Below, piece after piece: positions 1-64,000 of a stretch of 64,000 nucleotides of DNA. How positions within the stretch are numbered: position 1 is the first letter of the stretch; every line of letters starts with the position of its first letter. The notes below the pieces were generated by a model. It did no database searches and was not told the origin of the DNA. It was given only the letters and a program-made list of their open reading frames with translations. Both the position numbers and the translations under genes were made by a program. This DNA is from Botryllus schlosseri (taxonomy: Eukaryota): the NCBI GenBank assembly GCA_051294905.1, contig CM119371.1:13270001-13334000 (forward strand), in the 5' to 3' direction.

Positions 1-1227
1 CTGTGATCGTTATTATCAAACCATGCAGTCGAGTTATTACGGTAAATGGAATCTTAAAACGGTACGAGTACGATCGTACGAAAATATAACTGCGCTACTA
101 GTCTGTCCGACGGAATGCACCGAACCGAAATCAGAATTTACGTCACTGAGAGTTTGGTGTTGTATCAATGTTATTCACGCGTAATGTGCTGTGGTGTGAG
201 TAACTAAATACGCTACGCCCTGGCCTGGCAAGTTCGCAATTAACACATGACAACTCTTGAACATGCGATTTCAAGCAGACAATAATGATGATGACGCGAA
301 ATCGCGCAGCCAATCAAGAGTTGTCTATTGCGATTGCTCGCTTCGCGTTGATTACCTCGCATCGCGGCAATTGTTTGCAGATTAAAATAGCGATTTTGGC
401 GGCATTGTTACATTTCCGCTTTACGTTCGTGAAGTATTTTGGGAGTACATCGGTCAATTCATAAATTCAATTTGCATGTCGATGGCCGCCAACACATACT
501 AATTGACTTACGTGTTGACAACTGCACAAATTTCCTTCTACGGCCGCTGGTTGGCTACCCCTGGGCTAGAACTAATTGCACTTCCGTGCGCATGTCGCGA
601 TCTTATCAATAGAAATTCACCGGCTACCAAATGTCCAATAGTTTAATATTCGATATTGTTGTTCTCAATACGAGTACATCCAGAAATCAAGTTGATCGGA
701 ATAAAGAAGGTTGCCTGTTCAAACGAATCGAATAAAATCAGAATTTGTGCCACCCAGAATCTCGTTATGCATCAATATTTGACAATGGCATGGCATCGCC
801 TACTGCACGTTAATAACGAAAGGAACACTGAGAAATGACTTCGTGCAAATGTATCAAGTCGAAAACAAAAAATATGGATGGTTGCAAACGAGAAAGCGTG
901 TGTTCTAATCAGTATCGCTACGAATGGGTTTTGCGTTTGATATAGTATTGAGAAGTATTAGTCGCGTCAATTGTTTACTCATTATATCGGTGTTTTATTG
1001 CTGCATTTTCTGATTTATCTCACTGGCAAAGCCTTCTTAGAGAAACGAATATGCGCAGAAATTACGAAAATACGATTACGAAGACTATCGCACGAAGCTA
1101 GCTAGCTTAAGAATGGTTTTGTAAACGAATGTGGGCGCACATCATTTAGATTTTAGAAAAGCAGATCGTCTATTTGGGCGGATGGTCGGGAGAGGAGATC
1201 TAGGATGGTGTTCATGTTGACGATTTT

Positions 1228-1955
1228 ACGCGTATGATAAGCTTGCCAATTAGTCCGGAAGTGCTGTCAATTATAGAGTCCCTGATCTCTGGTGAACAAT
1301 TAAATACGCGCTCGTATTACGCAGCCTCAATGACAGTTTTGGCAAATCAAAATGTCCCAACTTGACGGCACTGATTTCAGGTGGTTCAGACCTGTGTAGT
1401 TTTTTAGAGCTCAATCCATGATACACATCTTCTGATAGTTACGTTCAAGTATTAGCGGGAATCAATTACGCACGTTAAAGTCTCTTTGCAGCGATTCGAT
1501 GTTATCCAGTTTTGCGATGTGGCTCTTTAATTAATGTAACATAAAACGATCACCAATTAGCGTAAACTCGACCGCATTGTCTCCAAACCAGCGAGAGATA
1601 GAAGCCAAAGCATGCTAGGTCCGAGACGCGATAGGTAAGCCAGCAATGGTATCTTTCGCACCAGGCCTATCGCAGATGCTCAATGCTCATTGCTCATGTA
1701 TATGCCAGCGATGACATCGTGTACGCCAGGCCGAAGCTGCCAATACAGATGCGATTGCGCAGGCAAGCGATGGTTTAGTGTGAGCTGAGCCTATTGCAGA
1801 TCTAGGCTTGTTCGAGACGCGATAAATCGGGCTAGCGACGATTGCCACGCTCACGGGAATGAATGACCTAATTTCGCGACCATTTCAGCGGGAGATCGTC
1901 AAAGAATCTTCTTACTAATTGACAACATGCTTCTCGTAAACCGGCCCCGCGGAAC
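1228..1955. repeat. Dispersed repeat; second copy at ~26255-27060
   Basis: Shared cgcgtatgataagcttg...gtccggaagtgctgtcaatt...gcgggagatcg...ggcc(c/g)cgcggaac. Confidence 0.75.
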
Positions 1956-2784
1956 AATGATAATACAATTATTGAATTGCAACTGGATATTAGAGTTAGA
2001 ATGGTCGTTTCAAAATGACTTGGTTTCGCGTTTTAAAAGGTTTCGTTCCCCGAAAGCCCCCTGGCTCCGTGTATCGAACTCGACGACGTCTCTAACGAGG
2101 TCGCGTCGATTCGCTTGATTATTAATTATTGGTCACTAATCATTTGGACGTTCGGGCATTGTGTACGAGGTGGCCGCCATCTCGTAAATGTGGTTACGAG
2201 GTGGCGCAGCCATAGCCGCAGCCGCGTAAGTCGGCGCCTATGCACGGAGTCACCCTAAATGGAAAGTTGGTATATATAGAGCTTTCGGATCGTGTCGATA
2301 GTTCTATCAATAACTGAATTCTAGTACGATTCAACAAAACGATTCTTGTACTCAGTGTTTCCGTTGTAGTGTGTGGAATTGTCTGTAGCAAGTTGGAATT
2401 TCACACTTAATGACCATACATTGAGTTCATATACATACCACCAGTACCGCTACCTGTATATTCACGACACGGTAGCAATTCCGCATATAATATCAAAAAC
2501 GCAGCATTAAATGCAGTTTCCTATTTTACATTTTAGTTGCATATATTTCTCGTAATTGAAAATCCATAGGGTTATTTTTGATATTCGAAGGTTCGCCTGC
2601 CCGCAGCATATGTTTCGGAAGTGTTACCGGTTTGCGAGGTCAAAAAAGTTTCGAACCACTGCTCCACTGCGTTGAGTCACCAATAGGCATTGTTAATTGG
2701 AGATAGTACTGAGCATTTGCCATGGAAAGTATTGACAGATAATGTATTGCGTATGTTGAGCGGGTGCATAAATCTGCATTCAGT

Positions 2785-2958
2785 GACAGCCAGACTGTTC
2801 AGAGTCAAGTGTACCTGTTTGATGCTGGTGTGATCAGACTAGATGACCTTCACGGTCTTATCGATCATTCCTATCTTATACCGAATACTGTGCATGCATA
2901 TTCTCTGTACCACCAACACTGCCGTTTGTTATGTATTTTGATTGGATGAAAATAAAGA

Positions 2959-2991
<33 letters not shown>
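2785..2991 (+). mobile_element. Retroelement (LINE/SINE) 3' end with (TC)n tail; inverted copy at ~40980-41170
   Basis: acagccagactgttc(a/t)gagtcaagtgtacctgtttgatgctggtgtgatcagactagatgacc...aataaaga + (TC)n present twice. Confidence 0.65.
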
Positions 2992-2994
<3 letters not shown>

Positions 2995-3772
2995 GAACAA
3001 CGATGACCGTTTCATTTAAAACACGCTCATTACCATTAGTAATGCCGAATGAGAATTCATTTTGGCCTGCAAGACTTGCTTCCCTTTCAGCTTTCATAAT
3101 GTAGTTGTTCTCATGACTTTGATCTCCTGCTACTACGTTAACAGAGCCGTTTATAATATTTGGTTGACAATTTTACCTGCAGATCCTGAGAAATTCGGGA
3201 ATATTGTAATGTATGCGATGTTTCGATGCATATTCCTATAATAGTACTACATCTTGATAGGATTATCGAAACTTCTCATTATCTCGTTTACCTGTAGTTG
3301 ATCACCTAACAAAATATATCATAATAAAAATAATATACCAGTTTGTATATGGATAATTGTGATGGAATGAATAGCAACTCCAATATTTTAGGATCTACTT
3401 ACATCTTTCCGGGAATGATAAGGATGTTGGTACTCCATCAACACCAGAATTCCCATCTTTACCGCCTTTCGCCATGATAACGATCTTGTGATATAATATA
3501 GGTATCGTATCAAACAATACTGAAAAGGCAGGGAAAGCGATTACGCCATATAATAATTCTTCTATCTGAATAACACGTCGAGGTCAGGCATCCGAATTGA
3601 GTCTTTGGATTTAGCAGCTGTTGGCACGCAATTATTGCAAGTCTCACCGTGCATGTGGAACTGGATTTCTAATGAAAACAATGTTTATCAATTATGCATG
3701 GCCAAACAGCTCCGACACACAAGTCCGGTTACTTTTATCGCACCTTGAGGCTGAGGCGTCAAGTGTGCCAAA

Positions 3773-4293
3773 CTGGGATGGTGAACGTGAGGTTCTGTGA
3801 GTGGACCTCTGAAATTTGGAGGTTCGCGCTCACAAACGAACCATGGTAGGTTCTGTGCTGTGAACCTTTTTCATGTATTACAATTGTTCACATCATTATA
3901 ACCTCTTTGGTCGAAATTATTTTCATTGCAACTTCGGATCACTATCCACATGGCGCTGGTAGCATGAGAAATTCAGCACTAAACGAGCATGCGCCTTGCC
4001 GATTTCAAAAATTAAGTTTTACCCTCAGCTATATTAGTTTTGCCCACAATCACACAATAGAAAGAACTATAAACGCGCTATATGTAGGAAGTCAGCGAAT
4101 TGTGCTTAGTCAACCTATCAAGTATTTACATCAACGAAATTGATGTAAAGAGTGCATTGATGTTTAATGTAAAAAATCAATCAGGCGTACGGGATCTAGC
4201 TTGACCGAATTCGCAATGTGACGTCACGTGACGTCAATCGTTCTCGCTCGCGTTTACAAGAACCAGAACCTTTCAGGGGTTCGCACCATCCCA
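3773..4293. mobile_element. MITE family (gggatggtgaacgtgaggttc TIR); related copies at ~49040-50125 and ~55850-56835 (inverted)
   Basis: TIRs and long shared internal sequence in three places. Confidence 0.7.
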
Positions 4294-4318
4294 GTGCAAA
4301 ATATACAGTAACATATAG

Positions 4319-5213
4319 TAGCGTTGGGACCCCGGGAAATCCCGATCCCGGGATCCCGGGATTTGAAGCAATCCTGATCCCGGGATTGGTCCCGATGAAA
4401 TCCCGGGATTTGTGAACAGCATCTACCAAGGCTTATGTAGCGCCATATCTCTTATTTTGGTAATAAAGCAGTGTCACAAACTCGGCTGTTTGTCTAGAAC
4501 AGTGGCCTCAAACACGCGGCCCGCCAGAACTGTTTTTGCGGCCCACGTCGGCGTTTTGACTTTTCAAGCATTCGACAATATTAAACTCGAAAATTTCAGA
4601 TTTCGGATTTGAGAACTAGAAATTTCATTCTGAAACCACTCCAAAAACCTGAATCGCTATCACACATCAAACGTCCACTAGCTGCTAAATTATAATGCGA
4701 CAGCTTTTATGATGACACGATGCATTTGTCGTCTCGCATGGTTTCTAACTGTCTATATAACTCTATATGTCGCCAAATTATACCATGCACAACAATATTT
4801 TTTTAAATATTGAAAAATATGACATTTTTGTGGCAACCGTGAATATTACAATAGTGTATTACATTTTCACAATGTGCATGGAATGCCAGCTGCAAGGTCC
4901 GACAAAAAAGACGTACTGGGAAATAGGCTACATATTATACCCCTATTTGATGCTGCTGCCCGCCGCGTCATCATAAACTACGAAATTGGCCCGCGAGCAA
5001 ATTGGAGTTTGGGACCCCTGATCTAAACGATGATACTCTTGATGCTCTTATGTTTGGCGTCAATTCAATATCACAAGGACTAAATGTTATTTGTGTTACT
5101 TGTATGTGTATTTTACTACTTTTCTAATCCCGGGGAATCCCGGGATTGAGGAGCGAAAATCCCGGGAAATCCCGATCCCGGGATTTCAAATTTGATCCCG
5201 AAGTCCCAACCCT
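4319..5213. mobile_element. hAT-type MITE (atcccggg-rich ends) with a nested MITE at 4500-5020
   Basis: TIR tagcgttgggac/gtcccaacccta, TSD taacatag. Confidence 0.7.
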
Positions 5214-5219
5214 ATAACA

Positions 5220-5778
5220 TAGGGCTGCCATGTTTTGGAAATCTGAAAAGAGGATACTTTTTTTTTAAATTCTCAGACTCGCAATACCGGAGGAAAGTCC
5301 TGAAAAATGGTAAATTTTTCCCACTTCGTGGTCGGTTGATCAAAAGAAGAAAAGGTCAGCTTCCCGGGTCAGCTCTCGAAATAGACGCCAGAGCGTTACT
5401 TCATTGCTGCTTTACTGTATCGCAGTCGAATTTTGACCAGAATTCCCAAAAATAAAACAATATCTCAAAAAAGAGGACAAAATCTCAAAAAGAGGACATT
5501 TGGACGTCCTCCGAGGACACTTTCAAAAAAGTCAAGAAAGAGGACAAATCCTCTTAAAAGAGGACGTATGGTAGCCAATGTTCCCTATAAGCTGCACGGG
5601 TGCGCAATTGCGCAGTGCTGACACAGTCTGTGCGCACAGAAAATCTAAGCTGCGCCCAAAAAAGCCGAAGTGATGATTTTTTTAGTCGTTACGCACTGCT
5701 GTCCAAGGGACTGCGCAGTGAGTTGATGAGTGCGCGCAGACTCGTGAAGAATTAGAGGGAACATTGATGGTACCCCTA
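5220..5778. mobile_element. MITE (aaaagaggaca family; relatives at 18758-19149 and ~23510-23890) with nested element 5576-5766
   Basis: TIRs agggctgcca / tggtacccct; inner TIR caatgttccct / agggaacattg. Confidence 0.6.
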
Positions 5779-6346
5779 CAATAACATCATGTCTAAACAT
5801 ACATTATGACGACACCGATATCCCCTGTCTGAAATGTGTGTCACAAAAAAGTTTAAATTTCGTAACATATCCAAAATCTGGCTATAGCTAGACTTCTTCG
5901 GGAATCTTATAGCTTGTTACACATAAAAGAATCCGAGTTATCCGTAATTGTATATTGCTACAGAGCCGTTGTTTCCTAGTGGTTTGCGATCCAGCACCTA
6001 TGTTTTGGGTAATGGCTTAATATTGTCTGCAGTATGACGCGTTCAAAAGCCTATGCATGAGCCCCTTTCAGCGATACTGAAATCGAAGCTTCATTTGTAA
6101 TAATGTGTTGAAGGGTAGTTATCTTACAAACGAGCGTCAATGCAATGTGGATTTCATCGATACAAGTGTCATCATATTTTAGTCGGCTGATGAATTATCG
6201 ATCTTGAAGCAATAGGCTATCTAATGAATATGCCGATGGAAACATAATTGAGACTTAATTAACTTACAGCAAGAGTCACCAACGCGGTGCCCGCGGGCGG
6301 CAGGTCGCCCGTCCGGACCAGATAAGTCGCCCGCGGTCGCAGTAAA

Positions 6347-6823
6347 AAATATTCAAATGAGAGCTTTGAAGGTCGAAGTGGAGAAGGGTTCCATATGAAC
6401 AGCAGTTCAACATGAGTCAATCGACCCTACCTTCGGAACATTAGTTTTCGATCGCGTTGTTGCTTGTCTTCGCCATCGCGGAGGTTTAACTCAAATCTAT
6501 CAAGTTAATATTCCCGAGTGTCGACGTTAGTGCTTCGACGTGCAGTGCGGAAACGCAACTGGAATCAGAGACGCTGGCTCGAGTCCCAGAGAGAGAGAGA
6601 GAGAGAGAGGGGGGGAAAGAGAGGAAGAGAGAGAGACGGAGAGGGAGAGGGAGAGAGAGGGAGAGGGAGAGGGAGGAGAGGGAGAGGGAGAGGGAGAGGG
6701 AGAGGGAGAGGGATAGAGATAGAGAGAGACTTATCTGTTCCCCGAGAGGGGCGCGAACGCTGTCCAGTGCTCTGAATGAAGTGCAGAAATCAAACCTAGC
6801 ACGGATAAACGGCGGAAGTAACT
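6347..6823 (+). pseudogene. Degenerate, internally deleted 28S (LSU) rRNA fragment
   Basis: tattcaaatgagagctttgaaggtcgaagtggagaagggttccatatgaacagcagtt and ccagtgctctgaatg...aaacggcggaagtaact resemble conserved 28S core segments (recognised from memory); interrupted by a GA-rich tract. Confidence 0.75.
6588..6729. repeat. (GA)n/(GAGAGG)n purine-rich microsatellite
   Basis: Directly visible. Confidence 0.95.
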
Positions 6824-8374
6824 GGTAGCCCCTCGCGTTAATCAGTACTCATGAAGTAGCCTAGCTCTTGGTTACAAAAGGTTGGTGACCCCTGATTTAC
6901 ACGTATCGTGAACTTACATATATTGTAGATCACATAGAAGTAGGCCTACCCAAATAGTTTTTACCAATTTATCTGGCATGCACGGCAAATAGGTTGATAA
7001 CGCATTAATTACGTGACATCTAAGCTGCAACACGACACTTCATCCTACTATCGTTTAGCATATATAGACTGTTGGATTAGGAACTATATAGGCTACTACG
7101 TGATGAGCAGTAAAGTTGCAATAACAAGATTCTATTGAATAAAAAGCTCCTGCAAAACCCTACAGTTCTATGTTACCTTGCAGTTATGAAATTATAATAC
7201 ATGCGAATTGCGTTCACGTAGCTTTAATTTGTTTACGAACCGTTCTTTGCCATCATCACTAAATTCATAAGAACAGTACAGGTTATCCAATCTAACAGAA
7301 AGTCGACCAGTACTAGACTGTATGTGTATATTCACAACATCTATTGCCACCCACAAGTTCCATTGGACGGAGATATGAAGATTGCGTTACATCGCTGCCC
7401 ACGGTTTCCTATATGCGACATTTGAGTTTACAGGTCGTCATTTTAAATCAGTATGGCACATAACGTAGCTTGCATTTAGTCTATTTCCGTAGTGGATGAA
7501 TAGAGACTGGTCGTTTTGCGTGGCAGCCTATAACGGCTGTAATACTCTGCAATCTGCATGTACTGCGTACATACGACGGGCCATAGCAGCGTGACCGCAC
7601 CGATATGTTTATTCTAAAAATTAAAAAAAATCCCTGACTTCGTTAATGACGACACTTTTTAGTTCACAAATAGACAGTGCAACGAGATGAGATAATACAT
7701 GGATGATATTGTTATTTAGCTACCAGTTTATTCTAATCAGAATCATCCTTTCCATGACTTTACACAACTTGCCGGTGAGAGAAATTGGTCGGCTGGAGGG
7801 TTCTAGTTAAGACCTGACCATCCATTTTATATCGATACTATTTTCAAATCCGAGATTATTGCACCATAATTCGTCACTTGTTTCTTTTATTGTGTCGGTA
7901 TCTCTTGATAAGAAACACCAGAAAAGTCCCTAATATTATTATACGTTGATTATGAACATACTTCCTAAAGCTGTGTTAACGTCATTTACCTACAAAAAGC
8001 GCAGATTTCACAAATAACGCAGAAAACAATAACCAATCAAAATCATGACCGCCCCGGTAGTACTCAATTACTTTCTGGTAGGCACATCTGTCTTCAGTTA
8101 TGAATGCTGAACGTGTTATTCAATGCGATGGCAATCTCATTATGCGTTTCACCTAATGTATACCAATGAAGCAGATTTCCTGCATGGTAGCCGGTTATAT
8201 TGTCAGGAAGCCTGTATACGCGTGTAAACATAGCCCACCTCACCAGGTTGGATCGCAGGCTTCGGTACATATCACATTCATGTTTCGGTTGCGCATATGT
8301 CACCTCTCAAATGTCCTGTAGGGGATAGGCATACATAAAGGCACTGCATGATGGCTATATTTTTCTGATAATAT

Positions 8375-8380
8375 TTTATT
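8375..8380 (-). terminator. Gene A polyadenylation signal AATAAA
   Basis: ~100 nt after the stop; same spacing in gene B. Confidence 0.65.
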
Positions 8381-8480
8381 TTCAGGCAAATGCGGCAGTT
8401 TCAGCAAATCCAAAAGGGGAATATGAATACTTCAGCCTTCCACCATTCATGCATCTTCTTTTCCATCTCTTTTCAGTATT

Positions 8481-8488
8481 TCAGTAAC
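8481..8488 (-). CDS. Gene A terminal coding micro-exon (R-Y-stop)
   Basis: tttattacag|GT TAC TGA; acceptor and TGA position are conserved in paralogue B (57520-57527). Confidence 0.7.
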
Positions 8489-11400
8489 CTGTAATAAAAT
8501 ATGATAGTTAGATGCTTTGCGTGAATCACTTAGTCCAAGTTCTTGATGCGTTATTTTCCGGACACGATAAGCTACACTTCTTATATTACTGCGCCATATG
8601 CATTAATCTATCAAAATGATATACCTTCAATTGTTGCACCTTACGGGAGATTACTGATTTAATGTACCGGCATATTTCAAGCATTTAATAAACCACTTAT
8701 AAGTGGTGTTACATTTGTTGCGATGCTACATCAAAGGCGTGCGGGCGTTGTTGTTACTTGAGTCTGGTACCATGGCACACAGCTTTCATCACCAGATGCT
8801 CTTGTGAATTTCTATCATAATGAGTGATACACATCTATGCAAATGCTACTTTCTACTTGGTATATTTCTAAATGTAAATAGCTTGATCTACGACAGTGGT
8901 TCCCAACCTTTTTCATCTCGTGCCTCCCTTGGCCGAAATTTTAGCCAAAATTCCCCCCTTAGGATAAATCTGCCCAATGATTAAAAATGGTCATTTTTAC
9001 CGCGCAAACACCTGTTGACTGAAAGAATAAAAGACGGGCGGTACCGAGTGTTTGTTTCTAGCAGTGCTGTAATAACACGTTGTAGACCGCCAAAAACCAT
9101 GTTCTTGGTCCCAATCACACAAATTCTGGAAGGCTTGACTCAACAGACCCACACGCTTCCATTTGTGTTTTCGGCTTACCATGCACCAATCGCTAATATA
9201 ACTGCTGTGAAAAATCAGTATCCATAAATTTACTGGTCTCGCGATTTTTTTCTCAAGTTTGCGTATGCATTTGGCCAACAATAGTGGTACTTTCATTTCA
9301 TATATAGCAGAGTTGACCAGATTCTAGTTTGACTCGAGTCACCATTTTCTGATAACTCGACTTGACTCGAGTCATTTTCTCAAAATACGGAAACGCGACT
9401 CGACTCGATACAATCTGGGTATTGACTCGACTTGGACTCGAGTCATTGTTCATGACTCGAACCAAGCCGTAGGATTCAAGACTATAAAACGGCCAAGACC
9501 GGCATTTCATTGTAATTTCCAAGAACAGTAAAGAACAACGCGACAAGAAACTGCTGAAAGTGAGGAAAATTAGTATGTCATAAATCCAAATCATTCAATA
9601 TCACCAAACAGTGTTGACCTGAGTGTGACTTGGACTCGTACTCGAGTCATAATACCATGACTCGGACTCGACTGTCTGCTCGGTGACTTGGACTCGGACT
9701 TGACTCAATGGTGAATTGAAAATGACTCGACTTGACTCGAGTCAAAACTATGAAAGTGATATATTGACTTGTGGCTCGGAGCCTCGTGACTCGGTTACAG
9801 CTCTGATATATAACATACACGTGATCATATTCCCTGCTGGAGCTCTTTGCAATTTAGAACACCCATTACGTTTCGGCAACATTGCACCAAGTTTACCATG
9901 TCTATTTTCGATCGGGTTCACTAAAAATAAAGCAAGGCTAGCGATCTCTTTGACTTGAATCGATGACGTTGGAATATTTAGTCACTGTCTGAAAATGTTG
10001 ACTTGAAAATATAAGATAAATACTTTCACAAGAGGCTTTGTTGTGACAGATTCGGCACGACATTTACTCGCTTAGGAAATATTTGATTGAGAGGCCGTCG
10101 CTGGCCTACAAAATTGTCTTGCGAACTGCAGCACATCTGAACGAGTTAAAAATGGGGTGGGGGGATTTGTATGTGAAAAAAAAATTTCAAATAGCATTTG
10201 AACATACTTTCAGCAAACAAAGAAACAGCCATAATAAGGAGCATACGTTGGAATATAACTGGTTGACTACATGACAGTTCGAACACGAACAATTTGGGAA
10301 ATCCGTTACAATTCTATAGTCGAATTCTAAAGTCGAATTCCTCCCTAAAAATTGAAAAATTCCCCCCAAGGGGGGAATTCCTCCCCGGTTGGGAACCACT
10401 GATCTAAGATAAACTACTAAAGTGGAAGAAGGAATACTCGCTAATGCAACCGTTAGGGTAGACACTACTGTAAGATTACAAAGACATTGCAATGAATCGC
10501 ATACAGCACTAGGTATCGTATTACGCTAAGGAAGATCAAGTCTCAAACGATGTGTCCATAACCTTGTCATACTCGCTAAAGGTAGGCTTTATCACGTTTG
10601 CATTTCCGCTACCAACTTAGTCATGTCATACTTACGGACACATTTAGGTAGTTCAGCCATCCATTTGCCGCTACGGCCGCAAGACACTTGCTGATATGCT
10701 TTGTTAAGTCTGTATCCGCGGCTGCAGTAAAACATGATCTTTTCCCCGTACGAGTAGGAGTATTTATTCAGGGGGTAGTAGTAGGCGTACGAATACGGAC
10801 GAGGAATCATGCAGTTTTCTGGAATTCCAAGTACACGGTATTAATATCAGAGCATTGGATTTCTGCCGCATAAAACAATGATTTGAAGTTAGTGGATATC
10901 TCGCCACTAGTAAACAAACGATAGAAAATTAACCCCACGATATTCCCAGGTTATGATTATGGAGATTACAAACCACTCCTATTTCACTACTTTCAACATT
11001 CCTTAGGACTAGAAAGCCCTACATTGAGTACGCGATGTTAGTGAAGTAAACACAGCTGATCTTGCAAGACATAAAAAATTTAGCATGAACATCGCGAGTA
11101 AAAATTATATTCTCATCATGGTTATGTGGAAAGCTGCCCGTCAATACATAATATCTGAACGTAAGCTGTTTGACTAGTTAAGGTTACAACAAAATTGATT
11201 TACTCCCAGATTCATCAATCTCCAGTACATATTGACCCTAATTACCAGTAGATTACTTTGAATAATTCGGACAACTGCCAATAGCGACTTGCTGTTTCAA
11301 TAATATGATTTGTTTTTAGTCGATCGTTGTTATGACCAGGGCTTTGGAGCCGGAGCCGGAGCCCGGAGCCGGAGCGCCGGAGCCAGGCATTTTCACCGGA

Positions 11401-14400
11401 GCCGGAGCTCTACATAAAATTCAGCCGGAGCCGGAGCTGGAGCCCGTTATTTGAGGAGTAGCTCCGGCTCCGACGTATTTCATTAGATGCTATTATATAT
11501 TGAACAACCACATCTGCTGATTTATCATAATTGAACAGCAGGTCTTAATATTAATGCTGTGCGCAGCAATGGCATAGAGCAGTGGTTCCCAACCTGTGGT
11601 ACGCGTACCACTAGTGGTACGCGAAGGTCTTCCAGGTGGTACGCGAGTAGATTCTGTTTTTTTTTCGACCGAAGGAAGTTACTAGTTCAGGTGAGGTAGA
11701 TTTTGAGTTTTTTGAAGCCGTCGTCTCACGCTATTCCCCATCAGATGCTAATTTTCCCTTATACGTGGGAATGCGAGCAAGGATTTTCATCCTTGATGAC
11801 TATCAAGTCGAAGAAACGAAACCGACATGTTGCGCCCATACATGACTTTCGATGCGCTGCAAGCAAACGTATACCACGCATCGACAAGCTAATGGATAAT
11901 AAACAAATGCTGCCATCACATTAAATAAATTGACTTTTGAATGTGTTTTGTTATTTCATTATGTTGTTTTTCTTGTGACTGGTGGTGAAAAAACAATTCC
12001 ATACATCCCATCAACCCTGGGTGATAATGCCTAGTTCAGGGGTGTCAAACTCAAATTGCATCGCGGGCCGGATCGAAGTCATGAAATTGCTCGCGGGCCG
12101 GACCAGTCAACGGAATCCAAAACGTTGACTCGTGCCATTGCTTCTCGCTGGAATACTTTACTATCGAGCATATATAGATAATACACGGATCGTAGGGGTT
12201 TCATTCTAGCGAGTCGCCACACCATTATTTGCGAGCAATGAAATTGGCGAAAATACGATGTTTGTCCGGTTGAATACAATGGCATTACCGGCGCTACAAG
12301 TAGACATATTTCAGTTTTCCTTTTGCCTTAGTCCAGGTGTGGCCAACCTGCGGCCGTAGACACGCAATTCGATTAGTATGTGTTGGCGGCCGTCGACATG
12401 CAATCCGAATTTACGAATTGACTCCCGATTTCTTAAAAGATTTCAATTAATCTTGAAATTTTCTTCGCGCTGGGTGCGATTCAATGCGACTACATTTTTC
12501 GATTTTAATATAGTAGCACCCTTTGCAATCAGAGCCCCACAATACAGATGCGAACATCAATGGAAAATGATGCGTCTCACATGGAAATATCAGCTCGGAA
12601 TCGTGTGCTCCTCACTATACTAACAATCATGATGGGAGGTCAAGAAATAACAGCTTGCTACAAAGTTACTAATACCAATTGGCCCACCCGAAGATGCATC
12701 ATAATTTATAACTTGCGTTAAATTTTCGAAAACACCCCTTCATCAATTCTATACCAGTGAATCTGATCACACGGGATGAGAAAGGATAAATGTTTGATGG
12801 TAATATGTAAAACTACTAATAATAATGACGAAATTCATTGATGAATCTGAATTTTTTTCGCGCTTCGCGCGACTATGAGCACTTCCCTCCTTAACATTAC
12901 CAGTGACCACTCGCGATTTGGGTGCGCATAGTAAGCCTACCATTAAATAGATTAGTCCGGAGTTTACCAGAAATGGACATATACACTTTAACCTGGGAGT
13001 TTGGCGTCCAGCTCGTTCATTACGACAATGCCCTGGAATGCGGCCGTATAGGCTACACGAGTAGTCGAAATGTGAATTGCAAAAAGGTTGGCCACCCCTG
13101 CTTTAGTCATAATCTGGCGTTATCGCTGCGTATGCGTTGTGATGAATACAAGGTATTTAACTGTCAACGCGGACTTTGTAATTTGGTTTATTGCTATGGA
13201 TGTGATGGATAATATAATCTTTTTTCAATGTACTCAGAATTGCTATGCGGGCCGGATAAAATCGTATGGCGGGCCGTATCTTTGACGTCCTTGGCCTAGT
13301 TTAATAGAATTTGTTAATACACCTCTCATAGGTCAAATACGTGAGTATGACGTCATAAATGGTGGAAACGCGCGTAACTTATACAGGTGGTACGCGAGCA
13401 CTGCATAAAACCTCAAAATGGTACGTGGGTTGAAAAAGGTTGGGAACCACTGGCATAGAGTTAAGTGCGTTCTAGTGCAACTATGATGTTATCGACAAGT
13501 GACAAGTATTCATTATGACGTCACAAGCCGGCAAGGCGGCACCTATGTCTTCTTTGCTACATCGGATGTTACTGACGGCTGACAGACTCTTAGATTACTA
13601 TGGATAACTAACCCATGGGTAGATTAGTAATCTGTATAGACCAGAAAGGGGCAACTTTCTGGTTTATAAGGGACACATGAAATTGACGATCGAGCGCGCG
13701 GTCCACTAGCCGCGCCATGCGGCTAAAATTTACAAAGTTTATAAATAAACCAGGTCAATAATATTATTACTTGAGTATATTGCGGGTCTACTGTATAGTA
13801 TACCGCCTGCTAGGCTCTGTCTGGCCAATCTATATCGAAGGTCTCCGGATAATATCCGATAATCATTTTTTGCCTACATTTCAACGTCGACGATCTTTAT
13901 AAGAGCGGAAACACGAAAAGACTTTCTCCCGTAATTGCGAATACAGTTAGACTCAATCGGGTAAATTAGGCTTTTTTTTCATTTTCAGTAGGGGGTAGGC
14001 AGCAAGAAATCGTGTGACAATTAAACACGCGAAGCGCGAAGAAAAATTTCACTACTATTTTAGTTTATTGTAATGTATGACGATTTACTGAAAATTTGAC
14101 TGGACCCCGGACCTGCCAATGCGTCGGAACTGATATTTTAGTCATCAACATCCCAAATGTCGCAGCCAGAGTTGTAATTTATGGTTGGCATTGCAATTTC
14201 AAAATCTGGGCAATTCATTTTCGATAATAATAGGAAGGAAATAACATTGCGGGCCACATTTTGCCCGCTGGTTGGCCACCCCTGATATAGACAGGCCCAT
14301 TCGATAATTTCAGAGCCGGAGCCGGAGCTGGAGCCGGAGCAGTGGTAATAATGCCGCTCCGGAGCCGGAGCCGGAGCTAATGTATGATAGAAGAAAGCTC

Positions 14401-17400
14401 CGGAGCCGGAGCCGGAGCAGTTTAAATTTCCGGCTGCTCCAAAGCCCTGGTTATGACTTGTCTCATTTCCCTATCCGGCTTTGATGGTAGTATCAAAATC
14501 ACTTACTGTTGCACATCGGGGCTTTGTTGTCCCAATTTCCGCCGTCCATACAGGTCATGTAAGAATAGCTGGATGCTCGGTACGACATTTGGTAAGTGGA
14601 CTTGCAGCGGTATTGCACTCGCTCGCCAATGCGATAGTACATTTTCATTGGATAATAGTAACCGTGCATTACATCGTCTCCCATGCAGTACTCTGTATAA
14701 GGAATCAACTATTGTGAAATGCGTAATGGAAATGCTTTAACAAGCCTAATCCGTTTTACTTCTCGTTAGCAATACAGCAGATCAGGTATATGATATTAAA
14801 ATGGAGGGATATATTACCAGTCCCCAATATGAGTGATCTTATAGGTTATTACTAGGGCGATTTTTTTTGACATGTCAAAATAAGTCAAGATTTTGTCAAA
14901 ATTGTAGCGTTAAGTCAAAAATTTGTCAAAATTGTTTACAAACACAAAATTTTTTTGCAAGCTGCATTTCGTTTGTATCATATATGTTTGCATTGTCAGT
15001 GAACTTTTCGTTTGACAGCTTTGAGCCTAGTTCTTAGGCCTGCTGTTGTAGACGGTTCATTGTCTGCTCATTGTGAATCATAAACAGTCAAATGAAACAA
15101 TAGGTTGACATGGTGTTATGCTCAACCTACCGCAGTATCCTAACTGAAGCAAGACTGCGTGAGCATTGGTTCTTATATCAAGAAGCGCATGATAAAAAAC
15201 TGTTATGTATACAACATTGTCGGAGTAAAGCAACACGGTTTGTCGCCAGCAGTGTACGTCAACTTCAGTGTTGCCAGCCAACAAGCTGCTGTTTTTTCTC
15301 CCATTCTTGGGGAGCTACACTTTCTACCCGAGAATGTAGGAAAGTATCTGAAAACTTTATTATTTCCACCATAATGTGGGATGTAACTACTGGAATTCTT
15401 CATAGGTTCAGATTTCGTTAAAATAAAGTTTTTTCATGTAAAAAGGTTGTCAGTTTTAAGGTCAAAAAAGTGTTTTCACGCCCGACTACTTTGTATTGAC
15501 AAACAGTTCAGACTAGAAATTGAGATAAGTACAATTGTGACATTGTGTGCGAAAACACCTAATTTGCGTACGTGAGGGCAAAATTTTGCCAAAATTAATT
15601 TTTCCGGTGTAAAAAACGTCAAAATTTTCGTTTTTTAGGTCAAAATCTTCTGTTATTCAGGTAAAAAAAAATCGCCCTACTTATAAATTATAACTGTCAC
15701 AAAATAAAATAGGCTATGCCTGGCGAATATGGAGGACGTTATTCACCAGGGCTGATGCAAATGTGCTGTTACTGTGCACCAAGAGGGAAGTTTAGAAACT
15801 TACTTTTGCATTTCTGAGGCGCGCCGCCCCAGTTTCCGTCCTTCATACACTTGGCGTGTTTACGGTAGTTGGCCGGGGCGTAATATCCGTAATCGCATTC
15901 AAACTTGATGTATTCCCCTTCCATGTATCGCATCTTGTAATATGCTCTGTGGTTGTAGGCATGGTGATCCGGCACTTTGCAATATTCTAAACAGATAAAA
16001 TTTCGATTAGTATTGCGATGTGTCTGGAGTCGATGCAGTTGGTTAATCCACCTCCAGCACTAGTGATGCTAAAACGCCTAGATGGATGTCAATTAAGTGA
16101 CGATTGATGAGACGCCCTTGGTCGTTCGCAGAGTCGCGATTTTTTGGTGGCTCGTCTTGACTCGAGTCATTTTTTCAAATGCGTAAAATGACTCGACTCG
16201 AGTAGATTTTTGTATTGACTCGACTTGTACTCGAGTCATTGTACATGACTCGAATTAAGTCATATGACTCGGGACTAGGACTGCCAAGACAGACAGTTTC
16301 AATCAATCAGTTTATCAATATTTTCATCATTTCATAACATCACAAGACTGCGATACAATGAAAAGATAAGAAGGTGTCGAAACAACTTGGAGTAGCCATT
16401 AAGATCAGACACCCACCTTAGCCTTTCATTGTAACTTCAAATGATAGTAAAGTTACCACAATATTGGTAGGCCTATATCGTCTATCAGTCCTGATACTGG
16501 GAAAATAGGGCCATAAATTGTTGAGACTGAGGAAAATTACTAAATTATGAATGCGGGCCATTCTATATCACTCGCACAGAGTTGAAAGAGTGGGTTGAAC
16601 TGGATTGACAGAAAACTGAATAGTGATGATAATGACTTGGACTCGGACTCGAGTCAAACACTATGACTCGGACTCGACCCTCTACTATTTGACTTGGACC
16701 CGGTGGTCAATTGAAAATGACTCGAGTCAAAACCATTAAAGTGAGATTGACTTGTGATTTGGTTACAATCCTTCGTTCGTCATCCTACGTTTATCGCAAT
16801 GTGTCGTCTGTATCTCATTATGTGTGTATTAAGGGGGTGGAAAGAGAACTTCTGGTTATGATTAACCGGATAACAGGCCTGGCTGGAGTGGATATATTTT
16901 ATTATTTAGACTTAAATTTCGACTCAGATGCTCTGTATATATGCAAATAGTTTACATGCTTCCAAAACTTAATTCATGGTCTTGCAACGATGGCTGGTCA
17001 AAGATGAAAAACACTGGGGTTGAATACGAATGAAACTGGGGATGCAAATATCATTTCCCGCTTAAATCCTGATTATTTAGCCCCGAAAGGTGTTTATTGT
17101 TGTAGGAAGAATATATGCCATGACTCTGCATCATGAATAAAATGAATATTACCGGTACCTGATTGTCCACTATCTACGAATTCTATCATAAGTAGATTAT
17201 GTTTTACTGGTAGATTAGTAATATCCTAATAGAAAGAGTTGTTTTTTCGTCAAAATGTGACCACAACCGCAGTCGATTACCTATACACCTGCGCCAAAGA
17301 TTTTGTACAAAAACATAGAAACTTTGTGCGATAATTGCTAATGAAAGAGGTGGATTCATTCAGCGTCCTATATCTTACTTGTAGGCATCCTCTTGCATTT

Positions 17401-20400
17401 CGGCAATTCATCCCAATTGCCGTCCAACATACAGGAAGAGTAATATTTCATCATCATTCCTTCGTCGTACTTGTAGTACCCAGCTTCGCACTTGACGTAG
17501 ATCTGATCGTCGGTGTCGTAATATTTCATTTTTGGTTCGTAGTAGCCATGTTCTACCATCGGCGGGGAACAGTATTCTGGAAAAGACGGTATTCTGAACT
17601 GATGAGGAATTTTGTAACTTGAGTTAGGACAAGCAACTTGAGTAGGCAAATCCGAATTAATCATTGGTTGAAACAGGCTTGTAACCAAGTCACAAGGCTC
17701 CGAGTCACAAGTCAGCCCCACTTTTATAGTTTTGACTCGAGTCAAGTCGAGTCATTTTCAATTCAACATCGAGTCAAGTCAGCAAGCAGAGCGTCGACTC
17801 GGAGTCATGGCCTTATTACTCGTGTTCGAGTTCGAGTCCGAGTTCAATTCCTTGTGTTGACTGCCCAGTTTCGAGTTAAAGTCTTGTTAAACCCACTTTT
17901 CATAACTGTGTTTAGTGATATGGAATGGTATAATAAACTAATTTTCCTCACTTTTAGCAGTTTCTGGTGGCTTTTTCAAGCACCACTACCAATATACGAA
18001 ATCCCAATACTGTGTGGTTACGGTACAATACTATTCTTCGAAATTACAATGAAATGCCGTCTGAGTCATATGACGAGTCCAAGTCGAGTCAATACACAGA
18101 TTGACTCGAGCCAGGTCGAGTCATTTCCGCATTTTGAGAAAATAACTCTAGTTAATTTGAGTCATTACGACCCTGGGTTGAAATGATTAGAATATGCATT
18201 GATGGGTAAATTTCCTCAGCAGCGAGGAAATTTATCATTGCCATTGAGCGCATACGCTTTCTAGCTGCAGCCACGAAATCTTATTCGCTGAAGGCGCCGT
18301 ATATCATAGTATTGGGTAACCAATTAGGATATTTTCTTGGACAGGACAAAGTGCTATTGGCAAGACTTTTGTGGTCGCGAGTAATGCCTGAATTTTACCT
18401 CATGAGTGTAATCTTCCAATTTATTATGCCATAATGAGAACTAATCAGCTGGTATGGCCAAACCGGCTAGATGAACGCCCAGCCAATCACTTGATCAGTC
18501 AATATTGGTGCTACGCATAATCAGATAAGATTTAATAATATGGAATTTATAAAACAAATTGATTTGATTTTGGAAGACCAACAACTTTGTGACTGCATTA
18601 TATCATGTTTTCGTTAAAAGTGGCGCACATTGATTTACATGCATCGTAACTAACAAGAAGTTATTATTCAAAAAATAATAGTCATTTGCTCTGGTACTTC
18701 TTGGCACAAGTTAGCCTACATAGTGGTACCAAGTAGGCTGCAGTGCTACTACAATAACAGGGTTACCATACGTCCTCTCTCAAGAGGACTTGTCCTCTTT
18801 TTTCACAAAACTGAAAGTGTCCTCGGAGGACGCCTAAATGCCCACTTGTTTGGGAATTTGTCCTCTTTCTTTAGAAGAAGTATTAAAATGGCATGAAAAA
18901 GTCGACACGTAGGCAGAATTTATAAGCAGAATTGTACAAAAGTGGGTAATGCGGGAGTCGATCAAAATGATGACCTGTTTTCTTAGTCATCGTGAAAAAG
19001 AAGGTTTATAGGGTGTCGAGACAAAGTGATGAGCTTTTTTTAGTCAACACAGAAGTTTTGGTAGAAAAAAGTATTCTTAGCGGGAACTGGAGCTTTCAGA
19101 CTTTTTGAAATGTCGCCTCTTTTTCAGATCTCAAAATCTGGTAACCCTGACAATTACAGCTATCAAACCATGGAGCATCTATACATGCTTTATGGAAAAG
19201 TGATCACATAATATATCTATGAATAACAAATAGGATTGCAATGTGTCTACACAATATTAGAATAGTTGTCAACTCGAATGCTTCAAGCTGTGTGGAAATT
19301 CAATACTCACTTTTACCGATCTTCATACACTTGGGTCGCTTCTTGTTCCATTTTCCATCTCTACCACAGTAGTTGTAGACGTACGCGTCATCATCTTCGT
19401 ATTTCAGTCGGTATCCGATGGCGCACCGGTAATATACTCTGTCGCCGGGCTTGTAGCTACCCTTCATCGGTGAATAGACGCCGTGCTGTATCATCATGTG
19501 CATACAAGAGCCTGTAAGCAATGTAATGTGTATGGTAATATCCACGCAGATCAATGGACTTATGTTTGGGATTATGGGATTAGGATCGTAAGTGCGTTCC
19601 ACAAATATGACCGTACTATTAAATTAACATATCTCAATAGATCTGTACAGGTAAATATGATGCAAATTTATCACAAAACGATTTTCCACTTCACAGATTC
19701 TAAAGCGTGCATAAATCACCGTGCCGGCATTAAAATCAGTGGTAAAATTAGAAGCAGCCTAATCACCAGGGTTGTAACCGAGCCATAAGGTTCCGAGTCA
19801 CAAGTCAATCTCACTTATAGTTTTGACACGGGTCACGTCGAGTCAGTGTCAATTCACCATTGAGTCAAGTCCTAGTAAGTGAATTGAGAGGTTCAACCCA
19901 CTTTTTCAGCTCTGCTCGAGTGATATAGAATGGCTCGCAATCATAATATAGTAATTTTCCTCAGTCTTGACAGCTTCTGGCCCTATTTTCCAAGTGCCAG
20001 GACTGATAGACCAAATACTAATAATGTGGTAATATTTCTATTCTTCGAAGTTACAATGAAATGTCTGCCGTGGCCGTGGTAGTTCGAGTCATGCGAGTAC
20101 AAGTCGAGTCAATAAACAAATATCCATTTGATCAAGTAGTGAACGTAGTCACCTACTTGACTACACTGAAGAAGAAGCATTGGCTGACTGGTCACCTCCG
20201 ATAGTTAAAGTGTCGTGGACTGTTTTAACAATATAATCGATTGTTACCTGCTTTTATCTTCTTGCACATTGGAGGCTTCATGTCCCACATGCCATCCTTT
20301 CCACAAGTAGCGTACCGATAGTATTTTCCTTCGTAGTACTTGTAATATCCATCGTTGCACTTGAAACGGAGTTGGTCACCAACAGAGTACATTTTCCTGT

Positions 20401-23400
20401 CGGGCTTCAATGTTCCATGTTCGAATTTGGGCATTTTGCAGTACTCTGTTATCATAACATAATAGTTTCGGCGTCAGCAGTTGAAACATCGAAGTATTCG
20501 TTAACTATCTGGCTCAAAAAGTAAGCAAACACATCTTCGTTGGTGGTTGATTTAATAACTTAGTATAACATTCAACGTTCAAGTGTGGTTTGGTCGCTAT
20601 CAAAGGTACCTAGTGCAGGTGATGGTAGGTGGTAATTCACTACGGTATGCAATTTCCGATTATTATTGTTGTCACATGACGGATAGAGTCGCAAATTGGT
20701 TATAACACTTACACGCAATTAGCGAACAGTGTGAATACTTTCGTTTAGCACCAATTCTATCTCGGGGATTGGAGTTCATTGCCTAATCCCACCAATTCAA
20801 GTTTCCATGACCAAGGACACGATTACATTATTACATTATTGCATAACCTAATAGATAAAACATTTCCCCAAATTCGGGGTATTTGAGAACTACCTGTCCC
20901 CGTTACTGAGCTTAATATATTTGAGGTGCGAAGGTGTAGTATTGTGGTCTGGATTTAGGTCTTGTGTCAACTAACATAGGACTTGGATTCGATTCAGAGA
21001 TGAAAAGAATAAGTGAATATGGACGTGAGGATAGTCACAACACATTCAGTCCGCAGCAACGTCACACCGTCTAACTAAAGCGATAAGTCACGTTGATTTG
21101 TATTCGGGAGGTCCATATTCCACGATCTATATGTGATTAGGACTCCATGCTCAACTGTAATTTGAAATTACCATTTCAATGGTTTCGAATTTCAGTGTTA
21201 CTTTGGATATATGGTTGAATAGCAAATGTGCGCGAATTTATCCTCATATTTCAATTTTGGGTGGTAATATTTTTACTCCTTATACACTCTGTTGGTATCC
21301 CCGTTAACTTACTTTTCTTCATATCCATGCACTTGGGTGATTTATACTTCCATTTGCCATCCATGCAAACGTTATATTCGTATTCCTCTCCCTTGTACAT
21401 TTTCTCAAAGCCTCTGGCACATCGGTAGTAAAGCTTCGAGCCTTGTTGATATCTCTCAAACATCGGCCAATATGACCCGTAATAGAATTCCGGCGCGTAG
21501 CAATAGTCTGTAAACAGTGGGAACAAAATATAAATCCTGATAATCTTAGTCTGCCTTAGACGTACTCATCATCATCATTCTCTTGCACATAGGTGGTTTC
21601 TTGTCCCAATAACCACCCGGTTTGCACATAGCGTAGTCATATCTTTCACCCTCGTAGTAGAGCTTGTAACCGTCTTTGCATTTGTAGCTGACCTTCTCAC
21701 CATACCCATATCTGGGTTTGGACCGCATGGCCATACCGTGTTCAATCATGGGAGGGTCACAGTAAGCTGAACAATAATACGTCATGAACGCAAGTCCTCA
21801 ATAGATTACAGCACAAAGTACGTATACGCATCAGTGACTTTCATGCTTGAATTAAGCTGGATGGTTTAGACATATTGCAAAGGCCTAAGCACACCAAGCC
21901 ATTCGTGACCACCTGCAAGTCGTAAATCTTGTCAAGTTATTGACATCTCACTTGCGTTTTAATACAACCCTCTTTTCATGAGCCATCAACTGTTTGTTTA
22001 CATTGTAAGGATTCATAAGAATACTAATACTGTAGACCAGTGGTCGTGAACCTTTTTGGGCCGAAGAGCCATATTGACCAAATATTTTCAAATTTAAATC
22101 CCAAAGAGCCATAAATGTCAATCAACTATTACGTCACAATTAAGATTTCGTGACGTAGGGTTTTGGCAGCACCAATGCCCGGAATTCGTAGTGTTCGCCA
22201 TATTTTCTCTGCTAGCATGCGTAGGCGGATCCAAACATGGTCACTACAGCAGTACATACATTGAAACCTTCAACGATTATTGGTATTTTCTATTCATGTT
22301 CATGAATGACTAGATTTTAAACATTTTTGCTCCAAAATTCAAGCAAATTTCAAATTTATTTTTCGAAAATAAAGCGCGAAAGGAGAGGTAATGCATAGAT
22401 GAGGCAAATACGGGCCAAGTCTCACCTGCAAAACGCAACTCATTGTAAATAGCCTAGAATTTATAATCACTGATATTAATGGAATGTAATTGTCGTACTG
22501 ATTCCGAATATCTAAATATTGATTGACTTCTCCATGATTCGGCTAACATAACGCTACATTTTAATGGCGGTATACTAGAAAACTTTTTACCGATCAAGAA
22601 CATGGATAGCTACAGCGATGTTTTTTATTTTTATTTCTAATTTTGGATGTCACCTCCAAGGCACTTCATTTCTCGGTGTAGATCAGTGGTTCCCAACCTT
22701 TTTCGACCCATCGCCCCCTTTTCAAGGTCAACACCGATCATCGCCCCCCAAATTTTGTGCACCGATAATTGGGCATACAGACTGTAATGACCGGCGGGTT
22801 GACTAAAAAAAAAAAAAAAAAGGTCATCTTTCTCCGCTCAGAGCTGAAAATAACGTTTTTTCGCTCCGCATTGCTAGGTGGATGACTAAAAAAAAGAAAA
22901 AAGGTCAGCCGTTTTTACGCGTCATCGCCCCCCTATCGCCCCCTTCGCTATTTTCGCCCCCCGTCGCCCCCTTTGTCCATTTTCGCCCCCCTGTCGCCCC
23001 CTTCGTCATTTTCGCCCCCCTAGATCGCCAAATCGCCCCCTGGGGGGCGATATCGCCCACGTTGGGAACCACTGGTGTAGATCAAGAAAATAATATGCAT
23101 TTGAAAACTGCATCATCACACAAGCGTCACTATGTCTGCTATTCTCTGTGATCAATCCAAAATTATTTCGAGACGCGCGATGTCGGGTAAATCGAATTCG
23201 CGAGCGATGTTAGTTGCCGCCGCGACAGTAACCTAAAAATTTGAGTATTTTGAAAAGGGGGATACGAGACCCTAACCCTGGATACCCCACTGTCTTGACC
23301 TCTCAAAGACATGTTTAGACTGTCACGAGAATAATTATTCTGGACGTAATGAAAATTTACTAACAAGTTGCTGCAATATCAATAAATTTATTACAAAATT

Positions 23401-26400
23401 AAAAATTTGGTAAAGAGCCATATCTTATACCCAAAAGAGCCATATATGGCTCGCAAGCCATAGGTTCCCGACCACTGCTGTAGACAGAGGGTGTCGAGAA
23501 CAATGCCCGCAAAGGGTTATCATATTTTAGAAATCTGAAAAGAGGACACTTTTTCGAAATTTTCAGACTTACAAATCCAGGGGATCAAATCCTGAAAATA
23601 TGGTAAATTTTTCCCACTTTGTGGTCGGTTGACTAAAAACAAAGTCAACTTTCGGGCTCAGGTCCCAAAATGCAGTTTTTCATTCATATTATCAGTCGGT
23701 TGACTATAAAAAAGGTCAACTAACCACTAGAGCGTTACTTCGGTGCTGATTTTCTGCATCTAAGTCGATTTAGCCATATATTCAACGAAAATTCTCAAGA
23801 ATGAGGCCAAAATCTCAAAAAAGAGGACATTAGGGCGTCCTCCGAGGACACTTTCAAAAAAGTCCAAAAAGAGAACGTATTGTAACCCTAAATATAAACG
23901 ATCACTTCCGACAGCATCATGTCAAAGCCGCTCACTACTCTTGCACCATATTATAACCGCTAGGTGGCGACATTTCACTGTAGTCACCTGTAGTAGTAAA
24001 TCTGTGACGCAGACACCAAATTGCGAGACAGTAAAGAAGTAAACACTCAGTTCGAAGTTTTCAAAAACAACAGACAGAAAAGTAGTTATCCATTGACGTG
24101 AAAACGGAAATGCTGAACAGCTGCATGCAAGTCCCAGACGTCACATATAGTTATTTGGCCTATGCAGCAAGTATACACTTTCAAGTTGTGTTAGTTTTGG
24201 TGCCAAAAGTCGTTTAATGTCCATTTCTTCAGCTGAGTTGGAGTATCCATGTTTTTCTTCATAGATTCAATGGGTTTTATTACTAGGCTGTATTCAAAAC
24301 TCGTTTATCATTGATATCGAATGTCGTATCACATTACTCATGGTATTGAGATGGGTGTAAGCTGTTAAGTTGGAATCTCCAACGTACAATGATTGCACTC
24401 GAATTTTAAATGACATCATATACATATAGCGTACTGGTACTCAATAGGCTATGTGACAGTCACCTGTGCCTGTAGGGCAAATGCAACCTGTCGGAATTTG
24501 GTCTCGCAGATATCGCAATTAAACAGTCAGTGTTCAAGTGAGCCCATTTTATTAGAAAACGGCAATAATGTCATGACCACTCAGTAGGTATCATCAATTA
24601 CGCACATGCAGTTAAAAGTAGCTTTGCCTTTATATTCTGGAAATCACTGTGATAATACGCATATGCCCAGAAACAAGATTTCTTGAAGCGAATGGCGTTG
24701 GCGACGCCCACGCTAAAATTTAGTACGTAATACATATTTTGTGTGTGTATCGAAACGGAACTCCGGGTAACACGATCTTGCGTTTCACGAAACAGGTCTC
24801 CATACCTTTCGTGGCCATTTTGCACGTCGGATGCACGAATTTCCAATTTCCATCGTCCATGCAGACGTTGTATTCGAACCAATCTTCGCCGTACATCAAC
24901 ATGTATCCTTCCTTGCATTTAGTGTAGTAGAGACGATCTCCAGAACTGTACATCTTCATTGCGGGCGTGTACATACCGTGCTCGAATTTTGGTGGATCGC
25001 AATAATCTGAAACAATACGGATTTTCGGTTTGAAGCAAGCATGTATACCTTTAGTAACAAAAACAAGAAAAAGTCTTAAATTCTGTGGTCTGGAGTAGGT
25101 GGTATGACTCAATTTACCAGTGATAATTACCTATAATCAACAGGATCTCAAGTACATGCTGGAGATAAGTCATAAAAATATAGTACTGTTCAAGTTGTTA
25201 TGCTTCAGAGTAAAGTCATCAAGTAGGCCTACTCTATGACGTGAATTTCGTGCCATACTTCATAATTCGGTTATGTTCCTGATGTGAGTGGAATTGTATT
25301 CCTGTAATTCAATTATTTTATCAAAATAAATTTGCATTTTTATTCTATTCCAAAATCAAGACGGTGATTTTTTGACATTGCAAAAAAAAGCAAGAATTTT
25401 GTCAAAATTGTAGCGTTAGGTCAAAAATTGTCAACATTGTTTCCAAAGTCAGATTTTTTTGCAACCTGCATTTAGATTATGTCATAGATTTTTGCTATGT
25501 CGGTGAACTTTGACATTTTACATCTTGTAGCATAGTTTGTAGACGGCCCATTGTCTGCTCGTTGTAAATCAGGGGTCGCCAGCTCAAAACGGGTCGCGGG
25601 CCACTTTTCAAATTTCGCAGCGGCTGCGGGCCACATGAATTCAATATCGGCATAAACTAGGCAACCATCGTTTTGAAACTCTACGTCAGTACAACATCGT
25701 GCTACTTAATTTAGGCAATGGGCGTAGTGACCATAAAGAAGTAATATTTTATCAAAGGAATACCAATACAACATAAAATCATTATCATTAATTTCATATT
25801 ATTTTGAAGTCTGAGCTGTGCACGATACTGGAAACGCTTTTCAGCGAATAAGGACTCGATATTGGGGCTAGCGAGATACGTTACTAGCTGAAAGACCATC
25901 TCCACGTAAAGCTTGATCTTGTGGGGAAGCCCTAGGCCAGTGGTTCTCAAACATTTTTGGACACGCTCCCCTTAATGATACTGAAAACTTCCGCTCCCCC
26001 TTATCGTCATATCACAAAATGTAACCAGAATGCTAGCAATCCCAACAGATAGTTTGATGGCATTGAAGGTTATGACTGTTGATCATAGGCGCCGAACGCT
26101 AATTTTCCTTAGGCATGCGAGTTCGATGACGTCACAAAGGAATGACGTCATGATCCGACGAAATTGATAATTAGGGATAATACAGCATCAATTCATGAGG
26201 GTCAAGTGCCTGCATAAATGCCGATTATGCAATATCTTCGTGTTAACAAACTTGCGCGTATGATAAGCTTGTAAACGAGTCCGGAAGTGCTGTCAATTAG
26301 CGAGTCCCTGCCGCTAGCGAACAATTAAATACGGCGCTTATCAACGCGTATTACGTAACCTCGGCGACGATTTGCGCAAGGCAAAATGTCAGAGTAGTTA

Positions 26401-29400
26401 TGGAATCTGTTCTATAATGGCACCGATTTCAGGTTGTTCAAACCTTTCTCGTCTTTTACAACCCAAGCCTTGACAGATGACACACATCTTCTGATGATTA
26501 TGTTTAGGTATTAGCGGAATTCACTTACGCATGCACGGTGCACTCACAATCGCACATGTCTGCGGACATTCGATCTTCGATGTCATTCAGGCCAGCGATG
26601 TCGCTGTTTAATTACAATCGCTAACCAACAAACACCTAACGGCATTGTCACCAAACCATCGAAAGATTGGAGCTAACGAATGCTAGGCTCGAGAGATGGG
26701 AGCCAACGCATGCTCGGCTCTAGACGCGATAGTTGGCCAGCGATGATACCTTTTGTACCAGCCCTGTTGCAGATGCGATTGTGTAGGAAAGCGATAATAT
26801 CGTGTGCGCCAATGCAGATGCGATAGTGCAGACAGCGATGTTATTGCTGATGTGATTGTTAATCATGCTCAAGCGAGTGAAACTAGGCCTGTCGGAGACG
26901 CGATAAAGCAGGCAAGCGTCCCAAGCGATGATTGTCGAGCGCACGGCAATCAATGACACAATTTCGCGATCATCTCAGCGGGAGATCGCGTCGCGTTACA
27001 TGGTGCACAGACAAATCTCGGTAATTGGCAACGCGCTTGTAGCTAATTGGCCGCGCGGAACTGGTTACCTCGCTCACATATGCGGTAGCAGGTAATGTCG
27101 TAAACGGAAATACATTGCGATTCGTTCTAAATAACACAATCGGGGTTTATGCCGATTCATGCCAAACCGAATTCTAGGCATGCCGCATGCCTAAAAAAAT
27201 GTCTAGGCATGCCTGGCATGCCTTGCATGCCCAGGTTCGGCGCCTATGCTGTTGATATACACAAAATACACGGACCATACACAAAATTTAAATATGATGT
27301 AAATCGCGCCGGTCGCGAAAATTTTTCAGTTGACCACAGTTTCGCGCCCTCTTCAGATGCTTTCACGCCCCCACAAGAAGGGCGAGCCCCCAGTGAACCA
27401 ATGCCGTATGCCATTTTATAGGTGTCTCGATCTTGGATTGCATATTGCACATCAAGCAATATGCCCAGCCCATTTATTTCAGCTGATTATTCTTCATCGG
27501 TGAAATGCTGTTGCCATCTCCAAAGCCGTTTTAGCTAGTGACGAATAGCGATGTTGGGCACAGGAGAATAGCTTATTTCGAAACAACAACAACAACAACA
27601 CTTGAAACTGCATTCAAAATGGTTTTCTCAGCTTTCTTATGAAATCTCAAATCATGTCGCGGGCCGCAAGATATGACCTCGCGGGCCGCATGAGGCCCGC
27701 ATGTTGGTGACCCCTGTTGTAAATCCTAAATGGTTTAATGTAACAAACAGGTTGACATGGTCTTATATACTCAACAGACCGCAATATCACAACTGAAGCA
27801 GGACTGCGTGGTCCATGGTTCTCCTATCAAGAAACGAATGATTGAAAATTGTGATGAAGACAACATTGTCAGTATGAAGCAACACGGTTTGTCACCAGCA
27901 GTGTACGCACAACTTCAGTGTTGTCAGCCAACAACTACTGCTTACTCCGTTCTTAGTCAGCAACTTAGACTACCAGAGAATGTAGGAAAGTATCTTTCGT
28001 TGTACTACAACAAATTTTAATTGTTTTTACCATAATGCGTGATGCAACTAATGGAATTCTTCGTGGGTCCAGATTTTGTTAGAATAAAGTTATTTCATAT
28101 CAAAATTCGTCAGTTTTTAGGTCAAAAAGTTTTTTAAAGTCAAACTACTCTATAAGTAGAGACACTTCCAATCAGAACTGAAGATAAGTAGAACAACTCT
28201 AACATTATGTGCGAAAACGCCTGACTTACATGCACGAGTGCAAAATTTTGCCAAAATTAAAGTTTTTTTAACGTCAAAATTTTCATTTTTTAGGTCAACA
28301 TCTTCCGTTTTTTCATGTTACTGCCCTAATTACCAAATACAACAGCAGGCTAGAAAGAATGTGATGCTTACCCATCTTGTGGCTTTTGCACATAGGCGGC
28401 TTCTTGTCCCAGTTACCATCTCTTCCGCATGTAGCATATTCGTACTTCTCATTTGAGTAATACATCCCGTAACCATTCTTGCACTTGAATCGTAGACGGT
28501 CTCCATAGTTGTATCGCATCTTGTCCGGGTAGTACATACCGTGCATGATTTTCGGAGGGTAGCAGTAATCTGAAAGAAGTCGGTTTTAACGGAAATATTT
28601 GCGGGAGCTTTTGGATATTTGATTTGTTATTTGGTTTAGTGCAGTGGTTCTCAAACTGGGGGCTCCAAAATTTATCGCCATCATAAAGGGGGGAGTGTCC
28701 AAAAAAGATCGAGAACCACTGGTTCAGACAGACAAGTCCCACAAATCATTCGGATTGGAAACATGCAAAGCTTTAATCGCTTCCATTGACGAGTAAAGCG
28801 GTGGCGTCTTATTGGTTGTCCAATGTTCATATTTGCAAAATACTAGTCTATAAGAAATCGATCTGAGCGATATTCTCTTATGATTATGATGTGTAACGGC
28901 AACAATTGTTGTCACTTTGTTTGGTATCATTGGCCAACAAAAGAAAGCTTTTTTGGGAGTGACAAAGATATTGCGATGGTTTCTAGGTGCGTTTGGGCTG
29001 CTGACTCCGAAAATGGCATCCGTTTCTATGAATTGGCTCTACTTTTTAGGATATCGATATTTTTTATTCATTTTATTTAATCGTCGTGAGTAGAATACTT
29101 GGAATTACGCAGATTTAGAATGTTCTGGGCGATCTGTGCCTCACTCAAAGACAAAAACTGCCCTCGAACTGGAGCTTGAATAACATTTTACCGTACAAGA
29201 GAGAAAGAATTACCTGCGTATTTTAGCCAACAAGATTAACTTTTTTTACTGCAAAGACATCGAAGAGCTTTTACTAAAAATGGACGTATGATTGATTAGC
29301 GTGCTTTGACAGCTCAGTAACTGAGCTTTGAGCGTTACTGACCGTAGTGTTTGAGCTTTGACGGCACGTTTTTTTATTTACAAAAATATGTTGTTTACCG

Positions 29401-32400
29401 CTAATATCGCCTAATTTTTATGATTTTTGCTTGATTTTCGCATGAAACAGGAATCGCCTATAGAAGGCTCTCGTAGTTAGCGATTGCGGCTTCAACGATA
29501 TCGCTTCAGAAATAGAACAATACTGTATGCACACCAGTGTTGGGATGACTCAAGTCTGACACCTTTTTTGTATGACTTGACTTGACTCGAGTCACTTTGC
29601 TAAAATGACTAGACTTGACTTGACTCGGGGTATCAGAAATGTGGATTGACTCGTGACTCAGAGCAAAATTCACGAGTCAATTTCGAGTCATCAAGCAATC
29701 GATGTCGATAAAAATCATTACGTCTTGCATATGTTCGGATTGTATGCGAAATGCTGGTGTAACCCGTGACAGCGACCAATGATTCAATGATCGTGCGTTT
29801 TACTGATCCTCGATTGTTCTTAAACAAATAAATTGAACGCAAACGAAGTGATCGAAGCTTATAGAGCTTAGGTTGTCGTAACTTTAGTGGTAGAGTAATT
29901 TAATAGCAAAATGTTTATTTCTGTTCTCTGTTCTTAACTTAACCAAACCTCTTGTTTTATTGAAATTGAATTCCAATATAGTTTATATAGTCGTCAACCA
30001 TTAGCGCAGGCTGGAAATGTAGCATATCAATTTGTAACTGAGTAATGTCTTGCATCCTATCAATTCGTTTCTCTATTTTGGCAGGTAACTATAATCCGAG
30101 GCTATGCTATTATTTACGTAGTTTAGCATTTCTACGAATATGTGAGCAGTGAGGAGCCTTCTTGCGTTTACATTTAACTCTATATTCGTTCATGAGTCCA
30201 GAATCAATGACCACTCAATCTGTATTTCTGAAAGCTAGCAAAATGCAAAGATGTAAGCATTTGTGACTTGACTCGTGACTTGACTTGACTTGACTCGACT
30301 TGACTCGAGTCACCTCTAAAAATCGAGTGACTAGACTTGACTCGAGTCACCTTCGAAAATTGATTGACTTGACTTGACTCGAGTCAAAATGTGCAATGAC
30401 TCGAAATGACTCGTGACTTGAAGGTAGTGACTTGATCCCAACACTAGGGCTCTTCAAAAATGACTTTTTTTCTCAAATCGTACTGGCTACTTGATAAAAT
30501 TGTTAGGTTACCTAATTTAAGCATACACACAAAACTTGGTTCAATTCCAGCCAGTAACCGCTTTGCTACAGGAGAAGAAAGTTTCTATTTATTATATAAA
30601 AATAAATAATAAAAAATTTGAAAATTTTCTGTTCATCCCTTGAAAGTGTTAGGCTGTCTATAAAAACGACGCTCACCAAATTTGGTTCAATTCCAACCAG
30701 TGGAAGCGGAGTCATTGCCGTCGAAAAATTTGGATTTGGATATAATAGTATTTACGGTGACCGATTCTTTGTTCATTTATTATTGTTATATTGTGCTCAC
30801 CGTAAATACTATTTTATTGAAATCAAAATTTTCGACGGCAATAACTCCGCTTCCACTGGTTGGAATTGAACCAAATTTGGTGAGGATCGTTTCTATAGAC
30901 AGCCTAACACTTTCATGGGGTGAACAGAAAATTTTCAAATTTTTCATTATTTATTTTTATATATTAAATAGAAACTTTCTTCTCCTGTAGCAAAGCGGTT
31001 ACTGGCTGGAATTGAACCAAATTTAGTGTCTAGGCTTAAATTAGGTAACCTAACAATTTTATCAAGTAGCCAGTACGATTTGAGAAAAAAAGTCATTTTT
31101 GAAGAGCCCTACCCAACACTGATGCACACACCTGAAGAGACAGAGGTGAACTCGCGGAAGTTGTAGTACATAAAGTGAAATTTACCTACGCCAAAATTTG
31201 CATATTTTGAGCGCTTTTTCAAGCAAAGAATAGGTATATTCGAAAAAACTATTGTCATTTTCGGATTCAGCAACATAAGAATGCCCTAAAACCGTAGTAT
31301 ACAAAGATTCATAGTACAAAAAGAGCATCTTACCTGCGTCACAATTTTCGTATTTATAGCACTTCTCGAACCAAAAATATATAATATTTAAAAAAAATCG
31401 ATCCAATTCAGAAAAACTAATGTCATTTCTGGATTCAGCGACCTAAAAATGCCCTAAAACCATCGAAACTTTCTTGGCACCAAAATGTGTGTTGACCAGT
31501 GATTCAATAGAAAAATGTGTTGGGCATCTGCTAACATGCAGTTTGGCTTATGGCCCCGATTCAAACACTTTTCACAGAGAAAATAAAAATCTTACTTTTG
31601 TACATAGACTTGCACATGGGCGGCGAGTGATTCCACATTCCATTTTTACACATGGCATATTCATACGCCTCCATGTCGTAATGCTTTTCGTAACCTTCTT
31701 CGCAGTCATAGTAGACTTTGTCGCCGTCCATATACGAGCTTTTGTTCGGCCTTCGTTTGCCATGCATGACGTCATGTCCCATACAACCAGCTGAATAGAT
31801 TTCATGCTGCATTAACTTTGGAATGCGGGAATGTATAAAACTGTGCAAGCCTACTTCAATGAGCAGACCTAGCTTCAGTAGCAGGACTGTAACCAAGTCA
31901 CAAGTCGATCTCACTTTTATAGTTTTGACTCGAGTCAAGTCGAGTCATTTTCAATTCACCATCGAGCCAAGTCCGAGTCCAAGTCAGCGAGCAGTGGGTC
32001 GAGTCCAAGTCATTTTGTTGACTGCTCACAGTTTCCAGTTAAAGTCTTGTTAAACCCACTTGTAATAACTCTGTTTGGTGATATCGGATGCTTCGCATTT
32101 ATAATATACCTATTTTCATTACTTTTAGCAGTTTCTGGTCGCATTTTCAAGTACCGGGTACCAATAGACAAAATCCCATTAGTGTGGTTACTTTATTATT
32201 CTTCGAAATTACAACGAAATGTCGGTCTTGGCCGTCTGATTCTCGAGCCATGCGCAATGACTCGAGTCCAAGTCGAGTCAATGCACAGATTGACTCGAGT
32301 CGACTCATTTCCGTATTTCAAGAAAATGGCTCGAGTCAAGTCGAGTCATCAAAAAATTGTGACTCGAGTCATTACAACCATGTTCAGTAGCCTACAGATA

Positions 32401-35400
32401 ACATTAGGTTATTTTATAATTTATGATGATTAAGCTGTACAAAGCACTGTGCATGTCTATAGTGCTTGACTAAGTTAGACTGCAGAAGTACTCATTGACT
32501 CTCTCGTCACAGGTTTGAATTTGTGACGCCATTTTGTTTGTTAAATCAAACTACTGAAAATGCAAATAATTTCATCGCTAAGGCGTAATATATTTTCTGG
32601 CTATAGGCCTATGTATGATAACTATAATCTATATTTTTAAATCACTGCGGAATAGGGTTATTATAGAGCAGGGTTGTAATGATTTTTGATGACTTGACTT
32701 GTGTCATTTTTCCAAATCCATATAATGACTCGACTGGAGTCAATTTTTGTATTGACTGGACTTGTACTCACGTGATTTTGCATGACTTGAACCAAGTCAT
32801 ATGACTCGAGACTGTAGGACGGCCACGACTGACATTTCATTGTAACTTCGAAGAATAGTAAAGTTACCACGTTATTCGTATTTAGTCCATCAGTCCTGAT
32901 ACTTGGAAAATAGGCCAAGAAACTGTCAAGACTGACCAGTGAACAGAATGACTTGGACTCGACCCTCTACTAGCTGACTGGGACTCGGTGGTGAATTGAA
33001 AATGACTCAGGAGTCAAAACTATAAAAGTGAAATCGACTTGTGACTTGATACTTGGATGAAAGCCTGGCATAAAGTCCTATCAAATTGCTCAAATACGAA
33101 TGCAGCTGCATCAAAACTTGATTTTAGCAACGATATAAAAGCCTTACATCCGCTAGAGTGTTTCATGCTCTTGCACTTGGGAGGATCGAAGTCCCATTTA
33201 CCATCTTTGCCACACGTTCGATATTCATACCAGTCAGTTTCGAAAAACAGCCCGTATCCCTCTTTGCATCGGTGGTACATTCTATCTCCTTTCATATACA
33301 TTTTCATGTCAGGGAAATGATAGCCATGTTCGACCATGCTGGGCATGCAATACTCTGAAACATAGTGGGGATTTAACCTTGTTAGCATTGGAACATAGGG
33401 AATAGTTTCTTATGTCTTGGCAGATATTGCATTGTAGACTCACTCATATTCATAGGTCTGCATTTAGGTGCTTCGAAGTCCCAGTTTCCATCGTTCTTGC
33501 ACGTGGCGTATTCAAACCAGTCTTTGTCGAAGAACAGCGTGTGTCCGCCCTTGCATTTGAAAGATATGCGTTCTCCCTTTTGATACTTCTTTTTCATGGG
33601 CATGACCATTCCATCAAAGTCTGGTTTCTTGCACGTCACTGTTAGACATTGAAATTGAATGTGGTTATTTTTATTATTGGCAGGTATCATTGCGATTGCG
33701 AAAGAGTATATTTGAAAAACCAATATGTGTCGCGGTTTTAATCAAGCTGAACTGATGTAGCCTACCAATTTCACGAGTCAGGCATTGGTTACCCACAGAA
33801 TAATTTAACCTGTCAATGTATTTACAGTACTATCCTCGGAGTGTATCCTGGATCTAGAAGAACTCAAAAGCCCCTAAAATGATGCATTTCGAACATTATG
33901 ACGGCAAGAAGGTTGTTTGGGTCACGTCTGGTGTCTGGGAATTATTGCAGAATAGTGTCGTAATTATCAATCCTGGTGAGCTTATAGAAATTAAATGTTA
34001 GTGTGTTGTCCTAAAATGTTGCAATTCATTGAAAATATATCAAAACAAGGTATAGAAAGAAACACAGGAAGTACAGAACCTCATAATACGGTTGAATAAC
34101 ACTATGTCTATTCATATTTATCATTAACGCTTTTCTTCGAGCTGGGGCTCATCAGGTGTGATTTTAAATTATAACAAGGGCGTTCAAAAATTTTGTTTCA
34201 AAACAATCGATATCGCAAATTATGATGTCATGCACCGTAAAATTTAAAATTCGAAATATTTATGATGCAGACCCCAATAAAATAAACTTAATCAGTGTTG
34301 CCTATATGATTCACATTCCACATTTTGTTAGTTATTAAAATATAATTATAAATGTTAATAAAACATATATTGTAAATAATAGCTGCTATGAGATTGTTGT
34401 GGTCCAGCTAAAAATATCCATCTCCACAAAATTTAAACTAACGCTAAACAATTGCCCACATTGCAGCAGGGAATGTCTGACTCGAAATTTGTAAATGATT
34501 GTCCAGTATTCACACAAAACAAAGGTACAAGAACGTGTAGCCTACTTCGCTTTAACTACGAAAGTTGGTAATTAGCCTACCCGTAAATCAGTTGTAGACT
34601 ATATACATCCAATATAGTAGGCCTACATCTTCCAAGCAGAAATGTGGCGTACCTTGTTTCATTATACACCTTGGTGGCATAAAGTCCCACATCCCGTTGT
34701 CCATGCAGGTCGCATATTCATACCATGGCCCGTCGTAAAACAACATATATCCTTCTTTGCATTTGTAGGACACCTTGTCTCCGTTATAGTAATGTTTCTT
34801 GTAAGGTTCTGGCATCCCGTGATCGATCATTGGTTTTTCACAATACTCTGAAGGAATTGTGATACTGTTTAATATCTCATACCGATGCAATTTTGTGTCT
34901 TTCCGCTTTACTCGTGTTAGAGCAGGGGTTCTCAACCTGGGGGGCGCGCCCCCCTTGGGGGGCGCGGGACGCTCTCAGGGGGGGCGCGAGAAATTGACGA
35001 AGTCAGTATAGGGGGGGGGCGCGAGAAATTGACAAAGTCAGTATAAATTGTACGTGTCTGAACATGTGTTCCACATCCATTATGAGAAGACGATTAATGA
35101 AGATGAAATTTATTCCATATTCAAGAAAGCTTGCAAAATACAAACTCTAGCAACAGCGCTCAACGGAGTATAGTCTGATTTCAACTTCATTTGAGCAAAT
35201 TTTTAAAATTCTTTGGAGATATAGAGAGCAATTCCCACGTGTAAGTCATTCATTGCTTCATAGCTTTGACAGTAGCCTAAAGCTTGTCGCGCTGGGCAGC
35301 TCTTGTTAGTAGCTTGCGAACTGCACTGCCTAAGACAGACTTAGATGCAACATAGGTTGCCCGGTTTCGCCCTCAATTAGGCTATAAATCAACACAATTA

Positions 35401-38400
35401 ATTCATTTCGAAAACTGATCAAATTTAGCCTGGCAGGACAGAACGACGCCTTGCTCTCTGTACTCACTACCAGCATCAGGATTAGTCTTAGGGTGACCTA
35501 CATTGACATTAATTAATGGATGTCTTGTTCAATGTTTTTTTGTTATTTTCAAACAAGTTTGAAGAAATTTGTCAGCAATGTAAAAGACTCAACAACTGGA
35601 ATGCAGATTCAAAATTGGCGTAAGATATACCTTATGTATACTATTAGATCAGGGGTGGGCAGCCTGCAGCCGTAGAAGGAAATTTGAGCGGCCGTCGACG
35701 TCTAATTCAATTAGTATGTGTTGGCGGCCGTAGACATGCAAATTGCAATTACGAATTCACTCCCGCATTTTCGAGAGATTTTAATGAATCTTGAAATTTT
35801 CTTAGCCCTCCGCGCAATTCAACAAGACTTCATTTTTCGATTTTAATGCAGTAGCGCCCTTCTTAATCTGAGCCGGAATGGGAATTGGCAAGAAATAGCA
35901 ATTCGTTCGCGGCATTGAAAAATTTTCGCGCTTCGCGCGACAATATGCACCTCTCGGCTACTATTCATAACTTTGCCACTCGCGATTTCGGTGCGTACAA
36001 TAGGCCATTGTGAAAAGTAGAATAATCCGGAGTTCACCGGGAATGGATATGGACAGTTTACCGTAGGAATTTTGCGTCCAGATCGTTCATTGCGGCTATG
36101 CCCTGGAATGCGGCCTTACGCTACATAAGCAATCGAAATGCGGTCATGATTATCAAAAACGTTGCCCACCTCTGTATTAGATGATGTGCTCTTTTTGACA
36201 TGACGATAAATGCAAGGGGGGTCAGGGGGGCGCGAGTTTTTTGACCATCTCCAAAGGGGGCGCGTGTCAAAAAAGGTTGAGAACCACTGTGTTAGAGAAT
36301 CTCAGACACTAAAAAATTTCCACTCACTCATGCACTTGTACGGAGATTTGTCCCATTTTCCATCTTCCTTACACATGGCCTTTTCATAGTCGTACTTGGC
36401 GTGTTTGCGATATCCGTCCATGCACATGAACTTGATGTATTCACCTTTTTTGTACATTTTCTTGGCGTACGCCATGTGATTGTAATCCATGTGTTTCGGA
36501 GCCATACATTTCTCTGTAATGGAAGTAATCACGCTATATATCCTATGATTGCAGACAGTAACAATCAAAGCCAGAACCAGAATATGTTTGTACCAGATGT
36601 TCTCTAATATCAATTCATTATCAAGTTACAAATCTCTCCACAATATCCAATTTGTGTGAGCCCAGCTATTTGGGTTCTCAAATACAATGCACTGTTTCTT
36701 AGTTTTATGGTTGAAGGAAGAGCTTCTTGGAGGTAAAGAACTTCATGTTCAATTGAATAGTATATTCATATTGAAATGACCCGCATATTTTCGGTTGGCA
36801 CTCACCAGGGGTAATCGTCAGCAACCAGTGAAGAATTAGAAAGACCATCGTATTTCAATCAACAATCGTAGCACAGAATATGATGCCCCGTTGATGATAT
36901 ACAATGTTCTTCCCAACTCTCTAATCTCTACTAGCTGCTGACGATTACCGCTGACGAGTGTCAGCCGAAAATACTCGGGTTCATTTCAGTATGAATATAC
37001 TATTCAGTTCTATAGTCACACCATCAATACAAAACGATAGACATAAAAGAATACGCACACCCACACTGTAGCTTACAGATATTGTCCGTTTAAACTCACT
37101 TTCACTTTCACATTTATACGGCATGTTATCCCAATTGCCGTCCTTCATACAAGTTGCCCACACGTAGCCATATCGTTCTGGCTTCTTGTAGCCGTCCTTA
37201 CAGTAGTAATAGATCTTGTCACCGTGCATGTACATTTTCTTAGCGTAAGACTTGTGATAATACATCATGTGATCCGGAGCACTGCAGTGTTCTAAAACGA
37301 TTACGTTGAAAATGTGTATTATTCAGTTGTCTTGGCTTCACGATTAGCAATTCCTCACTTTTATCCAAAATGATTTTCGAACATTGCAACAGCCACTAGA
37401 GTCAACATAAAAAATGTAGGGAGTAGGCATTGTATGGGATTTTGCTACTAGGTTTGCTGTCACAAGCCATGAGCTATTTATTGAACCCAACGGCGGTATT
37501 CAATCTGTTGGGTTGCCGCCCCCTGTCATACGAATATAGTAAATATGGTCGTGTTCTATTTCATCATTAGTCATTACATTTTATTAAACAAACACGGACA
37601 AGCAATTTGTCTCTTTCAGTGCACCCAATAACCTGGGATGTCTGGCAGTAGCCATAATCGCCTAATTCTGCAACATAAAACTTTTTGTGTACAACCTACG
37701 AAAGCTTTATTGCACGTCAATCTGCTCATGCTTAACATGTTTGTGACCTAATATTGGCTATGCCCAATACATTATCAGTTTTTGTGAAAAACACACCAAA
37801 AATCATTGGACTGCTAATCTTAATTATGATGTGCCTGCATCCTGCTCGCATATTGTACATAGCATACAGTGTACATAGCCGAATGGAAGTTAAGATGAGA
37901 AATTTTGGAACATTTCAAGGTCGTCAGAAGAGACATTCCGAGCATAGATTTTGAACAACATACTACAGGATTTCCTGGACTTTAAAACCCTTGCTCAAAT
38001 GTCTCAACTTACGAACGGGTAAGGGTAACATGAGACACATTGTGTTCATGATGAGTGACCAAGCCATTCTTGTTCATTACAACGAAAATTCATCACAAAT
38101 GCGGAGTCAACTGAGTCAAATAATTAATCATGAAATGATTCACTTTTAAAATGATTTTGCACAACATATATGGTTGTAAATGCCATTGAAAGCCAATTGC
38201 AAATGTGTCTGTTCCCCACCAGAAACGCTTGAACTTCCCACAATCGGAAAATTCCCTATTGGTTGGGAACCACTGTGCTGGTAGTTTTCGCTGAACAAAA
38301 TCCTATATGCATAGGCTGCCAAGTTGGGCGCCACTTCATCGTGTTTTTGGAATGATTCTAGGCATGAACTGTAAACATGAATCAATGATCAGTTGCTCAC

Positions 38401-41400
38401 CCGTCACTGGGGATATTGAGTGAACTTTGTCATAAATAATATGTCGGTACTGACAGAAAGAGGGTCGACCATAGCGATGTACATTGCTAAGCGCAATGCC
38501 ACTGATTCTAAGTAAAAGGACAATGCTTACTTTTGCACATGGGAGCTTTCCTATCCCACATTCCATTGTCTCCGCACATCATGTGGTCATATTTTTCTCC
38601 TTCGTAGTATTTATAGTACTTATCGGGACACATAAAGGTGATTTTCTCGCCGTAATAGTATTGTTCCTTCATCGGTTCGTATTTGCCGTAATCCATTTTC
38701 ATCATCTTGCAGTAATCTGATAAATTATCATAAATGATACTAGAGTACAACGAAACCACGTGCGAACGTATTCAGTGACTGGTGCGAACTCCTTACCGTA
38801 GCATTTCGACGCCTGCTTCCACTTTCCGTCCATTTGACATGTAGAATAAATGTGCTTTCCTCTATTTCCGGGACAGCCATAGTAGACTTTGTCATCATAT
38901 TTGTATCCGGCCTTGTCCGGGTAGAATTTACCGCCAAAGAACGTCCGCGGGTGCGCGCACGGCTCTTAAATACGTACATAAGTATTACGGCTTTGGCCAG
39001 TTGTCTCCAGTATTGAGATTTTTGCGGCAGTAAAGGGATGAAGTCGTCTTTGAGTCTTAAGTAATTTCCAGTCTTGTCTATAATCTTCAAATGCATATAT
39101 ATATAGGCTAAATGAAGGGTGGACAAACTACTGTTCGGGTGCCACATGCAGCCCGTTAAATGTTCAACTGGACCACCGGAATTCTAAACTTAAATGAATA
39201 AATCGTTACTGAATCAATGGAAATCTCACAACATATTGTCTTTCTATACTTCCAATCGCCCGGACAACATTATGTAGCCTACGATGAGATTGCTCGATAA
39301 GAATCCATTGCAACAGCAGCTGCGACCGAGCAATTGTATTCGGTTATTAATTTTCTTGAGGTTTTGTAGCAATCAGAATATTACACGCCCATACAAGGTT
39401 TAAATAGAATATATAATTCAACTTCACGAGGAGTGAGCTCACACAGCACAATAACTACTTGAGCATTGATCATGATCACGGTAGCGCAGATTGAGATCAA
39501 CGCCACTGCCACATCGTTTTAGAAAACAAAGTGAGTCAGCTTGACAATGCGATGATATCCCATAAAATACCAAAATAAAAGTACTTCCAAATAAAATGCT
39601 ACTAGATTTTTCAGAAAAAAAAACGCTCATTCAATCCCTGTGATTTTCAATCTTCTATAAGACTCATCTCAAAGTCAGATATTATGTTGTAATTAGTCTC
39701 CATAGCGAAATCTGCATATTTTCAACTCCAAGAGGTGAGATTACAAAGCACACATCCAAGTGGTCTCGCCACAAATCAAATGTTATTCACACCCTCTCCC
39801 TACTGAAATCTCGGTATGTTTTTCCTGATAAAACAGGTGAGCAGCGGTGATTATCCAACTTAAAGCAATATTAAAAAAATAAAACATAGTGTGAGCACAG
39901 AACAAAGATTCCATACAGGTTTACACCCAACCCATTGTGACCCACGAATCAAAGTCGGCCTGCCGAGCATACCTGGGCTAGCTCACGCCGACCTAATCTA
40001 GCTTGATACGCTGCTATTTCTACTGCTAGAACGATATACACTTTCAACGTACTTAGTTGTAGTAATAACTGTTAAGCTAATGCCAGTGCCTGCCTGGCTG
40101 GCACCTGACACTGGCAGTATATAGAATGTAGTCAGACGGTAGCTTATGACGTTGGCTACTATAAGCGCTGTGGTGACGCGATGCTTGTGGTCGGAACAAC
40201 AACCTACGAAGATATGCGGATATTACATTTCAAGTTTTTTTGCCAACTGAATGCAAAGATTTTTTGCCGGCACTGTAAATAACAGTTTATCTGATAACTT
40301 TGATATTGCCTTTGGCTACCGCCAAGAACAACATGTCATGCTAGACTGGTCATTGGTTACTGGGCCGGAAACTTAAAAACATTTTGAGGTCATAGGTGAA
40401 TATCAAACAATCAGTTTTATTTATATTTTCATCGTTTCAAAACACCATAGAACCGCGATACAATGAAAAGATAGGAACGTGCCGAAACAACTTGCAGTAG
40501 TCTTTAAGATCAGACACCGACCTTGGCCAAGGGGAGGTAAAGAAGAGGCATGCACACCGACTGAATGATAACATACAAAAGCTAAAATGTATTTTTAGTG
40601 CGAACTAGTACTGGTCAACATATCTTGTTTGTCTCAGACCAGTACAAATTTCTGTTCTTTTCCTCCATTTATCCTAACACGTGCTCTTTCATTTACCCTG
40701 TCAGTCTTACAATTCACTGTTGCAGTACGATGTATGCAATTTATAGCCAATATACTTCGATCCGCTGCAGTAGACTCGATGATCAACAGATCACTTCGCT
40801 GCAGCTTCATCTTGCAATCATAAAACATATTGGCCAATTCTATGAACTGTATATCGTATTCGTACACATCTCATTTGCTTTGAAATTGACACTGTCACCA
40901 TTTTTTTGTATGTGTCCGTGATACTGAAGTCTATGCTATTTACTTTATTTTATTTTTACTGTTTTGTTATCTTGCGATGAGAGAGAGAGAGAGAGAGTCT
41001 TTATTTTCATCGAACCAAAATACATAACAAACGGCAGTGATGGTGGTACAGAAAATATGCGTGCACAGTATTCGGTATTAGATAGGAATGATCGATAAGA
41101 CCGTGAAGGTCATCTAGTCTGATCACACCAGCATCAAACAGGTACACTTGACTCAGAACAGTCTGGCTGTAAAAAATTGTTTAGTTAGGAAAGGAAAATA
41201 GAAAAAAATTAAACAATGGTAGCAAATGATCAATGAAGCAATGTCTGGGCGAGGTAGGGCAACAGTTAGTGTAACGACAAGAGGTGATCAAGTAGGGCTT
41301 TTTTGAATCTATTATAAGGCAATTCACGGATTGATGAATAAAATATTCTCTCTCTCTCTCTCTCTCATAAGACGCAAGCGACAAAATAAGGTGGCATGTA

Positions 41401-44400
41401 GCCGAAGGCGAGGTCGATGTTAGGTCGTTGTTGGTAATCCTGAAAGCTGGCTCGTATTCATTTAGAAGAAATTGCTAGTATTTTGATTTGAAACAGGCTA
41501 GCCGGATATCACCATGAGCAACAGTGTCAATGGATGCAGAAACCAAGGAAAATTCGAATGTATAATTAAAATCTTTTATATTGATATTGGAAATTCATGT
41601 TTTGAACGTCGACAAGGCTATCTGGTGGCATATGCATTGGTGCCACTGTAGTTTATCGCATGCTTTATAGCCTGGCCGAATGCGTGATTGGTTACTGACC
41701 TTTGGATAAATATGAGATGTTCAACTCCAGTCGTACGCTCACCCAAACAGTGTCGTTTACTGCTGAGCAATGTAAAATCAGCATAATTGGTAGTAGCTGT
41801 CGTAGTTGACGACCAGAGGGCTGACATTTCTGGTCTTAAACGAAAGCTAGGTGTCGCACTGTTTCCAAAAAAACGAATATACAGTCCATCCTCAAGATTA
41901 CCGGACCACGACTGACCTGTCGATCTCGCTTCCCATGACATGCCGCCCTATTTATTGTCGCTTTCTTTTTCTATACTATCTTCTTTACTTTCATTCAGTG
42001 TGCATGCCTCCTCTTTACATCGCCTAGGCCAAGGTGGGTGTCAGATTCCATAGACTACTCCTTGTCGCTTCGACATCTTCCTGTCTTTTCATTGTTTCGC
42101 ATTTTTTGTGGTGTATTGAACTGATAAAATTGCTAATAAACCAATGATGATGATGAATATAACATCTGATAGTCAGGGCAATGGAATCACATAGAAATAG
42201 CCCCTAAGGCTATTATAAATGTGCTAGTGGTTCAATATGTCTATTTGACTGCATCATCGTTTTTGCATCCTCGAAGGTTTTTCTCCTATTCGCCTATATG
42301 CATCACTATTTTTTTCGAAGTTGGCTAGCATTGAAAAGGAATTTAAGATGTGCTAGTGTTGGTGATATACAGTGCCACATACATTGGGGAATGATGGATG
42401 CAGGCCCGTAACTGCCGCACCCCAAACCCCACAATTGGGGGGGCCTAAAATTATTTCGTGAATTAGCATAAATTATAGAGTATTTATTGAAAATTTATGC
42501 AACTTTACAAAAAATTTTCGCGTAGAGCGCGATTTCAAGTTGCCAATTATCTTGATTGTTGGGTAGGCTAGGCTACTCTTCCCCCAAGCAAAAATACGCA
42601 AGATTCATAGAAATGGGCATATCGGCGTTGGCCATTACTGCGCCACGACCCACCAAGACATATAAAGTAAGCCATGTAACGTGCGACTCCAAGAAGTGTG
42701 CCAGAACCATCGGCAGCGAGAAAACCGTGGCCGAAAAGTACTGCCCTAATGCTGACCGAAAACTTCATTATATATACAAAATACTGTCTTGGCAATCTGA
42801 ACCTCACAAGACAAATACCATCCCGCAGGGAAAATTATATGCCAGTGAAGAAATTCCAATTTGAAATTGTGTGCGTCTTTTAGTTTCCTAACCTACGTTA
42901 TGGCTATTCTATATTTTTTATAAGCAGACAGGGGTCATGAAATAACATCATGTTTAGGATTTATACCAACGGGCCCTATATACAGTTTCCAAGACATCTC
43001 TCTCAGCTCTACCGGTAAATCTGATTACCTGAGCAGAGAGGACAAGAAGTTTATAGCAATATATTTGCAATTCCCGATCTTATTCACCGAATTTATCATG
43101 AATTTTCGAAAACTTTCGCGCTTCGCGCTGGCTTACTTGGCAGTAGCGTACCACTCATTTCGTGGCAAAAGCGAACAAGATGATGTGGGGTAGGTTTATC
43201 ACCCTATGGGAGCCCAAGACCCAAGATTGTTTGCGGGGCCTGACGAAGTGCTGTTTCGTTCCTGCCAACGGAAATACGCCCAAAGATGTTTAATTACAAA
43301 ATTTAGGGGTCCTACCTCTTCAAACACACCTCACTCAGCTCTACCTGTAAATCTGATTACGTGAGCAGAGAGAGGATAAACATAGACAGCAACATATATG
43401 GAATTCCCGATCCTTTTGACCGATTGAATCATGAATTTATAGAAATTTTTCGCGCTTCGCGCGTTTAGGCGAGAAAAGCTGACCCATTAAACGACCCTCA
43501 ACGTAGATATGTAAGTAGCGGTAATTAGCGAACAGCCGAGGGGGGCGAAGCCTCCCAGAAGTTCTGTTCATCAACATATGGGGGCCAAGACCAGTGTTCT
43601 GGGGGGGGGGGGTGGCGAAGTGCTGTTAGGGCCCTGGATGGATGGATGAACTTACTAATATGGCGAGCTCGTATATATCGTCCTAAGATTGGGTTTTTCA
43701 ACCTTTTTGTTGGCTGTGGTTCCTTTTTCGATCTGAAAATGTTTTGTGGCGCACCTCTCAGCCTAGTCATAGTCCTGCTCAATAGGCGATAATCGTTGGC
43801 GGCGGCCCCGCTTACTCTACATGTCAGAATCTACACCTCCAGCGACATAAAATCGCGTGAAGCACGAGCAAATTTTTCAAGATGAACAAATCTCATATAA
43901 AAAAACGACCAAGGAAATAAGTTTGGGCGCCATTCGAGCTTAAACCAATTGGGGGATTTAGGATGTGGCAGCTAACGCCTTGGTAACCTGTAGAACTCTT
44001 GTGAACATAATGGCCGTATGCTGTTCCGCGAACGTACGTGGTGAAACGTCATTGCATCCACGAACTCAATCAGTTTGCGTGATGCGGGTTTTATAGTTCC
44101 ACTATGGTGGAGAATAAATATAACTGTGACAGCGAAACGATTTTGGGTCATCTTCAAAAATTCTTAACGTGATTTTGGTGAATGAAATACTACAGAGAAG
44201 TGGAGAAAGAACTTAAAATATGCAAGCTGTGCGTGTATATCTTGTACCTACTGAGGTTGCGATGTCACAACATTCAATCCAATGATACAATCATTTCATG
44301 CAGCAAGGCCGGACATTTCAGACCCACTCCAAAGATTAATGACCTTCGCCAAAAGGATAGGAAGGAAAGGACGTAGTTTATTTTTGTCCTTGATTTTTGC

Positions 44401-47400
44401 GGCATACACACCGACTCATGATACACATACGTACGATCTGTGTATATGCATACCATGTGTGCATGATGTGCATATGCCGCTGGACCAGGAAGTGCAGATG
44501 CACCACCACTCCATGCTATCCCAGTAATGCATGAGCGCCAAGCAGGGAAGTCATGGATACCAGTTTCACTAAACAGGTGTTTGGTCTGACCCAGCGGGGG
44601 ATGGTACCCACGACCTACCGATCAAGAAGCCGGACGCCTCACCATTACGCTATCTTGTCGTTGCGACGTCAATCCATTACTTGTCGTTGCGGTGGTGCCG
44701 TATACGGCCACATCAAATTGATAATTGATAATGATAAATTGCAATTATGGCAATTTTTGTGAAACGATAATGCGACCTGCTGAAGTACCGTACATCTACA
44801 TCAAAATCACACTTCAGTTCGAGTTTAATGCACACCCATTTGAACGGCACATGACATATGACCTAGCTAGGGCCTTAACTTCCAGTTATTATATAATCGA
44901 AATTATTTTCGTTGTTGTAAAACATAGGTTATCATCATAGCCGTTTCGCCGCTTCCCTTGCCATTTTCATCTCGTACATTGCGACACCATAGGTGTCACT
45001 ACGTGTCATTACAGTCGGCTGAAAAGTTTGATGTATCTTACATAAAACTCGATAATATGAATTTGAATGTATGTTTTGGGCAAATAATTTAACAAATATA
45101 ATTGAACTTTAACTAAATGCACAATTTTGCTAATAGCTTTATGTGGCCCACCTCTAAGCGTGACTTTGGCCCTGCGTTGAAGACTCTGTCGTATGCAGTG
45201 ATATTTGATTCATTTCATAATGCCGCAGAATACTAGTTAGCCCTCTAGTTTAGCGGACCACGGCCTGACATATCAATCTCGCCTTCCGACACATGCCACC
45301 TATTCTTGTCACCTGTCCTATCATAGTATCTTATTTTACTTTTTATTCAGTGTGTATGCCCCTTTTTACATCGCCTATATAGGCCAGGTGGTTGTCTGAT
45401 TTCGAAGACTACTCCAAGTTGTTTCTCCAAGACTTACTCCAAGCTACTCCAAGTCTTTCAACGAACTTAAATATAATTATAAAAAGCAGGTCTTGCATTC
45501 ATAACCTAATTGCTACTGTTTTTGTTTCTTCATTATCATACCATTGGTACCATTTGTACTGTCTACTTGTTATTTTACTATCTGTTCGTTTAGTTACTTG
45601 CTCTATACAGCTTGATTGACAGCAGTGATATGCATGATCATTAATTATATACACATAGCCTATAATCGGTATATGTGATTGGTGTTGCATATAGGACTGT
45701 ATAAAGTATAAGGTGCAGCTGGCTTGATGACCTGATGGTCGTATCGCTGCCCACCATTTCACCGCAATTACAGTCCTGCATCTGGAAATAAACTTCTGTA
45801 TGTCGGTTTCGACACCTGCCTATCTTTCATTGTTTCGCGGTCTTGGGGTGCATTGAAACGATAAAAATTTTAGCAATAAATTGAATTGAAATTCAATTGA
45901 AAAGAATTTATAAGATTGGAAAGATTTGTATAAAGCATAGTTTCACTGTAATGCTGTGGGCCTATACTTACTTATGCACATCGGCATGTCAGCATCCCAG
46001 TTGTTTGATCTGTCGCAATTCAGTTTTTCGTTCCCTTTCATCTCATACCCATCCCAGCATTTGATCCACACGGCACTACCGGTTGGATATTTGCCACCTC
46101 GCATATAATGGGATGACCGCATTGTGGCATACTTCACATTAGGCTCGTCGCAACCTTGAAGAATGAAAAATGTATTCAGTTCAGGAATGGTCAATCTTTT
46201 TATTCAAAGGGCCAAACCATTGCTCGTGTCACCTGAGTATTCAAGATCTTTTGTTGGGAGCTAGATTAGATAACGGTAAAAACAAGACTCATCTTACTAC
46301 GCACCGAGATCGCTGACATTTATGCCATGACGATTGACTGTGCTTCCATGTTCTAACCGCGAGATACGTGAAAATATTTCAAAGGCAACGAATGAATTCG
46401 GATATTGCATGTATAGCGAGGCGCAGATGCAATGACAGGAGTATTCTGAGCCGGGAAGTCTTCGGTCGACATGCATCGATCATTTCGGGCCAAAATGTTA
46501 GCGCTGACGATCCTTCTGGGGGCTCACTCGCGGATTCACAGGTTTGCTGACAATTTATAGGTATTGGTGTGTACTAGGTCGGAGATAGCTGCCGCCGAAA
46601 TCCCGACGGTCTAAAGCTGTTCCGTGATACCGGGACTATACTCTATTCTCCCGTAATTTTATATTTTTGAAGGGATACTAAAAGCAAGAATCTGGTGGCC
46701 CAAATTCCGCGAAATACGCTACTATATGTAAATTGGATCTCATGTTCACATTGAAATGAACGCGAATATTTTCGGCTGACACTCATCAGGGGTAACCGCC
46801 AGCAACTAGTATATAATTGGAAAGGACATTGTATATCAACATTCAACAATCCTTAATTTACGATGAATCAAATGATAATGTGGCGGCATTACCCGTTCGC
46901 CTCGCCTGGCTGGGCCAATGTTTCGAAACTTATGATTTTTTGTCAACATCCCAAATTTTGCGGTTACTCTTATTAGAATTCGGAGGAGCATTGCAAGTTC
47001 ACAGTAAATTACGTGGGCAGTTCACAATCTGATAACATACCTACTTCGATAATTACCGCGCGGGTCACGTAAAACCTTCGCGCGGACAGGTTGGCCGTAT
47101 AGCGTGCTCTGTCGTGGGCGCGCTCCTGGCGTTAGCTGATACAAAGTTTATACTCGTAATAACTTAAGCTTTAACAATATTGGTTGCAATTTTTTCAATA
47201 TCTGTTATGTCTCAAGATAAAGCACAAGATAGCAAACAAAATGATCCAAAAATAAAACGGAATCTCCCTAATAAGCTAGAAGTAAAACTGCAATTGATTC
47301 TTTGCAAGTTAACCGATACGTGTCCTTCAATAATTATGCAGTTCTTGACTTGTTGATAACCCACACGCTGTTACGCATTGAGTGTGTTTGCGTGTATCAA

Positions 47401-47540
47401 CACTTCTTTCAATATTAAGAGGTTTAGCACATAATTGTGGAGTCGGTTCGACTTTACAATGAAGAGAACGTGGTAGGCTACTTACCGAGAGATACCTGGA
47501 TGATCAGTGCCACTGTGATGGAACTGAGTAAATTGTTCAT
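8481..47540 (-). CDS. Gene A (whole model): secreted multi-CCP/sushi protein, signal peptide + 19 CCP modules, ~1237 aa, Tyr/Lys/Met-rich, factor H-like architecture
   Basis: Manual splicing of 21 exons with ag/gt boundaries gives one open frame (55+3651+8=3714 nt including TGA). Each internal exon encodes one CCP with four Cys and the conserved Trp. No stop arises at any junction codon. Extra exons in the 7-kb intron 38965-45971 cannot be excluded. Confidence 0.85.
8894..10401. mobile_element. hAT-type non-autonomous element in the last intron of gene A, containing a GACTCGAGTC-family element (~9310-9803)
   Basis: TIR cagtggttcccaacc/ggttgggaaccactg, TSD atctacga/atctaaga; absent from the homologous intron of gene B. 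Confidence 0.8.
10636..10818 (-). CDS. Gene A CCP19 (NCMIPRPYSY...WMAELPKCV)
   Basis: 183 nt, ag / gtaagt. Confidence 0.9.
11337..14449. mobile_element. Nested MITE stack: outer GGAGCC-repeat element > 11580-13452 > 12037-13293 > 12334-13100; plus 13642-14284
   Basis: TSDs gttatgac, gcatagag, gcctagtt, c(c/t)ttagtc, (g/a)tatagac; empty site in gene B near 59080-59100. Confidence 0.85.
11745..11924 (+). pseudogene. hAT (Buster/Charlie-type) transposase C-terminal fragment
   Basis: LIFPYTWECEQGFSSLMTIKSKKRNR...HDFRCAASKRIPRIDKLMDNKQMLPSH* resembles the C-terminus of Buster/ZBED5/SCAND3-type transposases; lies inside the TIR element 11580-13452. Confidence 0.8.
14507..14692 (-). CDS. Gene A CCP18 (YCMGDDVMHG...WDNKAPMCN)
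   Basis: 186 nt, ag / gtaagt. Confidence 0.9.
14853..15679. mobile_element. MITE (tagggcg...gtcaaaa-rich TIRs); second copy at ~25345-28328 split by nested insertions
   Basis: TIR tagggcgatttt/aaaatcgcccta; shared internal sequence. Confidence 0.75.
15804..15986 (-). CDS. Gene A CCP17 (YCKVPDHHAYNH...WGGAPQKCK)
   Basis: 183 nt, ag / gtaagt. Confidence 0.9.
16130..16772. mobile_element. GACTCGAGTC-rich MITE family (other copies ~9310-9803, 17675-18180, 19765-20110, 31885-32380, 32668-33050; related 29535-31121)
   Basis: Arrays of palindromic gactcgagtc and shared internal sequence; this copy also contains a retroelement 3' fragment (~16300-16422) seen again at ~40430-40528, ~42020-42140 and ~45800-45890. 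Confidence 0.8.
17379..17576 (-). CDS. Gene A CCP16 (YCSPPMVEHG...WDELPKCKRMPT)
   Basis: 198 nt, ag / gtaaga. Confidence 0.9.
19311..19511 (-). CDS. Gene A CCP15 (SCMHMMIQHG...WNKKRPKCMKIGK)
   Basis: 201 nt, ag / gtgagt (an alternative in-phase gtaaaa donor lies 6 nt upstream). Confidence 0.9.
20248..20445 (-). CDS. Gene A CCP14 (YCKMPKFEHG...WDMKPPMCKKIKA)
   Basis: 198 nt, ag / gtaaca. Confidence 0.9.
21313..21507 (-). CDS. Gene A CCP13 (YCYAPEFYYG...WKYKSPKCMDMKK)
   Basis: 195 nt, ag / gtaagt. Confidence 0.9.
21566..21766 (-). CDS. Gene A CCP12 (YCDPPMIEHG...WDKKPPMCKRMMMM)
   Basis: 201 nt, ag / gtacgt; followed by a 58-nt intron. Confidence 0.9.
22038..23477. mobile_element. hAT-type MITE with nested MITE 22684-23074 (tcgcccc repeats)
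   Basis: TSD ctgtagac (outer) and gtgtagat (inner); cagtgg...ccactg termini. Confidence 0.85.
24806..25006 (-). CDS. Gene A CCP11 (YCDPPKFEHG...WKFVHPTCKMATK)
   Basis: 201 nt, ag / gtatgg. Confidence 0.9.
25345..28328. mobile_element. Five-level nested stack: tagggc-family > 25570-27716 > 25938-27402 > 26084-27248 > ~26255-27060
   Basis: TSD ttgtaaat around caggggt...acccctg; TSD ctgttgat around cataggcgccgaac...gttcggcgcctatg. Confidence 0.75.
28372..28569 (-). CDS. Gene A CCP10 (YCYPPKIMHG...WDKKPPMCKSHKM)
   Basis: 198 nt, ag / gtaagc. Confidence 0.9.
28928..31501 (+). mobile_element. Deleted DNA transposon (probably Chapaev3/CMC-like) with transposase remnant at ~29187-29290, hosting two nested elements
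   Basis: Termini cattggccaaca / tgttgaccagtg; remnant FYRTREKELPAYFSQQD*LFYCKDIEELLLKM; superfamily assignment is from memory. Confidence 0.55.
30445..31111. mobile_element. Near-perfect 667-bp foldback (palindromic) element
   Basis: tagggctcttcaaaaatgac... mirrored as ...gtcatttttgaagagcccta; 8-bp TSD cccaacac; inserted in the terminus of element 29535-31121 (TSD atgcacac). Confidence 0.9.
31596..31790 (-). CDS. Gene A CCP9 (GCMGHDVMHG...WNHSPPMCKSMYK)
   Basis: 195 nt, ag / gtaaga. Confidence 0.9.
33148..33354 (-). CDS. Gene A CCP8 (YCMPSMVEHG...WDFDPPKCKSMKHSSG)
   Basis: 207 nt, ag / gtaagg. Confidence 0.9.
33444..33638 (-). CDS. Gene A CCP7 (TCKKPDFDG...WDFEAPKCRPMNM)
   Basis: 195 nt, ag / gtgagt. 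Confidence 0.9.
34653..34847 (-). CDS. Gene A CCP6 (YCEKPMIDHG...WDFMPPRCIMKQ)
   Basis: 195 nt, ag / gtacgc. Confidence 0.9.
34923..36289. mobile_element. hAT-type MITE with nested MITE 35650-36174
   Basis: TSD tgttagag (outer) and tattagat (inner); the inner element is related to 12334-13100. Confidence 0.85.
36328..36513 (-). CDS. Gene A CCP5 (KCMAPKHMDYNHM...WDKSPYKCM)
   Basis: 186 nt, ag / gtgagt. Confidence 0.9.
   Translation of the reverse strand, partial: RNVWLRNTWITITWRTPRKCTKKVNTSSSCAWTDIANTPSTTMKRPCVRKMENGTNLRTSA
37100..37291 (-). CDS. Gene A CCP4 (HCSAPDHMMYYHK...WDNMPYKCESE)
   Basis: 192 nt, ag / gtgagt. Confidence 0.9.
38531..38716 (-). CDS. Gene A CCP3 (DYCKMMKMDYGKY...WDRKAPMCK)
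   Basis: 186 nt, phase 1-1, CCP motif. Confidence 0.9.
38797..38964 (-). CDS. Gene A CCP2 (PCAHPRTFFGGKFYPDKAGYKYDDKVYYGCPGNRGKHIYSTCQMDGKWKQASKCY)
   Basis: 168 nt, taag| and |gtaagg; not shown in this frame in the ORF track, translated by hand. Confidence 0.8.
44789..45018 (-). pseudogene. Possible decayed CCP pseudo-exon in gene A intron 2
   Basis: ttttcag|cc GAC TGT start; fragments YGVAMYEMKM, GETAM, SYVMCRSNG and LKCD fall in shifting frames with stops. Confidence 0.3.
45972..46154 (-). CDS. Gene A CCP1 (GCDEPNVKYATM...CWDGYEMKGNEKLNCDRSNNWDADMPMCI)
   Basis: 183 nt, ttcaag| and |gtaagt, canonical CCP spacing. Confidence 0.85.
47486..47540 (-). CDS. Gene A exon 1: signal peptide MNNLLSSITVALIIQVSL(G)
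   Basis: ATG, 18 mostly hydrophobic codons, then a phase-1 G|gtaagt donor; in-frame TAA upstream; joins in frame to CCP1 (G-C-D-E-P). Confidence 0.75.
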
Positions 47541-47640
47541 GATTGATTATGCCGACTCTCTTACGGATCGAATTCCACCTGGATATCCTGCTACCAAGAA
47601 TAATCAAGGCAGCATGATGAAATGATGTTTCATTCTCGCA

Positions 47641-47646
47641 TTTATA
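47641..47646 (-). promoter_or_regulatory. Candidate TATA box (TATAAA) of gene A
   Basis: tttata on + strand, ~100 nt upstream of the predicted ATG at 47540; positional evidence only. Confidence 0.4.
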
Positions 47647-47924
47647 CACTTAGAGAAAGTCACATGACAAAAGTGCCCTCGGGTGAACGTGATCTTACTA
47701 GCTCGTTGCAGAATATTTGAATGCGCCAATCCGCAGCAACGCCGGCTAATTTCACATGTGTAGAAAATCAGTTGAAACCGCGCGGTGAAAATACTCAAAA
47801 TTCACCATGACTTGCATTTAGGCAAAATATGTTTTTCAAACTTTGACACGAATCAGAGATAGCATAAATACAGTAGCGTATACGATGTAAAATACCACCG
47901 ATTATCTAAACGCAGTATCAACAT

Positions 47925-48095
47925 GACCGACAAGATGGCGTGATGGTGAAGCGCCCAGCTTCTTGAACGGTACGTTGTGGGTTCGATCCCCGGCCGGGTC
48001 GGAACAAAGTACTGATTATAGTAAAACTGGTATCCATGATGCCACCGCTATAATATCGTCAGAATAAATTTTTATCTGTCCAAGACACACACACA
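47925..48095 (+). mobile_element. tRNA-derived SINE-like element just upstream of gene A
   Basis: A-box tggcgtgatgg, B-box gggttcgatccc, (CA)n tail. Confidence 0.55.
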
Positions 48096-51000
48096 ATGCG
48101 CTGCGATGTAATGATCAGATAGGGGGATGGCGAACGACCAGTCAGTATGGGGTCTCTTAAACTGGTACTCACCTTGACCTAGCGCCGAAGTCACAGTCTT
48201 TATCGAAGTTATTCCATCTTCGTAGGTCCCTTTTAAAAGCTATTTCGGGCTTCTCTTTTTCTTTATCCGGTCGTTTTCTGGGCTTTATGTTGCCGTAAGA
48301 ACAACGACACGGGGAATGAGGAGCCCAGAATAACTTTGTTTTCATCCACTTCCATAAACTATATGTCAAATGCAGAGATGGCCATAAAGAAATCTAGCGT
48401 CTGTCATTGAATGCTTTATAAGAAGCGCGGGGCAACGTTTTGGGCGTCGTGTCTGTGGGAAAATAAAGTACTTGTCGGTCCAGATTCCTGATTCGGTACA
48501 TTAATTGCGTAGTTATCCCCCACTTTACGTTTGAAGCATTGAGACCAGAAGCAGTATTTATTAAATATATTACCGTTTCGTTGCCTTAATAGCTGTTGAA
48601 GTCTATGATCGATCAACTTTGTCTACAAGTTCTTTGAACTCAGGATGCATGTCGGACGTATAGAATCCCTCACTATAGACTGCATGTGAATATCAGTGAG
48701 ACTGGAACGCAGCTTAGTCTTGTTAACGATCATGGTCGAAAATGTTTGCTCGCAATCAAGAACACAAAGAAAACGCTTTCAAACAGTGGAGATAAAATTG
48801 GCACTTCCGAATGTCGGGGTTTCTGCGAACCCAACCCCTCCTCCGTGCACCAATGCATACGGCGTATCTTCACAACAGCAACAATTCGACTACTGATCGG
48901 TTCCAATTGCATGCAACCAATGATGACAAAGACGTTCGTATCATCACAAATCATATGTACGATTTGAGCGTGTGTCCGCGGAACCCAGGAGGCTCGCTCA
49001 TGGAACTGTTAGTGTTCCGTGGAACGCCGGTTAAGAATAGCGATGTTGCGAACGTGAGGTTCACGCTCGCGTTCTGTGTGTGGACCTCAGATATTTAAAG
49101 GTTCACGTTCACCAACGAATATTGGTAGGTTCTGCACTATGAACCTTTTTCATAAATTACAATTTTCACGTCATCATAACATCTTTAGTTGGAATTCTTT
49201 GCATTTCAACTTCGGGCCACTCTATACATGGCGGTAGCAGCATAACAAATCAACACTAATCGATCATGCACCATGCCAATCTCAAAAAATTTACATGGTT
49301 TGTTACAAAAGTTTTCACGAAATATCCAGCTTTCTGTTTTAGTGAATATTTAGTGACTCTCTGCTGGGAGCTTGACTTGCAATCTCACAACATCAGGAGC
49401 GAAATACGCTACCTAACCTAACCTAACCTATAACAGAGTGCTATACGTCCACACTCCACATAGTAGCCTGAGTACTCCAGGGGGAGGTTGGCTGCGGTCC
49501 CTCCAGACCCTTAAAAAGAAATACGCTACATGTCGGTAATCAGCGAATGATGCTTATTCAACCAATCAATGAAATTCCTATGAAGAATTCATCGCTGTAA
49601 AAAATCTAGCAGGCGTACGGTATCCATCTTGCTTTGGTATGTTTAATGTATCGTAAAAACCAAATCCTTGCGATGGGGGTGTTGGCAACTGTATACCTTG
49701 TTAATTTTGCACTATGCTCAATATCAATGAATAGCAATAGTCACCCGAATACATTTTCCGGCTGGCCAAGACCGCTAAGGCGTAAGCTTACAGTCCCTTG
49801 CAAGTCCTCGTCGAAATTGTTGGCAAAGTGCTGGAAGATATTGATTTTATGGGAATATTATATCCTTTGTTTGACCCAGTTGATACATTTGGAGGGAGAC
49901 GTTTAGAAAGTCACCATGTACCTCGGCATTGTGGCATAATGTGGCCTAAATCGTCGCTAGGTATCGTGGACAGTACATTAATATATCACTTCAATGAAAT
50001 GTAGGGTTGGAACTAGCAATAACGTCACGCGACGTCATAGGTTCACGCTCACGTTCACACGGAACCTTTCAAAATGGTTCGCGTTCACACGAACCTGATT
50101 CTTTCCAAGGTTCACAACATTCCTAGTTTAGAACCACTGGTTTAGCACCAGTGGTTGTTTCGTCCACTGACCATCATGCAATTCTATTGCCGCCGGTTGG
50201 TTGCCTTCATATTGTGTAAGAGTTTATGTAACTATAAATTGTACTGTATATAGTTAGCATATCTCGAGGGTTCAAGTCGAAATTCGGGCAGGCCTATTTG
50301 TGATTTCATGCCGATATCTAGCGATGCGATGATTGCTTGAGATACATCATCCCCAAATGCAACCGACGTAATTTAGTATGAAGAATTGGAAATGATCTAT
50401 CGTTCATAGACTACGAAACGTTTGGACATCGCGATAATTTGATTCTGCCGATTTCAGTATACTGTAACTTTGATATCCACGAGAATCCGACGTAAACAGG
50501 AGCCTGTTGCTGAAATGATCGACATTCATTTTGCTTTGCTTGTGTGACTGCCTCATTGGTCACGGATATGTTTTCCACGAGATATCAATTAAAATATGCC
50601 TTCACAAGCAACCACAACAGAACTCTTATAATGACGTTGGTCTGTTTTTAAATCGGCTACAAGTCAATGACTGCAAATGACTTCGCATAACGTATTTACG
50701 GATATCACATCGAAATTCAAAGTAGCTTATACGACCATGCAAACAAAGCAGTTTAAAAAGCCACACGCCAATCACCGTACGTGGGCTCAATGCAGGCAAC
50801 AGGCTATTTCCAATCACGTTACTTCGTGATTTACGTTATAAATGCCCCTCTCTCTATTATAATACTATCTTCTGAACACTCGCGTTTCAGATTAGCGGCG
50901 ACTAATCGCACATATCACGCTCAGGAAAGCACCCAGCCTCGGGCGGCAACGATTTTGCGCTGTTCATAGTGAATCAGCGCGTTCCAATTCATCACCGAGA

Positions 51001-51554
51001 GAGCCATGGATGAGACAACATTATAGGTTCAACTTCACGCATCTTCTGCGGCATCAACACCATCCAGAACGCGATTTACGCTCATATCTCTACTAGGTGC
51101 ATTGCCGTGTTCAACGTGAATTGCCCGGTTTTATGACAGGGATAGCAGTGTGATGTTGTTAAAAGAATTCGGTACGAAATTATCAGTGGCGGCTCGTGAC
51201 AATATCGGGTGGTGGGGCAAGGGCTGCAAGCGACTTTTTATCAAGATGACGTCACAATGGCGTTTTCCAACGTAAACAAGTAACTTAATGATGTTACGGT
51301 AACATGAATTTCCCGACAACAGTGATTTTAACGTATGTGCCACGAGAGGTCTGCCGGTGAGCTGTGACTTGAAGTGTGGTAACTACGTAAACGGCGTACG
51401 GAACAAAGTTTCAACGCGGTTCATGTTTGCACTATACCTGACTAATTATCTGCAGAAATGGAAATGACTTTAACTCGAGAGATTGCGTAAGCCTAATTGG
51501 AAAGGTCAACGAGTTCGGACACATACCCAATTGTTATCTCATACATTGGGCTGT

Positions 51555-52316
51555 CGGTTGCCAGTAAACTCGCCCCAAAGTAAATTCGGCCCAGGCAAAT
51601 TCGGCCATTACATCAGTAAATTCGGCCCACCGAGAATATTGTATTATAATGTATTACCAACCGTTAACATGAATTAATTACACATTTATACTATTATTAA
51701 GTGATTTGGATGTCAGGGTATGCGTAGATCGCGTAATCACGGGAGATAGCGCGGATATTCACGGGGACCGAATTTACCGACGGCCGAATTCACCGGTCAA
51801 TTCACTGGTTACTCGGTCAATTCTGCCCTCGGAGAATTTTTCATCAAAATGTATTACCAACTATTAATGTGAATTAATTTCATAATTATATTATTATCAA
51901 GTGATTTGGAGAACAGGGTATGCGTATAAATATATATATGTATATATATATGCCGATGTTTACGGGGCCGAATTTACCGACATCCGAATTCAATCGGTAT
52001 ATTCGGCCCTCGGAGAACATTGTGTGAAATTGTATTACGAACTAATAATGTGTATTATTCTATTATATTACATAATTATAATATTATCAAGTGATTTGGA
52101 GGTTAGGGGTTAGGTTTAGGGTTAGGATTAGCGTTAGGGTTAGGATTAGGGTTAGGTTAGGGTTAGGATTAGGGTTAGGTTAGGTTAGGGTTAGGTTAGG
52201 TTAGGATTAGGGTTAGGGTTCAGGTTAGATAATGGTATTGTAACTGTTGTTGTTACTCTGGCCCTGGCCGAATTCGACGGGCCGAATTTACTTTGGGGCG
52301 AGTTTACTGGCAACCG
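51555..52316. mobile_element. TIR element carrying telomere-type (TTAGGG/TTAGG)n array at ~52101-52228
   Basis: 38-bp perfect TIR cggttgccagtaaactcgccccaaagtaaattcggccc; internal ~190-bp repeats; probable TSD gggctgt/ggcctgt. Confidence 0.85.
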
Positions 52317-52859
52317 GGCCTGTCATATTGAATCCAAAACATCATTCTGAAGAACTAAGAATAGCAGTCTTGGAAACTCGGTCTCGGTACAGCATAGGAG
52401 ATTTTGGCCTTGAAACTGGAGACTGTAACACGACACATGGTTTTATTACTGTCTATAGGTCTGCTGCGAAATCGCCTTTGGAAAATATATTACCTAATAT
52501 ATACGTGGATGAAAGCCATAAACTTAGTACACTGTTACATGACATCATCGGGAAGTAGCCTCATGGCCCTTTTCGGTATGGTACACTGTCAAAATTAATG
52601 CGAACAGACCGAATTTTGCGTATAATTTACTGAGAAATAGGCTGATCAAGTGATCAGCTGTTGGCCGACATCGAAAACGAAATAGCTATCGCGCTTGACA
52701 GGGGGTTGTAAGCAAATGGCTTGAAGGCCACAATTTCACGGTGAAATTGACATTGGATAATATAATATCAAAGTAAATATTTGAATGCAAATGAGAATGA
52801 TATCATCATCTCGTCACCTATCTCAGTATGGAACACAGTTAACGTTACCACAGATACAC

Positions 52860-53420
52860 CGGCTTTTGCGTGAAATCCGCAATGCGTTGTAGGCTAAAGT
52901 GTCAGATCAGAGCACATCTCTACCATATTCGACCTTGATAACGAAATTACTGCCCTAATCATTGAGTGTCAACCTTGAGACTTGGCACAGCGTTCGATAC
53001 TAAAATCAAAACACACCGTGCAGAAGCTCATGACAGATCTAGGTAAGGAGCATCGTTAAAATCAATAGAGACCAATACCAGCTTTGCGTAAAATCTGTTA
53101 GCGATAAATGACGAGTCAGCTCTCACTCGACATAGGAAACGAAATTAACACTAACATAGTTCAGTGACAAACTTAAAACTTGGTACAGCGTTCGATACTA
53201 ACATTAAGACTTGCCGTGCCAAATGTCATAACCGATCTCAGTATTGAACATAGTCAAAATCAATGGATACCAATACAGGCTTTCGAGTAAAATCTGTTTG
53301 CGATACATGACGGATCAGCACACACTCAACTTCGGAAACGGAATTACTACCCTAAACTTTAAGTAGAAACCCTGAAACTTGGAGCAATGTTAAATACCAC
53401 CATCACGACATGACATACCA
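52860..53420. repeat. ~198-bp tandem repeat, ~3 diverged units
   Basis: cttgg(c/t)acagcgttcgatacta at 52981 and 53179, degenerate copy at 53378. Confidence 0.65.
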
Positions 53421-56400
53421 AGTTTCAAGAGTTTTCATGGTGTGAAACACCATCAAAATCGACCTATACCAGCAAAGGTCGACTAAACGCATATGACGGT
53501 AACCGAGTTCAGATATAGATACGATTGTTACATCACACCTTAGGGGCACAGACCTATTGAGCCCCGGTTGCTCGGTAATTTTATGAATAGGAGAGAGTAA
53601 ATCAACGTTTCTTTATTGTACGTGGCTTTGAGAGAATAGACAGTGAAAGCTTGTTATGAGCGCTACCGGGGCATGCCCCGGCTAGGCATTCGCAAAGCGA
53701 AAACACGGATGAGAATTCGATTTTCGCAGAGACTTCGCTATATATGGGCATTTACAAGCGAAAGGACAAGAAGAATACGATTTTCGCTGTGATTTCGGTA
53801 TATATAGATTGTTGTACGTGTATAAATGGTAAAGAATTGTTATTGAACAGAATTTTAGGTGGGGCAATGCCCCAGTTGCCCTATAGGACGAGCCGCCACT
53901 GGAAATTATCAACTTCCACTCTCAACCTTGTTTATCAACAGGAGTTGTACCCGCTCAGACGCCAGCCTGCCACACGCCTAACGACGCTCTGTGGCTGAGG
54001 CTCTGTGTGGCGGGTTGGCGTATGAACTGGTGCTTGTCGTCCAGCATTTTCTGACGCTAGTGCTCTATAGCAGTGGTTCATAACCATGCCTTCAACACCC
54101 CACGGGGCGATTTTAAAATTTAAAACAAACATGTTTAGAACAAGGCCCTTGTTTAAAATATGTTATTTATTGTTTTTGTGACGTCAGTAATATTTAATGG
54201 TGACGCCATAGTGGATTGGCATTCACAATTGAAAATATAGGGTAAATATAGCACCTTTGACGAAATATCTACGTACTATAGCTGTTGAACCGACTATTTT
54301 GAGGGTTCCAGCCATCCCATATCGTATACGTCGGCTGTATCGGGTGATAATTGTCCGCAGGCTCATACAACATGTTTTCTTGAAAGTATTGACACAATTA
54401 TGGCATAATTTTATAACTTGGAAAGGCCTTTGTTTAAAACACTGTATAAAACATGTTTTAAACAAAGTGTTTTAAACAACCATTTGTTTTAAATGCAACC
54501 CTAGGAGCGCTGCGTTGCTATAATTACAATTACTTTCAGTATAGTTGAATTTCGCGCGGAGCATTGGATAATCTGATATTTTGGCGTTCGACTTCTGAAT
54601 AATGAGGATATTAAAACGCCACGGGGTGTATCTAATTTGTACATGTTGACGTTTGGCATCGGATCGTGCGTTCACACGCCAAACGTCACGTACGGACTCG
54701 GCCGCAGGGAGGCGCTTGACGTGCGGTGGGTTGGCGTTTAAAGGGTTCAACCGTATCTCAGACGTTGTGCTAAGGACGTTGTGATAATGTTATTTCCAAT
54801 CACTGTACCAACAGAACGTTTTCGTGATCCCAATCAGATGAAGATATGGCCAGTATCCATCACAACCCATGGAGCTTTTCTAGATTTCGAAGGATTTTAA
54901 AGGCCAATATGCTGATGTCGGAACATGCTTGCCTATCGCGGCAATGGGTGTTCGTCATACGAGGAAATTGTGATTCTAGCGCAATCATAACAATACCGCA
55001 TTCATGATTGGAGCTTGGCGATATTGGCATTACTACATATTCTGTAACTAAAAGTCTTAGCATAAATCGTTCGACGATTTCCGAAATCTGTGGTGATCAC
55101 GTTCTCTTTGTGAAATAGTCACCAAAAGTTGCTTATGGACAGAATTGAGTGGATGTGGCATTTTCATATGTCTATTCCGCATCAAGTGCAAGGTAAGATT
55201 ATGCATCCACTTCGTATCATGTCTAAAACTCTAAATTCGAGTTCATATCGCGTGAATGATTATATGATTTATTCAAAACTCGCATCGATAGAAATGCCAT
55301 TACCATATTCAAATCCATTTTATTTCATATTTCTAATCTAAATATGGCCAAAATGTTCGAATCCGTCTCTTTCAAGCCCGAAGCCGTGCGTATAGTATAT
55401 GCTCATTGGTCATATTTGCCACAACAAGGCATTATGGTATCGTCACTTGTCCGTATGATTCCAATGATTTCCACAAATGGGAAATCATATACTGAGCTCG
55501 ACACCTGATGCAGTACTTCATCTTTGGTGTAAGAAATATTTCGGGATGTCGTAACAATCGAAATCTCATTTTTATGCTATGATGATTCTGGGAATTTAAA
55601 TCTCCATTTCGCGAACGTAAACATATCGTACCGCATGACATATTCGCGAGGTCAGGCAGTTAATATGGTTACTGCAATGTGGTTACCATCACGATCAGTG
55701 CTTCTTAACGCTTTTAGATCTCGTATCCCTTGAGCTGCCATCAAAACTTGTCGTACCCCTGTCCATCATCGGAACAGCACTTTTTCAGGACGACTCCAAG
55801 CGCTTGTCGTGAGCATCCATAGGGTCATGACTCGAGTCGTTACAACCCTGGAACCATTGAAAGATTAAGGTTCGTGTGAGTGCGAACCTTTTCGAAAAGT
55901 TCTGTGTGAACGTGAACGTGAGCTTATGAAGTCACGTGACGACATATTGCTAATTCCAACACTGCATTTCAGTGAAGTGACATACAAGATACCTAGCGAC
56001 GACCCCGGCCACATCATGCCACAATGCTGAAGTACATGCTGACTTTTTAAGCATCACCGACTGTATCAATTGGAGTTATTCAATGCTATAATATTCCCAT
56101 AAAATCAATATCTTCCATCGCTTTGCCATCAACGACGAGGACTTGCAAGGGAATATAGCTTACGCCTTAACGTTCTAGGCCAGACCTGACAATGTATTCT
56201 GAGTCTTGACTATCGCTACACGGATATGGAGCAGAGTGTTAACGGGCTTCTGTACTTGCTACCGATATTACCCCATAAACATGGTTATACAGTAGCTAAC
56301 ACCCCAATCGCACGAATTTGAGTTTTATGATACGGCAGTAAACATCTCAAATCAAGATTGATCCCGTACGCCAGCTAGATTTTTTACATTAGACGACGAG

Positions 56401-57414
56401 ATATTCTTTATATAAATTGCATTGATTGATTGAATAAGCATCATTCGCTGACTACCTGCATGTGGTGTGCTTCATTCTTGATGTGTGATTGTGGGTCAAG
56501 GTCACAGCAGAGGGTTAATAAGTATTCACAAACAGAAAACTGAATATTTCGAGCAAACTTTTGCAACAAAGCAAGTAAAATTTTTCAACATTGATAAGGT
56601 GCATGCTCGTTTAGTGTGGATTTTTTTTGTTGCCAGCTCCACGTTTAGATAGGTCCTATAGTTGAAATGCAAATAATTGTAACCAACGATGATTTAATGA
56701 CATGACAAATTGTAATACATGAAAAAGGTTCACAGTGCAGAACATACCACGGTTCGTTTGTGAACGTGATTTTCTATAAAATTCCGAGGTTCACACACAG
56801 AACGCGAGCGTGAACCTCACGTTCATACCATCCCTACTTTGCAACGTGGAAGCGAGTATTTTAGTTTCATAAATTGTGCAGGTAGAAGTAGAAGTAGTTT
56901 ACAATCGCAACCACATAAGCAGCTAGCTTCAAAACTGTTCACGTAGAATTCGAAATAGTCTGAAATCGTAAACACTAGTCAGTAGTGGTATGCAGACAAA
57001 TTGTTACAGCTGGTGAGCTTGAATCAGGGGTGAGCAAACCCTGGTATACGGGATGATTTCCAATGAGACGCCAAAGGATCCCGAGCGTAGGATGTGCTTT
57101 TATAACTTCAAACGACAGTCTAAACGATTTATTTCTCAAAATGGAAAATCAGAACGTCCGTTTAATTGGAACTCATCAGCTACGGTTTTGCCAGCGAGCC
57201 ACATAGTCCTTCGAGCGACTACGACACAGGACCGTCCACTGCTGAAGTTAATAATTCAAATCTGTCCGCATATCTCAACGTACTACGTCGTAGGCTACGG
57301 CAAGTATGACACCCCCGTTAAACCTAACAATGAGTCATTTCATCACTACCCGCACTCTGGATACAGTATAGGTTTAGGCACTGCAACATGGATACATTTT
57401 GCTGACAATAACTT

Positions 57415-57420
57415 TTTATT
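57415..57420 (-). terminator. Gene B polyadenylation signal AATAAA
   Basis: 100 nt after the stop, homologous to 8375-8380. Confidence 0.65.
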
Positions 57421-57519
57421 TCCGGGTAAATGTGTTAGTTTCAATAAATTCGAAAGAGAAATATAATTCCTATGGTCTTCATAGTCTCATGCATCGAATT
57501 TCCCATCTCGTTCAATATT

Positions 57520-57527
57520 TCAAAGGC
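57520..57527 (-). CDS. Gene B terminal coding micro-exon (R-L-stop)
   Basis: tttattacag|GC CTT TGA, homologous to 8481-8488. Confidence 0.7.
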
Positions 57528-60500
57528 CTGTAATAAATTGGGAACGTTAAATGCGGTGTGTAAATTACATATTCGAAAAATGGCATTAAATTGAGTTATT
57601 TTACCGCAGACAATTTTGGTATATTTATTATTTCGCTGCATCATGTGATATTAACCTATCAAATTGATAGTTTGCGTTCCTGTACAGTGTACATTGCCAA
57701 TATAATTACTCTTTTGAAGTAGTGAGATATTTCACCCATTGAAGGGGCCACAGAGATTGGCGTTACATTATTACCGAGGTTAAATCAAATCGTTGTTGAT
57801 GTTTCAACAGATTAATGCTATGATGGCGCATTGGTTTCATCGCCAGGTAACTATCTGAATTCCAATAATAACAAGTGATGCAAATATGCAAATACCTACT
57901 TGATAATATACAGAATGTAAACAGTGAGTTGGACGGCTTAGACTACTGAATCAGAAAGGCAAGTAATCTATAACGCCACAGCATGACTGTAACGGGTAAG
58001 ATTAAAAAATAGATTGAACTAAATCACATTTAGCATTAGGGATCATATTACGCGGAAGACGATCATGCCTTAAACGATGTGTCCACAAGGGCGTCTCGTT
58101 TGCATTTATGTCCCCGACGACGCGTTGCTGTGATACTTACGGATGCATTTTGGCAGTTTAGCCATCCAGTTGCCGCCACGACCGCAAGACACTTGCTGAT
58201 ACGCTTTATCGAGTTTGTATCCGCGACTGCAGTAAAACGTGATCTTTTCCCCGTATGAGTAGGAGTATTTATTCCCCGGGTAGAAGAAGGCGTACGAATA
58301 GGGACGGGGAACGACACAGTTTTCTGGAATACGAATATACAGTAATACGATCAGAGAATTTGATTTTGATCAACTATATAGAATGATTATTTGCGGTCAA
58401 CGAATATCACGCCACTAGCAAATAATTTCGGTAAACTAAACCCACAATATTATACTCTTTAAATTATTTCGGAGATCATAATCCAGTGGTATTCGACCAC
58501 TTCTACCGTTCGTCAGCAAGATAACCCGGGCGTAGAGAGTAGCAGCCGTACTCAATTGCTTTGTACTGCCCACTACGGCATTTATTATGGCGATGCATCG
58601 TGTTTTCACTTTTTTTGGTACTGTGTGACTGCATCGGCAGCTGGGGGCGTTAATGAAGCCTCTGCAGAAGCTGTTACATAGTGGTTCATCATCTATATGA
58701 GAGGATCATTTATGCAGTCTCGTAATAGTGGTACTTAGAATACTTGGTTTGCTATATATGAGCGATTGAGCATGGATATCGTATAAAGTCAAAATTGTGT
58801 TGTCTTCATAATTATGTGCAACGCTATTCTTGCATACATTATAAATACGCAGTCCGTTGTTTCGCCATTGAAGGTTAAAACACGGCGATCTAGATATTGA
58901 TTTACTTCCAGATTAAGCAATCACTACTTCAGACGGAAGCTTAAAACATCCCACACCGTTTGTCAATAAAGGATTATATTGATCCAAATTAACGCTTGTT
59001 TATAAGTTCAATTAATCGAACAGCTGCTTATTGAGGCTTGCAATTTCACTTATATTTACAACTGGTTTGCTTTTAGTCGATTATAGTTTCAACTTGTCTC
59101 ATTGCTTTTAATGCGGTATCAAAATAACTTACTGTTGCACATCGGGGCCTTGTTATCCCAGTTTCCGTCATCCATACATGTCATATAGGAATACCTGGAA
59201 CCGTGGTACGACATTTGGTATTCAGACTTGCAGCGGTATTGCACTCGCTCGCCCTTGAGGTAGTACATTTTCATTGGATAGTAGTATCCGGACATAACAT
59301 CGTCTCCCATGCAGTACTCTGTTAAAGGATTTAGCTCTTGTAAATGATGTAATGAGTTGTTTAACAAACCTAAGCTAGTCTATTTTACTTTTCACTAACA
59401 GCACAACCGATCAAGTATGATGATATTACCACGTAGGTCAATTCACCCCATAGATATACTGCGCTCTGTGTCCCCATAAACAGAACGTTATCAAAAAGAG
59501 CAGCATCAAATTGAGGGGCATGACGAAATGAATAGAATTGTTGAAAATTGATTTGGATTTCAAGATTTCGTCAATATTTGAATCACAAGAAACTGTATAT
59601 GCATTTCGGCTGATAGAATTTTATATTCTTTCTCATTTTCATAAAGTGTCTGACCGAATATGAGTTAATCGCGGACCGCAGTAGGTTTTGGACATGATAT
59701 GAAACCTATTCGGGAGGGTGATTTAAAAATATGAAATATGTTCCCTACAAAGCTACTATATAGTGAACCAAGAGTGAATTGCAGAATGTAGAAACTTACT
59801 CTTGCACTTCTGCGGCTCGCCGTCCCAGTTTCCGTCCTTCATACACTTCGCGTGTTTACGGTAGTTGGCAGGGGCGTAATATCCGTAATCGCATTCAAAC
59901 TTGACGTATTCTCCTTCCATGTATCGCATCTTGTAATACGCCATGTGGTTGTAGTCGTGGTGATCTGGCACTTTGCAGTATTCTGAAATTATATTTCATT
60001 TAGCGTGGCAACGTACATGAAAGCGGATGGGGAAAAATTGAATAAGCTGCATATGTAACCTACATAATTATTTGATAACCGTAACTCGATTTGCTTTCTT
60101 TGCGACACCTAACACTTAGTAGTCGAAGCCTCTTAGGACAATTGGTGACATATGAAGAACAGTGTGGTAAAGGACTATACCAACTTGTGACGCAAATACC
60201 ATCTCCTTCCTAGAATATGTTATATTAGTTCCGAAAAGCGTCTATTGTTTTCCACTACAGTATCTGCCATGATGCCGTAACATGAACGCTGAATTTTACC
60301 CATGAAGCTAGAAATTCCATCATAAGTAGAATATCTGGTAGATTAGTAGTAAGTAGCACAACTTTCGTCAATCAACTACACGCACGGATGGTGGCGAGAT
60401 AGCGTAGTGGTTGAACCCACAGCTCACTACTGCTACACGAATGGGTTGCTAGTTCGATTCCGACCGAGGTCGAATCCAGAATTCCTAGCTAAGTGTTGAA

Positions 60501-63500
60501 GTTTTTTCTAGGTTCATCCTCGCCATATGATTCTCGTAAACGGTGTCTTATAAAAGACGAAAAGTGGGTCGTGCTACAAGTGGGCAGATACGGAATAAAA
60601 ATGAAGAAAATTGGCCTGGTGTAAATGACCATAGTAGTCGTAAAACACCATGAAATTTACCACAACAAACACGCACGGATAAGATCTTGGACACGAACAT
60701 ATAAACTTGGTGCGACAATTGGGTAGGATATAAGTGCTTTCATTCAACATCGCAAAATATTACTGGTAGGCATCCTTTTGCATTTCGGTAATTTGTCCCA
60801 ATTGCCGTCCATCTGGCAGGAAGAGTAATATTTCGTCATCATTCCTTCGTCGTACTTGTAATACCCTGGTTTGCACTTGACGTATATCTTGTCGTTGTTG
60901 TCGTAGTATTTCATCTCGGGCTCGTAGTAGCCGTGTTCTACCATCGGCGGGGAGCAATATTCTGAGAAAGAAGTTATTCTTAGTTGATCAGGAATTTTAT
61001 GACTTCGGTTCCACAAAACGACCCTCGTAGTTGATTCCTATTTGATCATTGATTGCCATGATTTCAATATGCGATAAATCTAGAGTTTTCATGTTTACCT
61101 GAGGTAATCCCTTGTTCATACCATAACTATGATAACACCTAGAATTGTCATTTTATTCGAGCCCGTGATTTCAACTGTAAGAATCTTCAACTCGTTGGAT
61201 GATTAAAACAGGGAGATGCATATCATATATAGTTTTCGACAACCAATTAAGAAGTTCTTTCGAATAATACCTGGGAGTCTACTTTCATCAAAATATACCA
61301 ACCTACTTTCTACCATCAGAAGCAGCTCATGCATCATCTAAATTGAGTACATTGAGCTTAAGCGAAATCTTCGCCCCGATTATCATCCGCATTTTCATGC
61401 CTGTGACGTCAAACTAGGTGATAGTATTGTTGATATGCTGTGTTCATTCTACTTCTCCACTATGTCATAACTATGTCATATTTGTCATTTTTGTGTCATA
61501 ATGACAAATAATTGACTGGTAATCGAACCGTTCAGGTAGGTACTGAGATACCATAAGATTTGGGTGGCTGGGCAAAATCGATTACCTGACTGATTCGATT
61601 CTGAAACGAGTGTTGGGCTTCGGGTGGATTATTTGAGTATCACTTTTTATGACATTTCAGCTATACGTTTACAATGTGCGTACTCTATACCCCATGAATT
61701 TTTGTAGCTGACTATGGTTATTCGATACATACTTTTACCGATCTTCATACACTTGGGTTGCTTCCGAGTCCATTTTCCATCTCTACCACAGTAGTTGTAG
61801 ACGTACGAGTTATCATCATAGGACTTGAGTCGGTATCCAATGGCACACTGGTAATACACTCTGTCACCCGGTTTGTAACTAGCCTTCATCGGTGAATAGA
61901 CGCCGTACTGTACCATCATATGCATGCAAGACCCTGTAAACGATATAATGATATTTAGCGTCAAGAGACATTGGGCTAGGGTTTGGGTGATTAAGATCAG
62001 TATTGCATCCTACAACGGTTAATATCTGGAAATGGATCTACTCCAAGTTGCGCTACCTCAGTACATGTGGCCTGAAAGTAGCGGTGTCTAAGACGTGTCA
62101 AAGTACTCCAAGTTGAATTAGAAATGAAAGTTTTGAAAAGTATTCAAGGTTCAAAACGCAGACTAGATCAAAGCGTCAAATGCTTGTAGTAGATTAGCGT
62201 ATTTGGTGGCTGATAGTGATCATCACTCAAGGTAAGATGTCACAGTATGTGTTTAACATTATAAACGCTCCATACATAGAATAATGCTTCATACCTGCTG
62301 TTATCTTCTTGCACATTGGCGGCTTCATGTCCCACATGCCATCCTTTCCACAAGTCGCATACCGATAGTATTTGCCTTCGTAGTACTTGTAATATCCCTC
62401 GTTACACTTGAAACGGAGTTGGTTGCCGACGGAGTAGTCTTTCTTGTTTGGCTTGAGTGTGCCGTGTTCGAATTTCGGCATTTTGCAGTACACTGTTATC
62501 GTAAAATACAAGTCACGCCTTCAGCAATATGGAATGCCTTCGTAAAACATCGGGTAAGACTTAGCAAGAAAACATACACATTTGATCAAATTATTCAGTA
62601 ATATTTTGGTTGTCGAGTAAGTGTAGCAATACTTGCGTAGTAAAGGTTGCAGGATGTTGACTCGATATGGAGTAGCAATTTCCGATTATATATGTTACCG
62701 GACCGTCAAATCCATTAACGGGCAAAGCATTTGGTGTCTTGTTGTAAGACCGAAAGTTGAAGGAGCACTGCGCTCAAAAAATGATGTGGTCTCAAATTGA
62801 AGGGCAAAACGAAAAAATAAATTTGGCGGCGGCAGTCACGCAGAGAACGAACTTTAGACATATTTTCTTCATAACATCGGCTGACGACTATATAAAGTTC
62901 GTTCTCTGCGTGACTGCGTTATCGCGTCCAGCAAGTGCGACGGTGAAGACATCGTGCCATGTAACGGGTTAACCAGCCGCGGCAGCTAGAGCGTGAAGAT
63001 CCTGTGGAAATTTCAATAAATTGCAGCTTCATTACGGTGGCGTTCTGAAGAAAATGGCTGCGGCCCTTCAATTTGAGACCATATCATTTTTGAGCGCAGT
63101 GCCCCTTTAATACTGTTAACACTCTTCGTTCGGCACTTGGTGTATATCTCACTAATTGCATAACAAATTTCCTCATCGAATTTAGCCAATGGAAATATTC
63201 ACAAACAAGGACGCGGTATCTCAGTATTGTATAATCTAACAGCGGAAAATAAAATTTTGCTGCATTTTAGCCGATACAAATTTTGCCAGAACGATTTATG
63301 GTTTCGACTCGTACTGAGTGAGTTATATTTTAGGTATAAGAGTGTATTATGTTACATTTCGGTCTTGTGTCAAATAATACTGATTTCGACTATACGATTA
63401 AAAATTAAATGCATAACTTGACATGACCGTTAAAATAATCGCAATACATTCAGTCTACGGTAACGTTATACTGGCTAACCATTAGACGAGAAGAGCACAG

Positions 63501-64000
63501 ATTCAGTTTTTTTAGGGACCGCGTTCCAAAATCTACACGGGATAAGGATTCAGAATTTTTTGAGAAATTGGATTTGGTAATGAAATTTTCAGTTATATGA
63601 AATATCCTTGTTATTATTACTTACTCAATGTGCGGGAATATTCTCGGATTATAGTTTCGATTAACAATAGTTTAACCACTGATGACTCTCTGGTAATACT
63701 TCCATCAACCTACGTTTCTTCATATCCATGCACTTGGGTGATTTGTACTTCCATTTCCCGTCCATACAAACGTTATATTCGTATTCTTCTCCTCTGTACA
63801 TTTTCTTGAATCCCCTGGCACATTGGTAATAAAGCTTCGAGCCTTGTTGATATCGTTCAAACATCGGCCAGTATGATCCATAATAGAATTCCGGCGCGTA
63901 GCAATAGTCTGTAAACAGTGGGAACAATGTATAGTACACCCAGGTAATTTAAATGGGCGCCAAACATACTCATCATCACTTTCTTGCACATCGGTGGTTT
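57520..64000 (-). CDS. Gene B (3' part, truncated by window edge): tandem paralogue of gene A, CCP12-19 plus terminal exon
   Basis: Same exon order and identical exon lengths as gene A CCP13-19, high amino-acid identity, alignable introns. Confidence 0.9.
58141..58323 (-). CDS. Gene B CCP19' (NCVVPRPYSYAFFYPGNKYSYSYGEKITFYCSRGYKLDKAYQQVSCGRGGNWMAKLPKCI)
   Basis: 183 nt, hand-translated (the ORF track shows another frame). Confidence 0.9.
59133..59318 (-). CDS. Gene B CCP18'
   Basis: 186 nt, ag / gtaagt. Confidence 0.9.
59800..59982 (-). CDS. Gene B CCP17'
   Basis: 183 nt, ag / gtaagt. Confidence 0.9.
60390..60668 (+). mobile_element. tRNA-derived SINE with 12-bp TSD in a gene B intron
   Basis: A-box tagcgtagtgg, B-box gttcgattcc; TSD acacgcacggat on both sides; absent from the homologous gene A intron (~17280). 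Confidence 0.75.
60764..60961 (-). CDS. Gene B CCP16'
   Basis: 198 nt, ag / gtaata. Confidence 0.9.
61733..61933 (-). CDS. Gene B CCP15'
   Basis: 201 nt, ag / gtatgt. Confidence 0.9.
62295..62492 (-). CDS. Gene B CCP14'
   Basis: 198 nt, ag / gtatga. Confidence 0.9.
62761..63106. mobile_element. TTAA-site MITE (Kolobok/piggyBac-like)
   Basis: ~45-bp TIR agg(a/g)gcactgcgctcaaaaa...tctcaaattgaagggc; flanks ttga/ttaa. Confidence 0.65.
63714..63908 (-). CDS. Gene B CCP13'
   Basis: 195 nt; 3 aa differences from A CCP13. Confidence 0.9.
63970..64000 (-). CDS. Gene B CCP12' (partial, ...KPPMCKKVMM)
   Basis: gtatgt donor; homologous to the end of A CCP12. Confidence 0.8.

Follow-up and report, generated by a model that had tools for sequence, protein, structure and literature searches.

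Extreme tyrosine, lysine, and methionine content in a predicted secreted 19-sushi protein of Botryllus schlosseri, with a possible role in the extracellular matrix

A signal peptide followed by tandem sushi (CCP) domains and nothing else is the layout of factor H, and a locus of Botryllus schlosseri with this layout but a very different composition raises the question of what its product does. The locus was analysed in a window of 64,000 nucleotides (64 kb). The gene lies on the minus strand, from an ATG at 47540 to a stop ending at 8481, and comprises 21 exons. The spliced CDS of 3714 nt has a single stop and encodes 1237 amino acids (a 55-nt signal exon, 19 one-domain exons, and an 8-nt terminal exon), giving a signal peptide, 19 sushi domains, and a two-codon tail. 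Each of the 20 introns is in phase 1, with GT-AG ends. The complete gene proposed in a sequence-only reading of this DNA was borne out by the exon model. The signal peptide was predicted by eye and hydropathy; outside its region the maximum 19-residue hydropathy of the 1237-residue protein was 0.32, and no membrane segment was found, as had been claimed. Among seven candidate exons examined in the introns, none was in-frame with sushi, hydrophobic, or Tyr/Lys/Met character, and neither this search nor RNA at the 3' end revealed an extra membrane or protease exon. The features are given below; sushi exons were assigned from Pfam PF00084 and paralogue splice sites unless other evidence is named.

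47486..47540, minus strand: exon 1, which holds the start codon and the predicted signal peptide (18 aa and phase-1 donor), 84-85% nucleotide identity to both paralogues
45972..46154, minus strand: CCP1 exon, AAG acceptor (CAG at the equivalent site in both paralogues)
38797..38964, minus strand: CCP2 exon, AAG acceptor (CAG in the paralogues)
38531..38716, minus strand: CCP3 exon, Tyr+Lys+Met 48%
37100..37291, minus strand: CCP4 exon
36328..36513, minus strand: CCP5 exon, Tyr+Lys+Met 48%; intact version not found in the third paralogue
34653..34847, minus strand: CCP6 exon
33444..33638, minus strand: CCP7 exon
33148..33354, minus strand: CCP8 exon, longest linker; paralogues keep the donor
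31596..31790, minus strand: CCP9 exon
28372..28569, minus strand: CCP10 exon (PF00084 and structure model, sushi fold, pLDDT 95.8)
24806..25006, minus strand: CCP11 exon
21566..21766, minus strand: CCP12 exon, MMMM at its end; paralogue donor 3 nt earlier
21313..21507, minus strand: CCP13 exon
20248..20445, minus strand: CCP14 exon
19311..19511, minus strand: CCP15 exon
17379..17576, minus strand: CCP16 exon
15804..15986, minus strand: CCP17 exon
14507..14692, minus strand: CCP18 exon (PF00084 and RNA); RNA reads at 10818 have a loose-end consensus that corresponds to its 3' end
10636..10818, minus strand: CCP19 exon (PF00084; RNA cover in X6, X21, and X23)
8481..8488, minus strand: terminal coding micro-exon, two codons and TGA (RNA junction in 3 of 4 runs; homologous 8-nt end in both paralogues)
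8375..8480, minus strand: 3' UTR, end near AATAAA at 8380-8375 (RNA cover drop in the 8292-8383 bin)
57520..64000, minus strand: second tandem paralogue, 3' part, with CCP12 exon end, CCP13-19, and terminal exon (splice and sequence homology)

The RNA runs X6, X21, X23, and X1 were compared over 8200-10950, which covers the last two junctions. The junction between CCP19 and the terminal exon (10636/8488) was read in three of the four runs (two contigs in X6; 37 reads with 32 starts in X23; 13 reads and 8 more from an allele in X21), and the CCP18-CCP19 junction was seen as a loose end in two, X6 and X23 (46 reads). Bulk expression in X23 was moderate, at a rough 33 RPKM. In run X1, no exon cover was seen within 8200-10950, intronic repeats alone being covered; for this reason, matches to small RNA-like runs, at shares of 0.22-0.24, were not taken as expression evidence. 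The run search listed no matching run recorded as RNA. The 3' end of the gene is transcribed. RNA supports the exon model at the last two junctions, and for the other 18 the support is conservation of the splice positions in two paralogues.

The sushi gene is present in three neighbouring copies, a cluster that had been overlooked earlier, with the first copy at 8481-47540. The second copy extends past the window to contig position 13343811 (G000:C1:13343811), with its signal exon beyond, and shares 86% amino-acid identity with the first. An AATAAA was found at a similar distance in both paralogues. Similarity between the introns of the gene and its paralogues apparently consists of shared repeats. 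The dN/dS ratios among the three copies were 0.11-0.14, and the paralogues are under purifying selection. The intronless sushi ORF on C15 and the sushi genes on C4 and C8 (Tyr+Lys+Met 2-24%) were excluded from the family.

All 19 domain exons matched the Pfam Sushi family at E<=1 (CCP10 scored 47.9 bits, the cut-off being 20.7), and the C, C, C, W, C pattern was invariant in 19/19 modules. Sushi was the sole Pfam family matched by all of them; no haemocyanin family and no Tg1 domain were found in the module scan. The model of CCP10, the one domain of 19 modelled, was all beta, and its best Foldseek matches were CCP modules of factor H, MAP-1, CD46, C2, and factor B (best E 1.3e-3, TM 0.55-0.82). 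The ESM Atlas matches were generic sushi clusters.

The mature chain (147 kDa) contains 13.9% Tyr (170 residues), 13.7% Lys, and 9.4% Met, together 37.0%. The hand counts reported earlier for CCP3 (11 Tyr, 10 Lys, and 9 Met in 62 aa, 48.4%) and CCP13 (12, 9, and 5 in 65 aa, 40.0%) were exact, and the MMMM, YYY, and KYYKYY runs are present; however, these two domains stand at the high end of a range of 23-48% across the 19 domain exons. The domain average of 35.1% lies far outside that of 150 other sushi proteins (9.4±3.2%, maximum 20.5%), and none of 2352 control domains reached 30%. Met and Cys make up 15.6% of the chain, and Tyr, Lys, Met, Cys, His, and Trp about 48%. Leu, Ile, Val, and Thr total 7.0%, compared with 20-22% in three factor H proteins. 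The chain is strongly basic, with a pI of 9.0 and a net charge of about +59. Its linkers are rich in Lys, many of them bearing KK or KR pairs, and its 76 Cys form 38 predicted disulfides. AT mutational bias, already considered an unlikely cause, was ruled out by a TAC:TAT ratio of 109:61 and a GC3 of 59% in a window of 41% GC (AAG:AAA 79:88). GC3s was 0.56, and two further sushi genes from this genome gave 0.44 and 0.52, a difference from which no translational selection is claimed. Twelve motifs were tested against 500 shuffles, and only MxM (18 vs. 10.5 expected, z 2.5) and GYY reached z of about 2.5. MxxM, MM, and HxxH were not enriched, nor were KY/YK pairs (41 vs. 46 expected), and Asp/Glu-Tyr sites numbered 17 against 20 expected from composition.

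The excess is placed outside the sushi core: core-column Tyr per domain was 2.4 vs. 2.2 in factor H, whereas non-core columns held 5.8 vs. 1.1 Tyr, 4.9 vs. 0.5 Met, and 7.2 vs. 3.0 Lys. Surface position is assigned from these alignment columns. The Cys2-Cys3 segment has an insertion of roughly four residues bearing Tyr (median spacing 17 vs. 13 in factor H). A Gly>Tyr column (53-75% Tyr) accompanies Ile>Ala/Ser at a core position, which looks like repacking, and part of the extra Tyr may be structural.

The closest relatives are three Styela clava gene models predicted as "complement factor H-like" (XP_039261760/762/765; 1315 aa, 20 sushi domains, >90% identical to one another), a label of the kind anticipated for this family. 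Like the Botryllus protein, they consist of a signal peptide and a sushi array only; identity was 51% over 1166 aligned residues, with domains broadly colinear. They have more Tyr (18%) and less Met (6.5%), with 13% Lys, pI 8.9, and domain Tyr+Lys+Met of 35.1%, and are without the last domain type; CCP19 pairs with the final domains of XP_077969783 and XP_039261768. The latter two S. clava proteins, named "complement receptor type 2-like" (45% identity, domain Tyr+Lys+Met 29.1%) and "C4b-binding protein alpha chain-like" (37% identity), share the domain subfamily and the Tyr/Lys richness, and no membrane segment was evident in them. XP_077969783 differs in a long His/Asp repeat insert and an acidic pI of 6.4, and XP_039261768 in having 10 domains, 5% His, and 0.5% Met. 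Against the XP_039261760 cluster, non-core Tyr was kept at 74 of 102 sites (all non-core sites, 392/854) and linker Tyr at 13 of 13. Phe of the Botryllus protein aligned with Tyr in 15 of 27 cases, which points to the hydroxyl. Met conservation by site was low (34%; 28/91 among non-core Met), with 21 Met>Lys swaps at a Met content that stays at 6-9%, and in XP_039261768 Met is almost absent and thus dispensable for the family. Against XP_077969783, Tyr conservation was average (46/111 vs. 354/900 at all non-core sites). A search for shorter relatives of the cluster returned eight fish proteins with merely 23-26% identity. KY.Chr14.487, which Table S3 of PMC9953650 pairs as a Ciona "homologue" with the S. 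clava gene, was rejected as a generic best match common to 10 S. clava sushi genes; the accessible part of the file contained no expression row for the gene. The cluster accessions, which are computational predictions, were absent from the searchable papers; in the accessible part of the endostyle atlas supplement PMC10980280, whose ids may differ, the gene id had no match. Being common to S. clava, with dN/dS of 0.11-0.14, the composition bias appears to be selected and old, as these comparisons support.

Factor H and other soluble vertebrate RCA proteins (C4BP, factor XIII B, and beta-2-glycoprotein I) are likewise secreted and sushi-only, with short linkers and the same fold, and factor H has about 20 modules. 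However, identity to the Botryllus protein is a generic 26-29%, and domains show no positional orthology. The best factor H domain matches were 17-37 bits and out of order, compared with 36-82 bits for the XP_039261760 cluster. In a quick domain tree (60 columns, 103 rows, weak deep nodes), factor H domains 1-5 paired by position among themselves and never with domains of the Botryllus protein; tree domains were regex-picked (18 of XP_077969783, 16-17 of the factor H proteins), with P0131/P0137 left out. The absence of a factor H composition, noted earlier, also stands (Tyr 5-6%, Met 1-2%, pI 6-6.7, and a shorter Cys2-Cys3 loop in factor H). These results support a protein that is probably no factor H orthologue and whose domains group with the S. 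clava family. The description as a repurposed complement-type scaffold overstates descent, since sushi modules are generic and a complement role of the ancestor is without evidence.

A function as a polyanion-binding immune or complement-regulating plasma protein, similar to factor H or beta-2-glycoprotein I and perhaps modulating ascidian C3, is improbable, even though a signal peptide with some 20 sushi modules alone is the factor H layout and the net charge and Lys-rich linkers would suit Lys/Tyr/His patches binding sulfated glycans or microbial surfaces. The accessible text of PMC5465252 records C3 and factor B in ascidians and lists a Botryllus sushi cDNA as a putative regulator. Against this function are the lack of domain-by-domain homology to factor H in bit scores and the quick tree, and the near neutral or acidic, Met-poor (1-2%) character of the three factor H proteins; the same basic, aromatic coat on 19 modules would suggest a bulk role and no specific C3b interface, and the Met excess is left unexplained. 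Insect arylphorins and Met-rich hexamerins are secreted proteins of high aromatic or Met content. The Tyr and Met+Cys contents recall them, in composition alone, the haemocyanin fold being different from sushi. Proteolysis at the Lys-rich linkers would free the stored Tyr and sulfur amino acids, whether the protein were yolk-like or kept to supply budding, takeover, or the making of tyrosine-derived metabolites; the KK/KR pairs of the linkers, the three gene copies, and the expression differences among runs fit such a store, and botryllids produce tyrosine-derived botryllamides according to the accessible text of PMC3039461. Storage is nevertheless a slightly poorer candidate again: Leu, Ile, Val, and Thr, also dietary needs of animals, total just 7%, 38 predicted disulfides make a costly store, and the dN/dS and site-conserved Tyr seem beyond the needs of a mere store. 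That the endostyle secretes the protein and thyroid peroxidase iodinates it, to give a precursor of iodotyrosine or thyroid hormone or a store of iodine, is very improbable. The 170 Tyr, many of them adjacent, and the 17 Asp/Glu-Tyr sites would allow it, and thyroxine formation requires no particular scaffold as long as exposed, flexible Tyr lie close together in pairs (accessible text of PMC11730217); however, these sites are not enriched, and the S. clava endostyle precursor was identified as a different, Tg1-domain protein (PMC12992692), in a paper that, with the six supplements covered, does not mention sushi, complement, or factor H.

The earlier reading had put forward matrix or adhesive, oxidant or metal sink, and storage roles, giving them no ranking; the site-conserved non-core Tyr and the low aliphatic content favour a matrix or sink over general storage. 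As a soluble sacrificial sink in blood, tunic fluid, or mucus, the protein would absorb H2O2, hypohalous acids, and quinones (Met becoming sulfoxide, Tyr halo-Tyr, and Lys haloamine) or bind Cu, Fe, or Zn, and would shield the animal's tissue from its own cytotoxic chemistry. About half of the chain consists of Tyr, Lys, Met, Cys, His, and Trp, the side chains with which hypohalous acids react most readily; Met acts like a bulk property, swapped with Lys at steady content, MxM is somewhat enriched (one of 12 motifs tested), and XP_077969783 carries the His/Asp insert. This function is unlikely, since a pure sink does not need site-conserved Tyr, MxM is not enriched in the XP_039261760 cluster (6 vs. 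5.6 expected), MxxM, MM, and HxxH are not enriched, and XP_039261768 is almost without Met.

The protein may well be a soluble, predicted secreted precursor that oxidation cross-links into a protective extracellular matrix, for instance the tunic, although this falls short of a firm assignment; we infer that it is secreted and that the residues are exposed, and likewise the tissue, the enzyme, and the cross-link. The basic chain would bind to a matrix of polyanionic or cellulosic nature. Exposed Tyr would then be oxidised by a phenol oxidase or a haloperoxidase, yielding DOPA-quinone, di-Tyr, or halo-Tyr, and capture of these oxidised groups by the Lys, His, and Met residues of adjacent chains would fix the material. 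More tentatively, the styelid sushi module could be a folded bead-on-string curing substrate, with about six extra Tyr per module in addition to Lys and Met, from which one oxidase or haloperoxidase step would form a network via DOPA-quinone, di-Tyr, and possibly Met-Lys links. The cross-linked matrix is supported by the outlying composition shared with S. clava, the non-core placement of the excess, the Tyr kept by site against the XP_039261760 cluster, the Phe aligned with Tyr there, the depletion of inert aliphatics, the presence of three copies also in S. clava, and the low dN/dS. DOPA/quinone-tanned proteins (mussel foot proteins, ferreascidin, tunichromes, and ascidian Tuphoxin substrates) are secreted and rich in Tyr and Lys, as predicted here and as is familiar from mussel foot proteins, and His/Asp repeats, such as the XP_077969783 insert, are a feature of metal-bound tanned materials. 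Known DOPA adhesives, however, are mostly disordered, low-complexity chains, and high Met is not typical of tanned proteins. These have short or disordered repeats and no sequence relationship to the folded 147-kDa array, which lacks low-complexity disordered repeats. Also against a cross-linked matrix are the part of the extra Tyr that may be structural, the average Tyr conservation with respect to XP_077969783, the low Met conservation, the absence of KY/YK enrichment, and expression that is moderate in X23 and none in X1. In the accessible text of PMC9395347, stolidobranch morula cells secrete a tyrosinase-domain protein for which a role in sclerotising the tunic is proposed, and a paper cited there has Met-catechol adducts in model sclerotisation as its topic; the accessible texts of both PMC9395347 and PMC3039461 propose that phenol oxidase hardens the ascidian tunic.

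No published description of the gene was found in the literature covered, which did not include the 1995 Botryllus sushi cDNA paper (Pancer et al., PMID 8574924). The sushi fold tolerates strong resurfacing, with three residues making up 37% of the chain and aliphatics reduced to one third. In ascidian annotations, a "complement factor H-like" label may not signify complement regulation. The protein substrates of tunic phenol oxidase seem poorly defined in the literature, and the family offers a concrete candidate of modular build, with individual 60-aa domains amenable to expression and assay. Should the product turn out to be an ordinary protein of plasma or storage, its interest would be modest. 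If the sushi module is indeed a curing substrate, tunic hardening would have its missing protein partner in this family, which would also offer a structured alternative, open to recombinant production, to the disordered adhesives of the mussel type.

In a six-frame scan, the minus strand showed 19 segments with the sushi pattern from 46152 down to 10640, and a further seven from 63903 down to 58145. The gene model, built by splice sites, comprises 21 exons from the ATG at 47540 to the TGA at 8481 (3714 nt) and encodes a protein of 1237 aa. All introns are GT-AG and in phase 1; splice position and phase at the 18 upstream junctions are conserved in two paralogues, in both of which two AAG acceptors of the window gene correspond to CAG. 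Pfam Sushi was matched by all 19 modules (CCP1-CCP19), with four Cys, a Tyr, and a Trp invariant throughout. CCP10, the one module modelled, had a predicted fold with a pLDDT of 95.8, and its closest solved structures were complement CCP modules. Hydropathy analysis found no hydrophobic segment beyond the N-terminus. The architecture proposed in the sequence-only reading (a signal exon, 19 one-domain sushi exons, and a micro terminal exon, ~1237 aa, no transmembrane segment) was borne out by the splice model, Pfam, hydropathy, and RNA at the 3' end.

RNA evidence came from four sequencing runs (X1, X6, X21, and X23) aligned to positions 8200-10950. The junction from CCP19 to the terminal exon was spliced in X6, X23 (37 reads), and X21 (13 reads); eight more X21 reads came from an allele whose UTR differs by 1 nt. 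Since this junction was read in RNA, the protein can be said to end two residues past the CCP19 exon and to lack an anchor. The X21 exon reads all had the single orientation matching a minus-strand transcript, and in X6 and X23 the reads break off at 10818 in a loose end that matches the end of the CCP18 exon. A spliced transcript is therefore present at the 3' end, where the last two junctions were seen; the other 18 are supported by paralogue conservation. Depth at the gene in X23 was roughly 33 RPKM. In X1, intronic repeats were covered and the exons were not, which hints at best that expression varies between samples, as absence of cover by itself proves nothing. A second allele, or a close copy, is seen in X6 and X21: it is spliced identically, has several substitutions in CCP19 (10734-10772), and lacks 1 nt of the 3' UTR (8441-8470). 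A GACTCGA-rich intronic repeat of ~500 bp, probably a small mobile element, occurs at 9328-9805, 16131-16757, 17664-18164, 19767-20073, and 31898-33044, as well as in the first intron of paralogue 2, and is abundant in the RNA runs.

The mature chain (147 kDa, pI 9.0) contains 13.9% Tyr, 13.7% Lys, 9.4% Met, 8.4% Gly, and 6.2% Cys, with few aliphatics (Leu 1.4%, Ile 1.6%, and Val 2.1%). The Tyr, Lys, and Met counts reported from sequence alone were exact. The composition lies far outside the range of control sushi domains: the Tyr+Lys+Met share of its domains is 35.1% versus a control mean of 9.4% (SD 3.2; maximum 20.5, in the family member P0077), and none of 2352 control domains reached 30%. 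The control consisted of the 150 best matches when a profile built from these domains was run against 1.84 billion representatives, a choice that biases it to similar composition. The other sushi genes retrieved from this genome had 2-24% per domain. In a joint alignment with factor H, canonical core columns were normal in composition; the excess Tyr, Met, and Lys sit in columns that factor H fills with polar or variable residues, in linkers, and in a ~4-residue insertion between Cys2 and Cys3. Compared with the Styela clava relative P0001, 82% of Tyr was kept (74/102 outside the core) versus 48% of Lys and 34% of Met, with frequent Met/Lys exchange; Tyr therefore looks site-selected, and Met and Lys appear to be bulk content. 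Conservation of non-core Tyr against P0162 was only average, and some Tyr may repack the lengthened hairpin.

Word-indexed search found two S. clava relatives, P0001 (11 cluster members, apparently three genes) and P0162 (XP_077969783, labelled "complement receptor type 2-like" and bearing a His/Asp insert), and profile search added P0077. Identity to the window protein was 51%, 45%, and 37%, respectively; four factor H proteins of vertebrates reached 26-29%. By these nearest relatives, the host is a styelid-like ascidian. P0001 is named "complement factor H-like", as the sequence-only reading had anticipated for automatic annotation. At about residues 1085-1290 of P0162, a long His/Asp-rich repeat, a candidate metal-binding segment, lies inside one sushi domain, in the same Cys2-Cys3 loop that is longer across the whole family. 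Proteins of Ciona savignyi and Clavelina among the best 150 profile matches, which included neither P0001 nor P0162 and came from a set with few stolidobranch proteomes, were not Tyr/Lys/Met-rich. In a quick domain tree with weak deep nodes, factor H domains 1-5 paired by position across vertebrates, and the window domains fell in between those of the S. clava family, frequently in the corresponding order. Judged from sequence, the family is a sushi expansion apart from factor H, with which only the layout is shared.

The gene in the window (G000:C1:13270001-13334000; genome of 496 Mb) is followed by two more copies: the first lies in tandem and has 19 domains, and the other is inverted and has 18, without an intact CCP5. 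Identity between copies was 86-93%, dN/dS 0.11-0.14, and the domains lacked stops. The stretch that separates paralogues 1 and 2 contains 22 degenerate GGTTAG repeats of telomere type in an interstitial array (52101-52228), which adjoins a 200-bp tandem duplication (51619-51992). Contig C17 carries a near-identical version of the third copy, C23 carries partial copies, and three isolated family exons were located on C17:

G000:C17:478018-478191, plus strand, lone family exon (L020)
G000:C17:592727-592900, minus strand, lone family exon (L023)
G000:C17:730988-731161, minus strand, lone family exon (L025)

Two of these exons are identical and of CCP17 type, and the other is a diverged exon of CCP19 type; no neighbouring family exons were found in the 30-70 kb examined around them. 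They were possibly transported by mobile elements; a 1214-aa retrotransposon-like frame shares a 30-kb stretch with one of them. At G000:C23:60110-71391, a gene resembling copy 2 has its three final exons present twice, as an exact inverted pair flanking a partial CCP16; the cause is either palindromic duplication or an artefact of assembly. Other sushi loci include a compact gene at G000:C4:23690770-23694285 with at least 12 exons leaning to His/Tyr/Trp/Lys, by eye like S. clava P0128; a separate array at C4:23725984-23743818, in which ordinary sushi exons number at least 27; and, within G000:C15:7386001-7406000, an intronless open frame of 3085 codons in which a hydrophobic segment close to the start precedes at least 12 divergent sushi domains. 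This frame may encode a type II membrane protein or be a retrocopy.

A full-text literature search, with most subscription papers outside its reach, found no paper on the window protein or six S. clava accessions. The clones of Pancer et al. reportedly carry a somatomedin-B-like domain; the window protein has none. Botryllus cDNAs with short consensus repeats, which may include the window gene, are credited to Pancer et al. 1995 in PMC5465252.

The original observation is confirmed and extends to a conserved ascidian family, and the suggested matrix or adhesive, oxidant- or metal-sink, or storage role is a plausible hypothesis. Of the alternatives to a matrix role, a soluble oxidant or metal sink is unlikely but ranks first; a polyanion-binding immune protein is less probable, and a storage protein is no more probable than that. 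An iodotyrosine precursor is very improbable: Asp/Glu-Tyr acceptor motifs, as defined in PMC11730217, occur (17) but are not enriched (20 expected), and PMC12992692 names a Tg1-domain protein as the S. clava thyroglobulin.

Quinone tanning and haloperoxidase chemistry both proceed through Tyr, Lys, His, and Met side chains. According to PMC9395347, stolidobranch morula cells secrete a tyrosinase-domain protein to the tunic, for which a sclerotising role is proposed, and a title cited there concerns Met-catechol adducts. We tentatively favour, at somewhat less than even chances, the window protein as a substrate for an oxidative tunic or matrix system; a basic, aromatic, multi-copy, predicted-secreted sushi array would suit a substrate of the morula-cell tyrosinase system in the tunic.
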